From a virus (lineage: Duplodnaviria; Heunggongvirae; Uroviricota; Caudoviricetes): a DNA stretch of 64,000 nt. Below the pieces are notes generated by a model. That model was not told where the DNA came from and made no database searches. It was given only the letters and a program-made list of their open reading frames with translations. Shown piece by piece: positions 1 through 64,000 of the stretch. The position numbers were made by a program, and so were the translations under genes. The stretch lies in IMG/VR virus record IMGVR_UViG_2778261571_000004; one strand, written 5' to 3'. Within the stretch, counting starts at the first letter, position 1. The number at the start of each line of letters is the position of its first letter.

Positions 1-185
1 ATTATTTATTTAGGGAACACCTTCGACGATCTCGCTTTTATTTCTAGGACTTTCATCCCTGCAGAAAATTTAAAAAAAACACTTGCAATCTTTTTTCACG
101 TATTGATAATTGAACTCGTCGAAAGCGAGCTGGCTAACGACAGTAAAAAATAAATTCATTTTAATTTTTCGTAAGGATGTCCATC

Positions 186-836
186 ATGGCTAACATTATC
201 ATTTCTAAAAAATCCATCATTGAAGCTGCTGCCATTGTATCCGACGAGCTGCGCGAAAAAGCAGATCTGGCAACTCAAACATATAACGAACATTATAAAA
301 ATGGTACGCACACCAAAGCAGACAAAGCAAATATGCAAGCTGCGACCACTAAACTTGCTTACTTCATCAACAACGTCGTAAACGCAGTAGAAGACGAAAA
401 ATTATGCTCTGTTTTCTACTATGCGATTAAAGCAAGCAAACAAGCGCCAGAAGTATTTTTCCGTGATGCAATGACTAATAGTTATTCTCTGGAAAAACTG
501 GTCTATCTGGTCAAATCAATTAAAGCTGGTAAATGCGTTTATTCCATCGCTGATATGTCAGGATCTCGTGTATTCGCTTTAATCGATATGATTAACGACG
601 AGATCGACACGTTCACCAATGGCGCTGTTTTCGATTTAATGAATGAAGCGAAAAAAGCGTGTGAAATTAAATTGGACGCTGGCTATACTCAAGCCAACCA
701 GTTGATCAATCTTTGCGAACGTCTTGGACTTGTTGAAAAAGTCAAAGGAGCTGGGAGCGCGAAAGCTGGTACTCAGCAATATCGCTTTATTAAAAATGAT
801 TTCTATAACTATCTGGCTGATGCTTTCAAAGCGTAA
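186..836 (+). CDS. hypothetical protein (track ORF 177..836; second ATG has better SD spacing)
   Basis: Long ORF; AAGGA about 7 nt upstream of ATG at 186; followed by hairpin terminator. No recognisable family. Confidence 0.5.
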   Translation: MANIIISKKSIIEAAAIVSDELREKADLATQTYNEHYKNGTHTKADKANMQAATTKLAYFINNVVNAVEDEKLCSVFYYAIKASKQAPEVFFRDAMTNSYSLEKLVYLVKSIKAGKCVYSIADMSGSRVFALIDMINDEIDTFTNGAVFDLMNEAKKACEIKLDAGYTQANQLINLCERLGLVEKVKGAGSAKAGTQQYRFIKNDFYNYLADAFKA

Positions 837-845
837 TTAATGGAA

Positions 846-868
846 TCTTGCGCCCACTATGGGCGCTT
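846..868 (+). terminator. rho-independent terminator hairpin (gcgcccactatgggcgc + T-run), approximate
   Basis: GC stem-loop followed by T-run directly after stop of 186..836; same hairpin sequence recurs at about 1121..1146. Confidence 0.5.
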
Positions 869-883
869 TTAAGGAGCTTAATC

Positions 884-1114
884 ATGTTTATTCTTATCGC
901 TGGCGTTAACGTGCGCAATGAATATTTTGTTAATCGCATCGCTGGGATCGCTGGTTACGCTGGGCGCGCAGTCGAGTTCATAAATGAAACAACGCGAAAA
1001 ATTGACTTATTGAACGACCAGGAGCGAAAAAAAGCAGACGTGAATGACGCTGATATATTTTTAATGTTAAAAGCGTTTGTAGAAATGGGATTTAAAATCA
1101 GTTTACACAAATAA
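884..1114 (+). CDS. small hypothetical protein (76 aa from internal ATG of track ORF 848..1114)
   Basis: AAGGAG SD 6-7 nt upstream of ATG at 884 (Met13 of track ORF); terminator copy downstream. Confidence 0.4.
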   Translation: MFILIAGVNVRNEYFVNRIAGIAGYAGRAVEFINETTRKIDLLNDQERKKADVNDADIFLMLKAFVEMGFKISLHK

Positions 1115-1118
1115 AATC

Positions 1119-1146
1119 GAGCGCCCACTATGGGCGCTTTTTTCGT
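1119..1146 (+). terminator. rho-independent terminator, second copy of the same hairpin, approximate
   Basis: gcgcccactatgggcgc followed by tttttt. Confidence 0.5.
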
Positions 1147-1456
1147 TTCCAATACTCCCACCATAACGCGCCAATGATGGCGCTTTTTTATTGTCTTTGA
1201 CTCACTCCAACAACATAAAAATAAGCGCCAAAATAACGCCATAGACGCGCTTTTATATCCTTGTCAGTACATACCCATTACTTAACACATTAACGCGCTT
1301 AAAACGCGTTATATTGCGCTATAGAGTATGGTTAATCATTGGCTTTTAGTCTTGCTATGTGATCCGCGTTTATTTGTCGGCGCGGATCGGCTCTTTGTGT
1401 TGTTTTGTATCCGCTCGCGTATTATGTGCGCGTGATTTTTCACATAATCACACCAC

Positions 1457-1472
1457 TTAATCACATATGTGA
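1457..1472. promoter_or_regulatory. perfect 16-bp palindrome AATCACATATGTGATT in intergenic region (candidate operator), approximate
   Basis: Read directly; lies in a 585-bp ORF-free region with further inverted repeats (gatccgcg...cgcggatc). Confidence 0.35.
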
Positions 1473-1564
1473 TTACGCTACGAAAGAAATCTGGATGTCT
1501 CAGGCGACGAAAGTCATCATAATTTTCCCCGCTCACCTGTCCGACAACCGCTGGTTGGATTCCA

Positions 1565-1640
1565 CCAGCTTCCCGATGTTTTTTCTACATAAAGGCGAAT
1601 GCAGCCGTTTCCCGAAAAAATCCTGGCCGTTCCCCCGTCG
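1565..1640. repeat. direct repeats of motif AGCCGTTTCCCGAAAA-like (about 3 copies), approximate
   Basis: Same unit as the 6-copy array at about 5569..5700. Confidence 0.4.
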
Positions 1641-1730
1641 GCTCATGAATACGTTCCTCGCCGCTTCTGAAAATTTCCCTGCGGCAGCTGGTGGCTATAG
1701 AGAAAGGGCCGTTTCTGGCCCTCTTCTCAG

Positions 1731-2213
1731 TTACACGCCATCAAGGATGTGGATGCGGTTGCTTGCGTATACATTCAGCATAAAGTTAGCGCAAAACAGT
1801 TTCCATGTATCAACGCCAGCGGTATACGTAATGTTTTTGCATTTAATCGCATTGTTGGCGATCCGCATCCCCTGCGATACTGCTTCATCGTCGGAAAATT
1901 TGAACGACGATTGAGTTTTAATCCAGACAGAAATCTGCGTAGCGAACTCAATCAGCTTGGACTGGCAGAATCGCCCGGAGCGCACCGGAAAGACGAACGT
2001 TCCGAATCCAGAATTTACCACATACGCTTTCTCAAATACCCGCGAGTAACGACGATTGCAAATGATGTCGCGTGCAATAATGCATTTTTCTTGTGCTGAC
2101 AGTTCTACCGTCTCATTGTCGCGCCATGCACCAAGTACTCGTTTTTCAATGTCAGAGAACGTTACAGCGATATTGCCATGTGCGGGTGCGTTTACAGTAG
2201 CGATAAAATTCAT
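1731..2213 (-). CDS. hypothetical protein
   Basis: 160-aa ORF with AAGGA SD; motif-1 palindrome just upstream. Confidence 0.5.
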   Translation of the reverse strand: MNFIATVNAPAHGNIAVTFSDIEKRVLGAWRDNETVELSAQEKCIIARDIICNRRYSRVFEKAYVVNSGFGTFVFPVRSGRFCQSKLIEFATQISVWIKTQSSFKFSDDEAVSQGMRIANNAIKCKNITYTAGVDTWKLFCANFMLNVYASNRIHILDGV

Positions 2214-2232
2214 GATTAATTCCTTATCGTAA

Positions 2233-2249
2233 ATAACAAATTGTTTTCT
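2233..2249 (-). promoter_or_regulatory. motif-1 palindrome (AACAAATTGTTTT) upstream of 1731..2213, approximate
   Basis: Member of recurrent AAACAA-N-TTGTTT family; TTGACG-17-TAATTA sigma70-like elements lie just upstream in transcript sense. Confidence 0.45.
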
Positions 2250-2299
2250 TGTTGGTGTTAATTATCGTTGTACGAATAAGGCGTCAAAGTAGAAAGTTA

Positions 2300-2360
2300 C
2301 GGTAGCCGGACGGGAACAGGTGGGTTTGTCGGTTGCCTGGAGGTAAGAGGTTGGTGTTTT
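2300..2360. repeat. about 62-bp element shared with 6308..6370 (cggtagcc...aagaggttggtgtttt), approximate
   Basis: Two loci align over about 60 nt with an internal tandem half-repeat. Confidence 0.4.
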
Positions 2361-2418
2361 TAGCCTGCGGTAAACAGGATGGTCATTTAAGGCCACCAGC
2401 GTAAACTGGTGGCGTTTG

Positions 2419-3117
2419 TCATGCTGGAATCATATCTAATTGAAAAGATTCCATTATATATGTTGGTTCATCGATGTAGTCCTTCAGCCTATTGTCAAAT
2501 GACTCAAGCGGATTGTGTGGCGGATGATACCAGTCCGAGTATTCATTTAAAAAATGACCCATTATCAGTTCGATACCCACCTTTACTCCTGCAACTCCGA
2601 ACCATGCATTGTGCGTTAGTTGCTGGGCGTCTGTATCCAGTACGCGAATGCCATCAACAAGCTTTATTAGATTCCTGTGGTTTTCGTGTACTGTAACCTC
2701 TCCGCTGGTTAAGTCTATTTCAGCGAGAAAATATGGTCTTTTGCTTCCGTCGGACTTTTTGAAATGACAGTCATAAGCGACAGCAAACCACGCTTTACTA
2801 AAGTCTTTGTTGGCGTAAGTGGTACACATGCAACTAGGATAATCATCAATGTTAAACCAATCAGGAAGCGGATCATCTTTAGACGAGCCAGCAAAATCAT
2901 CAGCTAGTTTGTAGTTAATGTCTGGGTTGTACTTGCTGACAAAATCATCCACATCCTCTACATCCTCAACACCTTTCCAAACTTTACATTTCTCCGACCA
3001 AAAGAATCTCGCAATATCCGAAATGACTGGGAAACGTTTTTCAATTGAATTTATCAACTCTGCATGTTCTTTAAGAGATTTACGCTTGTTGATAAGCTTC
3101 TGAAGATGCGTACTCAT
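2419..3117 (-). CDS. hypothetical protein
   Basis: 232-aa ORF, GAGGA SD upstream of ATG. Confidence 0.55.
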   Translation of the reverse strand: MSTHLQKLINKRKSLKEHAELINSIEKRFPVISDIARFFWSEKCKVWKGVEDVEDVDDFVSKYNPDINYKLADDFAGSSKDDPLPDWFNIDDYPSCMCTTYANKDFSKAWFAVAYDCHFKKSDGSKRPYFLAEIDLTSGEVTVHENHRNLIKLVDGIRVLDTDAQQLTHNAWFGVAGVKVGIELIMGHFLNEYSDWYHPPHNPLESFDNRLKDYIDEPTYIMESFQLDMIPA

Positions 3118-3400
3118 TTTTAATTCCTCGTTTGTTTTCGATGTGATAATTATCGCTGAATGAAATAGGCTAAAAAGAAGATTTATAAGGCTACTATCTG
3201 GAAGTAAGGCAAAGTGTTGTCATTTAAGGCCACCAATGCTGATGGCCTTAATAATTATCGCCCGATTACGCTAAGGATCTTTTCCTCAACTGATTTGTTG
3301 TTGCGACTAAACTGCCTTGCGTATCTGATGACAGAAGAGGCGTTTCGCTTTCTGACCATCTCGGCTCTTTCCTTCAGGCGTTTCTTGAAATCGCCCATAT

Positions 3401-3775
3401 TTACCACCAGGCGCAAAACGTCAGTCTGTTATTGTGAAAGTCGTGGTTCTTAATCAGGTCTTCCACAAGCTCTTTCAACTCCCCCACATCATGCCAGTAA
3501 CCTTCATCGTACTCCTGACTGCCGAAGAAAAAACCTTCCCGGGTAGGCAAGTACTCTTCGCAATTACTTTCGTTTATGTGCATCAAATGAGCCTTCAGAA
3601 AACAAATGTCATTCATCGTTAATTCTAAAAGCTCACAATTTTCGACTTCACCTACGTTGCGCTCCATCCACCCAACGAGCGCATTGAACTTACGGAAGTA
3701 AGCAACCCGCTTTCTGGATGCCTCATTATTCAGATCGTTTTTTGGCTGCGTCTCGATGTAGATATCAAGTCCCAT
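3401..3775 (-). CDS. hypothetical protein (start moved to Met15 of track ORF 3401..3817)
   Basis: AAGGAAA SD precedes Met15; the track start is a GTG without SD. Confidence 0.45.
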   Translation of the reverse strand: MGLDIYIETQPKNDLNNEASRKRVAYFRKFNALVGWMERNVGEVENCELLELTMNDICFLKAHLMHINESNCEEYLPTREGFFFGSQEYDEGYWHDVGELKELVEDLIKNHDFHNNRLTFCAWW

Positions 3776-3858
3776 GATGGTTTCCTTATTAAGTTGCTTC
3801 AGTGAAATCATTTTCACAAATCAGATAAGGCAGAAAACAAATTGTTATCGGGCATAAT

Positions 3859-3883
3859 AAAATGGCGCGGTTTGCGCGCCATT
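3859..3883 (-). terminator. hairpin terminator (aaatggcgcg..cgcgccattt) after gene 3893..4288, approximate
   Basis: 10-bp GC-rich stem followed by T-rich run in minus sense. Confidence 0.5.
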
Positions 3884-3892
3884 TAAAGAGGA

Positions 3893-4288
3893 TTAAGCGA
3901 ATACGCTTTCAGGGATTAAGGTGTCGGCAGGAATGCCAGAGGTAATGCGCAGACCGTACTGGCCAATCCAGGTGGTGCTGGTGTTCAGGCTGGAGGCGAA
4001 TACGGTGTTAACCATATTCATCATGGTTTCAAACACCTCTTCATCAACCTGGCGGAAGTAGTTCTCGATTTTCAGCAGCAGCGGGTCAGTTGCATCGAGA
4101 ATGGACTGGTATTGAGTCGCGTACTCGCCGTCGGAGTCATCACCTTTACGCACGATCGTACTGGCCTGTACTTCGGCGCCAGTTTCGGTGTTGTACGTAA
4201 CAACGGTGATTTTTGCCACATTCTTACCTTCGGCGGTTTCAGAGGCATAGTAAACATCAACTGTCAGTTTTTCGCGTTTAATGGTCAT
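3893..4288 (-). CDS. hypothetical protein (start at Met23 of track ORF 3893..4354)
   Basis: GGAGAG SD before Met23; motif-2 palindrome and an upstream-gene terminator precede it. Confidence 0.5.
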   Translation of the reverse strand: MTIKREKLTVDVYYASETAEGKNVAKITVVTYNTETGAEVQASTIVRKGDDSDGEYATQYQSILDATDPLLLKIENYFRQVDEEVFETMMNMVNTVFASSLNTSTTWIGQYGLRITSGIPADTLIPESVFA

Positions 4289-4325
4289 TTCACTCTCCGT
4301 AGTGTATTGGTTATTTTTATATTCT

Positions 4326-4344
4326 ATGATCGTAAGTATGTACT
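4326..4344 (-). promoter_or_regulatory. motif-2 palindrome (GTAAGTA-tg-TACTTAC), approximate
   Basis: Inverted repeat between a terminator and the SD of gene 3893..4288. Confidence 0.4.
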
Positions 4345-4414
4345 TACAATACAAAAAAGCCCCGTAAGGATGGCGGGGCTGTCGTACGGTCGACTAATTA
4401 CCACTTGCACATTA

Positions 4415-4726
4415 TCAGGCTATTGCCATCACTGATGCTCTCTGAATCTCTTGCTGGGCCACGCGGTTAACTTCCATCAAAGCCAGTTCGAGCTGATGTT
4501 CCGGCCACATTCTTTGAAATGCCACCCAGCCTTTTCCACGCTGGCGACGAACATTCATTACATAACGAGTAAAGGTGTTTTTATCGAAAGACACCGCTGT
4601 TTCACGGAACAGACGAATAGAGGTTCCATTGGCAACGATGTCCAGCAAAGTTAATTGAGCAACCAGCGCAGGCTTCTCTTTTCTCTTCTGGTCTTTGTCC
4701 AGACCAAGAACCAATGATTTTTTCAT
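4415..4726 (-). CDS. hypothetical protein (start at Met17 of track ORF)
   Basis: GGAG SD before Met17; motif-1 palindrome about 12 nt upstream. Confidence 0.45.
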   Translation of the reverse strand: MKKSLVLGLDKDQKRKEKPALVAQLTLLDIVANGTSIRLFRETAVSFDKNTFTRYVMNVRRQRGKGWVAFQRMWPEHQLELALMEVNRVAQQEIQRASVMAIA

Positions 4727-4736
4727 CACAACTCCG

Positions 4737-4753
4737 TAAACAACTTGTTTTCT
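4737..4753 (-). promoter_or_regulatory. motif-1 palindrome (AAACAACTTGTTTTC), approximate
   Basis: Recurrent motif immediately 5' of SD. Confidence 0.45.
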
Positions 4754-4879
4754 CAATGGCGTAAATAATACCAATAAGAAAACGGCTACAAAGCATAATG
4801 ATCAGGTGCATGAGCGATATGCAGGTTCCTCCCTGCGGCTATAGAGAAATTAAGCCAGCAATGCTGGCTTTGGTTGGGA

Positions 4880-5209
4880 TTACGCGAATACCTCAAGAAA
4901 CTCCTGAACGTCCCAATGCTGGACGAGGTGAAGATAGACCTTAGAAATCACGTCATTTTCGCTATCGCATGTGAAGTAGTACTTCTGGCTGCGGTTGTAT
5001 GTGTCCACACAAAATTCGCTCATATCCATAAAGTCAGCATCTTCACCCATGTCGCAAATCATCAAAGCAGGTGCGTCATCACGAGTCATCAGCTCAAGCA
5101 CCCACCGCGAATTAATCAGAGTGGAAGACCAACCTTCTAACTCATAAAACTGATCAAACTCTTTTTGAGTTAATTTCTTAATTTGGTTGATGTCGATATT
5201 TGCAAACAT
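4880..5209 (-). CDS. hypothetical protein (start at Met8 of track ORF)
   Basis: AAGGAT SD before Met8; motif-1 about 13 nt upstream. Confidence 0.45.
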   Translation of the reverse strand: MFANIDINQIKKLTQKEFDQFYELEGWSSTLINSRWVLELMTRDDAPALMICDMGEDADFMDMSEFCVDTYNRSQKYYFTCDSENDVISKVYLHLVQHWDVQEFLEVFA

Positions 5210-5220
5210 AAAGCAATCCT

Positions 5221-5237
5221 TAAACAACATGTTTTCT
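5221..5237 (-). promoter_or_regulatory. motif-1 palindrome (AAACAACATGTTTTC), approximate
   Basis: Recurrent motif 5' of SD. Confidence 0.45.
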
Positions 5238-5568
5238 TGATGGTGTTATTATCGCAATAACGCAAAGGCGAAAAAGGATTTTATTCCGGTGAATGTGGTT
5301 TTGGCAGTGAGTTTTCAGGTTCAGTACCGAGTACACTTTTTACATTATTCTGATTTAGTGGCCGAAGGTGGCTGGTGGGCAGAATAATCATCTCCCCGAA
5401 AACCTACTGAAATCGATTGTGACCCGTTGGCTGTCTGGCACAATTACGCTGTAACTGGGCATTCAGAGGGAGTCCAACGGTAAGTTAGTCCGCCTACGTG
5501 AGCGCCTCTCTTCTTCCCGCACATTACAGGTGGATAGCCGCAACTCTCCCTCTCGCTATACCGGTACG

Positions 5569-5700
5569 CCGCCGTTCCTGAACCGGCATCGAGCCTTTTC
5601 CCGAAATCCACACAGGCAACTCGACCGTTTCCCTGAAAACCTCCAGCCGTTCCCCGAAGGCAACCCAGCCGTTTCTGTAGCGGGATGCAGCCTTTTCCCT
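5569..5700. repeat. array of 6 direct repeats (consensus about AGCCGTTTCCCGAAA) at 21-23 bp periodicity, approximate
   Basis: Units at about 5569, 5592, 5623, 5645, 5667, 5688; iteron-like helical phasing. Confidence 0.5.
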
Positions 5701-5849
5701 TATGGACCGGAGGCTGACCGTAGGGGTGTTACGGGGGATAAAATCAGGAGTTGAATAAATACGAAAAAGGAGGCGACACCCCTCCTTCCCTCCCCACTTA
5801 TACATACCTGTCTTGTTCGCTATACATGTTGTGTTTTCTTCGTGTTTTA

Positions 5850-6660
5850 TCTGTCTCAACCTCTCTATAGGCGTTAATGCTCACTCCTTCCAGAACGTTC
5901 TATACGGCGACTAATTCTGTTGGTGAATTGGGTGTGTTGTTCTCTCTGTCGGTGTAAATGGTTTCGTTCGTTTTGCGGTGGTTCTTCTATGGGGTGTTCT
6001 CGTCGTTTTGGTGATTGTTCTTCTCCGTCTATGGAGTAATGGCAGGTGGGCGATTGCTTTCGTTATTGTGTTTGAGTTGTTTGTCTGGAGTGTGTGAAAG
6101 GCTTTTGTAGTTATTCGTGTATTGGGTAATGGCGTTTCCCGTGATTGTTATGTTTCGTGTCTTTTGGGGTTGAGAGAAACCTTGCGGTAACAGGCTTCGT
6201 TGGGGTTTCAGTGATTCTGGTGTTTCTTCGCTGTTTGGGGAATGGCGTGTCGTGGGTATCGCGCGTATGAATGTTTTCGGATTGCCTGTGAAAGTTAGGT
6301 TGGTTGTCCGGTAGCCTGGGAAGAAGAGGTGGGTCTTTTCGGTAGCCTGCCATAAAGAGGTTGGTTGTTTTGGGGAATGGCATATGTGTTATTTAGTTGT
6401 TTTGTTATGCCTGAAAATAAGTTGTTTATATGGTTGTGTAACGCAATGGGAGTGATTTTGAGCGTGTGTTTTTGTTGGTAGTGTGTTGGTCGTCTGTGGT
6501 GAAAATTGGACGCTGTGGCGCTGTCTGCTGCGTAGAATTACGGGTATAAGCAGTGATGTGTGAAAACGTCAATTTTTTAGACCAAATCGGGTGAAAGCGT
6601 TGATGTTTCGTTGATCTGTTATTCAGTTGTTTCCTTGATTGTATAAACAACTATAACTTA
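5850..6660. other. G+T-rich, strand-asymmetric non-coding region with short repeats
   Basis: No credible ORF on either strand; plus strand is strongly G/T-biased; contains the 62-bp element at about 6308..6370. Confidence 0.45.
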
Positions 6661-6781
6661 TTGATATTTAAGGGTGTGATTGCAGGTATGGAAGGAGAGT
6701 AGTGGCGATCAACGGATTCTTATAGAAAAGAATCAAATTGTGACCGCCATTATCAACTGATTGATTTGTTTACTTGTGTAG

Positions 6782-7180
6782 TCAGTTCTCGAAATGAATA
6801 GGGTCAACGTAATGCCGCTCACCGCTTTTACCATTACACAGCACTGTAACTTTCGCCTTTTCACTCCAGGCTGAGTATAGAAAGTTCCCATCAGGTTGAA
6901 CATGGTAACGAGAGAAGTAAACATCGCCGACTGAGGCGTCGAACATGTTCCTATCTTTTTCACTTTGGGCAAGCGAGATGGATATCACCGAATTCCCATT
7001 TGGGGAAACGATTTTAAATTTATTCCCTATATCCATAACAATATTGTAACCAGGTAATTGCTTGTGTGTTTCCGGATCTATTTTCATGCATCGTGGGTAC
7101 ACGATAGTGTTAGGCTCTTCAACTGGCGTGGCATTAGCAGAAAGCACAAAAAATATTAGTGCCAATGGTGCATATTTCAT
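6782..7180 (-). CDS. predicted secreted/periplasmic protein (N-terminal signal peptide)
   Basis: N-terminus MKYAPLALIFFVLSANA is signal-peptide-like; GAGGGA SD. Confidence 0.5.
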   Translation of the reverse strand: MKYAPLALIFFVLSANATPVEEPNTIVYPRCMKIDPETHKQLPGYNIVMDIGNKFKIVSPNGNSVISISLAQSEKDRNMFDASVGDVYFSRYHVQPDGNFLYSAWSEKAKVTVLCNGKSGERHYVDPIHFEN

Positions 7181-7474
7181 TTATCCCTCACAATTTCCAA
7201 TTTTCCAGACCATCGTCTATTTCAGCGTCAGGGTGGAATTGTACCGCATCAAATCCTACATCGAGCACCTTTCGAATGTTCTTGATGGTTTGCTATGTGA
7301 CACCGTAATCACGCAGCTTTTCTTCCCTCCCCTGACTCCCCCATACTCCGTTTCTGTACCCAATTGAGTCCGAGATCGTATGGTGCTCGAAACAGATATT
7401 TGGTAGACACTCAGAGTCATGCTGTGTAACGAGGGTAGGGCTACTAACTGTCGTCTTATACAATTTGGTGAGTT

Positions 7475-7723
7475 TCAGCATTTTACCACCCCGTTCGGAA
7501 ACAACTCATTCGCCGTAGTTGATATAACCTCCCAATTAACGCCGACATCAGCGTTATGGCATTGTCTGATTTTTTGCATCACCTGTACGCATTGTTCATC
7601 AGTGAGATCTGTCCTTACTTCAGCAATATCTTCTTTGTGCCACATAACCATGAGTAAGGGTTCGTCTTCTGGATAGTTTTTCAGTTTCTCGATGATTTCT
7701 TTTGCTGTTCCAAACATCTTCAT
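7475..7723 (-). CDS. hypothetical protein
   Basis: 82-aa ORF, GGAG SD, two motif-1 palindromes upstream. Confidence 0.5.
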   Translation of the reverse strand: MKMFGTAKEIIEKLKNYPEDEPLLMVMWHKEDIAEVRTDLTDEQCVQVMQKIRQCHNADVGVNWEVISTTANELFPNGVVKC

Positions 7724-7727
7724 CTCC

Positions 7728-7744
7728 TAAACAATTTGTTTTCT
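7728..7744 (-). promoter_or_regulatory. motif-1 palindrome (AAACAATTTGTTTTC) abutting the SD, approximate
   Basis: Second copy about 50 nt further upstream (7777..7795), flanking a TTGTTG-17-TATAAG sigma70-like promoter. Confidence 0.45.
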
Positions 7745-7776
7745 TATATGGCTTATTATCTCAATCAACAAAAGGT

Positions 7777-7795
7777 AGAAAACAAATTGTTTTAG
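7777..7795 (-). promoter_or_regulatory. motif-1 palindrome, upstream copy, approximate
   Basis: gaaaacaaattgtttt. Confidence 0.45.
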
Positions 7796-7831
7796 GGCTT
7801 GTGTAAATCAGGAGGGATTGTGTCTATATGA

Positions 7832-7858
7832 AAATGCCCAGCGTATTGCTGGGCATTG
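7832..7858 (-). terminator. metG rho-independent terminator hairpin (gcccagc..gctgggc), approximate
   Basis: Stem-loop followed by T-rich tract immediately after the metG stop. Confidence 0.55.
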
Positions 7859-7876
7859 TGAAGAATGGTTGCTTAA

Positions 7877-9910
7877 TTACTTAACCTGGTGGCCAGGTTT
7901 AGCACCGACATCCGGGCTTAACAGGAAGATATCTTTCCCGCCAGGGCCAGCAGCCATCACCATGCCTTCGGAGATACCGAAGCGCATTTTACGCGGAGCC
8001 AGGTTAGCCACCATAATGGTGTGACGACCAATCAGTGCCTGTGGGTCTGGATAAGCAGAACGGATGCCTGAGAAGACATTGCGTTTTTCACCGCCGAGAT
8101 CCAGTGTCAGACGCAGCAGCTTGTCAGAACCTTCAACAAACTCTGCGTTTTCGATCAGCGCCACGCGCAGGTCAACTTTGGCGAAGTCGTCAAAGGTGAT
8201 GGTTTCCTGAATCGGGTCGTCAGCCAGTGGGCCAGTTACCGGTGCGGCTGTGGCTTTCACTTCTTCTTTGGATGCTTCCACCAGTGCTTCCACCTGTTTC
8301 ATATCGATACGGTTATACAGTGCCTTGAACGGATTCACTTTATGGCCCAGCAGCGGTTGCTGGATACCATCCCAGGTCAGTTCTGTATTCAGGAATGCTT
8401 CTGCACGTTCAGTCAGTTTCGGCAGTACCGGCTTCAGGTACGTCATCAGCACGCGGAACAGGTTAATGCCCATAGAGCAAATCGCCTGCAGATCGGCATC
8501 GCGTCCTTCCTGCTTCGCCACCACCCACGGAGCCTGTTCATCGACATAGCGGTTAGCCAGGTCAGCCAATGCCATGATTTCACGGATAGCTTTACCAAAT
8601 TCGCGGCTTTCCCATGCTTCGCCAATCACTTCAGCGGCATCAGTAAAGGTTTTGTACAGTTGCGGGTCAGCCAGTTCGTTTGCCAGCACGCCGTCAAAAC
8701 GCTTGTTGATAAAGCCTGCATTACGGGAGGCCAGGTTAACCACTTTGTTCACGATATCGGCATTCACGCGCTGAACGAAATCCTCCAGGTTGAGATCGAT
8801 ATCATCAATGCGCGAAGAGAGTTTCGCAGTGTAGTAGTAACGCAGGCTGTCAGCGTCAAAATGATTCAGCCAGGTGCTGGCTTTAATAAAGGTGCCGCGA
8901 GACTTGGACATCTTCGCGCCGTTCACCGTCACATAGCCATGAACAAACAGGTTGGTCGGCTTGCGGAAGTTGCTGCCTTCCAGCATGGCAGGCCAGAACA
9001 GGCTGTGGAAGTAAACGATATCTTTACCGATGAAGTGGTACAGCTCGGCGGTGGAGTCTTTCTTCCAGTATTCATCGAAGCTGGTGGTATCGCCGCGCTT
9101 GTCGCACAGATTCTTGAAGGAACCCATGTAGCCAATCGGCGCGTCCAGCCAGACGTAGAAATATTTGCCCGGCGCGTCCGGAATTTCAAAACCGAAGTAA
9201 GGCGCATCGCGGGAGATATCCCACTGTTGCAGGCCAGATTCAAACCACTCCTGCATTTTGTTTGCCACCTGCTCCTGCAACGCGCCGCTGCGGGTCCATG
9301 CCTGCAACATTTCGCTGAAAGAAGGCAGATCAAAGAAGAAGTGTTCGGAATCACGCATTACCGGGGTAGCGCCAGAAACCACCGATTTCGGCTCGATCAA
9401 TTCAGTCGGGCTATATGTTGCGCCGCAGACTTCACAGTTATCGCCGTATTGATCTGGCGCTTTACATTTCGGGCAGGTGCCTTTTACAAAACGATCCGGC
9501 AGGAACATGCCTTTTTCCGGGTCGTACAACTGAGAGATAGTGCGGTTTTTAATAAAACCGTTCTCTTTCAGGCGAGTATAGATAAGCTCAGACAACTGAC
9601 GGTTCTCTTCGCTGTGCGTCGAGTGATAGTTGTCATAGCTGATGTTAAAGCCTGCGAAATCAGTCTGGTGTTCCTGACTCATTTCGCCAATCATCTGTTC
9701 CGGTGTGATACCAAGCTGCTGTGCTTTCAGCATGATCGGCGTACCGTGGGCATCGTCGGCACAGATGAAATTAACCTCGTGGCCGCGCATTCGCTGGTAA
9801 CGAACCCAGACATCAGCCTGGATGTGCTCCAGCATATGGCCGAGGTGGATTGAGCCGTTAGCGTACGGCAGCGCGCACGTCACCAGAATTTTCTTCGCGA
9901 CTTGGGTCAT
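7877..9910 (-). CDS. metG: methionine--tRNA ligase
   Basis: 677-aa product from Met44 of the track ORF; near-identical over its length to enterobacterial MetG as I recall it (HLGH and KMSKS class-I motifs, CPKC..CEVCG zinc knuckles). Confidence 0.95.
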
Positions 9911-10067
9911 AGTAGGCATTACTTCTTTGTAGTGAAAAGGGGCTTGATAGTAACAAAATGGCCTTATGTCTGCCATGTGATAACAGCATTTCTCATAAAT
10001 GATTAAATGTCGTAGCTGGAGTACACTACAAGGCGACAATTGCGCAAATTAAAATAAAGGAGACGGG

Positions 10068-11168
10068 ATGAGCGAGTCCAAATCGCCGGATGCCCTGAGA
10101 GCAATGGTAGCCGGTACGCTGGCTAATTTTCAGCACCCAACCCTGAAACACAACCTGACTACGCTTAAAGCGTTACACCATGTTGCGTTGATGGATGACA
10201 CACTGCATGTCGAACTAATCATGCCTTTCGTGTGGAATAAGCCTTTTGAAGACCTGAAAGAGCAATGTAGTGGTGATCTGCTCCGTATCACTGGCGCAAA
10301 GGCTATCGACTGGAAGCTGTCGTACAACATTGCCACGCTTAAGCGCGTCAAAAACCAACCAGGCATTAATGGCGTTAAGAACATTATCGCCGTCAGCTCA
10401 GGCAAGGGCGGTGTAGGCAAATCGTCCACAGCAGTAAACTTGGCACTGGCGTTGGCTGCTGAAGGTGCGAAAGTTGGTATTTTGGATGCCGATATCTACG
10501 GTCCATCAATTCCAACCATGCTGGGTGCGGAAAACCAACGTCCAACCTCACCGGACGGCACTCACATGGCACCTATCATGTCTCATGGCCTGGCAACCAA
10601 CTCAATTGGTTATCTGGTCACTGACGACAACGCGATGGTGTGGCGTGGCCCGATGGCGAGCAAGGCGTTGATGCAAATGTTGCAAGAAACCTTATGGCCG
10701 GATCTGGATTATCTGGTGCTCGACATGCCGCCAGGCACCGGTGACATTCAATTGACACTGGCGCAAAACATTCCTGTAACTGGTGCGGTTGTGGTAACTA
10801 CGCCGCAAGACATCGCGCTGATCGATGCGAAGAAAGGCATTGTGATGTTCGAAAAAGTCGAAGTGCCGGTACTAGGTATCGTCGAAAACATGAGTGTGCA
10901 TATTTGCAGTAACTGCGGTCATCACGAGCCAATTTTTGGCACCGGTGGCGCACAGAAACTGGCCGAGAAATACAACACGCAGTTGTTAGGCCAAATGCCA
11001 CTTCATATCTCTCTTCGTGAAGATCTGGATAACGGAACACCAACCGTTATTAGTCGTCCAGATAGCGAATTTACGGCTATTTATCGTGACCTCGCAGATC
11101 GCGTTGCTGCCCAAATGTATTGGCAAGGTGAAGTAATACCTGGCGAAATCGCATTCCGCGCAGTGTGA
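10068..11168 (+). CDS. apbC: Fe-S cluster carrier ATPase ApbC/Mrp
   Basis: P-loop SSGKGGVGKS, ParA/Mrp family, CxxC near C-terminal half; divergent from metG as in enterobacterial chromosomes. Confidence 0.9.
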   Translation: MSESKSPDALRAMVAGTLANFQHPTLKHNLTTLKALHHVALMDDTLHVELIMPFVWNKPFEDLKEQCSGDLLRITGAKAIDWKLSYNIATLKRVKNQPGINGVKNIIAVSSGKGGVGKSSTAVNLALALAAEGAKVGILDADIYGPSIPTMLGAENQRPTSPDGTHMAPIMSHGLATNSIGYLVTDDNAMVWRGPMASKALMQMLQETLWPDLDYLVLDMPPGTGDIQLTLAQNIPVTGAVVVTTPQDIALIDAKKGIVMFEKVEVPVLGIVENMSVHICSNCGHHEPIFGTGGAQKLAEKYNTQLLGQMPLHISLREDLDNGTPTVISRPDSEFTAIYRDLADRVAAQMYWQGEVIPGEIAFRAV

Positions 11169-11205
11169 TAAAAAGGCGGTGCAATGCACCGCCTAATCAG
11201 CTCTC

Positions 11206-11595
11206 CTACATCACGGGACAATCATCAAACTCGCCACTTCTTGCGTCGTTGATAATGTGAGTGATCACACCAAACACGGCATTGCTGCCCGTGCATCCAT
11301 CGTCATCCTTTGGCAATGCTTCCTTCTTACCGGTTCTTAAATCCTCCAGATGCTGACGTGGGTACTTCCGGTATCTTTTTACGCGATATTCCCCATCCAG
11401 AGCGCATACAAGCAGAGAACCATCAACCGGGGTAAGTGAGGAATCGACCACCAGCAATGCACCCTGTAATATTCCCTCACGATGATGACTATCAGCTGCC
11501 CTCATGAAGTAGGTCGCTGAAGGATGTCTAATTATCTGCTGATCAAGAGAAATACGGCTCTCAGCATAATCCGCCGCAGGAGAAGGGAAGCCCAT
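11206..11595 (-). CDS. UmuD'-like S24 peptidase-family protein that begins at the UmuD autocleavage site (no N-terminal arm)
   Basis: Starts M-GFPSPAADY, matching UmuD from Gly25 onward; Ser (ADSHH) and Lys (VKRYRK) of the S24 dyad are present; an in-frame stop lies 4 codons upstream of the ATG. Confidence 0.7.
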   Translation of the reverse strand: MGFPSPAADYAESRISLDQQIIRHPSATYFMRAADSHHREGILQGALLVVDSSLTPVDGSLLVCALDGEYRVKRYRKYPRQHLEDLRTGKKEALPKDDDGCTGSNAVFGVITHIINDARSGEFDDCPVM

Positions 11596-11613
11596 AGCGT
11601 TTTCACCTCAGAA

Positions 11614-11633
11614 TACTGTTTATCCATACAGTA
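11614..11633 (-). promoter_or_regulatory. LexA (SOS) box TACTGTATGGATAAACAGTA upstream of the UmuD'-like gene, approximate
   Basis: Perfect CTGT-N8-ACAG about 20 nt 5' of the GAGGTGA SD. Confidence 0.65.
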
Positions 11634-11759
11634 TACATTAAAGATGCTTGAAGTGTGCAATAGCGCGATGCTTTGCGCTCGCCTGGTGGTGCGTTATTTT
11701 TTGGCTATATCTTCTTTCTGATATACCGGATCGTTTCCTTTTGGCAGCAGGAGGCTTAA

Positions 11760-11957
11760 CTACCGGTAGTGCCGTAGCCGTTCCATGAAATAGGTGCGCA
11801 GGTTCTCAGGTTGCTCACGGGCTACCTGTTCCGCTATGACGGGTATGTTCAATCGCTCTTTGTAGGCAACCCCCCTGGCAGCCAGGTCAACGTTAACTTT
11901 ATTCCTTTCTTCCTGGCTTTTAGCTGCTATGTTCCATTCGTTCATATTAAATCCCAT
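11760..11957 (-). CDS. small hypothetical protein (65 aa)
   Basis: ORF only; no family recognised. Confidence 0.3.
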
Positions 11958-12413
11958 CCAGAATAATTGAATAACGGCTATTATTTAGTCGCCGCAATAT
12001 CTTCAAAGTTTTTTTTCTCACCCCATTGCTTTTTGCGCACAGCTTATCTGGCTTGCGGTGCGCGAAATGTAAATTCGCCTTCAGAGTTATCCACAAAGTT
12101 ATGCACTTGCAACGGGGCCATTTTCCTCATACCGTGTTTGCACACACAGGAAATGGATATTTTATTAATTGAATTTTATTAAATAATAATGATAAGGAGA
12201 AAATTTGAGATGTAATCATGACATTAATAGATAGGGCCTGCATTACAGGCCCCAACTACATCAAGGAATTCACAGTTCCCTGATTTTTATACCGAAAACA
12301 TGTGCCGTAAGTTCACGTTAACGACTTTCTTTCACCGAATCCAACTATATAGAGGTTGGGTTTCTACGTCAACGTGAGAGCACGCAGCTTTACATTAGAC
12401 GAGGATTACCCTG

Positions 12414-12551
12414 ATGATTGTATTTTTTCAGTTTCTAAGTGCATTTTTAAATGCGCCTGTTCTTAGCCAAGTGCTGGCGATTGTCTTCATCGTGGTTCTG
12501 ATATGGTTTTTCAAGTCAGTGATAAACAGAGGCGTGCGCTGGCTTATTTAA
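12414..12551 (+). CDS. candidate small hydrophobic membrane peptide (about 45 aa), approximate
   Basis: ATG with GAGGA SD about 8 nt upstream; product MIVFFQFLSAFLNAPVLSQVLAIVFIVVLIWFFKSVINRGVRWLI; not in ORF track (<60 aa). Confidence 0.3.
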   Translation: MIVFFQFLSAFLNAPVLSQVLAIVFIVVLIWFFKSVINRGVRWLI

Positions 12552-13083
12552 TGTCGCGATGAGATATTAATTCCCTTGCTGTTTAACCATTTTTTGTGTG
12601 TGCTGGTGAGCGTGTGAAGGCTCAATTTGTTGCCCACCAGTATTTACTATTTCTAAGCTCCACAGTGTCACTTCCGCACAAACAACTTAGCGCGGAATCA
12701 GTATTCGGCCCAAGATGTAAAAAGCCAACCTGCGTTATGGTTCGCATTTCCAAATAGTGTTCTGAACGCCCTTGCCGGGCGCGAGATGTAGATTAGCGTT
12801 CACGCTATGCTGATATACGGCTTTAGACTTTCCATATTGCTGACAGGCTTTATCTGCGGTTTTTTGCAGGCTATCCAGCCCATACCAGCCATCAGACTGG
12901 ATGCTTACCTTTTCACCGTCATTGTATTGCACCATCGCGCACCCAAACATGGCTATCATCGCACCGACAATACCACTTTTCCAAAAAGCTCTAATTAGGT
13001 CATTCGTTACCTAATGTCCGAACTGCTAAAGCATCCAAGTTGCTGTAGAATCACCGCCAATTACATAAGCCTGAAATAAGTGG

Positions 13084-14642
13084 ATGAAAATGACAAGTAT
13101 TCAACAACGTGCAGAGCTTCATCGTCAAATCTGGCAAATTGCTAACGATGTCAGGGGTTCGGTCGATGGATGGGATTTTAAGCAATACGTTCTGGGCGCA
13201 CTTTTCTACCGTTTTATCAGCGAAAATTTTTCCAGTTATATTGAAGCCGGTGATGACAGTATCTGTTATGCGAAACTGGATGACAGCGTAATTACTGATG
13301 ACATTAAAGACGATGCCATCAAAACTAAAGGCTACTTCATCTACCCCAGTCAGCTTTTCTGCAACGTAGCTGCGAAAGCAAATACTAATGACAGACTGAA
13401 TGCAGATTTAAACAGCATCTTCGTTGCTATCGAAAGTTCTGCTTACGGTTATCCTTCAGAAGCAGACATCAAAGGTTTGTTTGCTGATTTCGATACCACC
13501 AGTAACCGCCTGGGTAACACCGTTAAAGATAAAAATGCCCGCCTGGCTGCGGTTCTGAAAGGGGTTGAAGGGTTAAAACTTGGTGACTTCAACGAACATC
13601 AGATTGACCTGTTCGGTGATGCCTATGAGTTCCTGATTTCTAACTATGCGGCAAATGCCGGTAAGTCAGGCGGTGAGTTCTTTACACCGCAGCACGTCTC
13701 CAGGCTGATTGCACAACTGGCAATGCATGGCCAGACCCACGTTAACAAAATCTACGACCCGGCAGCGGGTTCCGGCTCACTGTTGTTGCAGGCGAAAAAA
13801 CAGTTTGATAACCACATCATCGAAGAAGGCTTTTTCGGTCAGGAAATCAACCATACGACCTATAACCTGGCGCGTATGAACATGTTTTTGCACAATATCA
13901 ACTACGACAAGTTTGATATCAAGCTGGGTAATACACTGACTGAGCCGCACTTCAGAGATGAAAAACCGTTTGACGCCATCGTATCTAACCCACCGTATTC
14001 GGTGAAATGGATTGGCAGCGATGACCCGACGCTGATTAACGATGAGCGTTTTGCCCCGGCTGGCGTTCTGGCCCCCAAATCCAAAGCTGACTTTGCGTTT
14101 GTATTACATGCACTGAACTATCTTTCTGCCAAAGGTCGTGCTGCGATTGTCTGCTTCCCGGGTATTTTTTACCGTGGCGGCGCGGAGCAGAAAATCCGTC
14201 AGTATCTGGTCGATAATAACTATGTCGAAACCGTGATTTCACTGGCACCGAACCTGTTCTTTGGCACCACCATTGCAGTAAACATTCTGGTGCTGTCTAA
14301 ACATAAAACGGATACCAACGTTCAGTTTATTGACGCCAGCGAACTGTTCAAAAAAGAGACTAACAACAATATCCTGACCGATGCCCATATCGAACAGATT
14401 ATGCAGGTATTTGCCAGCAAGGAAGATGTTGCTCATCTGGCGAAATCTGTCACGTTTGAGACCGTTGTCGCGAATGACTATAACCTGTCGGTAAGCAGCT
14501 ATGTGGAAGCGAAAGATACTCGCGAAATTATCGATATCGCTGAGTTGAATGCAGAACTGAAAACCACGGTCAGCAAAATCGACCAGTTGCGTAAAGATAT
14601 TGATGCGATTGTGGCTGAAATTGAAGGCTGCGAGGTGCAGAA

Positions 14643-14646
<4 letters not shown>
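13084..14646 (+). CDS. hsdM: Type I restriction-modification methyltransferase subunit HsdM (Type IC, EcoR124-family)
   Basis: 520 aa; NPPY catalytic motif (NPPYSVKW), AdoMet motif [10 protein letters not shown]; matches my recollection of EcoR124 HsdM. Confidence 0.9.
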
Positions 14647-15890
<1,244 letters not shown>

Positions 15891-16011
15891 TTGACCATTG
15901 CTACCGACCGGGCCACCTTAACACCCGGTCTGTATATAGACTATTTTTTACGCGCCGGAAGTCACTCTTAACGCCCTTCCGGCCCTTGCCAGGCGGCACA
16001 AAGGATGCGCT

Positions 16012-19000
16012 ATGACTCATCAAACACACACCATTGCTGAATCCAATAACTTTATCGTCCTTGATAAGTACATCAAAGCTGAGCAAACAAGCGACAGCTA
16101 CCAGAGCGAATCGGACCTGGAACGTGAACTGATTCAGGACCTGCGGAATCAGGGTTATGAATTTATTTCCGTAAAATCACAGTCGGCAATGCTGTCCAAT
16201 GTTCGGGAACAGCTTCAGAGCCTCAATGGTGTGATGTTTAATGACAGCGAGTGGCGGCGCTTCACGGAGCAGTATCTGGACAATCCCAGCGATGGTATTC
16301 TGGATAAGACCCGTAAAATCCATATCGACTATATCTGCGACTTTATTTTTGACGACGGGCGTCTTGAGAACATCTATCTGATCGATAAAAAGAATCTCAT
16401 GCGCAACAAAGTGCAGATTATCCAGCAGTTTGAACAGGCAGGTTCTCATGCTAACCGTTATGACGTCACGATCCTGGTTAATGGCTTGCCTCTGGTGCAA
16501 ATCGAACTGAAAAAGCGCGGCGTGGCGATTCGTGAGGCTTTCAACCAGATACATCGTTACAGTAAAGAGAGTTTTAACAGCGAAAACTCCCTGTTTAAGT
16601 ATCTGCAACTGTTTGTCATTTCTAACGGCACCGATACCCGTTATTTTGCCAACACAACAAAGCGCGATAAAAACAGTTTTGATTTCACCATGAACTGGGC
16701 GAAATCAGACAACACGCTGATTAAAGACCTCAAAGACTTTACCGCTACCTTTTTCCAGAAACATACTCTGCTGAATGTTCTGGTGAACTACAGCGTGTTT
16801 GACAGTAGTCAGACGCTACTGGTGATGCGACCGTACCAGATTGCCGCCACCGAGCGCATTCTGTGGAAAATTAAGAGCTCCTTTACAGCGAAGAACTGGT
16901 CAAAACCGGAAAGCGGTGGGTATATCTGGCACACTACCGGTTCTGGTAAAACCCTTACCAGCTTTAAAGCCGCGCGTCTGGCAACAGAGCTGGACTTTAT
17001 TGATAAAGTCTTCTTTGTGGTCGACAGAAAAGACCTCGATTACCAGACCATGAAGGAATATCAGCGTTTTTCGCCAGACAGCGTCAACGGCTCGGAAAAT
17101 ACCGCAGGCCTTAAACGAAATCTGGATAAGGACGATAACAAAATTATCGTCACTACTATTCAGAAACTCAATAACCTGATGAAAGCAGAAAGCGACCTGC
17201 CTGTATATAATCAGCAAGTGGTGTTCATATTTGATGAATGCCACCGCAGCCAGTTTGGAGAAGCGCAGAAAAACCTGAAGAAGAAATTCAAACGCTATTA
17301 TCAGTTTGGTTTTACCGGCACCCCTATTTTCCCGGAAAACGCCTTAGGCTCAGAAACAACCGCCAGCGTATTTGGTCGTGAATTGCATTCGTATGTAATT
17401 ACCGATGCGATTCGTGACGAAAAAGTGCTCAAATTCAAGGTGGACTACAACGATGTGCGGCCACAGTTTAAGTCTTTAGAGACAGAAACTGACGAGAAAA
17501 AACTAAGTGCGGCTGAAAATCAGCAGGCGTTTCTTCATCCCATGCGTATTCAGGAAATCACGCAATATATTCTGAATAATTTCCGCCAGAAAACTCACCG
17601 TACCTTCCCTGGCTCAAAAGGTTTTAATGCTATGTTGGCAGTGAGCAGCGTGGATGCCGCGAAAGCCTATTATGCGACGTTTAAACGGTTACAAGAAGAA
17701 GCCGCTAATAAATCGGCTACCTATAAACCGCTGCGTATTGCGACAATCTTCTCCTTTGCCGCTAATGAAGAACAAAATGCCATTGGTGAAATTTCCGATG
17801 AAACTTTTGATACCAGCGCAATGGACAGCAGTGCTAAAGAGTTTCTGGACGCTGCAATTCGTGAATATAACAGCCATTTTAAAACTAACTTTAGCACCGA
17901 CAGTAACGGTTTTCAGAACTACTATCGTGATTTAGCCCAGCGGGTTAAAAATCAGGATATCGATCTGTTAATTGTCGTTGGGATGTTTTTAACCGGCTTC
18001 GACGCTCCAACATTGAACACGCTATTCGTCGATAAAAACTTGCGTTTTCACGGCCTGATGCAGGCATTTTCCCGCACCAACCGTATTTATGATGCAACTA
18101 AAACCTTCGGTAATATCGTCACTTTCCGGGATCTGGAACGCTCAACCATCGATGCCATAACGCTGTTTGGTGACAAAAACACCAAAAATGTAGTGTTAGA
18201 AAAGAGTTATGCAGAGTATATGGAAGGCTTTACTGATGCTGCTACAGGTGAAGCTAAACGCGGCTTTATGGCAGTAGTTTCAGAACTGGAACAACGGTTC
18301 CCTGACCCTGCCAGTATTGAAAGTGAAAAAGAGAAGAAAGACTTCGTTAAACTGTTTGGCGAATACCTGCGTGCCGAGAACATCCTGCAAAACTATGATG
18401 AATTTGCCACGCTGAAAGCCCTGCAACAAATCGATCTTAGCGATCCTGTTGCGGTAGAAAAATTCAAAGAAGAACATTATGTGGATGATGAAAAGTTCGC
18501 TGAATTGCAAACGATTCGTCTCCCTGCTGAACGCAAGATTCAGGATTATCGTTCTGCCTATAACGATATTCGTGACTGGCAGCGCCGCGAGAAAGAAGCT
18601 GATAAAAAAGAAAAATCAACCACTGACTGGGATGACGTGGTTTTTGAGGTCGATTTGCTGAAGTCTCAGGAAATAAACCTGGATTATATCCTTGGACTGA
18701 TTTTCGAACACAACAGACAAAATAAAGGCAAGGGCGAAATGATCGAAGAGGTCAAACGCTTAATTCGTTCAAGCCTGGGGAACCGGGCGAAAGAGGGCCT
18801 GGTGGTCGATTTTATTCAGCAAACGAACCTGGATGATTTACCAGACAAAGCCAGCATCATTGACGCGTTCTTTACCTTTGCTCAACACGAACAGCTACGT
18901 GAAGCAGAAGCGTTGATTAAAGAAGAAAATCTCAATGAAGAGGCGGCGAAACGCTATATTCGCACGTCTTTAAAACGCGAATACGCCACCGAAAATGGCA

Positions 19001-19128
19001 CAGAATTAAACGAGACATTACCAAAACTTAGTCCGTTAAACCCGCAATATAAAACGAAAAAACAGACGGTTTTCCAGAAAATCGTCACGTTTATTGAAAA
19101 GTTCAAAGGAGTAGGTGGGCAGATATAG
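16012..19128 (+). CDS. hsdR: Type I restriction endonuclease subunit HsdR (Type IC)
   Basis: 1038 aa; SF2 helicase motifs (TGSGKT, DECH) and N-terminal nuclease domain; length matches EcoR124 HsdR as I recall it. Confidence 0.9.
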
Positions 19129-19186
19129 TGTATTAATCTGAACCAGATCTGGCAGATATCTGTGCAAATTGCAGATAGCTGTCAGA

Positions 19187-19663
19187 TCAAGCCATCGTAG
19201 GGATGTCTGTATCCACTTTGAACTCCGGTACACCAACGAACTCTTTAACCTTCATCTGATAGCCGGTTCTGTCAGTTTTGATGACTTCCTGCTTGCCCTC
19301 GATAAATTGCTCACGCCACTCGTCGCGACGGGAAGCTGGCATGATCAGCAAAACGTTAGTCATATCCGTGACCTTCCTCCAGTACTCGGCCCAAATATTC
19401 TGTTTCACCCATTCCAGATCGACTTTATCCAGCCAAGCTCGATTCAAACGTGAGCGTTCTTCATCTGGTCGATGGTTCAGTTGCAGCAGGCGATTAATCA
19501 TGTTGTGGCGTTCGTCGCCATAAACGAAGTCGTGAACCTGATACATGAAGGCGATCTCTTTCTCGCACTCGGCTACGATTTCGTGGATGACGTTCATTTC
19601 CTGACGATAATCGATAGCAGTGTTTGAGTTGGTATCGTCGATGATGGAAAGAGCTGTATTCAT
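19187..19663 (-). CDS. hypothetical protein (158 aa), convergent with hsdR
   Basis: ORF only; weak SD; no motif-1 or motif-2 upstream. Confidence 0.45.
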   Translation of the reverse strand: MNTALSIIDDTNSNTAIDYRQEMNVIHEIVAECEKEIAFMYQVHDFVYGDERHNMINRLLQLNHRPDEERSRLNRAWLDKVDLEWVKQNIWAEYWRKVTDMTNVLLIMPASRRDEWREQFIEGKQEVIKTDRTGYQMKVKEFVGVPEFKVDTDIPTMA

Positions 19664-19766
19664 AATTGCACCATTAAGAAAAGATTTGTTTAATAGTGCA
19701 ATTATTTCAAAAATGAAAAGGTGCTAAATAGAAATTAACAGGCAATCCTTTAAATAAAGGTATTTG

Positions 19767-20381
19767 CTAATCATACTTTGAGGTATTTATAACCAGGATT
19801 TTGTTTGTATAAATCTTCTTAATATCCCATGTGACATTACCGGAATACCATTGACCGTTATATACTTGGTTTCCAGTTGCACCGGTCATAGTTACATAGA
19901 CAGGTCTGTCGTAATCGGTTCGTCTATAGTTATAAACCCCAACCATAGCAGGCATTACTGCGCACGGATACCCCATATCTATTGTAAATTGTGGGTCAGT
20001 AATAGTGATAAGTTTTGCATCAAGGGGCATCATCTCACCGTGATACACCATTGCGCCTGCGCTGTTATACATGGCAATGCCATAGCCAGAATGTGGTAAC
20101 ACCATATCAGAAAAAGCATAAACTGTTATTGTTCCGGGGCTACCATTTACCTGATGCAATCTGAGAGCATTGTATCCGTTACTATGTTCATGAATAAACA
20201 TCATGTTCGCCTTATTGCTGCTTTTTATGAAGAAAAAGCATGATTTGTTTGATGGGATTGATGTTTGAAAAACAGAACCTTTAGATGTAGACATTGTCCC
20301 TTTATTAATCAGATTTTGCGGAGTAAATTCAGGACTCATCCACAAACTTCCATCTGATTGAGTAATTGACATCCCGAACAT
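19767..20381 (-). CDS. hypothetical N/T/Y/G-rich protein (start at Met20 of track ORF 19767..20438)
   Basis: ATG lies 2 nt after the stop of 20384..20665; AT-rich region distinct in composition from neighbours. Confidence 0.4.
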   Translation of the reverse strand: MFGMSITQSDGSLWMSPEFTPQNLINKGTMSTSKGSVFQTSIPSNKSCFFFIKSSNKANMMFIHEHSNGYNALRLHQVNGSPGTITVYAFSDMVLPHSGYGIAMYNSAGAMVYHGEMMPLDAKLITITDPQFTIDMGYPCAVMPAMVGVYNYRRTDYDRPVYVTMTGATGNQVYNGQWYSGNVTWDIKKIYTNKILVINTSKYD

Positions 20382-20383
20382 AA

Positions 20384-20665
20384 TTATCCCCAGTATGTGT
20401 ATATGTAAGAACCAAGCCCCGTATATAAATTTGACCAACTAACCGTATTTCCATTAATAGTAACATTTGGAACAGGTAAATTGATGTAGTTGTCGTTGTT
20501 AAGAGGCATTAATGACCACACGGCATGTAGTGATTTACCCGGTGGCGGATTAGAGTACGTCTTAGAGCCTGATGACGCCGTAAATCGATCAAGAAAAAAA
20601 ATAGGTGTAAGGAAGCCAGTAACGTTAATTCCTTTATTGTTGTAAATCCCTGTACCGTATGCCAT
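20384..20665 (-). CDS. hypothetical N/T/Y/G-rich protein (93 aa)
   Basis: ORF tightly coupled to downstream ORF; AT-rich. Confidence 0.4.
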   Translation of the reverse strand: MAYGTGIYNNKGINVTGFLTPIFFLDRFTASSGSKTYSNPPPGKSLHAVWSLMPLNNDNYINLPVPNVTINGNTVSWSNLYTGLGSYIYTYWG

Positions 20666-20719
20666 TTTTCACCCTTGTTTTTATCAACACAATATGGCCG
20701 ATCATGCGGCCATATCAGA

Positions 20720-21289
20720 TCAATTAGAGCTTTGAAAGACTTTGTGTGGTTGTGTTGCGAGGTTATGTCGATGGCTTAACTCACGCATCATGTCTTCAAG
20801 GCGACTCTTTGTGTCGTCGAGTTGGTCGGCCATTGCTCCCAAAAGCTGACGAACGGCCATCGGATCATCGCTGTTTAGTGATGGCATTTTATAACCCGCC
20901 TGAGAAGACATAAGATTGAACGCAGACATCAACATCGTTAGAGAGGATTTAAGCCCAGCAATTTCACGATCTTTGCTGGCAATAATCGTCTCACTCTTGT
21001 TAGTGTCATCAGTTCGTTGAGTCTCGCTCACCATATCCAAAGTCGCCTGCAACTTATCAGCGCGCTCTTTTTCAGCAAGATAATGAACACCGAAATGATG
21101 TGCTAAAGCTACAACCTGAGTTGGCTCTTCAAAGGTGGACTCAAAATTAAGTGCTGTAACCACTCTCTCAAATATGGAAACGTCTTCTATTCCTCGAAGA
21201 ATGGCTAACATTTTGACCAGTTCATTAGCATCCATTTCTTCGAATAAGGCGTTTTGTTCATCAGCTATCGCTTTGCATTTCTTACACAT
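20720..21289 (-). CDS. hypothetical protein (189 aa)
   Basis: AGGAAAAACAC-ATG initiation context shared by backbone genes; motif-1 upstream. Confidence 0.5.
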   Translation of the reverse strand: MCKKCKAIADEQNALFEEMDANELVKMLAILRGIEDVSIFERVVTALNFESTFEEPTQVVALAHHFGVHYLAEKERADKLQATLDMVSETQRTDDTNKSETIIASKDREIAGLKSSLTMLMSAFNLMSSQAGYKMPSLNSDDPMAVRQLLGAMADQLDDTKSRLEDMMRELSHRHNLATQPHKVFQSSN

Positions 21290-21304
21290 GTGTTTTTCCT
21301 AATT

Positions 21305-21325
21305 CTTAAACAAGTTGTTTTCTTA
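21305..21325 (-). promoter_or_regulatory. motif-1 palindrome (TTAAACAAGTTGTTTTCTTA), approximate
   Basis: Recurrent motif 5' of SD. Confidence 0.45.
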
Positions 21326-21586
21326 TTGGCTTTATTGTGATGTGGCATAAAAGGGGAGCAAGCTAAACGTAAAGGTGCAAACTCTCTATTTCGGTCAACG
21401 AAACACAAGGGCCATTTGGCCCTTGTCATTAACACGTTGCTTTACGGACTAGCGGATAAGCGAAGTAGATCGCCAGACCAATGAGGACGCCATCAGAAAT
21501 GACAGACATCATCTTTCCCGTAAAATCCACCAACACCGCCATCACCAGAAGAGCAATGACGGTCACAAGCCGGAATCTCTCAAGCA

Positions 21587-22012
21587 TTAGAGATAAGCAT
21601 CCAGTGACAACTGAAGCGCCTGGGCGATCTTTTTCAGTGCCTGCTCTTCTTGTTCACCAATGCCGTCCTGGTCGGCAATATCAAGGCACAGACACAGAAC
21701 ATCGACCGCCTCTGGAGTGCCCGCAATATCAGCCAGCTCACGCATAGCCTGCGCATTCGCAGAACGAGGGGACGCTTCGTAACGAGCACGGATATTGGCG
21801 CTCATTTGGGCAATTTCACCAGCAAACGGAGAAAACGCAGGCAGAGCTGCAATTGTCTTCTCAAGAATGGCAATTTCTTTTGCGTCACATGTGCCGTCGG
21901 CATAGGAGATCATGTACGCGCCCCACACGGTGGCCTCAACCGCATCACGGTTCTCCATTTTTTTGACTTCGATAACAGCTTTACGAGTTTTCTTTTTGAA
22001 GAAACCTAACAT
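21587..22012 (-). CDS. TerB-like domain protein (tentative)
   Basis: Segment YADGTCDAKEIAILEKTIAAL resembles TerB-type acidic motif; weak, from memory. Confidence 0.35.
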   Translation of the reverse strand: MLGFFKKKTRKAVIEVKKMENRDAVEATVWGAYMISYADGTCDAKEIAILEKTIAALPAFSPFAGEIAQMSANIRARYEASPRSANAQAMRELADIAGTPEAVDVLCLCLDIADQDGIGEQEEQALKKIAQALQLSLDAYL

Positions 22013-22033
22013 GTGTTTTCCTTTTGTTATTTG

Positions 22034-22052
22034 TCAAAACAAGTTGTTTTAT
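22034..22052 (-). promoter_or_regulatory. motif-1 palindrome (AAAACAAGTTGTTTT), approximate
   Basis: Recurrent motif. Confidence 0.45.
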
Positions 22053-22105
22053 AGTTTCATAAATTGCTTACGCAAAGATGGTCAATGCATATGCACTAAC
22101 AGCCG

Positions 22106-22294
22106 TCAGAAATAACCAAGTACCGAACCGACTGGAAAAACAAAAATCCCTACTACACGAGCCAGAGTCATGCCAGCCTGAAACTTGAGATCACCTGAGC
22201 AAACGAGTTTTATAATGTTGGATACCCAACCGGCGGCCATGAGAGCCAGAATTGCCAGCCAAATTTTCCCAAAGTGATTTGAAAGCCAGTTCAT
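22106..22294 (-). CDS. small membrane protein (62 aa)
   Basis: Hydrophobic segments; AAGGTGG SD; ATGA overlap with stop of 22291..22542. Confidence 0.45.
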   Translation of the reverse strand: MNWLSNHFGKIWLAILALMAAGWVSNIIKLVCSGDLKFQAGMTLARVVGIFVFPVGSVLGYF

Positions 22295-22542
22295 ACAACC
22301 ACCTTAGTCACAACATGATCCTGAGTAACTGGATGAACTTGAGGTATCGCATCCACCGTCATCCCATCCAGAGTGACAGGACGCTCTACTGTAGTGGTGG
22401 TAATTGTCGTCGACGGAGGTGTGGTGATGGATGAACCCGGCATCAAAAGGCTCTGGCCGGCTGGAACGGCTACCGTCGCCAGTGAAACTATAATGAGAAC
22501 GTAGGCCATTGGTTTCAGCCTCTTTCTTTGAAAATTTTCCAT
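22291..22542 (-). CDS. small secreted/membrane-anchored T/P-rich protein (83 aa; possible start at internal Met)
   Basis: Basic N-terminus + hydrophobic core + AVPA-GQS signal-peptidase-like site; AAGGA SD; embedded out of frame in 22304..22798. Confidence 0.35.
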   Translation of the reverse strand: MENFQRKRLKPMAYVLIIVSLATVAVPAGQSLLMPGSSITTPPSTTITTTTVERPVTLDGMTVDAIPQVHPVTQDHVVTKVVV

Positions 22543-22798
22543 TCGAACTGTCCTTGTTGTTTTTCTCCTTCACTAAAGGCCGTGTACTTTTCGCTTCGCG
22601 TGAAGAACCAGAGGCAACAATCGCCCCCACGTTCGCAACAACTGACGCTTGATTATCTAAACGTTCATTCAGCAACCGAACGGTAGTCTCTAGTTCATCA
22701 AGACGTGACATAACACGACCGCTAAACAATTCGGCCAAAATTTGACGTAAAGAACGAGGACGTTTAGTTGCAGAAGTGAAATAGGTTTGACGTGCCAT
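22304..22798 (-). CDS. hypothetical protein; N-terminal about 80 aa coiled-coil-like, C-terminal half low-complexity and overlapping 22291..22542
   Basis: Two long overlapping frames; only one may be real over 22304..22542. Confidence 0.35.
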   Translation of the reverse strand: MARQTYFTSATKRPRSLRQILAELFSGRVMSRLDELETTVRLLNERLDNQASVVANVGAIVASGSSREAKSTRPLVKEKNNKDSSNGKFSKKEAETNGLRSHYSFTGDGSRSSRPEPFDAGFIHHHTSVDDNYHHYSRASCHSGWDDGGCDTSSSSSYSGSCCD

Positions 22799-22943
22799 GT
22801 GGACTCCATCCAGTGTCAGAAAGAGTTGCGGCTGGCGATTGCCAGCCGCCTTTCTCGTTCCATCCTGGAACTGTGTCTTACCGACACATTGTCATCCTGA
22901 CGCTGATAAGATACATGATTTAAAATGATAGGTAAACACTTAC

Positions 22944-23537
22944 TTACCACTTGTTATAAACAAAACCAATATCTTTCTTGTGAGGCATATCTGCTGCTGA
23001 AAAAGCTGCGATCTTCGCGAGTCGATCACATATTTCATTTTCACGATGCCCGGCGTGACCTTTAACCCACTTCCAGCGAACATTATGTCGACTTGCGGCC
23101 TCATCCAGACGCTTCCACAGATCAACATTCTTTACCGGTTTTTTGTCAGAAGTCATCCATCCATTGCGTTTCCACCATTTCATCCACTGTGTCATGCCGT
23201 TTTTCAGATACTGGCTATCAGAGTGCAAAATAACGTTGCATGGATATTTCAAACGCTCCAGCCCGATAAGTGCGCCCATCATCTCCATGCGGTTATTGGT
23301 GGTGCTATGAAAACCATCTGAGAACTCGCGTTCCTCACCACGATACTGGAGAACGATACCGTAACCGCCCGGGCCACCCGGATTTTTAAGGCAAGAGCCA
23401 TCACTAAAGATTTTCACGGTTTTGAGCTGGGGATTGAACTCTACGACAGGCGTTGTGGGATTGGTGCGGGGAGAATTTTTGTTTTTGGCTTTTTTGCGAG
23501 TTTTTGCTTGCGATCGGGCTGGTGTCTTCGTCGTCAT
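22944..23537 (-). CDS. rnhA: ribonuclease HI with lysine-rich N-terminal extension
   Basis: DGSC..GPGGYG..TNNRMEL..HSDSQY..VKGHAGH..NE.CD motifs as in bacterial RNase HI; AGGAG SD before Met18 of the track ORF. Confidence 0.8.
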
Positions 23538-24119
23538 ATAAACTCCTGAATCAAGCGCCGCGCCGATTTTTTCCTCGCGCGTGCGCACACGCGTGCGTGT
23601 TAATAATTATTAAAATAAACAAATTACTTCCCAGAACAGGTTTTTATAAACCTGAACTGAACGAACGAAGTGAGTGAAGTTCACCTCGAACGAAGTGAGA
23701 GGTTGTCTTTTCAGGTAATACTCTCCCAGGGAGGTGAGTATAAAATTCCTCACCAACCTGGTCGTTTCATAACCTGAAAAGCTATGGTCTAAGTCTACTG
23801 CCAGCTTAGACTTGGGAAGTTATGGATGACAGCACCCCAGAACCGAGATCTTCCCACACTTTATGAAGGGGAGTACTGGATTCAACCTCTCGAAACACCC
23901 CAGACTCGACAATCATAAAGTGACCCTTGTCTCTGCTCACTTTGGTTCCCCCTTCCCCGACACCTATACGGCACCGGTTCTACGCTGGTAGTGAGCTTTT
24001 TTAAACCTGACGCCAGTGACGCTTACCCCCACCCATCAGGTCGAGCCTCCAGTCTACGACTGGAAACTATCATATCTTAGCACTTACAATTCACTTTATG
24101 AATAGTTTGTACTTATCTA

Positions 24120-24350
24120 TCATTGTGATTGATTATTTTCTCGACCATGTAGTTGAACATTCAAGGCAAACACCTCATTGATCAACTCACCTAAAAGCTG
24201 TTCAACAAGTTCGCGATGCTCGCCAAGATGCAAGCACTTAATTGCCCACTCGTACAAGTTGAAAGCCTGCTCACGATCTTTCATCATTTCACGAGCCTGG
24301 GCCAGAAAATCGCTCTCTACGAGCGCAACGACATTAGTCGGGTATGACAT
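24120..24350 (-). CDS. small hypothetical protein (start at Met9 of track ORF)
   Basis: AAGGAAA SD before Met9. Confidence 0.4.
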   Translation of the reverse strand: MSYPTNVVALVESDFLAQAREMMKDREQAFNLYEWAIKCLHLGEHRELVEQLLGELINEVFALNVQLHGRENNQSQ

Positions 24351-24535
24351 GTTGGTTTCCTTAAAGTGGTTCATAAAATCGATTTTAAAGCGTCTGGGAA
24401 GGGGTTCTAGTGGATTCTGTAGTGATGTTCAGGTCTGGAGTCTCTGATACAAAACAGCCTGCTTCCGTATATTAATAATTAATATGTAGTTATTTATATA
24501 TACAGAAGCAGGCTAATTACAGACGCCAGAACAAA

Positions 24536-25129
24536 CTAAGCAGCCTTCTTTGATGGTCTTTTTTTCCTGATCACATTCGCAGGATCATACCCTCCCAGAC
24601 TTTTCATGACGTCCAAAGGGATCTTGCTTATAGAGTGCCCAGCGTCCTGACAGAATCCTCGAAAAACAACGAGCATACTGCCACCGGGGTTGATGTTTAC
24701 TTCTACCTGACCCAAATTGACGTCAGGCTCGACAAACGCTACGCGGCCACCAGACAGAATAATCGTCTCATTCGCACACTCTGTTGCACGCTCATACCAC
24801 TTTGTATCGAGGGATTGAGGAATTAGCATCACTGTTGTAACTCCGCGAGCCTGCTCACGTATAGCCGCATCAATCCAGGGGGAGATTTTGGAGTAGGGTG
24901 GATTGAGGAAGGCAATTGTACCTGGCTGTCCCCATTCAGATTTCAAAGCATCACGCTCAACGCCTATGAAATTAGGCAGCTTCGCATTGTCCTTGTTGCA
25001 GGCAACGTCAACATCAAATGTCACTCCAAGATAACGTTGAATGGCAGAAAACAGCCAGTCAGGTGTTCTCCAGAGGTCACGAAGAGAGTTGTCGCGCTTT
25101 CGCTGTTTGATTTTTTCGGCTGCAATCAT
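24536..25129 (-). CDS. DNA N6-adenine methyltransferase, phage Dam family (orphan)
   Basis: WRTPDWLF...FDVDVAC...FLNPPYS signature of small phage Dam-type MTases; no cognate nuclease adjacent. Confidence 0.7.
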   Translation of the reverse strand: MIAAEKIKQRKRDNSLRDLWRTPDWLFSAIQRYLGVTFDVDVACNKDNAKLPNFIGVERDALKSEWGQPGTIAFLNPPYSKISPWIDAAIREQARGVTTVMLIPQSLDTKWYERATECANETIILSGGRVAFVEPDVNLGQVEVNINPGGSMLVVFRGFCQDAGHSISKIPLDVMKSLGGYDPANVIRKKRPSKKAA

Positions 25130-25140
25130 CTTCTTTCTCG

Positions 25141-25160
25141 ATAGGTAAGTGATTACCTAT
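25141..25160 (-). promoter_or_regulatory. motif-2 palindrome (ATAGGTAAG-tg-aTTACCTAT) upstream of Dam-family gene, approximate
   Basis: Inverted repeat about 12 nt 5' of the start. Confidence 0.4.
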
Positions 25161-25312
25161 TTTTGCATTTGATTTTATGTCTGGCAATCAAATAAAACGC
25201 GCCAGAAATGCAAACGAGAAGCTCTCTGGCGCGTTTTTGTGGTGCTGGATATGTGATTGGCTTACCCAGCACTATAAAGCTCTCTATGGGCTTTATTTTC
25301 AGTAGGGGGACG

Positions 25313-26122
25313 TCATCCAATAGTGTACTCCGCTACAAACTTCTTAACGATCGGTGATTCTTCGTTCAATGTTAGATTTCCACCGTCTCTAACGGCAATT
25401 CCTGTCGCTGGAAATACAGCCATCATTTGCCCAGCCTGAGTTGACGCAGTGTTAAGCGGATACGGTTTTTCTGGATTGCTCATTAAAGCAATCTTAATAC
25501 TATTACTTGTAGCCTTCTTTTCTGTGAGAAGGTGTCTCATGGAAATTACCGTGTAAACACTAATATCTGGACCTCCGCTAAACCAATTAAGAAGGTTTAA
25601 TATCTTATCCTTTGCTTTGACAGGCGCGTTATCGTAAGCGTCTAAGAAAATATCTGTTTCTAAGCCTGCTTTATTGAAAAACGAATCATCTTTATCACTT
25701 AAAGTAAAACGAGGACCTCTTGCAGTACGCGCTTTTTTATTTGTGTTGCTATCATTTGACTGTTGAACTTTTAATTCATCATTAACATCAACACACTCTT
25801 CAACCTCAATCAATCCCAATTGTTCTGGCTCATTTTCGGCAACTTCACCACTTTCAGTGTTAATTACGTTTATAGGCTCATGAGCTAACTCCAACTCATT
25901 TAAAGCGGAGCTGAAATCACCTGCTTTTTCTTCATTGAACAGTTCTTTGGCAACATCATCAGAACTCATGGCTACGCCAGCATCGAGGCCGAGAAGCAGA
26001 TCGTCAATATCATCAGTATTTTCAACCTGTGCAGCTTTTTTTACTGGTTCATCAAGTGATTGCAACATGGCTGTCAGCTCATCCAGATCATCATTTGTCA
26101 TTACATTTTCAACCGAACTCAT
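25313..26122 (-). CDS. hypothetical protein with strongly acidic N-terminal half
   Basis: AGGAGA SD; first about 120 aa D/E-rich. Confidence 0.5.
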   Translation of the reverse strand: MSSVENVMTNDDLDELTAMLQSLDEPVKKAAQVENTDDIDDLLLGLDAGVAMSSDDVAKELFNEEKAGDFSSALNELELAHEPINVINTESGEVAENEPEQLGLIEVEECVDVNDELKVQQSNDSNTNKKARTARGPRFTLSDKDDSFFNKAGLETDIFLDAYDNAPVKAKDKILNLLNWFSGGPDISVYTVISMRHLLTEKKATSNSIKIALMSNPEKPYPLNTASTQAGQMMAVFPATGIAVRDGGNLTLNEESPIVKKFVAEYTIG

Positions 26123-26282
26123 GTAAGTCTCCTTCTGTTTAGTTGCATTTGCGTTTCGATGGCTACATTTTGACTAAACCTATCAGGCGGAAAAGTATTA
26201 AATACAGGCAGGAAATGATTGAAAGGCGACTGTTCTTTAAAAGAAAGCCTGCTTCAAACTCTCTTTAAAGCAGGCTTTTGTT

Positions 26283-26840
26283 TTACACAATTTCAGAGGG
26301 TAATTTAAAAAATCCGTATTTATTACGTGCCTTAAAGAAGCATTGCATCATTAAGTTTGTGTCATATAAGGCACTATGTGCTTTGGCATGATCGTATATA
26401 AAGCCAAGAGAGAAGGCCAATTCTTCAAGGCGAGGACGTTTACCGTCTTCTGTGGCCCACAATCCCGATAACATAGTATCTATAACGGGAACGTCTGGCA
26501 GTCTTACTCCATACCCTGAAAACTCGTGTCTAATAAATGGTATATCAAACGCTTCGCCGTTATGAGCAACCCACGCACTACATGCCTCCATATAAGCGCC
26601 AATTTCGCTGGCATGATTTGACAACAAAGGTTCAGCTGCCAGCTGTTCTAATGAAATGCCATGAACGGCTTGAGCTTTCGGATCTATGTTTCTGCGAGGG
26701 TTAAAACGCATCTCCAGACTATCAATATGTCTCTGTGTCTCCAGTTCATAGCGGGTAATTGCGATTTCAATAATTTTATGACCAGCAAGGAAATCCAGTC
26801 CCGTAGACTCGATATCGATGCCTGCAACAATCGTTGTCAT
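26283..26840 (-). CDS. DEDDh-family 3'-5' exonuclease (DnaQ/ExoX-like)
   Basis: IDIESTG (Exo I), HNGEAFD (Exo II), HSALYD (Exo III) motifs. Confidence 0.7.
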   Translation of the reverse strand: MTTIVAGIDIESTGLDFLAGHKIIEIAITRYELETQRHIDSLEMRFNPRRNIDPKAQAVHGISLEQLAAEPLLSNHASEIGAYMEACSAWVAHNGEAFDIPFIRHEFSGYGVRLPDVPVIDTMLSGLWATEDGKRPRLEELAFSLGFIYDHAKAHSALYDTNLMMQCFFKARNKYGFFKLPSEIV

Positions 26841-26849
26841 CAGAACTCC

Positions 26850-27269
26850 TTACAACTTCTTAGCGCCCTTAAGTAGTGCGCTACGTACAAATTGAGCCGC
26901 TTTTTTCAAAGTTTCTTCACTGGTTTCACAGACAATCGGATCTTTCCACTTACCTGACGCAGTGTTGAGAATATTGATTTGGTTGCTATCCAGACAAACA
27001 GAGATATAAAGCACCGTGCCACCAGCCAGCATCAAATGCATAGGAAACAGAGGCTTTTTACTGCCTTCACTGAACTGAGACATGGCGATGTTAATGGCTT
27101 CACCCACTTGTGTACCAACAAGCCCCTGCGCAGTTTCGAATATGGCACGAATAGCCAGACGAGCCTCTCGATCGCTCATAAGCGACCGGGAATGTTCGTC
27201 CGCTACACGAATCAAAGCCTCTGTTGTTTTCCGATCCAGTTCATCTTCAAGCAACATTTCACTAAACAT
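26850..27269 (-). CDS. hypothetical protein
   Basis: ORF with AAGGAT SD. Confidence 0.5.
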   Translation of the reverse strand: MFSEMLLEDELDRKTTEALIRVADEHSRSLMSDREARLAIRAIFETAQGLVGTQVGEAINIAMSQFSEGSKKPLFPMHLMLAGGTVLYISVCLDSNQINILNTASGKWKDPIVCETSEETLKKAAQFVRSALLKGAKKL

Positions 27270-27330
27270 TTTTTATCCTTAACCCATTTTGAGAGTTTTA
27301 TTGTCGCAATGTCGAAGAGGCGAACAATTT

Positions 27331-27975
27331 CTAATGAACGGTTACTCGGCCACAGAACCGGTTTTCTATCTTTTCTACAGCGTTATCTAGCATTCTCATC
27401 ACTGATCTGGCTCTTGCTTCAACCGTGCGATATCGGTTGGAAACGACGAAGGTTTGCAGATCCCCCCTTTGCGGATGCAGGTGAATTTTTGTCAGTTCCC
27501 CGCACATCAACGCATCAATACGAGCGACATACAGACGGTCTAATGATGCTCGTTGTGATCGCAAGTAATCTCGCTCTGAGAGAGCGACTCCCGGGCGTAA
27601 GCCAGCAATGGCGTTAAAGTTTGAAATAGCAGTTTTGTGGCAAAACTTTTCGATATCGAGGGCTAACTCAATACATCGATCTTCATTGGTATGGCCGACC
27701 AAATCCAACGTGTAGGCCATAACATCAGCAGGTGTGCGATCGATAACAAAGCCTTCAACACCACGCGTAAGTAGCTCTATATGCTTTGCTATTTCCATTT
27801 GAATCTGAAGCCGCTCATATAGAGGCATAGACTCACCTACTCGAACACCGAGTCGGCTCATCAAACTTCCGACACCAGCATCCACGTAAGGGATTCCGTA
27901 ATGTTTGTCGATATATTTAGCCAGGGTTGTTTTCCCACTGCCCTGAGCACCAGTGATCCCAATCCGGTAATCCAT
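27331..27975 (-). CDS. P-loop NTPase, probable nucleotide kinase
   Basis: Walker A GAQGSGKTT near N-terminus; TAATG coupling with upstream DHFR gene. Confidence 0.55.
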   Translation of the reverse strand: MDYRIGITGAQGSGKTTLAKYIDKHYGIPYVDAGVGSLMSRLGVRVGESMPLYERLQIQMEIAKHIELLTRGVEGFVIDRTPADVMAYTLDLVGHTNEDRCIELALDIEKFCHKTAISNFNAIAGLRPGVALSERDYLRSQRASLDRLYVARIDALMCGELTKIHLHPQRGDLQTFVVSNRYRTVEARARSVMRMLDNAVEKIENRFCGRVTVH

Positions 27976-28451
27976 TACGACCTTCTGTATACGATCTGCG
28001 AAAAGCCAGGCTCTTCCTCGCTGGCTCGTTGGGTATAAGCTGTTTCAACAGGCACAAAGCCTAAGTTACGCATCATGCTTGCCGGGAAGAATGCATCGGC
28101 GTTTGGTACATCAACGCCGATGTGGGAGAGCCAAATCTCTTCAACATGCGGCATGAATAGCGAGTAAATTTGTTCCCCGCCAATCACCCACACAGGCTCT
28201 GGTAATCGCAACACATCATCCACACCAGCAGGGTAGAATCCATTTGGTACAAAGCCATGAGAGCGCGTCAAAACGAGGTTATGACGCTCTGGAAGAGGGC
28301 GTTTGAGACTTTCCATCGTTTTACGCCCCATAACGACAGTGGCGTTTTTGGTGAGTCTCTTAAATAGCTTCAGATCGGTAGAACAACGCCAGGGCAGTTC
28401 GTTCGCTATGCCGATCTCATAGTTACGGCCAACAGCAGCGATCATCTTCAT
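27975..28451 (-). CDS. dihydrofolate reductase
   Basis: N-terminal IAAVGRNYEIG..LPW, VVMGRKT, PLPERHNLVL, VIGGEQIY motifs typical of DHFR. Confidence 0.85.
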   Translation of the reverse strand: MKMIAAVGRNYEIGIANELPWRCSTDLKLFKRLTKNATVVMGRKTMESLKRPLPERHNLVLTRSHGFVPNGFYPAGVDDVLRLPEPVWVIGGEQIYSLFMPHVEEIWLSHIGVDVPNADAFFPASMMRNLGFVPVETAYTQRASEEEPGFSQIVYRRS

Positions 28452-28861
28452 TTGCTCACCTCATAGATGACCGGTCGATGGTGAGAGTCGGCTAAAGCGG
28501 CACGGAGTCGAGGATCGTGCACCAGCGCAGCGATAAGCAGATCGCCTTTATGCTCCGCTAATGTGCGCTTAATATGCTTCTCATAACTGGTGCCATTCGG
28601 TACGAGATGAAGCCAGTCATAATCAACGCCAAAATCTTTCAGCCATCGTTTAGTTGGCGCTTCAAGAGTTTCAGAGCGGCTACTGATAAGCACCACTTCA
28701 GCCCCTGAGCGAGCAAAACCACGCAACATACGGCTGGTGGGGAAAATGAGTTCATCACCGGCAATGAGCTGGCCTGCATCCGCGTCAGATACTGATTTAC
28801 GATGGCTGGCATTTGCCAGCACACCTTCAATTTCGCATAAGACATACATACCTCTTGCCAT
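28448..28861 (-). CDS. hypothetical protein, possibly HAD-like (start at Met17 of track ORF)
   Basis: ATGA overlap with DHFR start; N-terminal VLCEIEGVL is an atypical DxDG-like motif with Glu in place of Asp. Confidence 0.4.
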   Translation of the reverse strand: MARGMYVLCEIEGVLANASHRKSVSDADAGQLIAGDELIFPTSRMLRGFARSGAEVVLISSRSETLEAPTKRWLKDFGVDYDWLHLVPNGTSYEKHIKRTLAEHKGDLLIAALVHDPRLRAALADSHHRPVIYEVSK

Positions 28862-28862
28862 A

Positions 28863-29966
28863 TCACACCGCCACTGGAACCTTGATCCACGGTAGAGGGT
28901 CATAGCCAAGAATTAAAACCTCGTCCCATTTGAAATCATCCAACTCTGACCATTCATGAGGGAAAATAACGACCGGATCTGAATGCTCTGGAGCCTGTCG
29001 TTTCATTAGCTCACACACACCTTCCATGTGGTTGTTGTACAAATGCACGTCAAAGCCAAAATGCACAAATGCACCGGCCATGTGACCCGTAATCTTCGCG
29101 AGAAAATGAGTGAGAATGCCATAGCCAGCAATATTGAATGGCATACCAACAAAAGTGTCTACGCTACGCTGTACGAGGCAGGAGTTGAGGATGCGTTTGG
29201 GGATTCCAAGTTCATCCAGTTCAGCTTCAGTAACACTGCCGTCCATATCCAGATCGTATAGCATCTTGGTGTAGATAGACTCGTAACCGAGGCGACTGTG
29301 TTGAAGACCAATGTCAGTTGCCATCGTTAAACGGGTTTCAAAATCCAGCTCACGACTCCACAAAGAGAAGACAAAGTGGCAAGGTGGCAGTTTCATATCC
29401 TCAAGCTCGCCTACGTTCCATGCGTTAAGCATGATGCGACGATCGGTAGGGTTCGTGCGCAGTGTATCGACAATACGCTGTAGCTGATCGATTTCACGGG
29501 ACAGCACTACGCGATCTTCACTGATACCCAGGTATCCCTCGACTTTGTACCCGCGTTCACGGAAAGTAGCGATCTTGCTCAGATATTCACTATGGCTCAC
29601 GATGCGGGTATCTTCCCATCGACGCCACTGCTTACCGTAAACCGGCCCCAAATCGCCATTCTCATCGGCCCATGCATCCCAAATCTTAACGCCGTTATCC
29701 TTGAGAAATTGGATGTTGCCCGTGCCTTTCAGATACCACTCAAGTTCGACAAGTAGTGGCTTAAGATTTACCGCCTTTCCAGAAATAAGCGGCACAGTCC
29801 CACCAGTAAGCATGTAGTAAGAGGGAACGTAGCAGGTGCTTAAAGTACCAGTGCCTGTGCGATCATCAGCCTGCACGCCGCTTTTAAGCACCGTCTCAAT
29901 AACTTTTGCATACGATGCGTTTGTTACCTGACCGTTCGTATGCTCTCGATTCAAAAGGAGTGACAC
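28863..29966 (-). CDS. thymidylate synthase (ThyA family) with about 45-aa internal insertion
   Basis: DRTGTGT, catalytic PPCH, QRSVD, PFNIA (Asn = dUMP-type) motifs; insert between PCH and QRS blocks. Confidence 0.8.
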   Translation of the reverse strand: MSLLLNREHTNGQVTNASYAKVIETVLKSGVQADDRTGTGTLSTCYVPSYYMLTGGTVPLISGKAVNLKPLLVELEWYLKGTGNIQFLKDNGVKIWDAWADENGDLGPVYGKQWRRWEDTRIVSHSEYLSKIATFRERGYKVEGYLGISEDRVVLSREIDQLQRIVDTLRTNPTDRRIMLNAWNVGELEDMKLPPCHFVFSLWSRELDFETRLTMATDIGLQHSRLGYESIYTKMLYDLDMDGSVTEAELDELGIPKRILNSCLVQRSVDTFVGMPFNIAGYGILTHFLAKITGHMAGAFVHFGFDVHLYNNHMEGVCELMKRQAPEHSDPVVIFPHEWSELDDFKWDEVLILGYDPLPWIKVPVAV

Positions 29967-29979
29967 AAAAACCTCACAA

Positions 29980-29998
29980 AGATAAGTAATTACTTATT
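29980..29998 (-). promoter_or_regulatory. motif-2 palindrome (GATAAGTA-at-TACTTAT), approximate
   Basis: About 15 nt 5' of the ThyA-like start. Confidence 0.4.
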
Positions 29999-30136
29999 CA
30001 TCGTGTGAGTTTACATTCATTGAGAGAACAAGACCAGACAGATAAAAAAATGGTGGCCATAGGCCACCAAAACGAATAGTCATTCCAGAGTTTTATTACG
30101 CATGTTAAATATACACAGATAGATAACTACCTACAA

Positions 30137-31006
30137 TTATTTTTTGATCATTCCGTACATTGCTGAGGCTTTAGCTTGCTCAACAAAGGAGGATAAATCG
30201 ACATCACTATAGGTTGGAGACTTCAGAATCTTTCCATCGGAAATTCGAAAACCGATCATCTTATCGGTGCCATCAGCATGGCGGAATCCCAGATCTGAAG
30301 AGTCGTATTTGCAGTTGGCCACAGCCTGGCGACGTTCCTCAACATCAGCAGGCCATAATTTTGTCATGTTAGACCGATGAATTTCGCCAACCAGCTCGAC
30401 GACATTGATACCGAGGAAATCAGCCAGTCGATAAGTCATCATGCACGCCACATAGATTTTGTTCATGACACGGCGCAGTTCCTGAATCAGCTCAGAATCC
30501 TTAACAGTCTTGTTCTCAAGTTTATCTGCCAGCTCTTCGAGCATACATGACGCCTCACGAGCTTCCTGAAATGGCATTGCCATATCATCGAAAACAGTGT
30601 TACCGGGCACAAAAATTGTCTGCATAAAGCGATCAATGCTCTGTTCCTGCGTGTAATAGGTCATGCCGGTAGAAATACCACCTTTGATGGCGACCATCGT
30701 ACCAACACCAACGTATAAAAAGTCGGCCATTGCATCCAGCAGTTGCTCAATATCCCCATTCATTGCGGCTGGAATACCTTCCACTACAGCTTCTTCATGA
30801 ATCAGGCTTGCACGGAGACGAAGCAGCTCTGGTGTCGGCATAACGCGTCTCGGATGCTGGAAGAGTTCATGAAACTGATCGACCATCTTGTAAATACTTT
30901 CAGTAGCTACACCATGACCTTCATGCAACTCATATGGTTCTGGCTTAAATCCAATGAGACGATCGGTGGCAAGTTTCAGGTGGTCAGTCAGTTTGGTAAA
31001 GTTCAT
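30137..31006 (-). CDS. hypothetical protein, possibly MazG-like NTP pyrophosphohydrolase (tentative)
   Basis: Two helical repeats with EE..E/D patterns; weak. Confidence 0.3.
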   Translation of the reverse strand: MNFTKLTDHLKLATDRLIGFKPEPYELHEGHGVATESIYKMVDQFHELFQHPRRVMPTPELLRLRASLIHEEAVVEGIPAAMNGDIEQLLDAMADFLYVGVGTMVAIKGGISTGMTYYTQEQSIDRFMQTIFVPGNTVFDDMAMPFQEAREASCMLEELADKLENKTVKDSELIQELRRVMNKIYVACMMTYRLADFLGINVVELVGEIHRSNMTKLWPADVEERRQAVANCKYDSSDLGFRHADGTDKMIGFRISDGKILKSPTYSDVDLSSFVEQAKASAMYGMIKK

Positions 31007-31083
31007 GCTAGTTTTGTTCCTTCTTAATTCTTGTGATCCATTGTGGCCCAGCGTTGCCAGGCCACATAATGCTTTGTATCGGT

Positions 31084-32226
31084 TTACAGGTCTGCAAACT
31101 GGCTTAGAGAAGCCTTATCCACGGTAGAATCGATCTGACCTACCAGATATGTGCTTTGCTCTGCCTCTTGTGGTGCAATTTGCAGTGTGTCGGTTAACAA
31201 CCACTTGTTCATCCAGACCAGCGGATCTGTGGTAACTTCTGGAAATAAAGCCTTCAGGCCAAGACGATTCATAGCCAGATTGGTGCGGTATTTTACATAG
31301 GTCTTCAGAATATCCGCGTTTAAACCAATCATCGAACCGTCTTTGAAGAGATAGTCTGCCCAGTTCATTTCTTGTTCGGCGACTGATTTCATGGTGTCGT
31401 AAATGACGTTTTCTTCATCAGCAGCAATCTCTTTCCACAATAAACCTTCGCGACCGGTACGCATGAAGCGGATCATGCGTTCAGTTCCTTCGCAATGCAG
31501 AGCTTCATCACGGGCAATAAAGCGCATAATTTTGGTGTTACCCTCAAGCAACTTCCGTTCGCCAAAGGCAAACGTACATGCAAAACTTACATAGAAACGG
31601 ATCGCCTCAAGCGCATTAATGGACACCAACGTGCGGAAAAGCTGACGGTGCAAAGGGTATGGCTCCCAGCCATATTCATTTACGTACAGACGTTCAAACT
31701 CTTTCTCACCTAACGACTGGCGCTCGCAGGTCATCCTATAAAGCCTGTCATATTCAGCAGAGATACTGATCGCTCGGTTGATGATTTCTTCATCCGTAAC
31801 AATACCGTCAAAAACAATACTCGGATCGTCCACCATGCCACGAATAATGTGGGTGTAGCTGCGGCTATGGATAGTCTCAGAGAAAGACCATGTTTCAACC
31901 CACGTTTCCAGTTCAGGAATAGAGATAAGCGGCAGCAGCGTTGCATTTGGGCTACGTCCCTGAACTGAATCGAGTAACGTTTGATAACGGAGATTGCTCA
32001 GAAAAATGTGACGTTCGTGGTCCCGCAGCTTCGTGTTGAAGTCGATACGATCGCTCGAAATATCAACTTCTTCCGGCCGCCAGAAGAAAGACAATTGACG
32101 TTCAATCAACTTTTCAAAATCACGGTATTTTTGCTGATCGTAACGTGCCACGTTGACAGATTGTCCGAGGAACATAGGCTCTTTGGTTGCATCATTAGCA
32201 CCCAAACGGAACGTTGAATATGACAT
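31084..32226 (-). CDS. nrdB: ribonucleotide reductase class Ia small subunit
   Basis: Di-iron/tyrosyl-radical family features; adjacent to nrdA. Confidence 0.9.
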
Positions 32227-32254
32227 GTGTTTTTCCTTTTTCTTTTTTGGTGCG

Positions 32255-32277
32255 TTTAAACAAGTTGTTATCTTATG
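32255..32277 (-). promoter_or_regulatory. motif-1 palindrome (TTTAAACAAGTTGTTATCTTA) upstream of nrdB, approximate
   Basis: Recurrent motif; preceded in transcript sense by nrdA terminator hairpin. Confidence 0.45.
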
Positions 32278-32308
32278 TGTTTAAACAAGGCTTACAAATC
32301 AAAGAGAA

Positions 32309-32327
32309 GGTGGGGATATCCCCCACC
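32309..32327 (-). terminator. hairpin terminator after nrdA (ggtgggg..ccccacc + T-rich), approximate
   Basis: Stem-loop then ttctctttgattt in minus sense. Confidence 0.5.
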
Positions 32328-32332
32328 ATATG

Positions 32333-34648
32333 TCAGATTTTGCAGGCTCCGTCGCACTCATCTTCTGGCTCGACGGCTACAGCTTGCGTCAGTGGATTCT
32401 GCGGTTCGTCGTCATCACGCTTTCCTGCCCCATCTCTGGTGTTGTGGTAGTAAAGCGTTTTAACTCCCATCTTGTAGGCGAGAAGCAAATCTGACAGTAG
32501 CGTCATCATTGGGACTTTATCGCCTTCAAAGCGAGAAGGGTCATAGTTGGTATTGGCTGAAATAGCCTGGTCAAAGAACTTCTGGATGATCGCCACCTTT
32601 GTCAGATAGCCGCGGTTGTCCGGCATATCCCACAGGTATTCATACTGTTCCTTCAGTTTTTCAAACTCAGGCACGACCATCTTAACGATGCCGTCCTTAG
32701 AAGATTTCACCGACACCGGGCCACGAGGCGGTTCGATGCCGTTGGTGGAATTAGTGATCTGGCTGGAAGTCTCGCATGGCATTTGTGCCGTCAGTGTGGA
32801 GTTGCGAAGGCCGTATTTTGCAATACGTTCACGCAGTTCTTCCCACGGCATCTTTAACTCAAAGTTGGTTTCGCCACTTTCGTCTAATGAAGAACGGTAA
32901 TGGTCGATCGGCAACTGACCAATTGCGTACTTGGTCTGCTCAAACCAGTCACACTCACCTTTTGCTTCAGCAAGTCGGCAGCTGGCATCAAGAAGGTAAT
33001 ACTGGATAGCTTCGAACGTTTCATGCACCAGTTTATTGCCAGCGGTATCAGAATAACGAACGCCATTCTTTGCCAGGTAATAAGCAAAGTTGGTTACACC
33101 AATTCCCAAGCTACGACGAGCTTTGGCAGGCACTTCGGCTGCCTCCATCGGATAGTCTTGATAATCCAGTAACGAATCCAGTGCAGCAACGGCATAGAAC
33201 GCCACCTCTTTAAGAGACTCCAGTGAACGGATGGCTCCGAGGTTAAAAGCGGATAAAGTGCATAGCGCGATCTCACCGTTCGGGTCGTCGGTAAATGCCA
33301 GTGGACGAGTGGGTAGAGTGATCTCCATGCACAGGTTTGACTGGCGGACAGGTGCAAGAGCAGGAATGAAAGCGCCATGCTCATTAATATGATCGACGTT
33401 CGCAATATAAATTCGGCCCGTGGACGCTCGTTCCTGCATCAGAGATGAGAACAGCTCAATGGCAGGTACTGACTTCTTGCGAATTGAATCATCGGCTTCG
33501 TATTTATGGTACAGCTTTTCAAACAGATCCTGGTCTGTGAAGAAGGCTTCGTACATATCAGGCACATCATGCGGGCTGAACAGAGTGATGTTCTCGCTTC
33601 TGACGAGTCGACGGTACATTAGACGGTTACTCATGACGCCGTAATCAAGATGGCGAACGCGGTTTTCATCAATACCACGGTTATTTTTCACCACCAGCAG
33701 ACTTTCAACTTCAAGATGCCAGATCGGGTAAAACGCTGTTGCTGCGCCACCACGAACACCACCTTGCGAGCAAGATTTAACAGCAGTCTGGAAATGCTTC
33801 AGGAATGGAATAACTCCGGTATGGGTGGCTTCACCATTGCGGATCTCACTGCCCAGCGCACGGATACGGCCAAAACCAATACCAATTCCAGCACGACGTG
33901 AAACGTAGTCGATAATTGCGGCTGAAGCTGCACTAATCCCTTTCAGACTATCGCCAGACTCAATCAGCACACAACTGGAGAACTGACGGGTTGGAGTACG
34001 GACGCCAGCCATGATTGGTGTGGGCAGAGACAGTTTGAACGTACTTGTAACGTCATAGAAACCTTTGACCATCTCCATACGTGTTTTGCCCGCGCAGTCG
34101 TCTTCCCAATTCTGGAACAGACACATGCCCACCAGCATATAGATATGTTGCGGGCCTTCGTGAATCTCACCAGTAACACGGTTTTGAACGAGGTATTTGC
34201 TTTGCAACTGCACCGTAGCTGCATAGCCAAAAAGATCGTCACGTTTCGGCTTAATGTAATTGCCGAGTTCTTCGATCTCTTCAAACGAATAATGTGTCAG
34301 CAAATCCTTGTCATAAACGCCCTTGTTAACGTTCTTGACAATGTGTTGGTAGAAGTTCGGATAGTCGTAACGACCGAAGGCATCTTTGCGGATTTTAAAA
34401 ATGTTCAGGCGGGCAGCCACCTGTGAGTAATTTGGTGCTTCTGGTGAGATCAAATCAGCGGCAGATTTAACCAAAGCCTCATGCAACTGGCTGGTGGTAA
34501 TCCCATCAAAAATGCTGGCCGCAGCTCCCATTGCTACAGCGGATGCGCTTACACCACGAATGCCTTCTACGCCATACATTACGACGCGGTTGTATTTTTC
34601 TTCGGATAACGGCTCTGTTTGGCCGTTACGTTTTACGATGCTTATCAT
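32333..34648 (-). CDS. nrdA: ribonucleotide reductase class Ia large subunit
   Basis: 771 aa; N-terminal ATP-cone-like segment, catalytic Cys/Glu blocks (NLCMEI), C-terminal redox Cys pair. Confidence 0.9.
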   Translation of the reverse strand: MISIVKRNGQTEPLSEEKYNRVVMYGVEGIRGVSASAVAMGAAASIFDGITTSQLHEALVKSAADLISPEAPNYSQVAARLNIFKIRKDAFGRYDYPNFYQHIVKNVNKGVYDKDLLTHYSFEEIEELGNYIKPKRDDLFGYAATVQLQSKYLVQNRVTGEIHEGPQHIYMLVGMCLFQNWEDDCAGKTRMEMVKGFYDVTSTFKLSLPTPIMAGVRTPTRQFSSCVLIESGDSLKGISAASAAIIDYVSRRAGIGIGFGRIRALGSEIRNGEATHTGVIPFLKHFQTAVKSCSQGGVRGGAATAFYPIWHLEVESLLVVKNNRGIDENRVRHLDYGVMSNRLMYRRLVRSENITLFSPHDVPDMYEAFFTDQDLFEKLYHKYEADDSIRKKSVPAIELFSSLMQERASTGRIYIANVDHINEHGAFIPALAPVRQSNLCMEITLPTRPLAFTDDPNGEIALCTLSAFNLGAIRSLESLKEVAFYAVAALDSLLDYQDYPMEAAEVPAKARRSLGIGVTNFAYYLAKNGVRYSDTAGNKLVHETFEAIQYYLLDASCRLAEAKGECDWFEQTKYAIGQLPIDHYRSSLDESGETNFELKMPWEELRERIAKYGLRNSTLTAQMPCETSSQITNSTNGIEPPRGPVSVKSSKDGIVKMVVPEFEKLKEQYEYLWDMPDNRGYLTKVAIIQKFFDQAISANTNYDPSRFEGDKVPMMTLLSDLLLAYKMGVKTLYYHNTRDGAGKRDDDEPQNPLTQAVAVEPEDECDGACKI

Positions 34649-34695
34649 GTATCACCAAATAAAGAGGGCCACTAAATATAGTGGCCCATGTTAAT

Positions 34696-34715
34696 AGATA
34701 AGTACTTACCTATCA
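34696..34715 (-). promoter_or_regulatory. motif-2 palindrome (GATAGGTAAGTACTTATC) upstream of nrdA, approximate
   Basis: Followed in transcript sense by hairpin gggccact..agtggccc. Confidence 0.4.
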
Positions 34716-34721
34716 ATGAAA

Positions 34722-35291
34722 TCAAATGAGAGACTTAAGAACATCGCGCACCTGGCGGAACTGATCTGTTTGCATACCGGTATGGATGGCAGCCACCGCA
34801 TCAGCCAAATGTTCGTTTTTGTTCACGAGAACATCCTGTCCAGATTGCTTACGACGCAGCCACGGTGCTTTAGGGTGTTTTTTCGTAGCCCACTGGATAA
34901 TCTCTTCTTTCGATGTAGTAAGTTTATTGCCGACAAAATGCTTGATTTCGTTTGGAGTAACCTGGATCAATGGCTTATCCACACACGCAAGTACACCGAT
35001 ACAAATACCGTAAGACGTCTGCGAACGAGAGTTTTGGCTCCCAACCGGTAGCTCACAAAAAACCATATTTGCCTTATCAATGATTGGCTTCGCAACACGC
35101 CATATTTCACTGGCGCGGCGCAGATCGTCACTGTTCACACGAACGGTCTTTTTGTTACTCCCCGCTTTAGTCTCAACAAGAGTAAGGCCGTGAATCTCAA
35201 GTTCGTCCGTTTCAAGGTCTAAAGTGCCCACAGCAAGCCCAAAGTTGCTCATAGAGGGATCAACACCAACTACGCTGATTTTTTTACTCAT
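34722..35291 (-). CDS. RuvC-like Holliday-junction resolvase (tentative)
   Basis: N-terminal VVGVDPS and later acidic residues in RuvC-like spacing; AAGGAGA SD. Confidence 0.5.
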   Translation of the reverse strand: MSKKISVVGVDPSMSNFGLAVGTLDLETDELEIHGLTLVETKAGSNKKTVRVNSDDLRRASEIWRVAKPIIDKANMVFCELPVGSQNSRSQTSYGICIGVLACVDKPLIQVTPNEIKHFVGNKLTTSKEEIIQWATKKHPKAPWLRRKQSGQDVLVNKNEHLADAVAAIHTGMQTDQFRQVRDVLKSLI

Positions 35292-35300
35292 ATAGTCTCC

Positions 35301-36044
35301 TTACCATGTTCCCCATATAGGGTTTTCCAATAATCTCGCCTCCAACGAATTGGCTACTATTGCCGTTTGCAACGTTGGTTGGGGATAGTTTGCAAAGTCT
35401 GAATACTCATTTTCCTGCGTGACACGTTTATCTGCGGCATGTTTAACACCACTTGCTATGAAATGACGCATGATGCCCAACAGCCTCCGACTGTCTGCAC
35501 TATCGTTTGCTAAAACATGAGGGAGCTGAAGTTCGATTTCTACCATTTCTCCATACTTACCAACAAACTGTAGTTTGTCCGCACTGTACTTTTTATCCCT
35601 CCTTTGGATAAGGAAACCAGTAAAAGCATCACCTGGCGATGCCAAACTATCCACCCGCTTATTGGCAAGTCGAATAAGGTTCGTGAAAGCCATACAGAGA
35701 TGCGCATCCATTGCCCCAAAGAACCCTTCGCTATCAATGTTAAGATCTTCAGTTTCATGGGTTGCGATAAACCCAGGCCCGACGTTGGGGAGATATCCCC
35801 CCTCAACAAAAGGATTAATCAGGATCGGCGCAATACATCCAGGTGGTAGTGATTTCAAACTTTGCATCAATGGTGTCTCGGATATTAGACCAAGCAACGC
35901 GGCGAATTGTACTCCGTCAATATTGTTGCTGCCCCACAGAATACGTGGAGCCGCACCATTGGAAGTATGCCCATTGATCAGTTTTATCGACTGCATCACT
36001 GCAAATACCTGCAAAAACTGCGAGCGGCTTAATTTAAACGACAT
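35301..36044 (-). CDS. hypothetical protein
   Basis: 247-aa ORF overlapping stop of sbcC-like gene. Confidence 0.5.
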   Translation of the reverse strand: MSFKLSRSQFLQVFAVMQSIKLINGHTSNGAAPRILWGSNNIDGVQFAALLGLISETPLMQSLKSLPPGCIAPILINPFVEGGYLPNVGPGFIATHETEDLNIDSEGFFGAMDAHLCMAFTNLIRLANKRVDSLASPGDAFTGFLIQRRDKKYSADKLQFVGKYGEMVEIELQLPHVLANDSADSRRLLGIMRHFIASGVKHAADKRVTQENEYSDFANYPQPTLQTAIVANSLEARLLENPIWGTW

Positions 36045-37950
36045 AGCTGCGCCCCTCTTTAACTTCCAGCGTAATAGTTTCCCGGAACCATGACTTCATC
36101 TCTTTATGGGAGATAATCAGCACAGTACCTCGCTCGCGAGCTTTGGACTCCAGAATACCCATGAGGCGTTCAAGACCGGCTGTATCGAGTGCATCGTCAA
36201 TTTCGTCGCCGATAAACAAATCGATGTTTTTACTCGCCCGGTTACTAACCAGATCCTGCAATGCCAAAGAACACGCAATGCGAACCTTCCGCTTCTCACC
36301 ACCAGAGAGGGTTTGGAACGACTTACTTGAACCTTTCTTCTGCACACTAATGTTGAATTTGTCGCGATACTCACCTTTTTTAGTGGTATCCATCGTCGAC
36401 CACTCAGCAGTAATATTCCCGTCAGACAACGTATTGAGATACTCGGCAGTGCGTGTATTCAGGAAAGGCGTAACAGACGTCAAAATATGAGAACGCACCC
36501 CGGCAGGAGAGTAGACCTGACGAGCTTTTTCCAATAGCAACGTTTGTTCCTGAATAGCCTTCAACTCATCTTTTAAGGACTTGAAGGTAGACTTACTGGA
36601 TACCAAGTTATCTTCGTGTCTGGCGATAAGAGCAATAAACGGATTAATCTCTTTTGATATACGATCGACCTCAGTACGAGCACGAGTCACAAGAGACTCA
36701 ATAGCAACAACCTCCTTCTCACGATGACGCAAAGATGAGAGTTGTTTCGTAAGCTCTTCAATCCGGGCAATGATAGCCGTTACATCAGGTGTCGTTTTAA
36801 CAAGGGCAGACTCAATGCTTAACGCTTTCTCAAGATTCGTTTTGTGTTTAGCCATTGCCTCTGCAAGTGTCTTCGCCTGACCAATTTCCTGACGTGCTTG
36901 TTCAATGAAATTCTCCTTCACCGTTGATAGATCTTCTTCGCAGTAGGCTTTGCCACAAGTAGGGCATGGTGATCCCACTTTAGTACCAACCTCTTCTGCT
37001 TTGGTCTTAAAATTACGCGCGCGGTTCATTGCATCAGCCTGACTATTTTCTGTAGCTTTGATGCTTGCCCGAATATCAGTTATCGCACCACGAACTTTGA
37101 GCAACTTGGCGTCATGTTCTTCTTTTGAGGCTAACTTTTTGCGCTCACTTTCGATTGCCTTCTCGGTATCACGTATCTGTTCGGGAAGAGTGCGGATCTC
37201 AAGTTCAACTTCCGTTAACTCAACTTCGGCACTGGCCAGCCCAGCCAGGGCATCGTCATAACGTTTAGAACGCTCTTGCTCCCATGATTCAGAGGAGGCT
37301 TTCGCTGACTCAATTTCTGACTGTGTTGCCTCAATGGTCGAGATTGTCGACTCCAATTTGGTTTTAACCACATCCATACGTGCGGCAGCTGCATTAGCTC
37401 GCTCACGAGCAATAGCGTAGGCGCGTGTCAGTCTGTCAACGCCAGCGGCTTCTTCTACGATGGTTTTGAGGTTTTTGTCGGACATTCCAGGTAAATCTGG
37501 CATAGCTTCTTGGCTCGCATAGATGGAAGCCATGAAAACCTCTTTAGATGCACCGATCAGACGCTCGACGAACTCCTGCGTCAGCGCATCTTTGCCTTTC
37601 GTCATATCGCCATCTTCACCACGAACGATAAGACGATTTTTGAACTCTTTGTGTTTACGGTGACGAATGATTGCGTATCTCTTGCCTTCATCCTCGATGG
37701 TTACTGCAACACGACAGTTCTTTTCATGGTCGGTAGACAACACATCGTCACCCTTCACACCATGAGCTGTTTCGCCATAAAGACACCACATCAGGCTATT
37801 CATTAGAGTTGACTTTCCAGAGCCATTACTTGATGCGGAACTATCATCACTATTAACACCCTGAATGAGCACTAAACCACGCTGATCTAACTCGACCTCC
37901 GCGCTGGCGATAGCCATAAAATTCTCAACCTGGAGCTTTAAAAACTTCAT
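36034..37950 (-). CDS. SbcC/Rad50-like ATPase (phage gp46-like)
   Basis: Walker A GSGKST, long coiled coil, central CPTCG zinc hook, signature/D-loop at C-terminus. Confidence 0.8.
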   Translation of the reverse strand: MKFLKLQVENFMAIASAEVELDQRGLVLIQGVNSDDSSASSNGSGKSTLMNSLMWCLYGETAHGVKGDDVLSTDHEKNCRVAVTIEDEGKRYAIIRHRKHKEFKNRLIVRGEDGDMTKGKDALTQEFVERLIGASKEVFMASIYASQEAMPDLPGMSDKNLKTIVEEAAGVDRLTRAYAIARERANAAAARMDVVKTKLESTISTIEATQSEIESAKASSESWEQERSKRYDDALAGLASAEVELTEVELEIRTLPEQIRDTEKAIESERKKLASKEEHDAKLLKVRGAITDIRASIKATENSQADAMNRARNFKTKAEEVGTKVGSPCPTCGKAYCEEDLSTVKENFIEQARQEIGQAKTLAEAMAKHKTNLEKALSIESALVKTTPDVTAIIARIEELTKQLSSLRHREKEVVAIESLVTRARTEVDRISKEINPFIALIARHEDNLVSSKSTFKSLKDELKAIQEQTLLLEKARQVYSPAGVRSHILTSVTPFLNTRTAEYLNTLSDGNITAEWSTMDTTKKGEYRDKFNISVQKKGSSKSFQTLSGGEKRKVRIACSLALQDLVSNRASKNIDLFIGDEIDDALDTAGLERLMGILESKARERGTVLIISHKEMKSWFRETITLEVKEGRSYVV

Positions 37951-38225
37951 ATAACACCTCTGATACCGTGTGTTAGCTTTTGGCCTTCTTTCAATCTGAA
38001 CTCCGTATGCGCCGGGAAGGATCTGCGCCTCAATACGCCTTTTCTTGTTAACCTTCCAAGATAAAACGCTACGGGATTTCCTTGTGGCGGGTAGGGCTTG
38101 TGAAACATCACCGTCTGGCCTCGTTCAAGTCTTTTCATCGTGATGGCAAAGTCTCGAAAGCTCCCATAACGACTTTGCTTCACACTGCCTCCGAACTCTC
38201 CGCTTCGGTGAGGATTTCCTGACAC
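37947..38225 (-). CDS. small basic hypothetical protein (true start probably internal)
   Basis: Stop overlaps sbcC-like ATG (ATGA); 5' part overlaps sbcD-like gene. Confidence 0.3.
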   Translation of the reverse strand: MSGNPHRSGEFGGSVKQSRYGSFRDFAITMKRLERGQTVMFHKPYPPQGNPVAFYLGRLTRKGVLRRRSFPAHTEFRLKEGQKLTHGIRGVI

Positions 38226-39265
38226 AAAATATCCAATTTGCTCAGATCAAATCCGCCGTCAGTATCGTGGACAATCTTGCAATAAGCAGATACCGACTCT
38301 CCCAGGCTATCGATTTTGCTGGTTTCAGTTGTGCTGGCTGTCCCTTCCATCATTGATGACTTACGGATGAAGTTGCACACGACACCTTTTGCACCCATTG
38401 TTTTGAGGATGTTCTGGTACTTAATGCCTTCTTCATCGTTCTCAATTACGGCGCGGAAACGCACGTAGTTGCCGCGAATTTGGTCATCAGCAACATCATC
38501 TTCCAGGTTAATGAATTTAGGCGCACTGGTTTCGTAGTGACTGAAACTGCCGTCCGGGTTTACGATCATGTAGCCAGCCAGAGATCCAACATCTCCCCAA
38601 TTTTGATGAGTCAGTGCACCGACACTGATAACTCCAGGAATGACCTCTTTGTGGTTGTGGTAATGCCCACTAAGCACGAGACGAAAGCCGATATCCTTTA
38701 ACTCCTGCGCATCGATACCGACGTCAGGCATTGTTGGAATGGCTTTGTTAATGGATGTATGGATAACAACGTCATGATTATCACCTTCTACGCTCTTACG
38801 TAATGCTTTCAGATCGCTGATAAGCTCCGCATGATTGTTACGCCAGCTAATCAGGTGGACAGTCACATCACCAATTTTTATTGAGTGTGGGCGCTTGCCA
38901 CATACGATTACCACGCCGATAGAACTCAGCGATGCTGCTGCGTTGGCGCTATATACTGAATCGTTGGTTTCAAGATCGTGATTACCGGCCAGCATTACTA
39001 CTGTCAGATCAAGCTCGTTGATAATCCACTTGTACGTTTCAGTTACGTAATGCAAAACAGAAGGGGACACAGTTCCTCGGACGTGAAATGTATCACCGGC
39101 AACCAACATGTACTTACAACCGGCCTTCTTCATGGCGATGGCTGCTTCTTTCGTTGCTTCCAACTGTATTTCAAGTCTGGAGTTAAGCCCCTCAGCGTTC
39201 GTCGTGGAGAACGCATCCCATTTGTGGTAGTGGCAGTCAGAAATGACGCCGTATGGCAAAGTCAT
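38180..39265 (-). CDS. SbcD/Mre11-like nuclease (phage gp47-like)
   Basis: Calcineurin-like phosphoesterase motifs (DCHY, GDTFH, GNHD, GHYH). Confidence 0.8.
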   Translation of the reverse strand: MTLPYGVISDCHYHKWDAFSTTNAEGLNSRLEIQLEATKEAAIAMKKAGCKYMLVAGDTFHVRGTVSPSVLHYVTETYKWIINELDLTVVMLAGNHDLETNDSVYSANAAASLSSIGVVIVCGKRPHSIKIGDVTVHLISWRNNHAELISDLKALRKSVEGDNHDVVIHTSINKAIPTMPDVGIDAQELKDIGFRLVLSGHYHNHKEVIPGVISVGALTHQNWGDVGSLAGYMIVNPDGSFSHYETSAPKFINLEDDVADDQIRGNYVRFRAVIENDEEGIKYQNILKTMGAKGVVCNFIRKSSMMEGTASTTETSKIDSLGESVSAYCKIVHDTDGGFDLSKLDILCQEILTEAESSEAV

Positions 39266-39519
39266 GTGTTTTTCCTTTGTGGTTATTTTGATACAAATTC
39301 TAAGAGCAATGAGGAGGTAAACAACTATGCATAACGGTATGTTAGGAATGAAACGAGCGCCTTAATATACAAAATTTATAAGTAAGTATATACCTATTTA
39401 TCGTGGCGTAACTTTGCTTGTCTGTATGACTAAAAATAAGACAGGATCACTGTAGAACGCTATGAGAGCTATTTTGAGGGGGCGTAGATTCTATCTACGC
39501 CAATATACGATCTGGAGGG

Positions 39520-40164
39520 TTACAGCGCGTCAGTGGGCTTTTTACGCGCTGCGTTTATGCTTATGACGCCAGCTTTTGGACGTGGGTCAACAAGGTTAAG
39601 CTCTTCTTCGCTGTGGTATTCGAGGTCGAACTCACGTTTTACGTGTCTGATGTAGATTGCGGTGAGCAGGCTATCTTTGGTCAGAAAGTGTCCGTAGGAT
39701 TTGCGGATCACTTCTTCTACCTTCTCGATTTTCTCACCACCCATACAGAGATGATTAAACCGGCTGTGTTTCCGCAACATTTCGTCTACTGGGCCTGAGT
39801 AAACCTTGTCTACTTTCCCAAAACGGATGATTTTCCCTGTGTCTGCGGATACGAGGCAAATCAGCTTGTCTGGTGATAAACGATCTCGCCACGTCATACC
39901 TGAACGGAGTGTGTTGAAGTAGGGAGCATCCAATCCGATGATCGGTTTACGAAATGCGAGTAATGGAACGTACCTGATGCAACTGTTTAAATGAAAATTC
40001 ACACCAGCCTTATCAAGTTTAATTCTGGTTTCGTAGATCGGGCACTTCGCCGCTATACCGCAGATGTCACAAAGCAACTTCTGCTTATTCAGGTTGGAAT
40101 TTGATTCGATAGTGTAGGAGCCGTCTTCAAGACGACGAACCCAGCGCGTGCGTTTTAGATCCAT
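39520..40164 (-). CDS. hypothetical protein, divergent from rep
   Basis: 214-aa ORF. Confidence 0.5.
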   Translation of the reverse strand: MDLKRTRWVRRLEDGSYTIESNSNLNKQKLLCDICGIAAKCPIYETRIKLDKAGVNFHLNSCIRYVPLLAFRKPIIGLDAPYFNTLRSGMTWRDRLSPDKLICLVSADTGKIIRFGKVDKVYSGPVDEMLRKHSRFNHLCMGGEKIEKVEEVIRKSYGHFLTKDSLLTAIYIRHVKREFDLEYHSEEELNLVDPRPKAGVISINAARKKPTDAL

Positions 40165-40363
40165 ATGTCATTTTTCTGTGATTGTTAGCCGAGGCAACGA
40201 TAACCCACCAGGTGCGCCGAAGGTAGTAAATGCCTGTTTTAATTATTCACATATCCACAGGATAGATCCTAATAAAGAGATCCATAGATAGATCCTTGTA
40301 TAGATCAAATAAGATCCCCGATCGCTGTAAGCCGCGCCACGACTGGTCTGAAGCCATGTTCAT

Positions 40364-40467
40364 GTATGCTGCCAGCGGTAATTGATAGTCTGTCAACGGT
40401 TCGCCGTATGCTGCCAACTGTTTTTGGTATGCTGCCAGCGGCAAATCAAGTATGCTGTCAGCGGTTG
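40364..40467. repeat. iterons upstream of rep (about 5 copies of GTATGCTGYCAGCGGT-like 16-mer), approximate
   Basis: Direct repeats read in sequence. Confidence 0.7.
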
Positions 40468-40485
40468 AATGACAAAGGTGTCCAC

Positions 40486-41580
40486 ATGTCCACAAAAAAT
40501 AAAAAAGGTAAAAATAACAAAGAAGTAGAAGATAATCTCGACAACTTTGAAGAAGGCTCCCTTGAATTGTACACAGGGGAACTTGTCCCTAATAGCAACA
40601 ATACAGTCCAACCAATTGCGTTGATGCGGCTGGGGTTGTTCGTGCCCACGCTCAAGGGTACAAAATACAGCAAGCGTAACAAGCCAAATGAGATTGATGC
40701 TTCAAAGGAGCTTGTTCAGCTCGAAGTAGCCCGTTCTGAAGGCTATTCCGATATCAAGATAACCGGTCCTCGTCTCGACATGGATCATGATTTCAAAACG
40801 TGGGTGGGCGTTGTGCGTTCGCTGGCAGAATACGGCGAACCTAACGGTCGTGTCGAGTTAAGCATCACGAAATTTGCGAAGTTTTGTGGCTATCCATCGT
40901 CACAGATCCGCAAAACACTCCGCGACCGGCTTACAAACAGTCTTTTGAAGATCATGCGTACAACTCTGTCTTTCCAGAGAACGTATGAAGAAAAGAACGT
41001 CGACGGCTCTAACAAGATCTCGCTTCTGATGGTGCACCTCATCAATAGCGTGGACTACAACGAGCAGAAAGATACGGTGGTGTTCTATGCAGAACCGAAG
41101 CTGGCCGAACTATATCGCTTTGACCATAAGGTTCTTTTGCAGTTAAAGGTTATCAATAAGCTACCACGCAAAGAAACAGCACAGGCTCTGTACACCTTCA
41201 TCGAAAGTCTTCCAACCAAGCCTGCGCCGGTATCGCTTGCTCGATTGCGTGCGCGACTCAATTTGAGTAGCAGGAATGTCAGCTCGCAGAATCAGACTAT
41301 ACGCAACGGCTTAAAAGCTCTCCAAGATTTGGGTTATCTCGAATACAGCGAGATTAAGCGTGGGCGGTCGATCTATATCCAGATTCACAGCCGCAATCCA
41401 AAACTCAAAGTCGCACCGCCAAAACCTGAAGACATCGAACCCAAAAAACCAGATGAGAAAGCCGGGGAAATTGATGCCAAACAGAACATTATCAATAAGA
41501 TAACCGAACTTTCGCAGAATTTGACGCCTGAAAATATCAAGATGATTGAGATCCTTTCCAATAGTCTCAAACTGCTTTGA
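40486..41580 (+). CDS. replication initiator protein (iteron-binding Rep)
   Basis: Gene flanked on both sides by iteron arrays; AAGGTG SD before Met41 of the track ORF; basic protein. Confidence 0.65.
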   Translation: MSTKNKKGKNNKEVEDNLDNFEEGSLELYTGELVPNSNNTVQPIALMRLGLFVPTLKGTKYSKRNKPNEIDASKELVQLEVARSEGYSDIKITGPRLDMDHDFKTWVGVVRSLAEYGEPNGRVELSITKFAKFCGYPSSQIRKTLRDRLTNSLLKIMRTTLSFQRTYEEKNVDGSNKISLLMVHLINSVDYNEQKDTVVFYAEPKLAELYRFDHKVLLQLKVINKLPRKETAQALYTFIESLPTKPAPVSLARLRARLNLSSRNVSSQNQTIRNGLKALQDLGYLEYSEIKRGRSIYIQIHSRNPKLKVAPPKPEDIEPKKPDEKAGEIDAKQNIINKITELSQNLTPENIKMIEILSNSLKLL

Positions 41581-42112
41581 TATGCTGTCAGCGGTGAAAT
41601 GTATGCTATCAGCGGCTATTTTTCTGAAAAGTATGCTGTGAACGGTTAAAGATATGCTACCAGCGGTATAGTGAGATAAACGTATGCTGTGAGCGGTAAA
41701 TCATCTATCACCACTCAATGCTCTTTTATACCTCCCCAGTGGTTACTAACCTCGAAGAGTGCATTCCATATAGGTTTGCGCTCACTAACATTCTATTCCC
41801 ATTGCGCTGATTACTTGTAGTGAAAGGTATTTATTGCCTGCTGCTCCCTGATAGAACGTATGCTGTCAGCGGTGTTTTATTGAGGAATTTTTGTTTGGAT
41901 ATGCTATCAGCGGTAATTAATGGCATATGTCAGACCTTCGTATGCTGCCAGCGGTAATTTTGTTCTGGTTATACCCATACCGGTACACATTATTCATGCA
42001 ATGTCTTAAGTATGCTGTCAGCGGTAAAAAATCGAGTAAAGTATGCTGTGAGCGGTGAGATAGACTCTCGATATGCTATCAGCGGCAGTTGATTGTGTAT
42101 GCTGTCAGCGGT
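41581..42112. repeat. iterons downstream of rep (about 13 copies in two clusters separated by an AT-rich segment), approximate
   Basis: tatgctgtcagcggt and variants at about 41581, 41601, 41631, 41652, 41682, 41858, 41899, 41940, 42010, 42040, 42071, 42097. Confidence 0.7.
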
Positions 42113-42159
42113 GACGACTATGAAATATGACTGCGGAACGTGCCGCAGTCAGTTTGCAT

Positions 42160-42372
42160 TTAGTGTATTTTCTTCAACAGACCCCAAAGTGTTCCGGCTT
42201 TTGTAGTCAGTTTTCCTGTTTCTGGATCGTACATACGCCATTCACGCCGCTGGTGGACGATATACCCATCTTCACGTTCCAGACGCTCAAGAATGCCAGG
42301 CTGCTTGAAACCCTTAGCACGCCAGTATCCGCTTGTTTTCTCGATTTCCAGACCTGCCAGTGTTAATGCCAT
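42160..42372 (-). CDS. small hypothetical protein (70 aa)
   Basis: Start overlaps stop of upstream gene (TAATG). Confidence 0.4.
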   Translation of the reverse strand: MALTLAGLEIEKTSGYWRAKGFKQPGILERLEREDGYIVHQRREWRMYDPETGKLTTKAGTLWGLLKKIH

Positions 42373-42707
42373 TATCCAACCTCCTTGCAGTCATCGAAAA
42401 GGTAGCTTTGCTGAGAAGCGTGAACGCCATAGAAGCCCTTGTATTTGTTGTATACGAAGTGGTCTTCTCCGACGCCGGTTAATTTGCCATTACGATTTGT
42501 GAGATATGGGGATGACAATACTCGATCGTCACGCACAACATAGAACTGGTCGCCGCTGTCTACGACCATCGCTCCATATGGTGCTTTTATGACGTCGGTA
42601 AGAGCGCCATTCTTAACGTCGGCTACAGACATTTCACACTGATAAACAGTGGTGTCGGCCACAACGATCGAGGAAAGGAACAACAGAGCGAATGGGATGG
42701 CCTTCAT
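42372..42707 (-). CDS. predicted secreted protein (signal peptide)
   Basis: N-terminus MKAIPFALLFLSSIVVA. Confidence 0.5.
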   Translation of the reverse strand: MKAIPFALLFLSSIVVADTTVYQCEMSVADVKNGALTDVIKAPYGAMVVDSGDQFYVVRDDRVLSSPYLTNRNGKLTGVGEDHFVYNKYKGFYGVHASQQSYLFDDCKEVG

Positions 42708-42883
42708 GCTGCCACCTCTTTGATTACATCAAATGCTGAATTAAATACGAGCACGATAGCCAAAGCGTTTATGACTACGTCGTTCACCGGGGAAAAGACT
42801 TTACGAATGACACCAGTGAAAATGCAGTCGATGACAAAAGCTATTGAAACGATGAGTAACAAGTATTCAATAAAAATCTTCAT
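42704..42883 (-). CDS. small membrane protein (about 59 aa), approximate
   Basis: Hydrophobic product; stop overlaps ATG of 42372..42707 (ATGA); not in ORF track. Confidence 0.35.
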   Translation of the reverse strand: MKIFIEYLLLIVSIAFVIDCIFTGVIRKVFSPVNDVVINALAIVLVFNSAFDVIKEVAA

Positions 42884-42922
42884 GATAGGTAGATACTAAC
42901 TTATATAAATTTTACTGTAAAC

Positions 42923-43198
42923 TCACTCAAAAGTGCTGATGCTTAAAATACGCTCAAGATGTTCGGCATCTTCATCACTGATTTGTTGAGTCTCTTCTAC
43001 GTACCAACAGTTGCCGTTATGCCAACAAACACCATCATCATCAACCATCACTGAATCAGCGTCATGACCTGTATATTCAACGAGAATACGCTGGATCAGC
43101 GCGTCAGTTTCTTCGTCGTTAAGGCCATCGGCTTTGACCATAAAAAGCGGAAACACGTCATAGACAGTGCTGGTAACGATTCGAACTAAAACTCTCAT
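42923..43198 (-). CDS. acidic hypothetical protein (91 aa)
   Basis: ORF with conserved AGGAAAAACAC-ATG context. Confidence 0.4.
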   Translation of the reverse strand: MRVLVRIVTSTVYDVFPLFMVKADGLNDEETDALIQRILVEYTGHDADSVMVDDDGVCWHNGNCWYVEETQQISDEDAEHLERILSISTFE

Positions 43199-43253
43199 GT
43201 GTTTTTCCTTTTGTGGTTAGTGTTTACTTATTTTGTTAGTTATGAATAGGCGA

Positions 43254-43679
43254 TCAATCTTCTTGTTTAGGGAAAAACTGTTCAATAACTCTGTCAACGG
43301 CTGTGTCTATATGGAGTAGATGCCACACAACCATATCTTTGCTTCCCATGCCTTGTGTGAATATCACGTCATACTTACGCCATGCGCAGTGGAACCAATA
43401 TGCTGAGTCATCAATTGGTAAATCCTCTCCCGCCTCTTTGAAGTATTTCAGCAGCATTGCCTGCTCTGCCGTTGGCGTTGGACCTATTTCCTGAGCGTAC
43501 ATACGGATGAATCGCTGCCAGTCTGTCTCGTCGGGGGTTGGATCTGGTGGGGTCATTTCTGCGATAGCGTTTCGTAGCTGATGCGCCCAATCAGGTTCAG
43601 GAAAGCCTTTTGCTACTTCATCATCAATAACATCCAGAGCCACGTTTGCGGCATCGTAGAGTTTCTTAATAGCTGCCAT
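43254..43679 (-). CDS. hypothetical protein (141 aa)
   Basis: Motif-1 palindrome upstream. Confidence 0.5.
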   Translation of the reverse strand: MAAIKKLYDAANVALDVIDDEVAKGFPEPDWAHQLRNAIAEMTPPDPTPDETDWQRFIRMYAQEIGPTPTAEQAMLLKYFKEAGEDLPIDDSAYWFHCAWRKYDVIFTQGMGSKDMVVWHLLHIDTAVDRVIEQFFPKQED

Positions 43680-43690
43680 GTTTTCTTATC

Positions 43691-43718
43691 CTTTTAAACA
43701 AATTGTTTTCTTAATAAG
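43691..43718 (-). promoter_or_regulatory. motif-1 palindrome (TTTTAAACAAATTGTTTTCTTAA), approximate
   Basis: Recurrent motif. Confidence 0.45.
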
Positions 43719-43758
43719 ATAATTGCGATAAAAAAGGCGTCCTGTGGACGCCTTGTGT

Positions 43759-46098
43759 TTACTCTTCTACTGACTCGGTGGGGGTATCTTTTGCTCTCCG
43801 GTCATCGATTGCCTGCAAAGCCGCAATGATTTCAGCCAGTGGCTTCTCCCGATACATCTCGACGATCTGCGATTTGGTGTATTTCTTGTCACCAATTTCA
43901 ACTCGCCCGCTGGCGTTCTTTGGCAGGTATCCTTCTTCCAGCATGTACTCGACGAGCGATTCGATAACGTCGAGGCCACGAGTAGGATCGAAGTAGAATT
44001 TCCAGGTGCATTTGCCATACGGTGGTGCAACTTTGTTTTTGATGCATTCTGCGCCTACGTCCTGGCCGATCTTCTCTTTACCATCCTTCATCACCGATGC
44101 ACCAAGACGGATACGTACAGAAGCGTAGAACTTCGGTGAATCTCCACCTGGCGACGTAGTAGGGTCGCCAAACATTACACCGATTTTTGTGCGAACCTGA
44201 TTCAAGAAGATGATGCAGGCGTTGTATTTGCGTGCCCACAAAGCCAGAGTAGGGAAGTTCGCACTCGTCGCACGAGCCAGTGCCGTATTGTCGTTCATGT
44301 TTAGCTGATCTTTGTCTTTGGCTGTGCCTTCAGCCATCTTTTCGAACTTCTCGGCTTTGGAGTTCGGAACCATAGACGCAAGAGAGTCAGCCACGATACA
44401 GATAGGTGCTGATTCGGGGATAAGCTCTTCATCACGAACCAATTTAAGTATTGTGCCGATCAACTCTACAGAGTCTTCGAAGGTATCTGGCTGCTTGTAT
44501 ACCCACTGACCGTCATCCTCATCTGCGTTCAGGCCATTGGCTACAGCCAGGCCAACGTCAAAACTGTTTTCATGATCGAGGAATACCGCCAGACCATCTT
44601 GTTTTTGAGCGGAGATCATCGCTGCTGTTGCAAGGAATGTGTTGTGGCTGATAATCCCGTTAGACCAGAAAGAGTGTGTTTCCGGCATCGCTACGTCGAA
44701 CGTTGGTGCTTCACCTTCCTCAATAGCCACGACTTCGTCGTAGAACAAGTTAGAGCCAATTACCGCTGCCAGTTGTGCAAACAGATGCTCGTTAAAACGA
44801 TTCTTTCTGCCAATGAAGGAGACATAGATTTCTCGCAGTTTGTCTATTCCGACACGATCGCCGCGGCCAATAACGTGGTCTACCAGAGCGTAGTCTTCAC
44901 GGGTGGTCTTGGTGAGCGACTCGTAGAGTGATTTCACTAAGCCGCTGATGTGCGGAACATAGCCTGAGTAAGTGCGGTCAAAACCAATGTCCCGTTTGGT
45001 TGCCACTGATAAACGTGCCGGAGATTCGAAACCAATCGTTGACAGAAAAAGGTCGTAATTAGAGCCACTGAATGACAGCCGGTAATATGTATTTTCATAA
45101 CCCGCGACGTGTTTTTCAGAGATAGTTGACGTAATCCCCAGATTCAGGAGCATGAGGCGAATTTGCTGTAGCAGCAGCCCACTCGCGCTCACAACCTCAA
45201 TGCAGCGACCATCATTGACGTGGCATTCCAGCTCAAAGTAGCCGCGAAGGAATGCAATTTGAGCCTCGCTATTGGCGCGACGCACACTCAACGGAACCTG
45301 CTTGCCAGCAGCTTTCTCATACTCCAGACCATATTCTTTAAAAAGCAGCGAACGCACCTCTTTGCTAAACAGCACATGGTCTTCCGAGCCGTTATGTTTT
45401 CTCGTAACTGGCATCTTGTCTGATACCAGCGAAATGAGGCGGTAGTACTCATCCTTGATGAAAGGATCTGTGTTAGAAAAATTCACTGAATTTTCAGAGG
45501 CCACGTATCCGTCAGCAATTAAATAGCCCATCAGTTTTGCGATATTGGCATCCAGGTGCTGATCGCCGAATTGATGTGTGCCAACCATTGAAGGAATCGT
45601 GTCGCCTACACTGATTTTTTCAGCATGTCGCCAGACGACATTACCTAAGTCGTCAACCACACGGATTGGGTGACGGAACGTAGCCTCGATATAACCGCCT
45701 GATGCCAGCTTAATACGCTTGAATTTGCGACGGTTGTTCCATGTCAGGTGTGAGGTCTTCTCTATCACGCCATTTTCATTGATGAGTCCAACGTTATGCT
45801 CTACATCGCGAGTAGTGCATGTCGCTTTGTACCCTTCAATCTCAAACAACTCTTTCACTGTTACCATTCCACGCTCCGTCAGCAGCATGGTGTCTGCGGT
45901 AACACATTTCCCCGCGCTTGGTGGCCCGAATACTTCTACGATACGACCACATGGGAAACCGCCATCGTAACGACCGGAAATAGCTTTGTTTAACGGAGGA
46001 AAGCCTGTGTCAATCCAATGAGTTACTTTCTGAATTTCGTCGTTGCTACCGATTTTCTTTTTCAGAGCAAGTGCCAGTGCGGATTTTCCTTTTGCCAT
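43759..46098 (-). CDS. RecA-family recombinase interrupted by an in-frame intein
   Basis: N-extein ...GRIVEVFGPPSAGK (Walker A) then Cys; C-extein resumes TFLATAAM...; exteins total 357 aa, RecA-sized. Confidence 0.8.
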   Translation of the reverse strand: MAKGKSALALALKKKIGSNDEIQKVTHWIDTGFPPLNKAISGRYDGGFPCGRIVEVFGPPSAGKCVTADTMLLTERGMVTVKELFEIEGYKATCTTRDVEHNVGLINENGVIEKTSHLTWNNRRKFKRIKLASGGYIEATFRHPIRVVDDLGNVVWRHAEKISVGDTIPSMVGTHQFGDQHLDANIAKLMGYLIADGYVASENSVNFSNTDPFIKDEYYRLISLVSDKMPVTRKHNGSEDHVLFSKEVRSLLFKEYGLEYEKAAGKQVPLSVRRANSEAQIAFLRGYFELECHVNDGRCIEVVSASGLLLQQIRLMLLNLGITSTISEKHVAGYENTYYRLSFSGSNYDLFLSTIGFESPARLSVATKRDIGFDRTYSGYVPHISGLVKSLYESLTKTTREDYALVDHVIGRGDRVGIDKLREIYVSFIGRKNRFNEHLFAQLAAVIGSNLFYDEVVAIEEGEAPTFDVAMPETHSFWSNGIISHNTFLATAAMISAQKQDGLAVFLDHENSFDVGLAVANGLNADEDDGQWVYKQPDTFEDSVELIGTILKLVRDEELIPESAPICIVADSLASMVPNSKAEKFEKMAEGTAKDKDQLNMNDNTALARATSANFPTLALWARKYNACIIFLNQVRTKIGVMFGDPTTSPGGDSPKFYASVRIRLGASVMKDGKEKIGQDVGAECIKNKVAPPYGKCTWKFYFDPTRGLDVIESLVEYMLEEGYLPKNASGRVEIGDKKYTKSQIVEMYREKPLAEIIAALQAIDDRRAKDTPTESVEE
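44641..45906 (-). mobile_element. intein (about 422 aa) with LAGLIDADG homing-endonuclease domain inside the recA-like P-loop
   Basis: Starts CVTADTMLL, ends ...ISHN followed by Thr+1; LMGYLIADGYV and FLRGYFELECHV LAGLIDADG-type motifs; coordinates from residue counting. Confidence 0.7.
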
Positions 46099-46100
46099 GA

Positions 46101-46367
46101 TCAGGCTCCTTTTGTTTCGTTGATTCGTTTTAAAGCGGCGGATTCGTCGAATACAATCGCATCGTGATTAAGGAGTCTGGATACACGAGCGAGGATTTTT
46201 ACGACCTGCTCGCTGACTAATCCAAACTCGCGATCTGTCGCTTTCATTCCGGCAGCGCCTAGAATTGACGGCAGTGCGATGACAGCGTACTCACCGTGAT
46301 AAAAGACAATCTCTTTTGCCAGTTGGGTGGGGGTGGTTGTAGCGCCATTAATAATCGATTTAAGCAT
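46101..46367 (-). CDS. small hypothetical protein (start at Met3 of track ORF)
   Basis: TAATG coupling with upstream FEN gene. Confidence 0.4.
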   Translation of the reverse strand: MLKSIINGATTTPTQLAKEIVFYHGEYAVIALPSILGAAGMKATDREFGLVSEQVVKILARVSRLLNHDAIVFDESAALKRINETKGA

Positions 46368-47311
46368 TAGCAATACCTTTCGAATGGAAGAACAAACACT
46401 TCAAGGTCTTCAAGGAACGAACGGAAATTCAGCTCGTAGCACAGTTGCTCGAATGCTTTCACGTCACGATTGCCTTTGATTGTTTCGATTTCGGTAGGCG
46501 GAAACTTCGTCTCAATCAGGTTCATTAGCGTGATGTTTCTCTTGAACGCTTCGAGCATTCGACAGCCTGTTTTCTCGTTGAAGGCATTCTTCGCTAGTTT
46601 GTTGAAGGCGGTCTTATGGCGTCCTTTGTCAACCACGATTGAGCCGTCGTTGATGCCGCGTACCATCGTTGCGACACTTCCCCATTCATGCAGCAGCTCT
46701 TTCGCACCGCCAGCACCAATGCCACCAACACCGCTAATGTTGTCCGATTTATCGCCTTGTAATGCTTTTGCTTCCAAAAATGCGCGAGGAGTAGCGAATC
46801 CTGTCAGCTCCGCAAATTGCTCAAAATTAACCTGCTTGTTTTTGGCGTCTTCACGCAGGCTGACCCAGCTTACGTTTTCACGAACTAACTGAAGCCAGTC
46901 GCTATCGCCTGTTAACAGATAGATGTGTTCAACGGTTGGCTGCGGTGCCATGCGGGATACCAGCAGCCCGGCCAGATCATCCGCTTCTGCATCTTTTGCA
47001 ATGAGTTGGGTAACTCCAAGCGCGGTCATCATTTTGAGGATGTATGGCTTCTGGATAGCAAAGCCTTCCTTCATCTTTTTCATATCAGGATCGTCGTCGC
47101 GATTTGCTTTGTAGTCCGGGTAAAAGTCGCGACGCTTGTCACTAAATCCATCCCAAAGAATCATAGGTCGGGCATGGAGGATGGAGGCATAACGACGGAC
47201 GTTCTTAACAAAGCCGAAAGCAGCCTGTACTTCCATTTCGCCGTTGTGCAATTTGTCAGATTGTTGGTGGTAATAACCCAGGCTATTGCCATCTACGAAG
47301 AGATAATTCAC
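46367..47311 (-). CDS. 5'-3' exonuclease / flap endonuclease (T4 RNase H / Pol I 5'-exo family)
   Basis: YLFVDGNSLGYY, LTGDSD, GDKSDNI, GVGGIG motifs; GTG start with GGAAGGA SD assumed after an upstream terminator. Confidence 0.7.
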   Translation of the reverse strand: MNYLFVDGNSLGYYHQQSDKLHNGEMEVQAAFGFVKNVRRYASILHARPMILWDGFSDKRRDFYPDYKANRDDDPDMKKMKEGFAIQKPYILKMMTALGVTQLIAKDAEADDLAGLLVSRMAPQPTVEHIYLLTGDSDWLQLVRENVSWVSLREDAKNKQVNFEQFAELTGFATPRAFLEAKALQGDKSDNISGVGGIGAGGAKELLHEWGSVATMVRGINDGSIVVDKGRHKTAFNKLAKNAFNEKTGCRMLEAFKRNITLMNLIETKFPPTEIETIKGNRDVKAFEQLCYELNFRSFLEDLEVFVLPFERYC

Positions 47312-47371
47312 CGGTACATTCCTTCCAAAAAGTAAGGCGTCCGTAGACGCCTTACTGGTCACGTAATGGGA

Positions 47372-48400
47372 TTACAGAGAGTCCAGCTCTCTCAGTAGGT
47401 CATCCAGACCTTCATCTTCCGTCGCAGATGCGGTTGCTACAGATGTCGCTGCGACTGCTTCAGACTCTTTGACTGATACGGCAACGGCAGCGGAACTTGC
47501 CTCTGGTTTAAATTCAGTTTCAACGGCACGGAGGATTTCTTCATCAACCAGACTGGTTGGTTCAGAAGCCGGTGTGTGCGCGGTTGCTACAGCCGTCGCT
47601 CCTTCTGTATGACCAGTGACAGAGCCAAATCCAGGTAGTGCCGCAGCCGATGTTTTCGCGGTTGAGGAAATTGCTGGTGCAGATGCTGCGGCAGTTGGTG
47701 CAGCGATGCCAATCAGACGACCCATAGTGCGAACTGTCGACAGAAGACGAGTTTCATCAGCCTGATTTGCGTATGCGATCAGATCATGCTGGGTGTTCCA
47801 GAATTTATCTTCGATATCGCCTTTGTAGACTTTACGCTTAGGCGAGACGTCATATTTGGTATCGCGACCAGAGCCAGTACGTTTAATCAGGAATGCGTAG
47901 CCTTCCTCTTTGCTCAGTGGATTGCCGATATCATCAGCGATGTCTTCGGTGATTGCTTTGCAGATATCATCGAATACAGTAGACGGCAGCTCGATTAACT
48001 GGCATTTCTCAGCATCTGCGAAATCCTCACGAGCAGAAAGAATGCCGTTGACCAGGTAGCGAGGAGTGGCACGCATTTGACCGATGCGTTCTTCCATTGC
48101 TTTGTTACCCTTGTGACGAGCGCGACCTTCCATAACCATTTCGCATAGCTGACAAGCGCGACCGTGAGTATGTTGCTCACAAATATAAGCGTTGGTTGCT
48201 TCTTTACCTTCCTCGTTCTGATACTTAACGTAGTGCATACCGAAAGTCTGGAAGAACTTACCGTTTGGGTCGTCCTTATTCGGGAAGATACGGATATAGT
48301 TGACGCCATCTTTTAAGCGAGTCAGATCAACGTTGTTACCACGTTTGGCGGCAATGTCTTCACGAGTTTTGTTAAGCAAATCAAGTAATGTCTTAGACAT
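47372..48400 (-). CDS. single-stranded DNA-binding protein, T4 gp32-like (tentative)
   Basis: Zn-site-like C..H..C..C (ICEQHTHGRACQLCE), Ala/Ser-rich linker, acidic C-terminal tail EDEGLDDLLRELDSL. Confidence 0.55.
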   Translation of the reverse strand: MSKTLLDLLNKTREDIAAKRGNNVDLTRLKDGVNYIRIFPNKDDPNGKFFQTFGMHYVKYQNEEGKEATNAYICEQHTHGRACQLCEMVMEGRARHKGNKAMEERIGQMRATPRYLVNGILSAREDFADAEKCQLIELPSTVFDDICKAITEDIADDIGNPLSKEEGYAFLIKRTGSGRDTKYDVSPKRKVYKGDIEDKFWNTQHDLIAYANQADETRLLSTVRTMGRLIGIAAPTAAASAPAISSTAKTSAAALPGFGSVTGHTEGATAVATAHTPASEPTSLVDEEILRAVETEFKPEASSAAVAVSVKESEAVAATSVATASATEDEGLDDLLRELDSL

Positions 48401-48517
48401 GTGTTTCTCCTTATTGTGATTTGGCCGATGGCGCTATGCGCGTTGGGCTTTCGTTCATTCGTGGCTCTTTCGAGCTGTTAAATGATAGATCAGTACTTAC
48501 TTATTATCTATCAAAAA

Positions 48518-48949
48518 TCAACGGGGAGTAATAAAGCGTTCAGAGCCTAATCGCTCTAATTCAACGATAGCCATCTTCGACGCCTGAACGATCATGTCTC
48601 GGCGATGCGAAAAGGCGGCGACAGCATGTTTGTATATGTCTGCGATGTGCCGTGCTTCATCCAACTTCTGCCGTTTAGACAGATACTGTGGGTTTGTTTT
48701 AACCTTAGCGTCCAGTACAGACTCATTGAACTTAATGCCGTTCATACTCAAGTTCTTACGCTCTGTGTCGTATAGCTTTGCTTCAACAGCTTCAAGGTTA
48801 AGTTTTGCTTCTGCGACATCTCGATCTGCCTGCGCTAGTTTTGACCCATACTCCATTAAAAGCCGTGGCTGTTTACGCCATACTTCCTCAAGGTTGTCGC
48901 GGTCGAACTCCAGATCGGCCATGATTTTAGAAAAAATATCAGTGTTCAC
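48518..48949 (-). CDS. hypothetical protein, possibly UvsY-like recombination mediator (weak)
   Basis: Size and helical character only. Confidence 0.3.
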   Translation of the reverse strand: MNTDIFSKIMADLEFDRDNLEEVWRKQPRLLMEYGSKLAQADRDVAEAKLNLEAVEAKLYDTERKNLSMNGIKFNESVLDAKVKTNPQYLSKRQKLDEARHIADIYKHAVAAFSHRRDMIVQASKMAIVELERLGSERFITPR

Positions 48950-49157
48950 TCTAATAGGTTCCTACTTATAAAATCTGTATCAATTATATCAAACAGAGAA
49001 CGGGTTTATGGCGTCATGTCAACTTTGTTCAGGGGAAGATATTGAGATCACCGAAGATAATTAGTTGTCTTATTTTGGTAAGCTGTGCTGACCATCTTTA
49101 GGTCACATACATGAGATGGATGGGGGTGTGGCATGAACGGATGAAATTCAGTCGCCG

Positions 49158-49186
49158 TTGACAGATGTCAACACTGTGAATAGAAT
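49158..49186 (+). promoter_or_regulatory. sigma70-type promoter TTGACA-17-TAGAAT, approximate
   Basis: Consensus -35 and near-consensus -10 with 17-bp spacer about 20 nt upstream of the 49204 ATG. Confidence 0.55.
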
Positions 49187-49203
49187 ACTATTATCGGAGG
49201 CGA

Positions 49204-49428
49204 ATGAAGCAACATCCGAATAAGCATATTCAAGCAGCCATTGACTATGCATTAAGTAAAGGCTGGATCTGGGTAGCAGCTGGTGGTGCTGCACATTGTT
49301 TTTGCAGACTGCGATGCGGTAATCCAGAAGGTGAACACAAAACTCACCAAATGAGCGTATGGTCGACTCCGGGTAATCCCGAAAACCATGCCAAACAGAT
49401 CAAACGAATGGTTGATCGTTGTAAATGA
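49204..49428 (+). CDS. small protein, HicA-like toxin candidate (tentative)
   Basis: 74 aa; GW.WV..GG.AH pattern resembling YcfA/HicA; plus-strand in a minus-strand block. Confidence 0.35.
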   Translation: MKQHPNKHIQAAIDYALSKGWIWVAAGGAAHCFCRLRCGNPEGEHKTHQMSVWSTPGNPENHAKQIKRMVDRCK

Positions 49429-49488
49429 TTTCAAGGCGGCATTAGCCGCCTTTTGCAGAAACTGTCCAACTATCTTCAAAGGAAAACT

Positions 49489-50052
49489 ATGGCGCTTTAT
49501 AACTTCACTCTGACGCTCTCAGGCGTATCGTATGAGACGGAAGGACTGGAAGACGCGCTGTACCAAAACGGCTGTGACGATGCGCTAATTTGCGCATATG
49601 GAAACTCCGTCTATGTAGAATTTGACCGCGAAGCACAATCACTTGATGCAGCTATCGCATCTGCGGTCGACAATATTGAATCAGCCGGTATCGGTGCAAT
49701 TGTTGAATCCGTCGACTCGGCTCTTGTGGGCTTAAGCGATATCGCGGAACTGACAGACCTGTCTCGCCAGGCAGTGGCGTTGCTCAAAGACGGTAAGCGC
49801 GGAAGCGGCGACTTCCCTTGCCCTGTACAACGCATAAAAGGCCAGTCTCCTCTCTGGGATTGGGCTGATGTGGCTGAATGGCTCATGAATAACGGACGAC
49901 TTAAAGAGGGCGATCAAATTGTCCAAAATGCCCGAACTTTGAGTAAATGGAATCTGGCGCTTCGAAACAGCGTCTCGAAAGATTTCAACGAAATAGAGCA
50001 AATTGCGGAGAAACTGATTAAACGCCGCAAAGATATTGCGAAATGCGCATAA
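49489..50052 (+). CDS. HTH-containing protein, candidate antitoxin/regulator partner (start at Met13 of track ORF)
   Basis: AAGGAAA SD; C-terminal LSDIAELTDLSRQAVALL helix-turn-helix-like segment. Confidence 0.4.
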   Translation: MALYNFTLTLSGVSYETEGLEDALYQNGCDDALICAYGNSVYVEFDREAQSLDAAIASAVDNIESAGIGAIVESVDSALVGLSDIAELTDLSRQAVALLKDGKRGSGDFPCPVQRIKGQSPLWDWADVAEWLMNNGRLKEGDQIVQNARTLSKWNLALRNSVSKDFNEIEQIAEKLIKRRKDIAKCA

Positions 50053-50381
50053 TGATGCCCGCCAATTGGCGGGCATCTGTTCTCTGTAAAGGTGTCTGGC
50101 ATCGTCTGGTTCGTTAACGTTTACTAAACCAATGGTGACAAAAATTAGTTATCTTTGAAAAATAAAGGTTGCATGAAAAGAAGGGGTATGCGTTAATAGC
50201 ATCGTTGGTTTGCAAGACAGACCTTATGTAAGCAGTTTTAGTAAAGCAGTCTCAGTTCAGTGTTATCTTCTGATTTCCCTTCTTCGTGAGTCTCCTCCTT
50301 AAGTGCCTAAGTAAGTCCCAATCTATACAGATCAAATTCTCGCCGCACTATGTGGCTCACAAAATTAAGAAGGTAATATCT

Positions 50382-50597
50382 ATGTCTAATAAAATGACTG
50401 GTTTAGTAAAATGGTTTAACTCTGATAAAGGCTTTGGCTTTATTTCTCCTGCTGATGGCAGTAAAGATGTTTTTGTACATTTTTCGGCAATTCAGAGTAA
50501 TAATTTCCGCACTTTGGAAGAAGGCCAGCAGGTCGAATTCTCTATCGAGAATGGTGCTAAAGGCCCAGCAGCAGCAAATGTCGTTGCTCTAAGCTGA
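50382..50597 (+). CDS. cold-shock protein, CspA family
   Basis: [20 protein letters not shown]...[11 protein letters not shown]1/RNP2 motifs; long 5' leader. Confidence 0.85.
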
Positions 50598-50873
50598 TTC
50601 AACGCTGATGATCCTCATTTCTACAATAACGAAGACGGTGTAAGCCTGAGTGGATAGATTTGTAGGATTGTACAAGTTGAATAAATTAGCATGGTAAGGC
50701 CATGCTAATTAAATCGACACAACGGCCAGTTTATTCCATAAAAGTGAATTGCCCATTGTGGCGAAATGCGGGGTTGCCGCATGAATAGTCAAAGGCAGAA
50801 GCTAACTGCCGGCATGGCAAAACAAAGTGCGTAAGAGGAGTGACTTCCTCAACAAGCGCCATAATTCTTTATA

Positions 50874-50896
50874 AACCCGCCAACAGGCGGGTTTTC
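50874..50896. terminator. bidirectional rho-independent terminator (cccgcc..ggcggg + T-run), approximate
   Basis: Between convergent csp and dnaE-like genes. Confidence 0.6.
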
Positions 50897-50900
50897 TTTA

Positions 50901-53900
50901 TTACTTATTTATTGTCTCCGCGATATCAGCCAGAATGGCCTCCAGTCGCTCTCCTTCTTCCGGTCGGAAGTACAGGATATTCGGGTTAAATCCGTAGAAG
51001 ACGGTTGCATCAAGCTCTGGGAAGTACTCCTTACGACCAATCAGATCTGATGGTTTACTCTTATTGTTAAATAGTGCGGTTGAACGACTACCACACGTCA
51101 AAATGTAGGTCGGACGCACCAGATTGATCTCTTCACGTATAAAGTCGGTGAACTGGCCGATCTCGTCTTTGGTATAGTCTTTCTCTTTGTCCTTAACCTT
51201 CTTACAAACACCCGTGACATAAAGATCGCCCATGCGCAGATCTCCAACTGTCAGTAGTTTTGCCTTAAAGTCGTCGTATCCGTTCTCCATGAAGTAGCCG
51301 GTACGAGCGTCATTGCCGTTCGCATTGTCCAGAATGATCATGATTTTGGGTTTAATACCAATAGTCGGGCGTATCAACTCCTCACCCAAGCCCATTTCAG
51401 CCGCCATACGTGTCATGAGTACGTTGATTTCGGCAGAACGCTTAGGATTCATTTCGAACGGACGTGATGCTTTAACAGCGTCAATGATGAGATTGCCCAT
51501 CAGCTCAGCCTGGTCGCGCAGTCGTTCAGGATCAGTTGCTGGCAGACTGCCTGGCTCAATTGACGCAAAAGCCCCTACTTTATGAAGCGACTCGCGTACA
51601 CGACTGTTACATGCACGCTTCTCGACCGCTTCATCGAATTGTGCCACTGACTCGAATTTGCCACCAACTTTCTCACGCGCACGCATAATTGCCTGACAAC
51701 CATTTTCAGAACAGCCTTTCACAGCAGAGAATGGCGCATACAGTGCCTGACTGCCGTCTTCGAGTGTGCGGATCTCAATTCGGTTAGATGACACATTAAC
51801 GTCTGGTGGCAATACGCGAATGCCATAGGTCAGCGCATCCTTCACCAGCCCCTGATGCTTATCCTCGCCCAGAATGGTGAGCGCAGCTGCGAAGAACTCA
51901 GCAGGGTAGTGCGTCTTTAGCCACATAGACTGATAACTGATTAAAGAATAAGCAACGGAGTGTGATTTATTGAAGGCATATCCACCGAACTTCTCAAAGG
52001 CGTCCCATATTTCTTGGGCTTTTTCCTTACTGAGACCTTCTTGTTCAGAGACGATCTCCACGTAGTCTATGCCGTCACTAATAGCCTCGCTGTAGCTTCT
52101 ACGCTTACCGTCTGAGCAATCCAGTTTTGCGTGTTTGTGAACCTCTACAGTACCTCCATTTTTGAGTGACAGTGTCACCCAGCCTGCTTGTGCTCGTTCT
52201 ACAAAATCGCTGCCGATCGCTTTCATCTTATCCATGTTCTTTTTACCGATAGCGGAACGCAGAGCGTCTGCTTCGGCCATAGAGAACCCGGCAAGTACTC
52301 GGGAACTTTGCATGATTTGTTCCTGATAGAGCAAAACACCATTAGTCTCCCGGGTGACTTCCTCAAGACGCGGATGAATTGAATGTGGAGCCATGAAGCC
52401 TTTGGCCACGGAGACATAGTCGTCCAACATGCCGGATTGGATCGGGCCAGGTCGGAAGAGTGCGGTCGTGGCGACAACGGTTTTAAAGCTCATTGGCTCA
52501 ATGCCACCGCCTAGATCTTTAAGCAGCTTGCGCATGGGGCCGGACTCCAGCTGGAATACGCCCTGTGTATACCCTGCAGCAAAACCATCCAGCACCTTGC
52601 GATCTTCAAGAGAAATGGCATCAAGATTGATATCTTCACCTGTGTTCTCTTTTATGTAGCGTTTTGCACTATCGAGCAAATCGAGAGTTGCCAGGCCAAG
52701 CACGTCCAGCTTAATTAGGCCCATAGCCTCGCAGTAACGCTTATCAAATGCGATACAACGCGCGTCACCACGGCGCTCAACCGGTGTACGTTCTGTCAGA
52801 GGAACACCTGCTACAATCATCCCTGCCGCATGTCTACCAAAGCCACGCATAAGGCTTTGTAACTTGCAGGCTGCATTGAATGCATCAGGATATTTTGTTG
52901 CGTATTTGTCGAGACTTGCCAGTTGTTCGCGCAGCTCTTCCAATGGAAGGCTATCATCCTCGACGTTCTTCAGTTCTTTTGATACCGCCATATCTGCGGA
53001 CTCCACACCATAAATACGAGCGGTGTCACGTAGTGCAGAGGCTGCGCCCAGGTAGGTGAAGTTCGGAATGCCTGCAACGTAATCTTCGCCGTAGCGTTCA
53101 TTCAGATACTCGATCACCTCATGGCGACGTGCCTGGCTGAAGTCCAAGTCCGCATCCGGCAAGTCGAGACGCTCAGGGTTGATGAAACGCTCAAACAGAA
53201 GACCGTGACGGATTGGGTCGACGTTGGTTATGCCTATGCACCACGCCACCAGAGAACCGGCAGAGGAACCACGACCAGGCCCGACAGGAATGCCAGTTTC
53301 ACGGCTGTGATTCATCAGATCGCGTACCATCAGGAAGTAACCACAAAATCCCAGGCGAGTCAGCGTGTTCATTTCGTACTTTAGCCGCTCAACATAAACC
53401 CTGTTCTCAGAAGCAGGTGGTGTGTATCCAAACTCTTTTGTGGTAAGACGTTTACGCAGCCCTGCAACAGCCAGTTTCATCAGCGTTGCAGGTTCGTCGT
53501 CTGCCATCTTGGGCAGTGCTGGTGGCAATTCATGCCAGCGCCATGTGCAGGCATCGATAATGGAGTCCTGCGTTGTTGAGGCCATTGCAGCTGTTACCGG
53601 CACATCCATGCGAACGGAGAAGGCTTTAAGCGCCTCAAGGAGATGGCGACGACCATTGATGGCGTTATCTCGCTGGTGGGGGATACGCAGACGATGCGGC
53701 TGGTCGATTTTTATGTTGTTCGTAACCATGTGCGCAATGTCTTTAATGTCTGCATCGTCGATCGATTCGTAATAAGCGGGATAGAACGCTACTGGCTCTA
53801 TTTTCAGTGCGCTGGCGACTTTCATCGCCCGGACGTTAATCTGGTCGTAGAATGGGGTAGGGTGCGGATAGACCACACTATAGAAGTTGTCTTTTCCACC

Positions 53901-54407
53901 CGCTGTAATCAGTGTGCTTATGATTTTTGCAAAATCGTTGCGTTGGAACACGCTACCGATGTCGGAAGTAAGCAGGATGATGTTGCCTTTGGCATATGTA
54001 GAAACCAACTGTTCGAGCGAGAGACGCGGTACAAAGTAGAACTGTTCTCGTGTGTTGGCCACCGTCATTAGTTCGCAGATGTCGCGATATCCTTGCTCAT
54101 TTTTAATTAGAGCGGTAAATGAGTAGTTACGTCCCCGCTCTAATGATTCCATACATCTCATAGATTCTTTAGCAAGTTTAGCCCGGTGCTCGTATGTGGG
54201 ATCATCAACAATGTTTAGTTTCACACCACAAATAACCGCCATGTCGTCACCAGCGGCACGTTGTAGTGGAATAACGCTCGCAATATTCATGCTATCTGCT
54301 GAAATTACAGCGGTGTAGCCAGCTTCTCTGGCAATCTTCACCGCGTTTTCTGCTTTTAGAGCCGACTCCCCAAGTGAGAAGTCAGTTCGAACCATCAGTG
54401 CCTTCAT
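50901..54407 (-). CDS. dnaE: DNA polymerase III alpha subunit homolog (DnaE-type, PHP domain)
   Basis: 1168 aa; Pol III alpha signature GRGSSAGSLVAWCIGIT and PHP N-terminus. Confidence 0.9.
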   Translation of the reverse strand: MKALMVRTDFSLGESALKAENAVKIAREAGYTAVISADSMNIASVIPLQRAAGDDMAVICGVKLNIVDDPTYEHRAKLAKESMRCMESLERGRNYSFTALIKNEQGYRDICELMTVANTREQFYFVPRLSLEQLVSTYAKGNIILLTSDIGSVFQRNDFAKIISTLITAGGKDNFYSVVYPHPTPFYDQINVRAMKVASALKIEPVAFYPAYYESIDDADIKDIAHMVTNNIKIDQPHRLRIPHQRDNAINGRRHLLEALKAFSVRMDVPVTAAMASTTQDSIIDACTWRWHELPPALPKMADDEPATLMKLAVAGLRKRLTTKEFGYTPPASENRVYVERLKYEMNTLTRLGFCGYFLMVRDLMNHSRETGIPVGPGRGSSAGSLVAWCIGITNVDPIRHGLLFERFINPERLDLPDADLDFSQARRHEVIEYLNERYGEDYVAGIPNFTYLGAASALRDTARIYGVESADMAVSKELKNVEDDSLPLEELREQLASLDKYATKYPDAFNAACKLQSLMRGFGRHAAGMIVAGVPLTERTPVERRGDARCIAFDKRYCEAMGLIKLDVLGLATLDLLDSAKRYIKENTGEDINLDAISLEDRKVLDGFAAGYTQGVFQLESGPMRKLLKDLGGGIEPMSFKTVVATTALFRPGPIQSGMLDDYVSVAKGFMAPHSIHPRLEEVTRETNGVLLYQEQIMQSSRVLAGFSMAEADALRSAIGKKNMDKMKAIGSDFVERAQAGWVTLSLKNGGTVEVHKHAKLDCSDGKRRSYSEAISDGIDYVEIVSEQEGLSKEKAQEIWDAFEKFGGYAFNKSHSVAYSLISYQSMWLKTHYPAEFFAAALTILGEDKHQGLVKDALTYGIRVLPPDVNVSSNRIEIRTLEDGSQALYAPFSAVKGCSENGCQAIMRAREKVGGKFESVAQFDEAVEKRACNSRVRESLHKVGAFASIEPGSLPATDPERLRDQAELMGNLIIDAVKASRPFEMNPKRSAEINVLMTRMAAEMGLGEELIRPTIGIKPKIMIILDNANGNDARTGYFMENGYDDFKAKLLTVGDLRMGDLYVTGVCKKVKDKEKDYTKDEIGQFTDFIREEINLVRPTYILTCGSRSTALFNNKSKPSDLIGRKEYFPELDATVFYGFNPNILYFRPEEGERLEAILADIAETINK

Positions 54408-54586
54408 GTGTTTTTACCTTTCTGGTTTTTTTTGATTTTGTCATTGGGGAAGCCTACGAACTTCCCATGCATCGAAATCGCAACTTCTTTTGCTGATTGG
54501 TGACAATCGGGCTTGTCTGGACACACCAGACAAGCCTTACCAGTTTCAGAAGCAGCGATAAGAGAGCCGAAACATCCTTTACGCAC
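54404..54586 (-). CDS. possible small zinc-ribbon protein (60 aa), doubtful
   Basis: C-x13-C-x2-C-x5-C; GTG start without SD; Cys codons lie in a perfect 11-bp inverted repeat. Confidence 0.2.
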   Translation of the reverse strand: MRKGCFGSLIAASETGKACLVCPDKPDCHQSAKEVAISMHGKFVGFPNDKIKKNQKGKNT

Positions 54587-54588
54587 GA

Positions 54589-55824
54589 TTAACCAAATAT
54601 TTTTTGAACAACTTCACGAGCCGCTTGTGCAGAAGCTGAAGGGAGTTTGTTAATGAAAGAACGCTCAATACCTGTCACAAAGTCGCCTCGCATCATTCCA
54701 ATCTTGGCCGACAACAAAAGTTCACGAGGGCCAATTGGCTGACTAATAAGGTGTTCTTCGTATCCATCGCGAACGATACCGGCAAACTTAACCATCTTTT
54801 CAGCGTATTCATCCACGATGCCTGCATTTGTCAACATGTTGATCTCTGCGTCTTTGCTCATGTATTTCACATTCGAAACGATGCCAAAACGCGAAAAGTT
54901 CGCGGCGTTCTGGATGTTTGTACCCTGGTACAAGCCGGTTTCATCACCAGATCCGTTCGTGTTGCCAGTGCCAATGAAAGCAAACCGTTCATGCGGAGTA
55001 ATGCGACGCCATTCTGGAGTTGCCTCTTTGATGACCAACGCTTCACCTTCCAGCACTGGCTGATACACGCCAAGAATCTGTGGAAACGCAAAGTCGTATT
55101 CATCCGCGAGGTAAACCCAGCCATGCTTCATTGCGAGCGCAAGCAAGCCAGGCTCGAAATACGTAGAGCCATCACGCGCCAGAATTTGCCCCGTAACATG
55201 TGCCTCTTCCATTGATGCTGTATGTTGGGCACGGATCAACGGACGATTGAGCAAAGCACATAGTTGTGTAGGCAATGACGATTTGCCTGTTCCTGCATGA
55301 CCCCACAAATAGCCAGGTATGCCAAGTTCAAGCATCATGAAAATGTCTTTGATCAGTTCGAAGTCGCCATATACGTAGCCCTTCTTCACTTCTGGAACGA
55401 ACTCTGGAAACGGCGTATTGACGTTGACGCTAACCATGAGCGGCGTCCCACGTTTTGTTCCGAGTTCTTTCACCGTTACATTTAGCAGTTCGTGAGCTGC
55501 GACCAGATCTGTCTTGTACTCAACTGTGCCTGTGTAGCCTGGGCTACTGGTCACGCCAGATGATTTGGCCATTTCGCTTTTTTGCTCGGCACGTTTAGCT
55601 TGAATTGCATCAAGTGCCTTTTTCGATAGCGTTGGCTCATCTGGAAACTGTGTTGTGTACATTTTCAGTACGGTGTCAGGATCGGCATCTTTTACTGACT
55701 CAGGAATGCCCTCGCAATTACCATTGGCTACATGGGACTTAAAATAGTGAAATGATTTTCCGCACCACTTGCAAACAAGGTAATCAGAAGGATTTTTTTC
55801 ATTTTGCAGTGCAGTAGTCGTCAT
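54589..55824 (-). CDS. AAA+ ATPase, CobS/MoxR-like
   Basis: Walker A GHAGTGKS, Walker B VYLADE; paired with downstream vWA protein. Confidence 0.65.
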   Translation of the reverse strand: MTTTALQNEKNPSDYLVCKWCGKSFHYFKSHVANGNCEGIPESVKDADPDTVLKMYTTQFPDEPTLSKKALDAIQAKRAEQKSEMAKSSGVTSSPGYTGTVEYKTDLVAAHELLNVTVKELGTKRGTPLMVSVNVNTPFPEFVPEVKKGYVYGDFELIKDIFMMLELGIPGYLWGHAGTGKSSLPTQLCALLNRPLIRAQHTASMEEAHVTGQILARDGSTYFEPGLLALAMKHGWVYLADEYDFAFPQILGVYQPVLEGEALVIKEATPEWRRITPHERFAFIGTGNTNGSGDETGLYQGTNIQNAANFSRFGIVSNVKYMSKDAEINMLTNAGIVDEYAEKMVKFAGIVRDGYEEHLISQPIGPRELLLSAKIGMMRGDFVTGIERSFINKLPSASAQAAREVVQKIFG

Positions 55825-55882
55825 GCGTTTTTCCTTTGTTCTCTAATGAGCGTTCAACTTCTTATATAAATATATCATCATC

Positions 55883-55903
55883 TATCGTAAGTGGTTACTT
55901 ATC
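55883..55903 (-). promoter_or_regulatory. motif-2 palindrome (GTAAGT-ggt-TACTTATC) upstream of CobS-like gene, approximate
   Basis: Inverted repeat in intergenic region. Confidence 0.35.
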
Positions 55904-55919
55904 ATTAAGGCTGTTTTGT

Positions 55920-58028
55920 TCACTTTAAAATGATACGAGATAGTTCAGTAACTACAGATGAACCAAGACTATCAACGCTCGTTACCAGGGCATGATTTGA
56001 GTAAAATCTCTCCGGTGCGTCAGTCATGATGCCAATTGCCATCAAATCAATATCAGTCTGCGTTTCAATTTGCTTCGCAACTGAACGCAAATGAGCGTCA
56101 AAACCTCTCCCAACAGCCCACGGCGCGCCATCACTCAGAACAAGCATGATCTTCCTGTCCTCCATGCGACCGGAAAATAACGATGCAAGGCTGGCTATGC
56201 TTTCACCATCCACGTTATTAAGAAGTGGGAATGTGTACCCTACGCACCCCATACGTGAGCGAACTTCGCGAGAATTTACCTTTTCATTCCAATTTTTGAT
56301 GATAGGTAGCATTAAAGATTCAAAGCGAGAGAACTCATACTTGACAGCCTTAAGTTCTCCTGCCGCCATATGACTACCAAATGTAGTGAAGCCGGTGATA
56401 ATGTTGGGAACATTTATTCGATCAAGGGCATCGGCGATGGTATATGCACTTGCAAGAGCCAGTTTAATCGTTATACCACTCATTGAACCTGATAAATCAA
56501 TCACTTGTTGAACACAGGCGTTAACGGCTTTAGATTCTTCTTTTTTACGAAACACGCGAGCATCATTCATTGCTAATCTGTAGATACTAGAACCATGAAT
56601 GCGCCCCCGACGCTGGCCCGGTATAAACTGAACTCTGTTTCTGCTTGCTATTGCTCGCTCCAGGTCTTTTGCCAGCGTCGACGAAACACCTGACGAAAGA
56701 TGCTTTTCAATATATTTGTCGAAGAGCTGGTTGCCTTCAGAAACGATGCGATAGCGGCTGATTGGACATCCTCCTAAATCAATATCGGAGAATGTTTTAA
56801 TAAGCCGTTTGATATGGGCTTCTGCCTGATCAATCGAGCCGATGAAGTCGTATGAGCGATTGTATGGCCTGTATTCGCTTTTCGAGCTTTCTGTTAACTC
56901 GCTTTTAATCGTTTCGGATAGAGCATCTTCTGTCATGCCTCCGACTTCATCTTCTATGCTATCCAGCTCCTCTAAAGCCTCTTCCAGACTCATTTTTGAC
57001 GGAGTTGGAATATCTGAAGAGCCGTCTTCTGTCGTTTTTCTTTTTTCGTGGTCAGCGGTTAATGATTCTGACGCCGCGTTATCAGAAGCATCAGAATCTG
57101 ATACCTCTTTATCATTTTCTGTATCATCGAATATTGTTTCTGATGATTCAGAATTATCTGAATCATCGCTGTCGTTATTATCATGTTTGTGCTTACTGTG
57201 TGATTCTGATTTGATAGATTTGTGATTATCTAACGCTGAGGGTGTCTCATGATCTTCGTTGTCTTCATTGTTTTCTCCAGAGGCATCCGTCTGGTCAGCG
57301 TCTGAAGGATCGGAAGTTTTTCCCGGAGCTGACTCCTTACCTTTGCTTTCACTTTCAGTGTCTTTGAGGATCTTAGCTATGGTCGCAGCCACCTTTACAC
57401 AATCCTCGGTGCAAGACATGTTACGCACGGCCACATCGATACCATGTTCTTTTAATAATGAAATTGGTTTCTCAATGACAGGCCAATATTCATCCATGAA
57501 ATCTACGAACGGTGCTTGGCCATCCCAGGCTCTTACAACCGGACAGAGAAAGAAGTTTAGAAAAAGCGCGCGCTGATCTTTGCCACAATAAGCAATAGCC
57601 TCTGAAGCCTTTGGTTTAAAGACTTTTTCGATTATAAGGCGCTGAGTTGCCATCAGATTACGTCTTGTTCCGTTAAAGATCTGACCCATTTTTCGCTCGA
57701 TGAACACGTCTTCTAAGGCATTCCATAGCGACCAGGAAGGAACGCGTCCTTTTTCTCTCATTTTGTTGGACACACGAATATCGGTAAACAAAATGTGAGC
57801 AACCTCATGATCGAGAAATCCGCGCACAGCATTCATCAATGCCGGTGTTGCGTTATCCGGGATTGATGGGATGTTTACGAGAATTGGCTCTCCATCATCG
57901 TTATAGCGTACATAAGCGTCGTCCCCTCGTTCTGCAACAGGGATGTTTTTACCTGAAAGGAGAGCGACTACTCGTTTTACACTGTCACGGAAGTCCTGAA
58001 CCTCTTTGATGGAACGTTTTTTAGACAT
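55920..58028 (-). CDS. von Willebrand factor A domain protein, CobT-like, with acidic low-complexity central region
   Basis: MIDAS-like DLSGSMSG near C-terminal third; D/E/S-rich stretch. Confidence 0.6.
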   Translation of the reverse strand: MSKKRSIKEVQDFRDSVKRVVALLSGKNIPVAERGDDAYVRYNDDGEPILVNIPSIPDNATPALMNAVRGFLDHEVAHILFTDIRVSNKMREKGRVPSWSLWNALEDVFIERKMGQIFNGTRRNLMATQRLIIEKVFKPKASEAIAYCGKDQRALFLNFFLCPVVRAWDGQAPFVDFMDEYWPVIEKPISLLKEHGIDVAVRNMSCTEDCVKVAATIAKILKDTESESKGKESAPGKTSDPSDADQTDASGENNEDNEDHETPSALDNHKSIKSESHSKHKHDNNDSDDSDNSESSETIFDDTENDKEVSDSDASDNAASESLTADHEKRKTTEDGSSDIPTPSKMSLEEALEELDSIEDEVGGMTEDALSETIKSELTESSKSEYRPYNRSYDFIGSIDQAEAHIKRLIKTFSDIDLGGCPISRYRIVSEGNQLFDKYIEKHLSSGVSSTLAKDLERAIASRNRVQFIPGQRRGRIHGSSIYRLAMNDARVFRKKEESKAVNACVQQVIDLSGSMSGITIKLALASAYTIADALDRINVPNIITGFTTFGSHMAAGELKAVKYEFSRFESLMLPIIKNWNEKVNSREVRSRMGCVGYTFPLLNNVDGESIASLASLFSGRMEDRKIMLVLSDGAPWAVGRGFDAHLRSVAKQIETQTDIDLMAIGIMTDAPERFYSNHALVTSVDSLGSSVVTELSRIILK

Positions 58029-58039
58029 GGCTAATCCTT

Positions 58040-58056
58040 TGTTATGAAAACAAATT
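58040..58056 (-). promoter_or_regulatory. degenerate motif-1 (AAAACAAATTATTT), approximate
   Basis: 5' of CobT-like start. Confidence 0.3.
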
Positions 58057-58126
58057 ATTTACTAGTGTGTTTAATGTAGCACTGCGCGAACAGGGAACTA
58101 AGCCATTCGCGCAGGGAGAAGAGGGG

Positions 58127-58339
58127 TTAACAGATTCTGACGGCTAAAGACCCGGAGCCGGTATTGAGAAGCGTGAAGCGTTTGTTGTTAAGTTCGAATA
58201 TAAATCCAGTTGTGTCATTCACACCAACCTGAATCTGCTCATTCGGTAGATCGGTGAGGATGTCAGCTACACACTCATCAGCTAATTTCTGTACGTGTCC
58301 GATCTCAAGAGCGATTAGGCTGGAAATAGTGGTGTTCAT
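58127..58339 (-). CDS. small hypothetical protein (70 aa)
   Basis: Divergent from HTH regulator; weak SD. Confidence 0.3.
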   Translation of the reverse strand: MNTTISSLIALEIGHVQKLADECVADILTDLPNEQIQVGVNDTTGFIFELNNKRFTLLNTGSGSLAVRIC

Positions 58340-58545
58340 TCAATCAATCCATTCTAACTTATACTATGGTAAGGAATACTACTAAAATTTGTATCAATAC
58401 TGAATACATTCATATCATATGCAAGTTGATTTTCTTACCTGTTTTGGGCTAATTTTTCTCCGTGCAATGGCCTTTAACCGGTCTTTTAAGTGCCTATCGA
58501 AAAAAATGATAATAGCTTTACAACCCTAACCTTTGATGTAATATC

Positions 58546-58561
58546 GGTAAGCACTTACCAG
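58546..58561 (+). promoter_or_regulatory. motif-2 palindrome (GGTAAG-ca-CTTACC) about 30 nt upstream of the HTH regulator gene, approximate
   Basis: Perfect 6-bp arms. Confidence 0.45.
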
Positions 58562-58590
58562 AGAGAATTGAACGCGCAAAGGTTGTAACC

Positions 58591-58977
58591 ATGTCTGATA
58601 ACAAGATTGAATTTATAGAAAGTCGCTACGCTGCTTTTATCGCAGGGTTGATTGAATCCTCACCTATGAGCCAGGCCCAGATAGCCAAAACAATTGGGTA
58701 TAAAAACGCCAACAACCTTTCTTTAATTAAAAGCGGCAAAATTCCTTTGCCTATCGATAAGGTTCGTCCGCTGGCGCTGGCACTGGGTATTGAGCCAAGT
58801 CGTCTTATGATGATGGTGCTGGAAGAACGCCAACCTGAACTCGCAGCATTTTTATACAAAGAAGGCACCGCTCCTCTTAACGAGGACGAAAAACAGGTTC
58901 TTGCTGCATATAACGAGCGATTCGGTAAAGAGAAAGGCGCATCACAAAAGGTTGTTGAGGCCATAAAGTCTCTATGA
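58591..58977 (+). CDS. HTH (XRE-family) transcriptional regulator, repressor-like
   Basis: SQAQIAKTIGYKNANNLSLIKSGK helix-turn-helix; plus-strand, convergent with integrase. Confidence 0.6.
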   Translation: MSDNKIEFIESRYAAFIAGLIESSPMSQAQIAKTIGYKNANNLSLIKSGKIPLPIDKVRPLALALGIEPSRLMMMVLEERQPELAAFLYKEGTAPLNEDEKQVLAAYNERFGKEKGASQKVVEAIKSL

Positions 58978-60075
58978 AAAATTTACACGAATAAGCTCTG
59001 TTGATAGACGATCTCCCTTAAATTTGTGGTCAATTTCGTCTAAATCCGGTTGCTCTACGATTGATGCGATGTACGTCGAGAAACTTTCTAAGGCGTCTCG
59101 CATCTCGTCCATATAATCGTGCCGGTCGTAGACCCGATCTATCCCCTCAAGACTGTGGTTCATGATTTTACGTGATACCTCCTGGCTTATGCCTAATGCT
59201 GGGAAGTAACTACGCGCAGTACGGCGCAAATCTCGGGGTGTAAATGGCTCAAGCTCCATCAGTTCTGGTCGTTCCAGAATACGACGTAATGCCTGGGCTA
59301 TTGCCACTTTAGACATAGGAAGGTCTTTCCCGATTTTTTTATTCGAAGGCACGAGCCACTGGCTGTCTTTACCATATTCGAACAACTCTTCAATACAAGT
59401 GCGCATTAATGAGCTTAAAGGCAGAGAATGCTCACGGGCAGATTTGTTCCTCTTGCCTTGATTCCAAACCCCACGCTTAAGATTGAACTCACTTTTTTTA
59501 GCCCGCAGTACTTCGTCAGGTCGTCTTGCGGATACAAGACATAGCCTGGCAGCCCATTTTGTACCAGCACACACATTGAAGTAGTCCCATATATTCCAGA
59601 ACACCCATACCTCTGCGTCGGTCAGCTTCCGCTCGCGAGGTGTGGGCTTTGCGCCACCGGCAACTTTGTTAAGTGACATATCGTTTAACGGTGACACGTC
59701 TATCATCCCCTGGAAGGCGCACCAGCTAAGGAACTGCTTCATCAGAGAGAAAACGCGGCGGCCCATAACAATTTTGCCATCCAGTATTAGTGGGTTGACC
59801 AGTTGGTTCACCATGAACCTATTAATGTCACTTACTTTTACATCGGCAATGTGCGGCAAAACATGTATCAAAATACAATGAACAGCGATCTCTGGCCGAC
59901 GTCTGGTTATCAGCAGAGATAAGCGAGTGAATAACATGAATGCGTCCGAGAATCTCATGTCATTGCTAACCTGCGAGATCATAACGGCCTGCATTTGAGA
60001 TGCTCTTTCGAGATACTCTATCGCCTCTTTTGAGGTGTTCTCCGCAGCGCGTGCTCTGTCAAAGCTATTTTTCAT
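58972..60075 (-). CDS. tyrosine recombinase / integrase
   Basis: C-terminal catalytic blocks (ARRPDE, RDLRRTA, NHS, VYDRHDY). Confidence 0.65.
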   Translation of the reverse strand: MKNSFDRARAAENTSKEAIEYLERASQMQAVMISQVSNDMRFSDAFMLFTRLSLLITRRRPEIAVHCILIHVLPHIADVKVSDINRFMVNQLVNPLILDGKIVMGRRVFSLMKQFLSWCAFQGMIDVSPLNDMSLNKVAGGAKPTPRERKLTDAEVWVFWNIWDYFNVCAGTKWAARLCLVSARRPDEVLRAKKSEFNLKRGVWNQGKRNKSAREHSLPLSSLMRTCIEELFEYGKDSQWLVPSNKKIGKDLPMSKVAIAQALRRILERPELMELEPFTPRDLRRTARSYFPALGISQEVSRKIMNHSLEGIDRVYDRHDYMDEMRDALESFSTYIASIVEQPDLDEIDHKFKGDRLSTELIRVNFS

Positions 60076-60171
60076 ATGACAATCACCGAGTTACGCCGAT
60101 GCACTGTATAAGTAAACAGTATATTAGGCATAGATTCTTATAGGATCAAGAGTAAAAGTAACTCATTTTCA

Positions 60172-60206
60172 GCAATGATTCCATACATAGTAGGTATGGA
60201 ATCATT
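60172..60206. promoter_or_regulatory. perfect 12-bp-arm palindrome ATGATTCCATAC-N7-GTATGGAATCAT upstream of integrase, approximate
   Basis: Half-site ATGTATGGAATCATTT recurs at about 61987..62007 and 62997..63017. Confidence 0.4.
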
Positions 60207-60285
60207 TTGACGTTGTTTTTTGAATTTTAAGGGAAACGGGAGTGAGTTTGGTGGGAATAAAAACGGCTCCTGTGAGCCGTTAAAA

Positions 60286-60531
60286 TCAGAGGGTGCTGAC
60301 GTATGCAGCCAGTTCTGTGTATCCGCCAATCGGCTGGCCATCGATCAGCACTTGGGGGATAGTCTCTACCGGTTTACCAACAATTTCACTTAGTTTTTCC
60401 TTGTCGATACCGGCAGTGGTGATGTCGATGTACTCATAATCACCGTAGCCATGTCCCTTTAGTTGCTTCGCCAGCTCGACCGCACGTTTGCAGTATGAGC
60501 AGTTATCTCGTCCGTAGATAGTGATCGTCAT
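60286..60531 (-). CDS. glutaredoxin (phage NrdC-like)
   Basis: CSYC active site, PQVLIDGQPIGGY glutathione-binding-type motif; ATGA coupling with upstream gene. Confidence 0.75.
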   Translation of the reverse strand: MTITIYGRDNCSYCKRAVELAKQLKGHGYGDYEYIDITTAGIDKEKLSEIVGKPVETIPQVLIDGQPIGGYTELAAYVSTL

Positions 60532-60878
60532 TGCTTTGCCTCATGCCACTTTTGCTTCAGGAGATAGCCTTCCAGGGGCCAGATTTGATCGATAGCATCT
60601 TTTCGAGCGTACTCGCGACCAACATCAAAGTTGAAGATTTCTGGTCTTACGCACGCAGATTTTCCCGTTACGGTATATCCATTTTTGAGAACCATAACGC
60701 AGAACGTTAAGAGTTTTAACGACTCATGACATTTGTCGATATCTGTTTTTGAATTGTAAACGGAGATGAAGTTATCCCCGTGGCTGGCATCATATGCAGT
60801 GAAATAATGTTCACTTTGAATGAGTTGTTCAATGTGTTCAGGGGTGACTTTTAGTGGTGTGTTATCTTTGCTGGTCAT
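60528..60878 (-). CDS. hypothetical protein (116 aa)
   Basis: AGGAAG SD. Confidence 0.5.
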   Translation of the reverse strand: MTSKDNTPLKVTPEHIEQLIQSEHYFTAYDASHGDNFISVYNSKTDIDKCHESLKLLTFCVMVLKNGYTVTGKSACVRPEIFNFDVGREYARKDAIDQIWPLEGYLLKQKWHEAKQ

Positions 60879-60921
60879 TATTTCTTCCTACAAAGTTCGT
60901 AGACTTGACTCTTTCAGTTGC

Positions 60922-60950
60922 AAAAAAGGGGCCGAAGCCCCTTTGAATTT
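60922..60950. terminator. hairpin terminator (ggggcc gaa gcccc flanked by A-run and T-run), approximate
   Basis: Direct reading. Confidence 0.5.
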
Positions 60951-61100
60951 TGCGCTGAAAAAAAGTGTTGCTAGGATGTTAGCAAGCTATGGTTAAGAAC
61001 GTCTGCCGTAATTGTCTATCACAGCGTTGAGCGGTCTGGTTTATGTTAGCGGAGTCTTAATCTGGGTGATTAAAAGGCCAAACCGCTCAACGCTGTGTCT

Positions 61101-61186
61101 GGCGGAGAGTAATGGAATCGAACCATCATCGCTTGCGCAATGGGACGGTTTTCAAGACCGCTTGAGCACCATGCTCCCTACTCTCC
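61101..61186 (-). tRNA. tRNA-Ser (anticodon UGA), type II with long variable arm, approximate
   Basis: GGTTCGATTCC T-loop, CUUGAAA anticodon loop, 7-bp acceptor pairing, encoded CCA; hand-folded. Confidence 0.55.
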
Positions 61187-61550
61187 GGCCGTTGTGGTGG
61201 CCGGTACTGAATCTCCGGCATACGGTGCAGCCAATTAGGACTACGGACGATCACCGCTCGCGAAAGGGAAGATTTGCGGCCGCATTTCCCTAACATCCAA
61301 GAAAGCTATCGCATCAGTCTGCGAATCCACCACAACGGTAAGATCACTACCTTTCGACCAGTCATTGTGCACATGAACGACGATTAACCGTAATGATCTT
61401 ATCGTTGTGTTGTGAAGCCAGATGCTTATCTTCTGGTTGCTTCAAAGAGCTGCACTTCCTCACAACGGTAAGAGCACTGGTCTGACTCTATCGATTTACG
61501 GGCTTGTGGGTCAGTATCGCCGATTCGCCCAATGCTCTTACCTGTTGTGT

Positions 61551-61626
61551 TGGTGCCGGTTAACGGGATCGAACCGCTGACATCCTGCTTACAAGGCAGA
61601 CGCTCTACCAACTGAGCTAAACCGGC
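61551..61626 (-). tRNA. tRNA-Thr (anticodon UGU), approximate
   Basis: GCCGGTT acceptor, D-arm GCTCAGTTGGTAGAGC, anticodon loop CUUGUAA, GGTTCGATCC, CCA. Confidence 0.65.
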
Positions 61627-61630
61627 AATT

Positions 61631-61717
61631 TGGTGGGGAGTGATGGAGTCGAACCACCCGAGTCGCAATGACAGTAGATTTACAGTCTACCCCGCTGCCC
61701 CTACGGACTAACTCCCC
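61631..61717 (-). tRNA. tRNA-Tyr (anticodon GUA), type II, approximate
   Basis: Anticodon loop CUGUAAA, long variable arm, GGTTCGACTCC, CCA. Confidence 0.6.
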
Positions 61718-61722
61718 TAAAT

Positions 61723-61797
61723 TGGCGATGGTGGGTGGATTCGAACCACCGACCAGTTGGTTAACAGCCAACTGCTCTACCGCTGAGCTACACCATC
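61723..61797 (-). tRNA. tRNA-Asn (anticodon GUU), approximate
   Basis: GATGGTG acceptor, GCTCAGCGGTAGAGC D-arm, anticodon loop CUGUUAA, GGTTCGAATCC, CCA; sequence differs from E. coli tRNA-Asn as I recall it. Confidence 0.7.
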
Positions 61798-62546
61798 AAT
61801 TCAGCACTGCCAGTATTTATTACTCAACAGTGCCAATCGCGACGGTTTAGTTTCTGCCAGGAAACGCACCGCTACTTGCACTTTTCGTTAGTGCCAGACG
61901 CTTTCGACTTCGCTCAATAGTAGAAGGCAAAATCTTTAAGTAGATGATGTTTCTGAGGACAGCACCTACTTTGTAATTTATACAATGTGATGTATGGAAT
62001 CATTTGTTGTGAAAACAGGCACCAATGGCAACAGTGGTTAAACCTACACAACAATCCTGTCTTCACAACGTTGAGGCCACTACTCCGATTGAATGTTTGC
62101 CCAACATGTTACATATCAACGCTCGCCGGTATCTCTGTGAATAGAACCTTAGAATTGATAAAAATGTAATGGCCTCAACGTTGTGTGCTGGCTAACCATA
62201 CCAGCCGGGCTACGTCGCCGCTTTTTAACCCAGTATAAACGACATAATTGAACAAAATGACGTAACAGGATGGGCGGTCAGTGGCTAAGAATCCGGGAGT
62301 CATATGGAGTTGAAAATATACCAACCGCCCATTCTGTTACTTCATCGGAGGGAACATGAATGTTCCCTCCTGCGTTCTGCAATCACACTCGCTCAGTGTG
62401 TCCCATTTCGGTAACGAGGCTGGAAACTGACCTCGCTGGTGTTTGGCTTATTAGGCTACTGCCAGATAGACTTCTTCGTTTGCACTTGTATTTAAGTTCA
62501 AACAGTCGCGTCTCAACGAAAACAAAGTCATCTTATATATAAAAGA

Positions 62547-62570
62547 TAAGTAAGTAAATACTTATCACCA
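62547..62570 (-). promoter_or_regulatory. motif-2 palindrome (GATAAGTA-agtaaa-TACTTATC), approximate
   Basis: Perfect 8-bp arms. Confidence 0.4.
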
Positions 62571-62575
62571 TGTTT

Positions 62576-62866
62576 TTATTCGGTTGTGACTTTTTTGATC
62601 AAGGCCACTCTACGACTAGGTGTTCTTGTGATGGTGGCAGTGAATCGTTTCGCTTGGATAGTAATGGTTTCGTTCTCCTTAAGTTGCCCGTAGCGAGTTT
62701 CCACCAGGGTGCCAAGACGCCACAGACCATCATCGATACGTTTATGACTGGCAAATTTAATCAGCAGCAGTTTTACAACTAACTGACCTACGTAAAAGGC
62801 GAATGCGACTCCGGCCGCTAAGAAATAGGTGGCCAACCACCAGTCCCAAGAAGTTAAATTGCTCAT
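62576..62866 (-). CDS. membrane protein (N-terminal TM helix), hypothetical
   Basis: 96-aa ORF with hydrophobic N-terminus. Confidence 0.45.
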   Translation of the reverse strand: MSNLTSWDWWLATYFLAAGVAFAFYVGQLVVKLLLIKFASHKRIDDGLWRLGTLVETRYGQLKENETITIQAKRFTATITRTPSRRVALIKKVTTE

Positions 62867-63011
62867 TTTCTAACCTTTGTTTCATGAACTACCCGATACA
62901 CACGCTTTCCGATGCACAGTGTTTTGGTTTTAAGTTCCTGCTTAATTAAATCACGACAGATGCCGAAGCCGATAAGGAAGCCACCCATAAAAGCTAATGA
63001 GATGTATGGAA

Positions 63012-63227
63012 TCATTTTAACGCTCCTGATTCTACTAATTGCTGTAGCAATACTTTCCCTTTATCAGTTAACTGGTAGTTGGCCGAACACCACGTTTCAG
63101 AAACGTTTGCAACCAACCCTAACCGCTCTAACTTAGCTCGCGTTTTAGGCTTCCAGTACTCAGGGAACTCCGGCCACTTACTTATTTCATGAAGCGTTTC
63201 TTTCTCCCGTTTACTTAATACGATCAT
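63012..63227 (-). CDS. small hypothetical protein (71 aa)
   Basis: ATGA coupling with ligase stop. Confidence 0.45.
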   Translation of the reverse strand: MIVLSKREKETLHEISKWPEFPEYWKPKTRAKLERLGLVANVSETWCSANYQLTDKGKVLLQQLVESGALK

Positions 63228-64000
63228 TCTTTATCTCCGATTCGATCTTCGGTATCGCGTAAGCAACGCGGCCATTTCAGTCGTGGGTGGCGTAAGCTGC
63301 CATCCGGCGTTTTCTCGTGACAATGAACCTCGACAATACGACCACGGTACTTCTCTTTGTTGTTCCAGATCTCGTCCAGATATTTATGCTTAATGCCGCT
63401 CGCACGAACAATCACACCGTTTTCAAGGCGAATAACAATTTTTCCAAGCGTGTTGGCAAAACCAGAGTCCGGGTCGCCAGGCTCAAAGTCGATAATTTCA
63501 CCATCTTCTGAATCTTCGTCTTTTAACTTCCACCAGCTGCGGGTACGTTTAAACTCGTAAACAGAGTTCGGATCTTTGCCCATCTCCCCTTCTTCGTTAT
63601 CGTCCAGGCGTTTCATGAAGCGTTCGATGAAGTCTTCGTGGCTATGGATGATATAGAACGGATGCAGGTGAATGTCTTGTGCGTAGCCTTCACTGCGATC
63701 GTTTTTAAACAACGCCACCAGCATAGCCAGGCGCTCTTTCAGCTTCATACCTGTCTTTGCATACTCTTTGGATTTAGCCTGTGCCCGCCATTCCGGTAGG
63801 AAGAAGTCGAAAACATGATAAATAGCGCCAATTGCCTGCACGTTCTTTTTGCGCAATGCAGATACGGACTGGTTAAATGAACCGGCTGTTCCTTCACCAT
63901 CGAAGAAGATGTGTTTGTGGCCTGAAAGTTTGCCTAATTCGAGCATTGCTGGCTTTAGGTGATCGAGAGACGTGATTGGATTACCAGTACGAGAAAGGAA
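63224..64000 (-). CDS. ATP-dependent DNA ligase, C-terminal part (5' end lies beyond window)
   Basis: OB-fold/C-terminal ligase motifs (EGEIID, VEVHCHEKTPDGSLRHPR); reading frame continues past position 64000. Confidence 0.6.
   Translation of the reverse strand, partial: FLSRTGNPITSLDHLKPAMLELGKLSGHKHIFFDGEGTAGSFNQSVSALRKKNVQAIGAIYHVFDFFLPEWRAQAKSKEYAKTGMKLKERLAMLVALFKNDRSEGYAQDIHLHPFYIIHSHEDFIERFMKRLDDNEEGEMGKDPNSVYEFKRTRSWWKLKDEDSEDGEIIDFEPGDPDSGFANTLGKIVIRLENGVIVRASGIKHKYLDEIWNNKEKYRGRIVEVHCHEKTPDGSLRHPRLKWPRCLRDTEDRIGDKE

Follow-up and report, generated by a model that had tools for sequence, protein, structure and literature searches.

A probable out-of-frame overlapping gene pair conserved in SSU5-like phage-plasmids of Enterobacteriaceae

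The window analyzed in this study, a 64,000-nt stretch of DNA from an SSU5-like phage-plasmid, contains two long reading frames, here termed A and B, that overlap out of frame on the minus strand. Our main conclusion, to which we assign a probability of roughly 0.7, is that A and B form a genuine overlapping protein-coding pair that is kept throughout the SSU5-like phage-plasmids of Enterobacteriaceae. Both proteins are probably made: a single mRNA would be read in two frames, yielding a cytoplasmic protein A and an exported protein B. Both ORFs are maintained beyond chance in divergent relatives, and each has initiation signals of its own (GGAG-N5-ATG for A, AAGGA-N8-ATG for B), both of which are conserved. 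The features of the locus are summarized in Table 1.

Table 1. Coordinates of the A/B locus and its surroundings within the window
Feature	Position	Strand	Description
Gene A	22304..22798	-	ORF, 164 aa; phrog_10411
Gene B	22291..22542	-	ORF, 83 aa; +1 frame relative to A; phrog_15659
Dual-coding overlap	22304..22542	-	239 nt; A residues 86-164 / B residues 1-79
SD of A, GGAG	22804..22807	-	5 nt before A ATG
SD of B, AAGGA	22551..22555	-	8 nt before B ATG; within Lys-Asp codons of A
A end, TGT GAC TAA (Cys-Asp-stop)	22304..22312	-	
Gene C	22106..22294	-	62 aa, two hydrophobic segments; phrog_6006
SD of C	22300..22305	-	Contains the A stop codon
TerB-family protein, P1 TciA-like	21587..22012	-	PF05099, phrog_632, Cyrano annotation
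DUF3927 small membrane protein, P1 TciB-like	21429..21587	-	PF13064, phrog_1470
Structured leader	22828..22901	-	Between rnhA and A
Terminator-like hairpin	21405..21426	-	Directly 3' of the DUF3927 gene

Locus and conservation of the two frames

The A/B locus is situated immediately after rnhA, in the early/DNA-metabolism region. Here the window is 100% identical to E. coli pYPE3-114k and 97.7% identical to phage Cyrano. Plasmids of 210 out of 5,426 complete E. coli genomes carry the A/B region, which is also present on many Klebsiella, Salmonella, and Cronobacter plasmids; its plasmid copies number roughly 660. An earlier note on this DNA had described two long reading frames overlapping out of frame, and this was confirmed, with 239 nt being shared. 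B starts at 0.52 of the length of A, in the +1 frame, and reaches 13 nt past the A stop codon. The observation that the shorter frame has its own SD was likewise borne out, as AAGGA is located 8 nt before the B ATG.

Gene callers assign only one gene to a given stretch of DNA. The annotations of Cyrano, PhiR41_1, SSU5, and pYPE3-114k give A as a hypothetical protein. B is absent from all five annotated phage records that were examined and from the RefSeq annotation of pYPE3-114k; two Klebsiella plasmid records list neither gene. A HMMER search with the A profile against 1.8 billion representative proteins returned 21 matches, the weakest few of which are doubtful. All matches whose context was examined belong to SSU5-like elements, and none of them provided a functional lead. 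Relatives of A or B outside SSU5-like elements were not found in the searches made. Comparison of A, B, and C with Pfam, NCBIfam, PADLOC, and PDB sequences gave nothing above threshold, and their PHROGs matches were exclusively to families of unknown function. A literature search on the A/B gene pair found nothing, and a search for tciA/tciB returned mostly unrelated papers.

Both frames were open in 49 of 51 distinct nucleotide versions, which represent 5–6 clades and include complete genomes and plasmids from independent projects and hosts. Among the versions keeping both ORFs, the A stop codon always lies 13 nt before that of B. Four deeper lineages were counted as keeping both ORFs as well; the arrangement holds in the more divergent L085, L083, L079, L088, and L089, where A matches the profile at only E = 1e-4. 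The two-frame arrangement persists at protein identities of ~40–55% or less and survives indels in multiples of three. The GGA-containing SD of A is kept in 11 aligned lineages. The SD and start codon of B were found in 13 of 13 lineages compared, the start being mostly ATG (GTG in L079), and both elements are present in SSU5, L079, L083, and L085.

Synonymous resampling yielded a probability of 0.015–0.13 per lineage, in nine lineages, that the A frame is open given the B protein, and of 0.03–0.72 that the B frame is open given the A tail; since the lineages are related, the per-lineage probabilities cannot simply be multiplied. Of the B-synonymous sites at which a T would make a stop in A, 0 of 276 had T, compared to 40% T at safe sites.

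The frame-A pattern was clear at the end of A, in its two final sense codons and its stop codon. Across 13 lineages these read TGT/TGC, GAC/GAT, and TAA/TGA, all of these changes being silent in A, which always ends in Cys-Asp-stop, whereas the same terminal 9 nt give V/A, T/I, and K/E/D changes in B. By our own count, these 9 nt allow 27 single-base changes, only 4 of which leave A unaltered, and the chance of three distinct changes all being silent is ~0.001. The pattern is not explained by the ribosome-binding site of gene C, because it is also found in lineages without C.

Selection, codon usage, and the alternatives to dual coding

Selection on both frames of the overlap was assessed by an OLGenie-type dN/dS analysis. 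For B, dN/dS was 0.54 (0.40–0.70) over the whole overlap and 0.37 (0.25–0.51) for codons 1–35, i.e., the signal/transmembrane part, which is under significant purifying selection. For A, the value of 0.98 (0.68–1.5) over the whole overlap indicates no constraint at the amino acid level; it was 1.5 in the first 35 codons of the overlap and 0.48 in the last 27 codons, where it is marginal (P = 0.055) and every substitution rate is low. All these values are to be read in light of a bias of the method to values below 1, as the control frame gave 0.72. The B-synonymous rate dNS was 0.17 in the last third of the overlap compared to 0.40 in the first third. The 5' part of A showed a dN/dS of 0.46. 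The evidence for the A tail consists of ORF maintenance plus a short C-terminal stretch, and the overlap shows an internal contrast, with one frame constrained at its start and the other apparently so at its end. A conserved RNA structure was considered as the cause of the conservation of the 3' part of the overlap and rejected: RNAalifold gave -3.5 kcal/mol with no covariation, and the overlap had no match in Rfam.

Codon usage in the overlap was intermediate between coding and off-frame sequence for both frames. The B frame matched genomic codon usage better than the A frame in 12 of 13 lineages, which suggests that B is the older frame and that the A tail arose by overprinting; this direction is taken from codon usage, as no lineage with one frame only, i.e., no corresponding phylogenetic stage, was found.

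One rival explanation holds that only B is functional in the overlap and that the A tail (79 codons) is a tolerated read-through beyond the N-terminal helical domain, its frame being open since the Thr/Pro/Val/Ala-rich codons of B rarely make stops there. The dN/dS of A, 0.98 overall and 1.5 in the first 35 codons, agrees with this, as do the predicted disorder of the tail, the 1.5–13% chance of an open A frame given by the composition of B alone, and the existence of frameshifted variants without the tail. What renders it unlikely in our view is that the A frame is open in at least nine divergent lineages with P ≤0.13 each, that T never occurs at B-synonymous stop-creating sites, that Cys-Asp-stop is invariant through changes silent only in A, also where gene C is missing, and that B-synonymous rates are depressed in the last third. 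The converse, with A functional and B a chance ORF inside it, is very unlikely. Resampling left the B frame open by chance in 3–72% of cases given the A tail, and B is unannotated in the records mentioned above, but significant purifying selection acts on B where A shows none. Furthermore, the SD, start, basic region, and hydrophobic helix of B are conserved in all lineages, its stop is coupled to the start of C, and genomic codon usage fits its frame better than that of A.

The earlier note had also considered a sequencing frameshift, in which case an error of sequencing or assembly would hide one ordinary ORF. A few database entries are indeed A-B fusions through 1-nt indels (the rare variants P0012-14, L056, L076, and P0046/L090), for example where the CCTTTTGATG run is one T short; loss of the A tail is thus seen, at least in assemblies. 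However, these fusions have 6, 1, and 1 cluster members compared to hundreds for intact A, and L090 is a contig with 2x coverage. The identical arrangement occurs in dozens of independent assemblies, among them divergent lineages, and survives both multiple-of-three indels and a protein divergence of >50%. On this comparison, the frameshift error can be regarded as excluded, with practically no probability left to it. A natural fused A-B form was similarly rejected, given the rarity of the variants and the low coverage of L090. Programmed +1 ribosomal frameshifting would make a fusion of the N-terminal domain of A to the C-terminal part of B the functional product. It would suit the +1 frame of B and the recurrence of fusion-mimicking DNA variants at one T-run in three sequence backgrounds. 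We nevertheless consider it highly improbable: the SSU5, Cronobacter, and Klebsiella sequences do not keep the T-run CCTTTTGATG of the E. coli clade, with SSU5 and other clades differing at this position, and a conserved slippery site or stimulator was not seen. Moreover, B retains an SD, a start, and a signal sequence of its own, all of which would be superfluous in a fusion, and the C-terminus of A is itself conserved.

Predicted products, expression, and neighboring genes

Protein A has a basic N-terminus and a long helix, followed by a tail rich in Ser, Gly, Asp, His, and Cys with Cys-Cys-Asp at its end. AF2 predicted a helix at residues 17–70 (block-mean pLDDT of 64–89 over residues 11–60); residues 67–164 were below a pLDDT of 50, and the tail was predicted to be disordered. 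No TM segment was detected in A, the maximum Kyte-Doolittle 17-residue mean being 1.03 and nothing reaching ≥1.6. Translated from its own SD and ATG, A would be a cytoplasmic protein whose helix of ~50 residues probably forms a coiled coil and whose tail of ~95 residues is disordered. His, Cys, Asp, Gly, and Ser are enriched in the tail in all lineages, for example as HHHH runs and CCD ends. This composition suggests that the His/Cys/Asp-rich tail may bind metal; it is partly forced by the Thr codons of B, as ACC ACC in the A frame reads His-His.

Translation of B would start at its internal SD and ATG, in the +1 frame of the same mRNA. The signal-peptide-like N-terminus described in the earlier note was confirmed: a basic N-terminal region (RKRLK) precedes a single hydrophobic segment (residues 9–34, Kyte-Doolittle 17-residue mean 2.24), and this arrangement is found in all lineages. 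B further comprises a stretch rich in Thr and Pro and the conserved motif LDGMxxDxIP. The predicted structure, which is of low confidence, consists of a helix at residues 3–24 with the remainder disordered. A second ATG at 22509 offers an alternative start, giving a 72-aa version. On these features, B may be exported via a Sec-type signal peptide or a signal anchor, followed by the disordered Thr/Pro-rich stretch.

The leader contains hairpins at 22891–22901, 22873–22887, and 22857–22871 plus a GC-rich terminator-like hairpin at 22828–22849. GGA motifs are present in two of the leader-hairpin loops, and compensatory changes were observed for 7 of 18 predicted pairs. Rfam gave a weak CsrB-like match for the leader (E = 0.08, far below the gathering score), and no tRNA-like element was found in it. 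As a promoter scan revealed no sigma-70-like site near A on the minus strand, A and B are probably transcribed from upstream through the leader hairpins. The transcription unit probably ends at the hairpin at 21405..21426. In LF82 lysogens, genes 83-86 of Cyrano are at background RNA levels (PMC9928086, supplementary table).

The TGA of B overlaps the ATG of C as ATGA, which confirms the previously noted coupling to a downstream small membrane protein. Because the C ATG overlaps the B stop and the A stop lies inside the SD of C, ribosomes ending either A or B could re-initiate on C, where C is present. C is missing from L079, L083, and L005-type lineages. In phages of Aeromonas, Vibrio, and Octadecabacter, homologues of C occur singly, as small TM genes surrounded by early or structural genes and outside lysis cassettes. 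The TerB-like protein reported in the earlier note matched PF05099 (31.6 bits; cut-off 24.4) and phrog_632 (E = 1.5e-63); its identity therefore stands, but on the coding strand it lies downstream of A, B, and C and not upstream as had been stated. The DUF3927 protein, which has two hydrophobic segments, matched PF13064 (47.4 bits; cut-off 25) and the TciB-like phrog_1470, and its start overlaps the TerB stop (TAATG). TerB is missing after A/B in SSU5-type and L085-type loci, and since the TerB/DUF3927 pair is absent beside A/B in SSU5-type and some other lineages, A/B is independent of it. The proposal of a single module made up of A/B, C, and TerB was thus not upheld: C and TerB/DUF3927 come and go independently of A/B and are facultative neighbors, not an obligate module.

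Functional reading and comparison with known systems

A/B may have an envelope-related role, and our preferred guess is an accessory function involving both cytoplasm and envelope, with expression outside stable lysogeny. A more specific proposal, which we offer as speculative and rather doubtful, is that A/B is a co-encoded two-compartment pair of a previously undescribed kind. It would consist of a cytoplasmic coiled-coil protein A, with an overprinted His/Cys/Asp tail and an invariant Cys-Asp binding metal or a partner, and a small exported Thr/Pro-rich B, with joint inheritance and expression via one DNA stretch. Such a pair might be controlled through the conserved multi-hairpin leader, whose GGA loops resemble CsrA sites, and might act on envelope or metal/tellurite-type stress in phage-plasmid development. 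If true, this would be a clear instance, in a virus of bacteria, of overprinting giving rise to a functional protein segment.

Whatever its role, A/B adds a new and well-supported case to the known overlapping (overprinted) gene pairs. SSU5-like phage-plasmids are common, and the locus provides natural, well-documented long out-of-frame dual coding, useful as a benchmark for overlapping-gene detection and for the study of disordered segments from overprinting.

The earlier note had suggested a lysis module and had at the same time observed that the pair is not a canonical spanin; the latter was substantiated and the former was not. Integral to the inner membrane, an i-spanin carries a transmembrane domain at its N-terminus, and two-component spanin genes are found in the lysis cassette beside holin and endolysin. 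A lacks such a domain according to both hydropathy and AF2, which predicted a soluble helix at residues 17–70 plus a disordered tail. In Cyrano, the holin, endolysin, Rz, and Rz1 are located at 26.7–28.2 kb and the A/B locus at 79.8–80.5 kb, ~52 kb apart. An o-spanin is an outer-membrane lipoprotein with the lipobox [LVI][ASTVI][GAS]C (PMC6139136); the B of the window contains no Cys, and a lipobox is not conserved in the alignment of the B family. The same survey had already catalogued the spanins of SSU5, which are listed there separately, and gives a position of ~0.5–1.0 of host gene length for embedded o-spanins (PMC6139136).

A spanin-like or other embedded Rz/Rz1-type lysis device, with C as holin, would account for the out-of-frame architecture, in which B (+1 frame) is embedded within the distal half of A, for the coiled-coil-like helix of A and the Pro/Thr-rich B with its signal sequence, and for the small C with two TM segments. 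We hold it to be scarcely probable, given the missing transmembrane domain and lipobox, the lysis genes found elsewhere, and the location of the locus among early/DNA-metabolism genes. C sits between B and TerB and not beside an endolysin, is missing in several lineages, and has homologues outside lysis cassettes. A false lead is thereby removed, the locus being neither a second spanin nor a lysis cassette.

The dual-coding pair nevertheless resembles lambda Rz/Rz1 in several respects. In both cases, a small gene for an exported Pro/Thr-rich protein sits entirely or almost entirely within the distal half of a longer one, shifted to the +1 frame, and the longer gene codes for a protein with a coiled-coil-like helix. 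Both genes of each pair possess an SD and a start of their own, and the position of B in A falls within the range surveyed for embedded o-spanins. Unlike Rz and Rz1, A lacks an N-terminal transmembrane domain and B a lipobox Cys, B extends 13 nt beyond the A stop, and there is no sequence similarity to spanins; A/B lies outside the lysis cassette, and SSU5-like elements have separate Rz/Rz1 genes. Downstream of A/B/C, the TerB and DUF3927 genes with their overlapping stop and start resemble the tciA/tciB pair of P1, a neighborhood that SSU5-type and some other lineages lack beside A/B. E. coli SlyD possesses a His/Cys/Asp-rich metal-binding tail, and A similarly has a disordered C-terminal tail rich in His, Cys, and Asp, although the two tails share no sequence homology.

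A further comparison is with overprinted (de novo overlapping) viral genes, which Rancurel et al. in 2009 reportedly found to encode disordered proteins. A/B differs from these in that no one-frame phylogenetic stage was found. It agrees with them in its long, out-of-frame overlap on the same strand, in the predicted disorder of both proteins in the shared region, in one frame (B) being nearer to genomic codon usage, and in the complementary skewed composition of the two products, Thr/Pro/Val in B and Ser/Gly/Asp/His/Cys in A.

Organization and conservation of the overlapping gene pair

Genes A and B lie on the minus strand in different frames and overlap by 239 nt (22304..22542). The TAA stop codon of A lies 13 nt before the stop of B, within the SD of gene C, and a terminator-like hairpin is found 3' of the DUF3927 gene. 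Overlapping frames, a separate SD for B and ATGA coupling, as described in an earlier note on this DNA, were all found in the sequence; the TerB gene, which that note had placed upstream, lies downstream of A, B and C given the minus strand.

Features of the A/B locus and its surroundings in the window
Feature	Position	Strand	Properties
RNase HI gene (rnhA)	22944..23604	-	longest ORF 22944..23588, GTG start
Structured leader	22799..22943	-	conserved; from rnhA stop to A start
Leader hairpin	22891-22901	-	GUCA-GGA-UGAC
Leader hairpin	22873-22887	-	GUGUC-GGUAA-GACAC
Leader hairpin	22857-22871	-	GUUCC-AGGAU-GGAAC
Leader hairpin	22828-22849	-	GC-rich 9-bp terminator-like stem, poor U-tract
39-aa ORF	22690..22809	-	in B's +1 frame; overlaps start codon of A
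Gene A	22304..22798	-	164 aa; SD GGAG 5 nt before ATG
Gene B	22291..22542	-	83 aa; +1 frame of A; SD AAGGA 8 nt before ATG
Site of T loss, CCTTTTGATG (coding sense)	22443..22452	-	
Gene C	22106..22294	-	62 aa; ATG overlaps TGA of B as ATGA
TerB-family gene	21587..22012	-	141 aa; 93-nt gap to C
DUF3927 gene	21429..21587	-	52 aa; start overlaps TerB stop
phrog_5508 gene	within 19767..21289	-	189 aa
phrog_557 gene	within 19767..21289	-	93 aa; 'outer membrane protein'
phrog_425 gene	within 19767..21289	-	223 aa; 'membrane associated protein'

Escherichia phage Cyrano, an SSU5-like phage-plasmid of E. coli LF82, matches the region at 97.7% identity, and plasmid pYPE3-114k matches it at 100% over 601 nt. 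The region was found in 210 of 5,426 complete E. coli genomes, nearly always on plasmids of ~105-115 kb. Gene A is annotated in the phage records Cyrano, PhiR41_1, SSU5, pJN2-26, and ST13-OXA48phi12.3 and in RefSeq pYPE3-114k; an annotation of B is absent from these five phage records and from the RefSeq entry. In PHROGs, A belongs to phrog_10411 and B, taken from its second ATG, to phrog_15659, both families of unknown function.

Among 77 related loci fetched from phage, viral-contig and genome collections, the A/B region occurred in 51 distinct nucleotide versions forming five to six clades (E. coli, L041 type, L049 type, SSU5/Kluyvera/Klebsiella, Cronobacter, and Klebsiella). Both frames were open in 49 of these versions and were still kept at between-clade protein identities of 40-55%. 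Every one of several indels was a multiple of three, and the distance between the two stops was invariably 13 nt. A profile of A yielded only 21 matches among 1.8 billion representative proteins. The contexts of the divergent matches led to three deeper lineages, L085, L083, and L079 (the last with relatives L088 and L089 on plasmids of K. oxytoca and K. quasipneumoniae), all sharing this synteny downstream of an RNase H gene. Each carries a B-like +1-frame ORF with an SD and a start codon (GTG in L079). Its product combines a single hydrophobic helix with a basic N-terminal region, a Thr/Pro-rich stretch and an L(D/E)GM motif; A likewise terminates in Cys-Asp-stop.

A sequencing frameshift, considered possible in the earlier note, is excluded by this recurrence of both frames across the 49 versions and the deeper lineages. 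Entries in which A runs into the frame of B are few and caused by 1-nt indels, such as the loss of a T in CCTTTTGATG, and one such fusion sits on a contig of 2x coverage. Programmed frameshifting joining A and B appears unlikely, since conservation is lacking at the sole candidate slippery run and B has kept a start of its own.

Public data contain the T loss in CCTTTTGATG on three different backgrounds (P0012, P0013, and P0014). It joins A residues 1-117 to B residues 33-83 and cuts B off after 32 residues; its recurrence could reflect either a hot spot of mutation or an error in sequencing the homopolymer. Four mosaic versions, L064 (IMGVR_UViG_2576861193_000004), P0008, P0011, and P0015, combine an L049-type 5' part with an E. 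coli-type 3' part at differing breakpoints, which shows recombination inside the gene pair.

Coding constraint in the two frames

Synonymous codons were redrawn from the codon usage of the element with the B protein fixed. The A frame then stayed open in 1.5-13% of trials per lineage (nine lineages); in the reverse resampling, B was open given the tail of A in 3-72%. At B codons where a synonymous T would create a stop in A, T was used in none of 276 cases (~11 alignment columns), compared to 40% at comparable safe sites. OLGenie-type dN/dS was calculated with our own implementation from all pairs of 49 sequences, with bootstrapping over codons.

Estimates of dN/dS in the two frames (95% CI)
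Region	Frame A	Frame B
Whole overlap	0.98 (0.68-1.5)	0.54 (0.40-0.70)
B codons 1-35 (signal/TM part)	1.5	0.37 (0.25-0.51)
Middle indel-rich Thr/Pro part, neither constrained	1.0 (0.53-2.0)	0.75 (0.49-1.23)
Last 27 codons	0.48 (0.20-1.26; P = 0.055)	0.64 (0.29-1.44), not significant

The 5' part of A outside the overlap served as control. It gave 0.46 for frame A and 0.72 for the non-coding +1 frame, indicating that the method is somewhat biased to values below 1; marginal values were not relied on. Over the last 27 codons all classes of change were rare, and the B-synonymous rate fell from 0.40 to 0.17, a drop that constraint on both frames would produce. The 39-aa ORF lies in the control +1 frame, for which 0.72 (0.57-0.90) probably reflects the method bias. 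In the Cronobacter lineage (L057-L063), the +1 frame is open through all of A for 166 codons and joined to B.

A comparison of 13 lineages showed only A-silent variation in the two final sense codons and the stop of A (TGT/TGC, GAC/GAT, and TAA/TGA), and the same changes alter B (Val/Ala, Thr/Ile, and Lys/Glu/Asp). Of the 27 single-base changes possible in the final 9 nt, only four are A-silent, and the three distinct changes observed were all silent (chance ~0.001), several recurring in separate clades. The three B-synonymous third positions in this final stretch of A were invariant, and the positions just 3' of the stop were all variable again. The ribosome-binding site of C is not the cause, as the pattern holds in lineages devoid of C; nor does a conserved RNA structure account for the conserved stretch, and no Rfam match was found for it.

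B is clearly a gene. The tail of A is held open, with a constant C-terminal end and most of its length free to vary, a pattern that fits a disordered linker leading to a short functional end.

Predicted proteins and genomic context

No hydrophobic segment was found in A. AF2 predicted a helix at residues 17-70 (block-mean pLDDT 64-89 over residues 11-60) and disorder at residues 67-164, a tail in which Ser, Gly, Asp, His, and Cys are abundant. In divergent homologues the sequence changes but this composition is retained, along with His runs and a C-terminal [C/S/G/A]-Cys-Asp. Part of the His content results from the Thr codons of B, as ACC ACC becomes CAC CAC when the reading starts one base earlier. 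In B, one hydrophobic helix, putatively a cleaved signal peptide or an anchor, follows a basic N-terminal region; the Thr/Pro/Val-rich remainder is predicted to be disordered at low confidence. In the overlap, the codon usage of either frame falls between that of coding and off-frame sequence, and the B frame is nearer to genomic usage in 12 of 13 lineages, which suggests that the B frame may be older and the tail of A born by overprinting.

Only A/B and rnhA immediately upstream are constant. Downstream, C, TerB, and DUF3927 were present in 48 loci, C only (SSU5 type) in 14, neither C nor TerB in eight, and TerB without C in the L079 and L083 types; a single module with TerB, as proposed earlier, does not agree with this variation. 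The surroundings encode Dam methylase, RNase HI, a DUF4942 methylase, and several small membrane proteins, and are part of the early/DNA-metabolism region of the element. In LF82 lysogens, RNA of these genes was at background and they were not counted as morons of the element (PMC9928086), which points to expression outside stable lysogeny.

The leader showed compensatory changes in 7 of 18 predicted pairs (eleven lineages). GGA motifs in two of its loops and in the SD of A resemble CsrA/RsmA binding sites; the sole Rfam signal was weak and CsrB-like (E = 0.08, 16.8 bits vs a gathering score of 71). Between the hairpins and A, the minus strand yielded no promoter. The RNase HI gene is flagged 'frameshifted' by RefSeq in the identical plasmid pYPE3-114k; its domain (residues 55-197) is intact, so any frameshift is limited to the N-terminal extension. 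The three small genes downstream of the TerB/DUF3927 pair, two of which (phrog_557 and phrog_425) share a 55-nt overlap, look like a cluster of accessory envelope-related genes.

Lysis functions and comparison with known overlaps

A spanin pair fails three of the four defining features (PMC6139136): A, which would be the i-spanin, is devoid of an N-terminal TM domain, B has no lipobox Cys, for which reason the earlier note had rightly not regarded it as a canonical o-spanin, and the locus lies outside the lysis cassette. The note's suggestion of a lysis module is contradicted by Cyrano, in which holin, endolysin, Rz, and Rz1 are located at 26.7-28.2 kb, ~52 kb from A/B; the SSU5 spanins are already catalogued. 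Judged by context, C is no holin either: in Aeromonas, Vibrio, and Octadecabacter phages, its homologues are small membrane genes that stand alone and belong to no lysis cassette.

As the most likely mechanism we propose that a single transcript would come in from rnhA via the structured leader and be translated in two frames from two starts. A would be a cytoplasmic protein with a coiled coil and a disordered tail rich in His, Cys, and Asp, and B a small protein that is exported or anchored in the membrane. Ribosomes ending in either frame could re-initiate on C in elements that have it. Our best guess is that the pair may serve an accessory function related to the envelope or metals.

B was missed by the annotations examined, in an element common in clinical Enterobacteriaceae. 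Phage genomes are known to contain long out-of-frame overlaps, and A/B represents a further case of this type with unusually clear comparative support.

Follow-up and report, generated by a model that had tools for sequence, protein, structure and literature searches.

Which kind of genetic element encodes its own DNA polymerase III alpha subunit, ribonucleotide reductase and recombination enzymes next to a plasmid-type replicon? This question is raised by a viral DNA stretch of 64,000 nucleotides (hereafter the window), in which the initial annotation inferred, at positions 22944-64000, the signature of SSU5/pHCM2-like phage-plasmids. Nucleotide similarity, collinear proteins, near-identical complete plasmids and the phage Cyrano all support this signature. 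We estimate at roughly 93% the probability that the 64-kb window comes from a circular phage-plasmid of ~110 kb in the SSU5 supergroup (defined in PMC7969092), that its E. coli lineage is shared with D4 plasmid A, pECOH89 and pLF82 (phage Cyrano), and that 22944-64000 represents the conserved replication, recombination and nucleotide-metabolism module of an SSU5-type phage-plasmid. The element does not start at 22944; homologues of the SSU5/pHCM2 backbone are found from window position 177.

Relatives of the element

A single plasmid, E. coli D4 plasmid A (NZ_CP010144; 114 kb, circular), aligns with the whole window through its positions 31341-93660; identity is 98.7% over 100% of 22944-64000. 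D4 plasmid A differs in lacking window positions 2398-3219 and 11936-12735 (small indels) and in hsdS, which diverges at 14696-15750. The nearest records to the window are E. coli ~110-kb non-mobilizable plasmids and Escherichia phage Cyrano, and resident plasmids with 97-99% identity to its DNA number in the hundreds. Cyrano, which is pLF82 of E. coli LF82 (OV696614), matches window positions 40000-64000 with 98.5% identity over 90%, in seven pieces. Moreover, Cyrano/pLF82, D4 plasmid A and pECOH89 share with the window 97-99% nucleotide identity and the same gene order, cargo site and tRNA cluster; a difference lies in hot, which has an amber stop in the window. Published work on Cyrano reports 5.5 copies per cell, the release of particles protected from DNase and a 39-fold induction by ciprofloxacin (PMC9928086). 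The genes dnaE, rnhA, dam, dfrA and nrdAB are common to pECOH89, pLF82 and pHCM2 (PMC3999498).

No structural or packaging genes were identified among the window ORFs examined, in agreement with the initial annotation, which proposed to look for them in the rest of the replicon. In the near-identical D4 plasmid A, the genes from tail to terminase occupy 2356-24644, beyond the part that matches the window, with tail proteins, tape measure, major capsid, portal and TerL annotated at 2356-24012. This siphovirus-type virion module looks complete. The same plasmid encodes ParB-like proteins.

The Salmonella relatives are more divergent. BLASTN against SSU5 (NC_018843; the type phage of the supergroup) and pHCM2 of Salmonella Typhi (NC_003385) gave ~77% identity, with 76% and 81% of 22944-64000 covered, respectively. 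Both gene maps are collinear with the window, and 37 of the 39 ORFs of 22944-64000 have collinear homologues in pHCM2 and 34 of 39 in SSU5, at 47-95% amino acid identity. The window and SSU5 have in common the 367-aa ThyA, the DfrA51 DHFR, the gp32-type SSB, the order CobT-CobS-dnaE and an sbcD that precedes sbcC. SSU5, however, has no RecA intein, no csp gene and no integrase/HTH/Grx/Gp49 block, and a single tRNA gene (Asn) stands where the window has four. pHCM2 carries the HTH-integrase-Grx-Gp49 block between cobT and ligase, as does the window; in contrast, its recombinase has 358 aa and no RecA intein, and csp, metG-apbC, humD-hot and the hsd cargo are missing.

P1 and its relatives P7 and D6 share the phage-plasmid lifestyle. 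P1 also has the humD-hot pair (Hot is ~95% identical in amino acids to P1 Hot), and the tRNA cluster is ~89% identical in nucleotides to that of P7 and D6. However, there is no similarity to the P1-like backbone, and only ~2% of window 40000-64000 matches these phages. P1 is a myovirus and is not known to encode its own polymerase or an RNR.

Gene content of the module

All functions listed in the initial annotation (Pol III alpha, RNR, ThyA, DHFR, Grx, SbcCD, SSB, FEN, ligase, RNase HI and CobS/CobT) were found as intact ORFs with strong Pfam matches, the ligase alone being cut by the window end. Among the genes of 22944-64000 given below, rep, csp and the HTH gene are on the plus strand and the others on the minus strand. 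The genes with a probable part in nucleotide supply, together with the Gp49-family gene next to glutaredoxin, are as follows.

27331-27975, minus: P-loop kinase-like protein (AAA_28, E=2e-9; weak nucleotide-kinase family matches)
27975-28451, minus: dihydrofolate reductase, DfrA51-like (DHFR_1, E=1.6e-34)
28863-29966, minus: thymidylate synthase, 367 aa (Thymidylat_synt, E=2.3e-78)
30137-31006, minus: MazG/PRA-PH-like nucleotide pyrophosphohydrolase (PRA-PH, E=1.3e-8; 81% amino acid identity to SSU5_080)
31084-32226, minus: class Ia RNR, NrdB (Ribonuc_red_sm, E=3e-46)
32333-34648, minus: class Ia RNR, NrdA (Ribonuc_red_lgC, E=4e-131, and ATP-cone)
60286-60531, minus: glutaredoxin (Glutaredoxin, E=9e-11)
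60528-60878, minus: Gp49-family protein (Phage_gp49_66, E=2e-29)

The DHFR is identical to that of SSU5, which is DfrA51 (PMC12217456), at 143 of 158 residues and keeps A6, I13, D26 and S48. ThyA has the length of its SSU5 counterpart (87% amino acid identity) and, relative to bacterial ThyA, carries two insertions of ~38 and ~58 aa, so that it aligns to PDB entries in three blocks. NrdAB are 87-89% identical to the SSU5 proteins. From its family matches, the kinase-like protein is possibly a dNMP kinase.

The genes for replication, repair and DNA processing, listed together with the CobS/CobT pair, are as follows.

22944-23588, minus: RNase HI, 214 aa (RNase_H, E=1.1e-44; 82-83% amino acid identity to SSU5/pHCM2 RNase H)
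24536-25129, minus: Dam-type N6-adenine DNA methyltransferase (Dam, E=2.5e-38; 86% amino acid identity to SSU5)
26283-26840, minus: DnaQ/RNase T-family 3'-5' exonuclease, 185 aa (RNase_T, E=2.5e-21)
36034-37950, minus: SbcC-like ATPase (AAA_23, SMC_N, SbcC_Walker_B)
38180-39265, minus: SbcD-like phosphoesterase (Metallophos; pHCM2 homologue annotated as SbcCD subunit D)
43759-46098, minus: RecA-like recombinase, 779 aa, intein-interrupted (RecA, Intein_splicing, LAGLIDADG_3)
46367-47362, minus: 5'-3' exonuclease/flap endonuclease (5_3_exonuc_N, 5_3_exonuc; 92% amino acid identity to SSU5)
47372-48400, minus: single-stranded DNA binding protein of T4 gp32 type, not the bacterial OB-fold (gp32, E=1.7e-66)
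50901-54407, minus: C-family DNA polymerase, Pol III alpha, 1168 aa
54589-55824, minus: CobS-like MoxR AAA+ ATPase (AAA_5)
55920-58028, minus: CobT-like VWA protein (CobT, CobT_C, E=3e-82)
63224-64000, minus: ATP-dependent DNA ligase, C-terminal 258 aa (DNA_ligase_A_M), open to the window edge and continuing past it; 92% amino acid identity to SSU5 ligase

The DnaQ/RNase T-family protein consists of the exonuclease domain only; among PDB entries, it is closest to E. coli Pol III epsilon (E=9e-11). The polymerase comprises, in order, PHP, polymerase core, fingers, HhH and a C-terminal UDG-fold domain (approximately residues 1020-1168; DNA 50904-51350). Other viral replicative polymerases with an attached UDG domain are the family-A enzymes of SPO1, T5 and phiLo and the vaccinia pair D4 with E9, but the window polymerase belongs to the C family and has its UDG domain at the C terminus. 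LDNAN takes the place of GE(A/C)PG in motif A, and FNP that of HPS in motif B. In this domain we saw no conserved Cys able to hold the Fe-S cluster. An HNH endonuclease gene splits dnaE in many relatives. CobS and CobT are collinear with SSU5_049/050. Throughout the family the pair keeps its place beside dnaE, which suggests a chaperone-like function for the machinery of replication or assembly rather than one in cobalamin synthesis.

The RecA-like gene contains a LAGLIDADG intein that is absent from the initial annotation. It spans 422 aa (DNA 44641-45906) and is inserted in the Walker A loop (P-loop) between GPPSAGK and T, with Cys1, His-Asn and a +1 Thr at the junctions, as judged by comparison with the intein-less SSU5 protein. 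Most E. coli ~110-kb plasmids of the Cyrano/pLF82, D4 plasmid A and pECOH89 type carry it too. In a Klebsiella element the intein is 97% identical, whereas identity in the RecA coding sequence around it drops to 80-82%.

The predicted plasmid-type replicon is present, with a Rep3/RepB initiator and iterons.

40251-40464, plus: plasmid origin with P1 oriR-like layout (DnaA-box-like ATATCCACA, then a GATC cluster, then iterons)
40366-41580, plus: Rep3/RepB-family replication initiator (Rep3_N, E=5e-9)
41580-42111, plus: twelve downstream iterons, a putative incA-like copy-control array

Six GATC sites at 40264-40323 precede four to five iterons in the origin. The iteron pattern RTATGCTRYSARCGG is matched 16 times in the window (0.2 expected), on both sides of the initiator gene. 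The listed ORF opens with 100 nt of iterons; therefore, the true Rep start is probably the ATG at 40487. This arrangement of DnaA box, GATC cluster, iterons, rep and downstream iterons resembles that of P1 oriR-repA-incA. Rep is only 48% identical to SSU5/pHCM2 RepA (alignment from residue 70), and the PLSDB replicon type of the nearest plasmid is rep_cluster_488, not IncFIB; both points count against the SSU5 assignment.

Further genes, accessory and cargo genes among them, are as follows.

50204-50622, plus: cold-shock protein gene with a cspA-type thermoregulator leader (Rfam RF01766, 187.6 bits; CSD, E=4e-33)
58591-58977, plus: HTH regulator (weak HTH_19; 66% amino acid identity to pHCM2)
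58972-60075, minus: tyrosine recombinase (Phage_integrase; 84% amino acid identity to pHCM2)
61100-61797, minus: tRNA cluster Ser(UGA), Thr(UGU), Tyr(GUA), Asn(GUU) (ARAGORN; three of four confirmed by Rfam)
7877-11168: metG-apbC (Pfam; annotation of near-identical plasmid)
11206-11957: P1-like humD-hot pair (PDB match to P1 Hot, E=2.7e-33)
13084-19128: type I R-M genes hsdMSR (Pfam; annotation of near-identical plasmid)

The last three are cargo of the same element outside the 22944-64000 module; like the accessory csp gene, they have no homologue in SSU5 or pHCM2.

Competing explanations

The element might instead be a defective or domesticated SSU5-like plasmid that kept the module as a low-copy cargo plasmid (metG-apbC, type I R-M, Csp) without making infectious virions. 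We consider this unlikely. The window itself shows no virion genes, hot contains an amber stop, and the cargo at 7877-19128 displaced backbone genes, so that only 158 aa of the SSU5_095 methyltransferase are left, at 19187-19663. Furthermore, one report (PMC8969562) describes a Klebsiella SSU5-like plasmid as a plasmid with conserved phage genes, and presents some SSU5-like plasmids as maintained in this form rather than as demonstrated active phages. However, module ORFs with SSU5/pHCM2 homologues mostly align over their full length and none looks truncated, the D4 plasmid A virion block is complete in appearance, and particles are made by Cyrano.

A fragment of a large virulent T4- or T5-like phage is extremely improbable. 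T4-like phages typically carry NrdAB, Td, Frd, Grx, gp32-type SSB and gp46/47-like nucleases, but the order is not T4-like, as first noted: sbcD lies upstream of sbcC, the replicon is iteron-based, and the ThyA and NrdB ORFs are uninterrupted, with no Rfam intron match anywhere in the window. In addition, the polymerase is C-family instead of B-family. The phage records matching large parts of window 40000-64000 are SSU5-like elements, and the other phages among the matches listed, which are P1-like or lambdoid, align to 1-2% of it, in csp and the tRNA cluster. The Cyrano and plasmid matches, together with the plasmid-only occurrence of dnaE, refute this explanation.

Equally negligible is an integrated prophage or genomic island using the tyrosine recombinase beside the HTH regulator, since window-type dnaE, present in 244 of 5,426 complete E. 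coli genomes, occurs at 251 places that are all on plasmids and none chromosomal, and the recombinase (absent, like the HTH gene, from SSU5) occupies the equivalent place in plasmid pHCM2. By analogy with P1 Cre, this recombinase more likely resolves multimers.

A proposed division of replication roles

Returning to an SSU5-type phage-plasmid, we propose that during lysogeny the Rep/iteron origin would keep the element at low copy, with the downstream iterons acting as copy control, as incA does in P1, and with partition genes located outside the window. SOS induction would then switch the element to phage-type replication, for which it would rely on a C-family polymerase, a gp32-type SSB, FEN, RNase H and a ligase of its own; it would also use counterparts of the DnaB-like helicase and primase annotated in SSU5, encoded beyond the window. 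The supply of dNTPs would be raised and balanced by NrdAB with Grx, by ThyA and DHFR and by the MazG-like and kinase-like enzymes, while the RecA-like protein, SbcCD and FEN would turn replication intermediates, by processing and recombination, into concatemers fit for packaging. This plasmid/lytic split is a proposal, and we found no demonstration of it for any family member. Virion, packaging, lysis and partition genes are outside the window, and we infer from the relatives that the phage is complete.

Taken together, the element is of an already known, ordinary kind, namely a temperate phage living as a plasmid and kin of Salmonella phage SSU5 and plasmid pHCM2. The RecA intein and the HNH-split dnaE are more interesting by-products than the element itself.

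Gene repertoire and affiliation with the SSU5 supergroup

The ORFs from 22944 to the right end of the window lie mostly on the minus strand, and Pfam scans identified each of the gene functions that the initial annotation had listed for 22944-64000.

Features of the 22944-64000 region (protein matches by Pfam scan)
22944-23588: RNase HI
Dam methylase, DnaQ/RNase T-type exonuclease and P-loop kinase-like protein
27975-28451: DHFR
28863-29966: ThyA, 367 aa
MazG-like pyrophosphohydrolase, NrdB and NrdA
SbcC-like ATPase, with an SbcD-like phosphoesterase upstream of the SbcC-like gene
Plus strand: Rep3-family initiator (Rep3_N)
RecA-like protein, FEN and gp32-type SSB
50204-50622: cold-shock protein gene with cspA thermoregulator leader (Pfam and Rfam)
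Pol III alpha, MoxR/CobS-like ATPase and CobT
HTH protein, tyrosine recombinase, glutaredoxin and Gp49-family protein
61100-61797: four tRNA genes (Ser, Thr, Tyr, Asn)
ATP-dependent ligase, C-terminal part; the gene continues past the window end

This gene set had been taken as the signature of an SSU5/pHCM2-like phage-plasmid. Both the observation and its interpretation are correct, as borne out by collinear homologues in, and blastn matches to, Salmonella phage SSU5 and Salmonella Typhi plasmid pHCM2. Blastn coverage was 76% for SSU5 and 81% for pHCM2, at ~77% identity. Read in reverse, the gene maps of both elements are collinear with the window, and tblastn found collinear homologues (47-95% amino acid identity) of 34 of the 39 ORFs in SSU5 and of 37 in pHCM2. 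The region therefore has the shared collinear repertoire by which members of the SSU5 supergroup are recognized. The HTH-integrase-Grx-Gp49 block is common to the window and pHCM2 but missing from SSU5, whereas the csp gene is found in the window only and in neither of the two. Left of 22944, the backbone homologues go on, from window position 177, and are interrupted by cargo.

The closest relatives are elements of E. coli. In a megablast comparison of window 40000-64000 with phage records, Escherichia phage Cyrano (plasmid pLF82) matched at 98.5% identity over 90%, three further E. coli phage-plasmid records at 96-98%, and SSU5 at 79.9% over 54%. At least 80% of the same stretch is covered by 154 plasmid records, the best being NZ_CP010144, the circular, non-mobilizable D4 plasmid A of E. 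coli (114,159 bp), with 98.7% identity over 100%. This plasmid also covers 100% of 22944-64000 at 98.7% identity, and window 1-25000 maps to it as well; by local alignment, the entire window is collinear with it but for two small insertions and a variable hsdS. The virion and packaging module (TerL, portal, MCP, tape measure, tail) is absent from the 64-kb window. Capsid and terminase genes, which the initial annotation proposed to seek in the rest of the replicon, are present in NZ_CP010144, where the annotation of 2356-24012, outside the window-matching part, comprises the tail genes together with those for tape measure, major capsid, portal and large terminase; also outside that part are a DEAD-box helicase and ParB-like genes. 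The pHCM2 and SSU5 gene maps contain the virion and packaging module too.

Elements of the SSU5/pHCM2 type have been in the literature since pHCM2, and catalogues list them in hundreds of genomes. Phage-plasmids of this type with their own dnaE, nrdAB, thyA and dfr are thus already known, and there is little new in the finding itself. The SSU5 supergroup was defined by Pfeifer et al. 2021 (PMC7969092), and its persistent genome takes in recombination and replication genes. A literature search on pHCM2 with RNR and thymidylate synthase returned nothing relevant, and a 2026 heteroresistance preprint on phage-plasmids was set aside because it deals with the unrelated p-p47 family.

Three other origins were considered. 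The window has modules in common with P1-like phages, namely the humD-hot pair, a shared accessory module, and the tRNA cluster, which is all that P7 and D6 match (~2% of the query). P1-group membership is rejected because these two modules are all that is held in common, with no P1-like backbone similarity. An integrated prophage is rejected because dnaE, the Pol III alpha gene, has no chromosomal occurrence: dnaE of the window type was present in 244 of 5,426 complete E. coli genomes (~4.5%), at 251 places, all 251 plasmid-borne and 0 chromosomal. By proxy of this plasmid-only occurrence, the element is maintained extrachromosomally. A T4-like or other virulent phage origin is likewise rejected. 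The T4 module has the B-family polymerase gp43, its own clamp and clamp loader, and gp46 before gp47, and T4 itself carries group I introns in td and nrdB. The window has a C-family polymerase, an iteron replicon and large phage-record matches to SSU5-like elements, and lacks the gp43-type polymerase, gp46-gp47 order and introns. No clamp or clamp-loader domain was found among the ORFs scanned with Pfam. The earlier remark that the order is not T4-like stands, since sbcD precedes sbcC and Rfam detected no intron in the whole window, its only matches being tRNAs and the cspA thermoregulator leader.

Replicon and proposed way of working

A plasmid-type replicon, likewise part of the initial description, is evident in the Rep3_N initiator, around which lie 16 copies of RTATGCTRYSARCGG (0.2 expected). 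Four iterons in register and one degenerate copy occupy 40364-40464, and twelve occupy 41580-42111. Upstream lie a DnaA-box-like ATATCCACA (40251-40259) and six GATC sites inside 60 bp. Initiator and iterons together constitute the plasmid replication module of the SSU5 supergroup, and we take the origin to have the oriR-repA-incA layout of P1. The true rep start is probably the ATG at 40487, because the listed ORF opens with 100 nt of iterons and its homology to SSU5 RepA begins at residue 70. Rep of the window is only 48% identical to RepA of SSU5 and pHCM2, and the closest plasmid falls into rep_cluster_488 and not into IncFIB, the type of most supergroup members (PMC7969092). Two RepA types, ~48% identical, have already been reported within the E. 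coli lineage of the window (PMC3999498).

Virion production and inducibility have been published for the close relative Cyrano only (PMC9928086). Cyrano is present at 5.5 copies per cell and forms siphovirus particles with SSU5-like dimensions by TEM. The published evidence comprises qPCR on filtered culture supernatants, corrected for host-DNA contamination, along with TEM and ciprofloxacin treatment; particle release was ~32-fold over background and ciprofloxacin induction was 39-fold (PMC9928086).

From the gene content we infer a division of roles between a plasmid mode and a lytic mode. The prophage would be kept as a plasmid by the Rep/iteron origin. Upon induction, lytic replication would fall to the polymerase, SSB, FEN, RNase H and ligase that the element encodes, joined by a helicase and primase that are seen in SSU5 beyond the window region. 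NrdAB-Grx, ThyA, DHFR and the MazG-like and kinase-like enzymes would supply dNTPs, and the RecA-like protein and SbcCD may serve recombination-dependent steps. CobS/CobT is a MoxR AAA+/VWA pair that adjoins dnaE throughout the family.

Cargo and variable segments

Three cargo modules, metG-apbC, humD-hot and hsdMSR, are missing from SSU5 and pHCM2. Window 7877-11168 holds a second metG (methionyl-tRNA synthetase) with apbC/mrp. The chromosomal copy of this locus in E. coli is ~90% identical in DNA, suggesting that the pair was captured from a related species or that the capture is old. This stretch has the highest GC of the window (0.515 versus ~0.45), and a plasmid copy of metG-apbC occurs in 217 of 5,426 complete E. 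coli genomes. The P1-like humD-hot pair lies at 11206-11957. Its Hot protein, homologous to the theta subunit of Pol III, shares ~95% identity with P1 Hot, and after residue 61 of 83 its gene reads TAG (amber) where D4 plasmid A has CAG.

The type I restriction-modification genes hsdM, hsdS and hsdR (13084-19128) are inserted at the site of the 561-aa DNA methyltransferase (DUF4942) of SSU5 and pHCM2, of which only a 158-aa remnant is left (19187-19663); hsdS is the most divergent segment relative to D4 plasmid A. Two segments of ~800 bp each, 2398-3219 and 11936-12735, are missing from that plasmid. The former contains a 232-aa ORF (2419-3117) with no Pfam match and no SSU5 or pHCM2 homologue, and the latter has no ORF above 74 aa.

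The tRNA region at 61100-61797 and that of P7 and D6, both P1-like, are ~89% identical, suggesting that the module was exchanged between two phage-plasmid groups. SSU5 has tRNA-Asn only, compared with four tRNAs in the window, where tRNA-Ser was called by ARAGORN and not by Rfam at its gathering score. The csp gene (50204-50622) has a full-length cspA thermoregulator leader (Rfam, 187.6 bits) and is 75-77% identical to csp morons of the lambdoid phages Tritos and 2H10.

Two metabolic enzymes have features of their own. ThyA is 367 aa long because of two insertions relative to bacterial ThyA, at about residues 119-156 and 204-261, which are conserved in the family, SSU5 and pHCM2 included; an intein or intron as the source of the ~100 extra residues is thereby dismissed. 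DHFR (27975-28451) has 90.5% amino acid identity to SSU5 DfrA51 and keeps A6, I13, D26 and S48. DfrA51 expressed in E. coli confers trimethoprim resistance, and these four residues are reported as important (PMC12217456). The side observations on the element are modestly novel. Of practical value are the closeness of the window DHFR to a trimethoprim-resistance enzyme (PMC12217456) and the ability of such elements to take cargo along and disseminate it, in the window a second metG-apbC, a type I restriction-modification system and a cold-shock gene.

RecA intein and polymerase architecture

The RecA-like ORF (43759-46098) is 779 aa long because it contains a 422-aa intein (44641-45906), inserted between K and T of the Walker A motif (P-loop). 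The junctions read GPPSAGK/CVTADT...IISHN/TFLATAA, with Cys1, C-terminal His-Asn and +1 Thr, whereas the intein-less 358-aa SSU5 protein reads GPPSAGKTFLATAA straight through. Class 1 inteins have an N-terminal Cys or Ser, a C-terminal His-Asn, a +1 Cys, Ser or Thr and splicing blocks around a LAGLIDADG domain, and lie in-frame in a conserved motif. Both Intein_splicing and LAGLIDADG_3 match the ORF, and by its sequence the insert qualifies as a class 1 intein with a LAGLIDADG homing endonuclease and is predicted to splice.

Among PLSDB plasmids, the intein DNA is present in 248 and the RecA C-extein in 664. Elements of Klebsiella, Enterobacter and Citrobacter share it with the window at 97% identity. 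Direct comparison with one Klebsiella plasmid gave 97.0% identity for the intein, against 80-82% for the exteins and 71-79% for neighbouring genes, which indicates recent horizontal homing between diverged lineages. The intein may now be spreading across host genera through the P-loop of the RecA gene neighbouring dnaE. PGAP names some copies 'intein-containing recombinase RecA', and our search found no paper linking inteins to SSU5.

The data do not support a complete element-encoded Pol III core (alpha, epsilon, theta). The DnaQ-like exonuclease resembles epsilon only distantly (E=9e-11) and, being 185 aa long, has no counterpart of the C-terminal tail by which E. coli epsilon binds alpha. 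As for theta, its homologue is P1 Hot, a protein of the accessory module that the amber codon cuts short in the window.

Similarity of the window alpha subunit to bacterial alpha stops at the HhH domain, and its last ~150 residues match family-4 uracil-DNA glycosylases (UDGs; profile E=3.5e-8), with the UDG alpha/beta fold. In family-4 enzymes, the catalytic motif A reads GE(A/C)PG and motif B reads HPS, and four Cys residues ligate a 4Fe-4S cluster. In an alignment of 14 homologues, the motif A position reads LDNAN(G) and motif B reads FNP, with one exception that has FTP, and no conserved Cys set is present. Because both motifs are replaced and the Cys set is missing, the domain, judged by these residues, is UDG-fold and not a canonical family-4 enzyme, and canonical uracil excision by it is doubtful. 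An invariant QAELM (residues 966-970) resembles the E. coli clamp motif QADMF (PMC3201878), lies near its expected position and is a candidate clamp-binding motif; the regular expression Q..[LMIV][FLW] has no match in the C-terminal part of alpha.

Kazlauskas and Venclovas described C-termini of viral C-family polymerases as unlike that of E. coli alpha, and proposed that UDG domains on A-family polymerases may be processivity factors (PMC3201878). A 2025 preprint reported that the UDG on phiLo-type PolA is active. Neither mentions a C-family UDG case, and a search for Pol III alpha fused to UDG in phage returned nothing relevant to this architecture.

The window carries an unsplit dnaE. Many relatives have dnaE split into ORFs of 787 and 389 aa by a free-standing NUMOD4-HNH endonuclease gene, located at the equivalent of about window 52050, as in the sequences L008 (2918-7170) and L009 (3635-7176); in the latter, the endonuclease gene and the downstream dnaE part are fused. 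The HNH insertion occurs in ~243 PLSDB plasmids, mostly of Klebsiella. The division into two polypeptides would imply that the polymerase of these relatives works as a two-piece enzyme.

Taken together, we tentatively propose, at roughly one chance in three, that the family has a C-family replicase in which a UDG-fold domain with non-canonical motifs replaces the C-terminal OB and tau-binding domains of bacterial Pol III alpha and QAELM is kept, accompanied by a spreading intein and a split dnaE. These features may interest the fields of replisome evolution and homing elements. If the proposal is true, the UDG on the replicase would be a processivity or template-scanning device, and UDG attachment would be of independent origin in viral polymerases of the A family (SPO1, T5, phiLo), the B family (poxvirus D4) and the C family.

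Follow-up and report, generated by a model that had tools for sequence, protein, structure and literature searches.

Large and intricately folded RNAs are rare in bacteria, and those that have been solved are ribozymes, the cores of ribonucleoproteins or unusual assemblies. Temperate phages contribute to this group with the ROOL and GOLLD RNAs, which belong to phages of Firmicutes and of environmental samples and adjoin tRNA genes. Plasmid prophages also make much smaller non-coding RNAs in the lysogenic state, the c4 RNA of P1 and P7, the CI RNA of P4 and the CA RNA of N15, which are around 70-80 nt long and pair with repeated targets. Two other known arrangements are relevant for an RNA encoded on a plasmid close to an RNase H gene: the ColE1 type, in which RNA II is a folded, G-rich transcript that stays on the DNA and primes replication once cut by RNase HI, and the leader type, represented by HK022 put and by the T-box leaders, which lie directly after a promoter and before a block of genes on the same strand. 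We have analysed a locus that invites comparison with all of these, within a window of 64,000 nucleotides (the whole stretch of DNA analysed) that belongs to an Escherichia coli phage-plasmid of the SSU5/pHCM2 group.

The genes around the locus lie on the minus strand of the window, in the order DnaQ-like exonuclease, 269-aa ORF, Dam methylase, 84-aa ORF, a non-coding gap of 582 bp (23538-24119) and RNase HI, so that the gap is flanked by the 84-aa ORF and by RNase HI. The initial annotation had placed this gap upstream of RNase HI, which is correct given the minus-strand orientation of the genes; it had also set it between a methyltransferase module and RNase HI, which is accurate on the RNase HI side, but on the other side the 84-aa ORF intervenes before Dam. 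Its description of the gap as non-coding and highly structured agrees with our results, each of the repeats that it named being present in its place. The further statement that the gap contains no ORF is valid as far as conserved ORFs are concerned, although short ORFs do exist, the longest of them having 44 aa. The 84-aa ORF is of a family restricted to Enterobacterales, and a profile search of it against the PDB gave no meaningful match. The region as a whole is 98% identical to the Escherichia phages CMS-2020a, PhiR41_1 and Cyrano (97-98% in the case of Cyrano), its identity to Salmonella phage SSU5 and to Klebsiella phage-plasmids being 83-87%. The features discussed below are listed in Table 1.

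Table 1. Features of the locus and of related parts of the window, in window coordinates; RNA features are given in the 5' to 3' order of the minus strand.
Feature	Position	Strand	Basis or remarks
DnaA boxes preceding the Rep3 initiator	40243-40259		
Rep3-family (Rep3_N) initiator	40366-41577		16 kb from the RNA gene
Dam methylase	24536-25129	minus	one gene further upstream than the 84-aa ORF
84-aa ORF, upstream neighbour	24120-24374	minus	phrog_5343, no Pfam family; locus marker in all relatives
Degenerate copy GATAAGTACAAAC of the dispersed palindrome GTAAGTA..TACTTAC	24105..24117	.	operator-like; perfect in SSU5
Putative -35 hexamer TTCATA	24097..24102	minus	relatives have TTTAAA, TTTACG, TTTACT, TTTACC or TTTACA
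Putative extended -10 TGcTAAGAT	24074..24082	minus	relatives have TAAAAT, TAGAAT, TACAAT, TAACAT or TATGAT
Whole proposed RNA gene, ~450 nt	23610..24068	minus	alignments, covariation, strand assignment, published expression
P0, 5'-terminal hairpin CCAGUC-GUA-GACUGG	24049..24063	minus	read directly from alignments
Conserved core	24046 to 23625	minus	near-invariant in alignment; conservation stops near 23625-23610
H1, long hairpin with conserved strands GAUGGGUGGGGG and CACUGGCG	24004..24042	minus	covariation
Junction domain, helix GCUCAC/GUGAGC around hairpin 23957-23977	23935..23996	minus	alignment, covariation
44-aa ORF (CYRAN_81)	23806..23940	minus	GTG start; not a conserved coding sequence
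Hairpin domain CACUUUAUGA/UCAUAAAGUG with inner helices	23857..23922	minus	includes invariant GAGAGGUUG; covariation
Hairpin UGGGAAG/CUUCCCA, inner stem GGGUG/CAUCC	23813..23856	minus	3 compensatory pairs, type 1 vs type 1b
Hairpin GUCUAAGCUG/UAGACUUAGAC	23787..23811	minus	compensatory changes at 5 pairs
Long hairpin CUUUUCAGGUUAUG/UAUUACCUGAAAAG, inner CCAGG..GGUGAG/CUCACC..CCUGG	23707..23781	minus	covariation analysis
Inverted repeat ggtgag/ctcacc	23726-23761		repeat scan
Invariant 3' block	23650..23713	minus	two 13-nt direct repeats CUCACUUCGUUCG around a short hairpin
Exact 13-nt direct repeats CGAACGAAGTGAG	23662-23674 and 23687-23699		repeat scan
Terminal hairpin UCAGUUCAGGUUU-AUAA-AAACCUGUUCUGG, then U-rich tail 23610-23630	23631..23660	minus	inner stem covaries, UA -> GC
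Inverted repeat caggttt/aaacctg	23632-23659		repeat scan
AT-rich tract, GC palindrome and GCGCGAGGAAAAAA (23567-23580)	23566..23609	.	separates the RNA from the RNase HI ribosome-binding site
GC palindrome centred on GTGCGCAC	23576-23593		repeat scan
RNase HI (rnhA), downstream neighbour	22944-23537	minus	197 aa, N-terminal basic extension; Pfam RNase_H E=1e-44

The gap sequence is widely distributed: 687 plasmids of PLSDB have it (Klebsiella, Escherichia, Enterobacter, Salmonella, Citrobacter, Cronobacter, Shigella and others), as do 12 phage records and, among complete E. coli genomes, 232 of 5426, where it is nearly always plasmid-borne; among the matches listed, the E. coli (RefSeq) records have no annotated feature beneath it. 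An alignment of eight genomes evidences flanking coding sequences that are rich in third-position changes and a stretch from 24046 to 23630 that is almost invariant. Indeed, the core of the element is 91-96% identical to the copies in pHCM2, Klebsiella, Enterobacter, Cronobacter and Kluyvera, to be compared with 76-81% for Dam, the 84-aa ORF and rnhA. A non-coding stretch that is more conserved than its three protein-coding neighbours is under a constraint of its own, which here extends over ~420 nt. The distribution is also bounded: a scan of GTDB species representatives with a profile of the 84-aa ORF retrieved only two Kluyvera loci, both with the same version of the element as the window (type 1), and a scan of IMG/VR with a degenerate pattern of hairpin H1 found no members beyond SSU5-like contigs. 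One IMG/VR match to this pattern, in a high-GC actinophage, was rejected as a chance match inside a coding region.

The minus strand of the element has a predicted folding energy of -159.4 kcal/mol, compared with -135.6 +/- 6.1 kcal/mol for shuffled sequences (z = -3.9; none of 100 shuffles folded as well), and the plus strand yields z = -3.6. As both strands fold better than their shuffles, the strand is not assignable from the fold of a single sequence, and comparative data are more informative. In an alignment of 56 distinct type 1 copies, RNAalifold predicts 128 pairs, 8 of which have compensatory double changes, and many of the predicted pairs switch among G.U, G-C and A-U. A second alignment comprises 20 sequences, type 1 plus a 69%-identical variant, type 1b, which was retrieved from IMG/VR (L231-L235, later L241) behind an 84-aa ORF homologue of 61-64% identity. 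It gives 96 predicted pairs, with 99.1% of the cells paired and changes on both sides in 28 of the pairs (131 cells), whereas controls in which the 3' partners were slid by 1-3 columns retain just 4-6 such pairs and 10-16 cells, and none of 500 shuffles matches the observed value. The consensus (alifold) energy from this alignment is -93.0 kcal/mol for the minus strand versus -63.7 kcal/mol for the other one, and the predicted pairs include 253 G.U cells against 3 A.C cells. Such an asymmetry is unexpected for a structure of the opposite strand or for a DNA cruciform, and the folded molecule is thus a single strand of minus sequence. Clearly, the fold is under selection and the folded strand is the minus one; a folded molecule of this sequence is most simply an RNA.

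These results also bear on one of the three candidates, a structured RNA, an origin or a packaging site, among which the initial annotation made no choice. A site operating at the level of DNA, for packaging, single-strand initiation or the binding of a protein array, with hairpins that act in the DNA itself, would be in line with the dense inverted repeats and with the two exact direct repeats. One PLSDB record (H72) moreover begins within the element, but this is uninformative, the start of a circular record being arbitrary. However, the excess of G.U over A.C cells reveals one strand that is selected to fold with wobble pairs, and the constraint covers ~420 nt and not a few short sites; in addition, iterons and tandem repeats are absent, and the region has a conserved promoter and is transcribed (see below). 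We consider a DNA site highly improbable, and none of our observations indicates packaging in particular.

The structured element is, with high probability, a discrete RNA gene of ~450 nt on the minus strand, which has its own sigma-70-type promoter and at least 15 helices. Its 5' end is placed from the promoter and its 3' end from the limit of conservation. All variants have, just past the stop codon of the 84-aa ORF, the pattern TTnAnn, 17 nt, TAnnAT, mostly with TGn before the -10 hexamer, and the spacer is fixed in length at these 17 nt, its sequence being free to differ between lineages. From this promoter transcription is predicted to start at ~24067-24068. The -35 hexamer of the window was missed by a promoter consensus scan because only 8 of 12 positions match. 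At a fixed distance from the promoter, the P0 stem has a wholly different yet always complementary sequence in at least eight variants. H1 displays compensatory double changes at four pairs and a change from U.G to U-A at a fifth, and the junction domain that follows holds the conserved single strands ACCAGCG and GGGGAAGGGGGAACC. A long-range pairing is possible between GAGAGGUUG (23883-23891) and CAACCUCUC (23697-23705), which are complementary at 9 of 9 positions, a proposal that stems from complementarity and not from covariation. Towards the 3' end, type 1b keeps both 13-nt repeats, as CACUCCGUUCG and CACAUUCGUUCG. No canonical intrinsic terminator was found at the terminal hairpin and U-rich tail of type 1, so that the position assigned to this end is uncertain. 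Beyond it, the motif GCGCGAG(G/A) is found again past the RNA in type 1b loci, and in the rest of the window GCGCGAGRAAA and CACTTCGTTCG occur no more often than expected by chance.

Published data allow the activity of the region to be followed in Cyrano, a phage-plasmid of E. coli LF82 whose record (OV696614) annotates a 44-aa 'hypothetical protein', CYRAN_81, inside the RNA element. Misson et al. list CYRAN_81 as a moron, at 12 times the local background (PMC9928086). Over ten samples (LB, medium and macrophage) its log2(fpkm+5) is 6.8-10.35, and in the same samples the 84-aa ORF (CYRAN_80) has 3.1-5.8 and RNase H (CYRAN_82) 2.6-5.0 (PMC9928086, S1 Table). In the plasmid state the RNA region is thus at 10-40 times either flanking gene, according to gene-level counts of unstated strand-specificity (PMC9928086), and its level resembles that of the putative repressor CYRAN_45. 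The region is therefore transcribed far above both of its neighbours while the element is a plasmid. As strand-specific counting is unstated in that study, the strand of the transcript rests on the G.U/A.C asymmetry and on the fold analysis. Taken together, what is generally expected of a structured non-coding RNA gene is found at this locus, namely covariation, strand asymmetry, and transcription signals with a detectable transcript; the latter is known from the promoter architecture and the published counts, its strand and ends being predicted from the sequence.

A different explanation of the transcript is the one annotated in Cyrano, a gene for a 44-aa protein. There is indeed a GTG-start ORF, and it lies in a transcribed region. 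However, one-base indels alter it or cut it short in 16 of the 56 distinct copies, and the nucleotides downstream of these indels stay near-invariant. Type 1b has no equivalent of this ORF, and the substitutions track the pairing of helices and not codons. Judged from this pattern of change, CYRAN_81 is a mis-annotation with no real coding sequence behind it, and we attach practically no weight to a small protein gene.

More distant relatives extend the comparison. In Raoultella (type 3, L242) a far more divergent version occupies the same locus and keeps P0, H1 and several motifs. In Morganella (type 3b, L240) the RNA is directly upstream of RNase H, in a block that is inverted relative to the 84-aa ORF; this version has a promoter near consensus (TTTACA-17-TAAGAT) and shares collinear motifs with type 1 over its full length. 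A 51-position covariance model of H1 (R1) reaches 50 bits in both the Raoultella and the Morganella versions (E about 3e-12), where many pairs are compensated. A distinct situation is found in Klebsiella elements of the pCAV1099-111 and pCRKP18622 type (type 2). Synteny is kept there, with Dam, a small ORF (47-50% identical), ~450 nt of conserved non-coding sequence and RNase H, but the sequence is not alignable with type 1: model R1 has no match in it, an nhmmer profile of type 1 gave no matches at distant loci, and only two short collinear words, GGTGGGGG and AAAAGCTCA, are shared. Nine type 2 sequences nonetheless support 121 predicted pairs, 10 of them compensated, along with a promoter-like site of their own and a P0 hairpin, and an intrinsic terminator separates the RNA from RNase H. 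On these comparative grounds type 2 is itself a structured RNA, which may be either a homologue of type 1 or its replacement. The candidate structured RNA of the initial annotation is the one that stands, on the basis of the compensatory changes, the G.U versus A.C asymmetry, the conserved promoter and the published transcript data, with the terminator of one variant as further evidence.

The relation to RNase HI deserves attention, since rnhA is the next gene in most loci and this majority arrangement is retained through the Morganella inversion. In other loci the RNA is followed by an unrelated 160-aa ORF (L007), an inserted betT (L008), a 207-aa ORF (L231-235), a Tad2-like gene (L241) or a 183-aa ORF (L242), and in two type 2 loci (L154, L155) by a gene on the opposite strand. 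Furthermore, the abundance of the RNA in Cyrano is accompanied by an rnhA signal no higher than background. An RNA that is kept with other downstream genes, and next to an rnhA that is at background, is independent of rnhA, although some functional link between the two in the common arrangement is conceivable.

Position would also fit a cis-acting leader or attenuator, in which the promoter drives rnhA and the early operon that follows it, and the folded RNA decides on termination. The RNA is positioned between a promoter and genes of the same strand, it remains adjacent to rnhA despite the Morganella inversion, type 2 has an intrinsic terminator before RNase H, and the 10-40-fold excess of the RNA region over rnhA in Cyrano is what a leader in its off state would give. 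Nevertheless, at least six different genes are found downstream across lineages, one of them on the opposite strand, which is a poor fit to a gene-specific sensor; the constant class of downstream gene that characterizes a gene-specific riboswitch or attenuator is not observed here. With ~450 nt and at least 15 helices, the RNA also far exceeds known attenuators and processive-antitermination RNAs in size, and type 1 has no detectable terminator/antiterminator alternative. A leader is in our view an unlikely explanation.

An origin of replication, also among the earlier candidates, is not sustained by our analysis. No iterons or tandem repeats were found in the element, DnaA boxes are at chance level, with only two one-mismatch sites in the region and no cluster, and the cumulative skew is monotonic across the region, having no inflection at the element. 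A Rep3 initiator preceded by DnaA boxes is instead encoded at 40.2-41.6 kb of the same window, which indicates that plasmid replication has its own origin. This weighs as well against a primer of the ColE1 RNA II kind, that is, a G-rich transcript which stays on the DNA as an R-loop and which RNase HI cuts to prime replication. In its favour, the RNA has a size like that of RNA II, its strand is rich in G over 23800-24100, where the plus-strand GC skew is -0.18 to -0.33, and has G runs, an AT-rich tract lies past it, RNase HI is usually the next gene, and expression of the RNA is seen in the plasmid state. Besides the initiator and the lack of a skew inflection, however, the G runs are paired within conserved helices, RNase HI is not adjacent in several lineages, its expression is low where that of the RNA is high, and Rfam has no RNAI or ColE1-type match. 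No antisense promoter was found in the 5' domain, the sole plus-strand promoter-like site near the element (24061-24090) facing away from it. Neither of the ColE1 hallmarks, an antisense regulator such as RNA I and replication independent of an initiator, is thus seen, and a primer function is very unlikely. An apparent match of ACGCGCGAGGAAAAAA to ColE1 sequence was dropped, as it is not to the origin; it presumably corresponds to the promoter region of RNA II, on the opposite strand.

We propose that transcription would start at the sigma-70-type promoter just downstream of the 84-aa ORF, a few bases before P0, and that the minus-strand transcript would fold into P0, the long G-rich H1, the junction domain and four further hairpin domains, its 3' part comprising the invariant block, the two CACUUCGUUCG repeats and the last hairpin. 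The folded RNA would then act in trans, and not as a leader, a primer or a DNA site, most plausibly by binding a protein of the phage or of the host, or by sequestering it, within the plasmid-state (lysogenic) programme. That the locus is an autonomous structured RNA gene, which acts as an RNA of the plasmid-state programme, is probable. The trans-acting, protein-binding mode is put forward with considerably more reserve; it is suggested by the size and complexity of the RNA, by its architecture as a discrete gene (the terminator in type 2, the protective 5' hairpin) and by the invariant single-stranded blocks, ACCAGCG, GGGGAAGGGGGAACC and the two CACUUCGUUCG repeats, which resemble binding surfaces.

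The RNA occurs in pHCM2 of Salmonella Typhi and in phage-plasmids of Klebsiella, Enterobacter, Cronobacter and Citrobacter, some of which have resistance genes. No segment of its neighbourhood is better conserved, and it is common among clinical Enterobacterales, yet the RefSeq records listed leave it unannotated, and the only published trace of it that we found is CYRAN_81, mislabelled as a protein 'moron'. With the present analysis this annotation is corrected, and a major group of phage-plasmids gains an RNA gene in its core. The system is moreover tractable experimentally, as PhiR41_1 plates on MG1655 and LF82 with Cyrano is available as a second one.

We have compared the RNA with known families and systems. 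The initial annotation had called for an Rfam covariance-model scan, which we have carried out and which gave no match to the element in Rfam 15. At gathering thresholds the whole window contains only cspA and tRNAs; at E<=10 the segment 23300-24600 has chance-level matches of the miRNA type, none above 26 bits; and at E<=1 scans of type 2 (L148, L149) and of a Moellerella locus (L150) were negative, the scans thus covering type 1, type 2 and Moellerella loci. The families without a match include ROOL, GOLLD, OLE, HEARO, RNAI, C4, CsrB, 6S and tmRNA, as well as RNase P and the group I and II introns. Our literature searches found no prior description of the RNA. A type III toxin-antitoxin array of the ToxI kind, with repeats of ~36 nt, was not found either, the only repeats being the two of 13 nt, 25 nt apart. 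The RNA is a new family and, in kind, another large ornate RNA of a temperate phage. A bolder reading, which we regard as possible and rather doubtful, is that it defines a new class of large ornate RNAs, specific to the SSU5 supercluster of Enterobacterales and ranking with ROOL, GOLLD and OLE, and that the folded RNA itself is the effector of the plasmid-state programme. If so, it might act as a ribozyme, assemble with itself into a particle or, alternatively, serve as an RNA decoy controlling lysogeny, copy number, or defence and counter-defence, and the unalignable RNA of pCAV/pKpn-type elements at the same locus would be either its analogue or a version that has diverged extremely far.

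With respect to the individual systems, ColE1 RNA II and RNA I have in common with the RNA a similar length, a folded and G-rich nature, expression from a plasmid and an RNase H that is usually close. However, there is no similarity in sequence or model, no promoter like that of RNA I, the Rep3 initiator is elsewhere, and the RNA persists without an adjacent rnhA. HK022 put and the T-box leaders are likewise found directly after a promoter and before genes of the same strand, and one variant of the RNA is followed by a terminator; the RNA is nevertheless far larger and more complex, its downstream gene is variable and Rfam gives no match. The immunity RNAs c4, CI and CA are non-coding products of a plasmid prophage during lysogeny, as the RNA appears to be; a short pair of direct repeats is present here, and relatives of the element have an anti-repressor or Rha-type gene a few kb downstream. 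Yet the RNA is six times larger and has no Rfam C4 match, and the remaining 63 kb of the window contain no complement to it of 12 nt or more, which argues against a simple antisense role of the c4/CI kind within the window, beyond which the element extends for about 45 kb. From ROOL and GOLLD the RNA differs in lacking a covariance-model match, in belonging to phage-plasmids of Enterobacterales, and in lying 37 kb away from the tRNA genes of the window (61100-61797). Like them, however, it has a function that is not evident from sequence, a length of hundreds of nucleotides, many covarying helices and a temperate phage as its carrier.

The window carries a plasmid replicon, constituted by the Rep3 initiator and the DnaA-box-like sites upstream of it, together with further RNA features and repeats. 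The full-length match to RF01766 indicates that the phage-plasmid therefore has a cold-shock-type leader, presumably carried along with a csp gene. Four genes are detected in the tRNA cluster by ARAGORN, and three of them by Rfam at the gathering score. The inverted repeat between Dam and the 84-aa ORF is followed by GUUUUGU on the gene strand, a sequence arrangement that is terminator-like; this same repeat is the source of the miRNA-type Rfam matches near the RNA locus (the proposed structured RNA gene upstream of RNase HI), which we have rejected as spurious.

Features of the window and of related loci
Feature	Coordinates	Strand	Details
cspA thermoregulator 5' UTR, full-length match	50204-50622	+	RF01766, 187.6 bits, E=7e-50
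tRNA cluster	61100-61797	-	Ser-TGA, Thr-TGT, Tyr-GTA, Asn-GTT
10-bp inverted repeat AGCCTGCTTC / GAAGCAGGCT	24447-24513		AT-rich loop of ~40 nt; between Dam and 84-aa ORF
12-nt perfect tandem repeat CTTACCGCTGAG	15207-15248		3.5 copies
Rep3-family initiator, 404 aa	40366-41577	+	Pfam Rep3_N
Two adjoining DnaA-box-like sites	40243-40259		ahead of Rep3 initiator
21-bp repeat	40390-40441		2.5 copies; beginning of rep ORF
Palindrome GTAAGTA-(0-2 nt)-TACTTAC	4333-4346, 22932-22943, 25145-25156, 29983-29996, 34698-34709, 58547-58558, 62547-62564		7 of 17 sites
Degenerate palindrome copy	24105-24117
CYRAN_40 and CYRAN_43	39021-39356 and 40268-40822		Cyrano 'morons', OV696614 (L261)
Tad2-like (anti-Thoeris family) gene	L241 3931-4242		Enterobacter wuhouensis, after RNA locus
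ParE and MazE-type genes	L239 3369-4492		Xenorhabdus, after RNA locus
YoeB/Phd-type genes	L240 551-1053		Morganella, upstream of Dam
Tandem GCGAAAC(A/G) units	L148 4250-4300, L149 4255-4300		type 2 loci

Besides CYRAN_81, two 'morons' stand out among those reported in Cyrano, a phage-plasmid of E. coli LF82 (Misson et al., PMC9928086): CYRAN_40, at 15 times background, and CYRAN_43, which at 723 times background far exceeds every other transcript of the element in abundance. In the Cyrano sequence CYRAN_40 runs antisense to the tRNA-Thr and tRNA-Ser genes that it overlaps, and because of this overlap its signal is probably that of tRNA; CYRAN_43, of 555 nt, adjoins the integrase and a putative repressor.

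Among the relatives, the cargo carried in the segment that follows the RNA locus varies. In the type 2 loci, from Klebsiella pCAV1099-111 / pCRKP18622-type elements, the RNA terminator is separated from the start of RNase H by a stretch that contains GCGAAAC(A/G) units, three to four of them in tandem.

The GTAAGTA/TACTTAC palindrome is strongly over-represented, with 17 matches in the window at up to two mismatches versus 1.5 expected, a count attained in none of 100 shuffles. Several of the sites that were checked lie in gaps, immediately upstream or downstream of genes, and in related loci the palindrome is placed either across the -35 hexamer of the RNA promoter or ahead of it, a second copy being found after the RNA. 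It looks like a dispersed operator or promoter element, by analogy with P1, where C1 operators are scattered over the genome in a similarly dispersed manner.

Follow-up and report, generated by a model that had tools for sequence, protein, structure and literature searches.

Characterized phage Dam methyltransferases (T1, HP1, VT-2) have GATC as their target. Acidic tails, as in SSB, T7 gp2.5, T4 gp32 and region 1.1 of sigma70, serve to recruit or regulate partners or to auto-inhibit DNA binding. [quoted passage not shown] In a published DefenseFinder screen of 1227 SSU5-group contigs, the Rad anti-retron was the only complete anti-defence system, present in 16% of the contigs from Escherichia and 22% of those from Shigella.

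We analysed a stretch of 64 000 nt of viral DNA (IMG/VR record IMGVR_UViG_2778261571_000004; hereafter, the window). Judged from its sequence, the whole window is a portion of an SSU5-type phage-plasmid, with 98–99% identity to Escherichia phage Cyrano (98.8% over 8 kb) and 77% identity to SSU5. An earlier note had proposed that an orphan Dam-family methyltransferase and an adjacent 269-aa protein with an acidic N-terminal half form an anti-restriction pair. Both ORFs were confirmed on the minus strand. The features of the locus, all on this strand, are as follows.

24456–24514, minus: terminator-like hairpin past the methyltransferase gene, stem AGCCTGCTTC/GAAGCAGGCT followed by GUUUUGU (inverted repeat I2)
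24536–25129, minus: solitary phage-type N6-adenine DNA methyltransferase (PF05869 Dam/TIGR01712), 197 aa, from profile matches
24893–24904, minus: catalytic NPPY codons (methyltransferase residues 76–79), read directly off the sequence
25159–25187, minus: sigma-70-like promoter candidate just upstream of the methyltransferase gene (TTGCCA, 17 nt, AAAAAT, extended −10 TG)
25194–25237, minus: terminator-like hairpin between the acidic-protein and methyltransferase genes, 13-bp perfect stem AAAACGCGCCAGA/TCTGGCGCGTTTT followed by UUUUAUUU (inverted repeat I7)
25313–26122, minus: acidic protein, 269 aa (phrog_5235), with N-terminal acidic motif, acidic linker and C-terminal winged helix
25316–25711, minus: conserved C-terminal domain with winged helix (residues 138–269), from the predicted structure
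25403–25456, minus: putative recognition helix (residues 223–240) of the predicted winged helix
25730–25873, minus: indel-rich, probably disordered part of the acidic region (residues 84–131; pLDDT below 50)
26027–26101, minus: conserved amphipathic acidic helix at the N-terminus (residues 8–32, MTNDDLDELTAMLQSLDEP...), from alignment and pLDDT
26239–26283, minus: terminator-like hairpin between the DnaQ-like and acidic-protein genes, AAAGCCUGCUU...AAGCAGGCUUU followed by CUUUU (inverted repeat I1)
26283–26840, minus: DnaQ-like 3′–5′ exonuclease (PF00929), a neighbour conserved family-wide
26850–27269, minus: 139-aa protein of phrog_5373, a member of the conserved array

Genomic setting

The two genes belong to an array of co-directional replication and nucleotide-metabolism genes. 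Its order on the gene strand is NrdAB, MazG, ThyA, PNKP-like, DHFR, kinase-like ATPase, phrog_5373, DnaQ-like exonuclease, acidic protein, Dam and RNase H. The acidic-protein gene lies mid-array. The element also carries replisome genes, namely those for a DnaE-type Pol III alpha subunit, helicase, primase, ligase and gp32-like SSB.

The hsd locus of the window had been named as an example of the systems to be countered. This locus occupies the identical position in 37 E. coli plasmid records, mostly of ∼110 kb, and is 96% identical to the hsd loci of phages phi456 and vB_EcoM-673R5. Its placement and relatives identify it as cargo of the phage-plasmid itself, not a host system needing to be countered. 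This part of the proposal is not supported.

A solitary phage-type Dam methyltransferase

The methyltransferase gave a full-length profile match that passed both curated cut-offs: 131.8 bits against Pfam PF05869 ‘Dam’ (cut-off 28.1; profile positions 5–160 of 169) and 113.9 bits against NCBIfam TIGR01712 phage_N6A_met (cut-off 97.05). No endonuclease is located beside the gene; the flanks encode an 84-aa phrog_5343 protein, RNase H, the acidic protein and the DnaQ-like exonuclease. The top PADLOC matches were ‘orphan methyltransferase’ models, in agreement with the orphan status claimed earlier. In family membership, NPPY motif and absence of a nearby nuclease the enzyme resembles the solitary Dam enzymes of T1, HP1 and Stx phages. 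Homologues were detected in 1604 phage records, including Stx phages as well as Vibrio, Klebsiella and jumbo phages; the closest phage homologues beyond the SSU5 group are only ∼40% identical. A PDB sequence search produced no significant match. The rough dN/dS value of the gene, with dS near saturation, is 0.06. On sequence grounds, the methyltransferase is an ordinary, routine member of a widespread phage family.

The target sequence of the known phage Dam enzymes cannot be transferred with confidence to this methyltransferase. Avoidance or enrichment of GATC was considered as a clue to specificity and set aside as unremarkable: the window contains 252 sites, with an observed/expected ratio of 0.79, which is neither strong avoidance nor enrichment.

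For a solitary Dam enzyme of the phage type, the DNA of its own element is a reasonable substrate. The enzyme most probably acts on this DNA, where methylation could serve as passive protection or as an epigenetic mark. To this extent the self-protection role suggested in the earlier note is plausible; its extension to the hsd locus of the window is not supported, as that locus is on the same element.

An acidic protein family with a predicted winged helix

The D/E-rich N-terminal region of ∼120 residues reported earlier was confirmed: residues 1–125 include 34 D/E versus 5 K/R (net charge −29, pI 4.05), while residues 126–269 have a pI of 9.13. Among the 41 window ORFs of at least 150 aa, just one other ORF (CobT-like, 55920–58028) has an equally acidic 120-residue stretch, and the next-highest net charge is −20. 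The negative charge is conserved in the family: N-terminal halves from the SSU5 group carry a net −22 at the median, and 88% of 135 distant family representatives have an N-terminal net charge of −10 or more negative.

Within the N-terminal helix, residues L13, D14, L20, L23 and D24 are nearly invariant across the SSU5 group, and pLDDT is 83 for residues 11–20. In the first ∼30 residues of distant members a similar pattern, [DE]-L-x-A-[ILM]-L, was seen by eye; its strict form matched only 18 of 73. The acidic half as a whole is variable and indel-rich, with low-confidence pLDDT of 29–66, and the linker (residues 46–135) ranges in length from 58 to 113 residues at a mean pairwise identity of 33%. 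Rough dN/dS values, with dS near saturation, were 0.21 for residues 1–45, 0.62 for the linker and 0.105 for the winged helix, a contrast that fits a constrained domain joined to a disordered tail keeping composition only.

The predicted C-terminal domain has the topology H1-S1-H2-H3-S2-wing-S3, which is that of a winged helix. Structure prediction, put forward earlier as a check on DNA mimicry, thus returned a winged helix and no compact mimic. The nearest folds are those of ArsR/SmtB, MarR, Fur and PadR regulators. Sequence identity to winged-helix regulators and to the globular domains of linker histones is 0–17%, with no Pfam family match. Unlike in ArsR/MarR proteins, no typical dimerization element was identified, and there are extra helices at residues 146–181. 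Basic residues K169, K173 and R/K245 are conserved in the C-terminal half. The putative recognition helix lacks basic residues altogether, and its sequence hardly varies among phages whose hosts (Enterobacteria, Pseudomonas, Rhizobium and Stenotrophomonas) fall into different bacterial classes. Winged helices are also able to mediate protein–protein contacts, and this recognition helix may contact protein instead of DNA.

Searches of Pfam, NCBIfam and PADLOC with the acidic protein produced no significant match (Pfam matches at E ≤ 10 were limited to two spurious ones), and neither did PDB sequence searches with the protein alone and with the domain profile, bearing out the earlier observation that no specific motif is matched. 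Foldseek against viral predicted structures (BFVD) found no annotated match; the best hit (E = 3e-4) was an unnamed protein. The protein is a full-length match to phrog_5235 (E = 1.9e-148), and its C-terminal domain corresponds to phrog_3932. These two PHROG entries are sequence clusters only, labelled ‘unknown function’; each of 73 diverse members of the family that were scanned matched both. Following its acidic N-terminal part, the protein contains the family motif PxK(V/A)xxKxxN ... LSxYT ... PYxxGTAxxQxGQ(M/L)M.

The family comprises 645 representatives (clusters at 50% identity, E ≤ 0.001), with no annotation in any library searched. In the best-scoring representatives the conserved domain makes up the C-terminus of proteins of 200–340 aa. 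The C-terminal-domain profile had 16 matches in a word-indexed database of 5.8 billion proteins, all of them hypothetical and none with a domain fusion. Short versions (127 aa) in Klebsiella were dismissed as alternative gene calls; the protein has 277 aa in phage pJN2-26. Carriers include Pseudomonas phage nickie, Rhizobium RHEph10 and Stenotrophomonas ANB28, and nearly all carrier contigs that are complete measure 103–120 kb.

Predicted transcript boundaries and conserved gene order

The acidic-protein gene is bracketed on both sides by a stable hairpin with a U-tract: −27.4 kcal/mol (z −4.2, equalled by 0 of 200 shuffles) at 25194–25237 and −21.3 kcal/mol (z −4.0) at 26239–26283. The hairpin past the methyltransferase gene has −31.2 kcal/mol (z −5.2; 101-nt stretch folded). 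The promoter candidate is no more than a consensus match; sites of this kind are not more numerous in the region than shuffling predicts. By the predicted terminators, the acidic-protein gene appears to form its own transcription unit, and by the predicted terminators and promoter the two genes are separately bounded neighbours. An origin located within the gene, as in lambda O or P1 RepL, was considered and rejected; the stretch 24400–27000 has no iterons, tandem repeats or AT-rich repeat clusters, and the search there yielded only these three hairpins.

The DnaQ-like gene precedes the acidic-protein gene on its strand in 75 of 76 SSU5-group loci (at least 2 kb of upstream sequence required) and in 25 of 26 distant loci, where the recurrent array is ATPase, phrog_5373, DnaQ, 0–2 other genes and acidic protein. 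In the SSU5 group, all 75 loci that extend 2 kb or more downstream show the order DnaQ, acidic protein, Dam. Among the 26 distant loci, none had a Dam homologue within 10 kb of the acidic-protein gene. With this absence, and with a hairpin, U-tract and promoter-like site between the two genes, the claim of a functional pair is not supported.

DnaE was assessed by co-occurrence as a specific partner; the 1332 phage records with a Pol III alpha homologue far outnumber the family carriers, so DnaE gives no specific partner signal. T5 D5, an early protein that binds DNA and is required for both replication and late transcription, turned out to be unrelated (hhalign probability 0.5%).

Possible functions of the acidic protein

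We give about even chances to the following reading, the best one available: the locus combines a solitary Dam acting on the element's own DNA with an accessory factor that is anchored on DNA and serves phage replication or gene expression, the two being separately bounded within a replication array. The winged helix would tether the acidic protein to DNA or to a conserved partner; the acidic tail, together with the N-terminal motif, would recruit or regulate another protein of phage DNA replication or metabolism or, alternatively, auto-inhibit DNA binding. By analogy, the protein could be compared with the E. coli SSB C-terminus, T7 gp2.5, T4 gp32, sigma70 region 1.1 and the HMGB1 tail, where a flexible polyanion is attached to a DNA-binding fold. 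It would share with SSB-type tails a short conserved hydrophobic/acidic end motif, which in those proteins recruits partners or competes with DNA, and a gene position beside replisome genes. It differs from them in that the tail is N-terminal and ∼130 residues long, the fold is a winged helix and not an OB fold, and there is no homology.

The proposed tie to replication is drawn from conserved gene order rather than from homology, and conserved order within a large co-directional early region is weak evidence of shared function. The earlier note had held that clear homology to a replication or structural protein would speak against DNA mimicry; no such homology was found, known replication proteins included.

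A rather unlikely alternative makes the protein a phage transcription factor: a middle or late activator, a timing switch or a redirector of host RNA polymerase. It would bind DNA through its winged helix and contact RNA polymerase or sigma through the N-terminal acidic motif, by analogy to T4 MotA, which has a protein-contact domain and a DNA-binding domain. The closeness of the fold to ArsR, MarR, Fur and PadR regulators favours such a role, as do the suitability of the amphipathic acidic N-terminal helix for protein contact and the apparent separate transcription unit. In addition, neither an RNA polymerase of the phage nor a sigma factor is annotated in the inspected parts of the Cyrano record, which would make redirection of the host enzyme necessary. 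Near-invariance of the recognition helix across such different hosts is, however, unusual for a phage regulator that recognizes a specific sequence; the protein matches no regulator family in Pfam, and no DNA motif is common to the family loci. A k-mer comparison of 21 regions upstream of family genes, made in search of a shared operator, gave only weak, non-position-specific GCGA(A/C)A-like similarities. The one clear operator-like motif in the window, palindrome AACAANTTGTT, was rejected as the winged-helix target; it is confined to the SSU5 group and is absent from 23 of 23 distant loci carrying the acidic protein.

DNA mimicry, with the acidic half inhibiting restriction or other DNA-targeting defences in an anti-restriction module with the solitary methyltransferase, is in our estimate improbable. 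Like T7 Ocr, ArdA and T4 Arn, the protein is very acidic and encoded by a mobile element; the charge is kept across the family, evolution is faster in the acidic part than in the sequences beside it (dN/dS of 0.62 versus 0.06–0.11), and Dam adjacency is invariant in the SSU5 group. Because known mimics are mutually non-homologous, missing homology leaves room for a new one. The predicted protein, however, lacks the compact, rigid fold with a DNA-like carboxylate array of Ocr, ArdA and Arn; instead, an indel-rich, low-confidence half is fused to a basic winged helix. It belongs neither to Ocr (PF08684) or ArdA (PF07275) nor to catalogued anti-defence families in Pfam, NCBIfam and PADLOC, and in the published screen of SSU5-group contigs Rad was the only complete anti-defence system. 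Values of dN/dS below 1 give no sign of an arms race, though dS is near saturation. The position within a replication and nucleotide-metabolism array, the transcript boundary predicted between the two genes, the lack of Dam in distant loci and the residence of hsd on the same element add to the case against an anti-restriction module.

Even a disordered acidic tail could act against a DNA-binding defence of the host. On a more speculative view, which we hold to be quite improbable, the family would be a tethered, disordered polyanionic decoy, and as such a host-takeover or anti-defence factor of a new kind. Its winged helix would keep it on phage DNA or the replisome, and the DNA-like tail of ∼130 residues, capped by a conserved helix, would locally titrate host DNA-binding proteins such as restriction complexes, nucleases or nucleoid proteins, in a way mechanistically different from the rigid mimics Ocr and ArdA. 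Such a role, if true, would explain why charge is conserved family-wide without sequence conservation.

It is very improbable that the winged-helix protein reads or controls the mark written by Dam, in a SeqA-like or regulator-like manner gating lytic replication or packaging, although the order of the genes does not vary within the SSU5 group and GATC is abundant (∼4.6 per kb) in the backbone (20000–64000).

Implications

Two lessons follow for the reading of such loci: strong negative charge by itself is no indicator of an anti-restriction mimic, and a restriction locus in the same window can be the mobile element's own. The acidic protein is of interest beyond this locus; among its carriers are the SSU5/pHCM2-type phage-plasmids, which are clinically widespread in E. 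coli, Shigella, Salmonella and Klebsiella. The partner of the acidic protein could reveal how phage-plasmids run or regulate their own Pol III-type replication or, alternatively, could expose a new host-takeover device.

The element and its gene block

The 8 kb around the two genes are 98.8% identical to Escherichia phage Cyrano, 98% to phages CMS-2020a and PhiR41_1 and 77% to Salmonella phage SSU5. The same stretch, hsd genes included, is covered at 80% or more by 37 plasmid records, the best eight of which are E. coli plasmids of 108–114 kb (∼97% identity). These phage and plasmid matches identify the window as part of an SSU5/pHCM2-type phage-plasmid. The features concerned are:

24536-25129, minus strand: Dam methyltransferase, ORF of 197 aa
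25313-26122, minus strand: acidic protein, ORF of 269 aa
13084-19128, plus strand: hsdM (520 aa), hsdS (415 aa) and hsdR (1038 aa), a complete, Pfam-confirmed Type I restriction-modification locus

According to annotated relatives, the acidic-protein and Dam genes lie inside a long co-directional minus-strand block with the order, along the gene strand, NrdA, NrdB, MazG-like, thymidylate synthase, PNKP-like, DHFR, kinase-like P-loop ATPase, phrog_5373, DnaQ-like 3′–5′ exonuclease, acidic protein, Dam, small protein and RNase H. Other genes of the element encode DnaE-type Pol III alpha, helicase, primase, ligase, a gp32-like SSB, RecA-like and SbcCD-like proteins and the plasmid initiator RepA. 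The window also carries a full-length methionyl-tRNA synthetase gene (7877-10039, minus strand) adjoining a Mrp/NUBPL-type P-loop ATPase gene (10068-11168, plus strand; MinD-like in the Cyrano annotation); GC content across these genes is 0.50–0.52, above the rest of the window.

The hsd locus belongs to a variable region. Cyrano lacks it and carries DUF4942-methylase and Ea22-like genes upstream of the shared block. The hsd genes of phages phi456 and vB_EcoM-673R5 match the locus at 96% identity, and 37 plasmid records (mostly from E. coli and of ∼110 kb) have it at the same position. The locus is thus the phage-plasmid's own cargo, not a host system needing to be countered, which speaks against the idea of the earlier note that the two genes form a module directed at systems like this hsd locus.

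A solitary methyltransferase

The Dam product matches PF05869 (131.8 bits, cut-off 28.1) and NCBIfam TIGR01712 ‘phage N-6-adenine-methyltransferase’ (113.9 bits, cut-off 97.05), has an NPPY motif at residues 76–79 and has no nuclease partner among the neighbouring genes; it is thus the solitary Dam-family enzyme first noticed, and of an already known kind. The family is a common one: tblastn detected homologues in the records of 1604 phages, Stx, Vibrio, Klebsiella and jumbo phages among them, with identity of ∼40% or less outside the SSU5 group. The window contains 252 GATC sites (observed/expected 0.79). The predicted role of the enzyme is most likely methylation of the element's own DNA. 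The earlier interpretation is partly supported for the solitary enzyme, for which self-protection would be a reasonable role, but not for a functional pair with the acidic protein or a link to hsd.

Architecture of the acidic protein

Residues 1–125 hold 34 D/E versus 5 K/R (pI 4.05), which bears out the acidic N-terminal half described earlier for this 269-aa protein; residues 126–269 have a pI of 9.13. Extreme acidity is not unique to it: among window ORFs of at least 150 aa, one other, a CobT-like protein, has a comparably acidic stretch. This 702-aa ORF (55920-58028, minus strand), annotated in Cyrano as dimethylbenzimidazole phosphoribosyltransferase and read here as CobT-like, has an even more acidic, D/S/E/N-rich stretch (net −31 over 120 residues) and adjoins a gene annotated ‘cobalamin synthetase’.

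Alignments, together with an AlphaFold2 model from 41 sequences, divide the acidic protein into three parts. The N-terminal helix (pLDDT 83 for residues 11–20) contains the conserved sequence DDLDELTAMLQSLDEP, with L13, D14, L20, L23 and D24 nearly invariant. The acidic linker is variable and rich in insertions and deletions; the region of residues 46–135 ranges from 58 to 113 residues across the SSU5 group with mean pairwise identity of 33%, and pLDDT is 52–66 for residues 21–80 and below 50 for residues 84–131. The C-terminal domain (∼138–269; pLDDT >90, mean pairwise identity 71%) is modelled with helices 189–201, 206–214 and 223–240, a strand 203–205 and a hairpin of strands 243–246 and 249–252, a predicted winged helix.

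Rough Nei–Gojobori dN/dS for 58 distinct SSU5-group sequences (dS near saturation, values approximate)
Acidic linker (46–135): 0.62
N-terminal segment (1–45): 0.21
Winged-helix domain (136–269): 0.105
Dam: 0.06
DnaQ-like exonuclease: 0.08
phrog_5373: 0.11

The pattern is that of a constrained domain with a tail keeping its composition only. Both ends of the protein are under purifying selection, and no sign of diversifying selection was seen in the 58 sequences, dS being near saturation.

A family beyond the SSU5 group

Direct search for homologues returned 55 clusters, all ‘hypothetical’; the named ones were all from Enterobacteriaceae, many on contigs of ∼100–120 kb. Searching 1.84 billion cluster representatives with a C-terminal-domain profile yielded 645 proteins at E ≤ 0.001 (181 at E ≤ 1e-10), and the best 150 of the 645 were nearly all 200–340 aa long and carried the domain at their C-terminal end. 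Ahead of the domain, net charge averages −18.6 across 135 distant representatives (−10 or lower in 88%), the domain itself being about neutral. A [DE]-L-x-A-[ILM]-L-x-x-L-[DE]-like motif is visible by eye near the N-terminus of many distant members; the strict pattern occurs in 18 of 73. Phages of Enterobacteria, Pseudomonas, Rhizobium and Stenotrophomonas share an almost unchanged putative recognition helix, (P)Y-x-x-GTA-x-x-Q-x-GQ-M-M, and K169, K173 and N176 are conserved to the same degree. Each of the 73 diverse members scanned matches phrog_5235 and phrog_3932 (both ‘unknown function’) and none matches a meaningful Pfam family. The family reaches far beyond the SSU5 group and keeps its architecture of winged helix, acidic flexible tail and N-terminal helix; it is catalogued yet uncharacterised, on an ordinary fold.

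By tblastn and pattern scans, the family was placed almost exclusively on 103–120 kb contigs. Named carriers are Pseudomonas phage nickie and relatives, Rhizobium phages RHEph10, RHph_X66 and B1VFA, and Stenotrophomonas phages ANB28 and BUCTxx99. T5 D5, considered as a relative, was rejected as unrelated.

Conserved gene neighbourhood

Within the SSU5 group, 75 loci extend at least 2 kb downstream of the acidic-protein gene, and every one of them has Dam there; a DnaQ-like gene lies upstream in 75 of the 76 loci with upstream sequence. Among 26 distant loci, 25 have a DnaQ-like gene upstream on the same strand (at 1.2–7.7 kb, typically ∼2.2 kb) and the remaining one lacks upstream sequence; none has a PF05869 homologue within 10 kb. 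The stable association of the acidic protein is therefore with an exonuclease/nucleotide-metabolism block, and Dam adjacency is a lineage-specific trait of SSU5-type elements. Neighbour clustering recovered a recurring array of kinase-like ATPase, phrog_5373, DnaQ-like exonuclease, zero to two variable genes and the acidic protein, and no conserved genes downstream of the latter across the distant loci.

The ATPase, phrog_5373, DnaQ-like order of 26850-27975 (minus strand) recurs in distant phages (loci L087–L106); besides the window, of 21 distant loci neighbour clustering placed phrog_5373 in 11 and the ATPase in 9. In the window, 9 bp separate the phrog_5373 gene from the exonuclease gene downstream of it. 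The phrog_5373 product, modelled as a helical bundle with a small sheet and with no informative structural match, may be an accessory subunit of an exonuclease or of a polymerase.

Predicted transcription units

Three hairpins followed by U-tracts were predicted:

26283-26239, minus strand: after the DnaQ-like gene (−21.3 kcal/mol, z −4.0)
25237-25194, minus strand: after the acidic-protein gene (13-bp perfect stem, −27.4 kcal/mol, z −4.2, then UUUUAUUU)
24514-24456, minus strand: after the methyltransferase gene (−31.2 kcal/mol, z −5.2)

Between the middle hairpin and the start of the methyltransferase gene is a sigma-70-like site with extended −10 (TTGCCA, 17 nt, AAAAAT). The acidic-protein and Dam genes thus look like separate transcription units, and the predicted hairpins and promoter-like site argue against an operon-like pair. 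The first and last hairpins share one stem (AGCCTGCTT / AAGCAGGCT) with different loops.

Two further repeated elements were seen in the window:

2235, 3836, 4739, 7730, 7781, 21309, 22038, 32259, 43697: exact copies of the 11-bp palindrome AACAANTTGTT
58049: AACAANTTGTT with one mismatch
21290-21302, 22013-22025, 32227-32239, 39266-39278, 43199-43211, 48401-48413, 54408-54420, 55825-55837: leader/ribosome-binding-site box AAAGGAAAAACAC

The nine exact palindromes compare with ∼0.1 expected from mononucleotide shuffles (10 sites versus 2.95 with one mismatch allowed). Those checked (21309, 22038, 32259 and 58049) lie ∼10–30 nt upstream of a minus-strand ribosome-binding site, the genes behind them including NrdB and the CobT-like gene. 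With 2–6 copies per 15–20 kb in other SSU5-like loci and none in 23 distant loci, the palindrome is probably the operator of an SSU5-specific regulator. The conserved AAAGGAAAAACAC box directly adjoins the start codon in at least seven ORFs of the minus strand (10 sites with up to two mismatches versus 2.75 expected). In the nickie-like subgroup (L091–L093 and L104–L106), extended −10-like boxes TGTAATAT, TGTATAGT and TGTATCAT precede the family gene by ∼60–110 nt, several being followed by AAGCGCGACA-like sequences; these could be a promoter or leader peculiar to the subgroup, and the pattern is not consistent throughout the family.

Likely role of the acidic protein

The main rival to the role favoured below, that the acidic protein is a transcription factor, we consider rather unlikely. 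No iterons and no common upstream motif across family loci were found, and widely differing phages have an invariant recognition helix, all of which counts against a sequence-specific DNA role.

The DNA-mimic reading fared worse. As the earlier note had remarked, there is no specific motif match: the protein matched nothing in Pfam, Ocr and ArdA included, even at E ≤ 10, nor in NCBIfam or PADLOC, and no PDB relative was found. Known DNA mimics are small single-domain proteins, whereas the acidic protein bears a conserved basic winged-helix domain. Known mimics are also rigid folded dimers (PMC12707154), whereas the acidic region here is variable and modelled by AlphaFold2 with low confidence, not as a rigid mimic fold; the genes for Ocr and ArdA are expressed from the region that enters first (PMC12707154), whereas this gene sits in the replication block. 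A novel polyanionic decoy, in keeping with the several independent origins of DNA mimics (PMC12707154), appears improbable. The original observation is confirmed and its interpretation partly supported, for the solitary methyltransferase alone; the DNA-mimic reading, the functional pair (no Dam in the 26 distant loci; hairpin and promoter-like site between the genes) and the hsd link are not supported.

Linkage of the acidic protein to the DnaQ-like exonuclease/nucleotide-metabolism array is conserved. Because of these neighbours we favour, at about an even chance, a role in phage DNA replication or metabolism and not in anti-restriction. The acidic tails of SSB, T7 gp2.5 and T4 gp32 and sigma70 region 1.1, to which we liken the tail of this protein, recruit or regulate a partner or auto-inhibit DNA binding. 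In a replication or metabolism role, the winged helix would tether the protein to DNA or to a conserved partner, and the acidic tail with the N-terminal motif would either recruit or control a second protein or auto-inhibit DNA binding.
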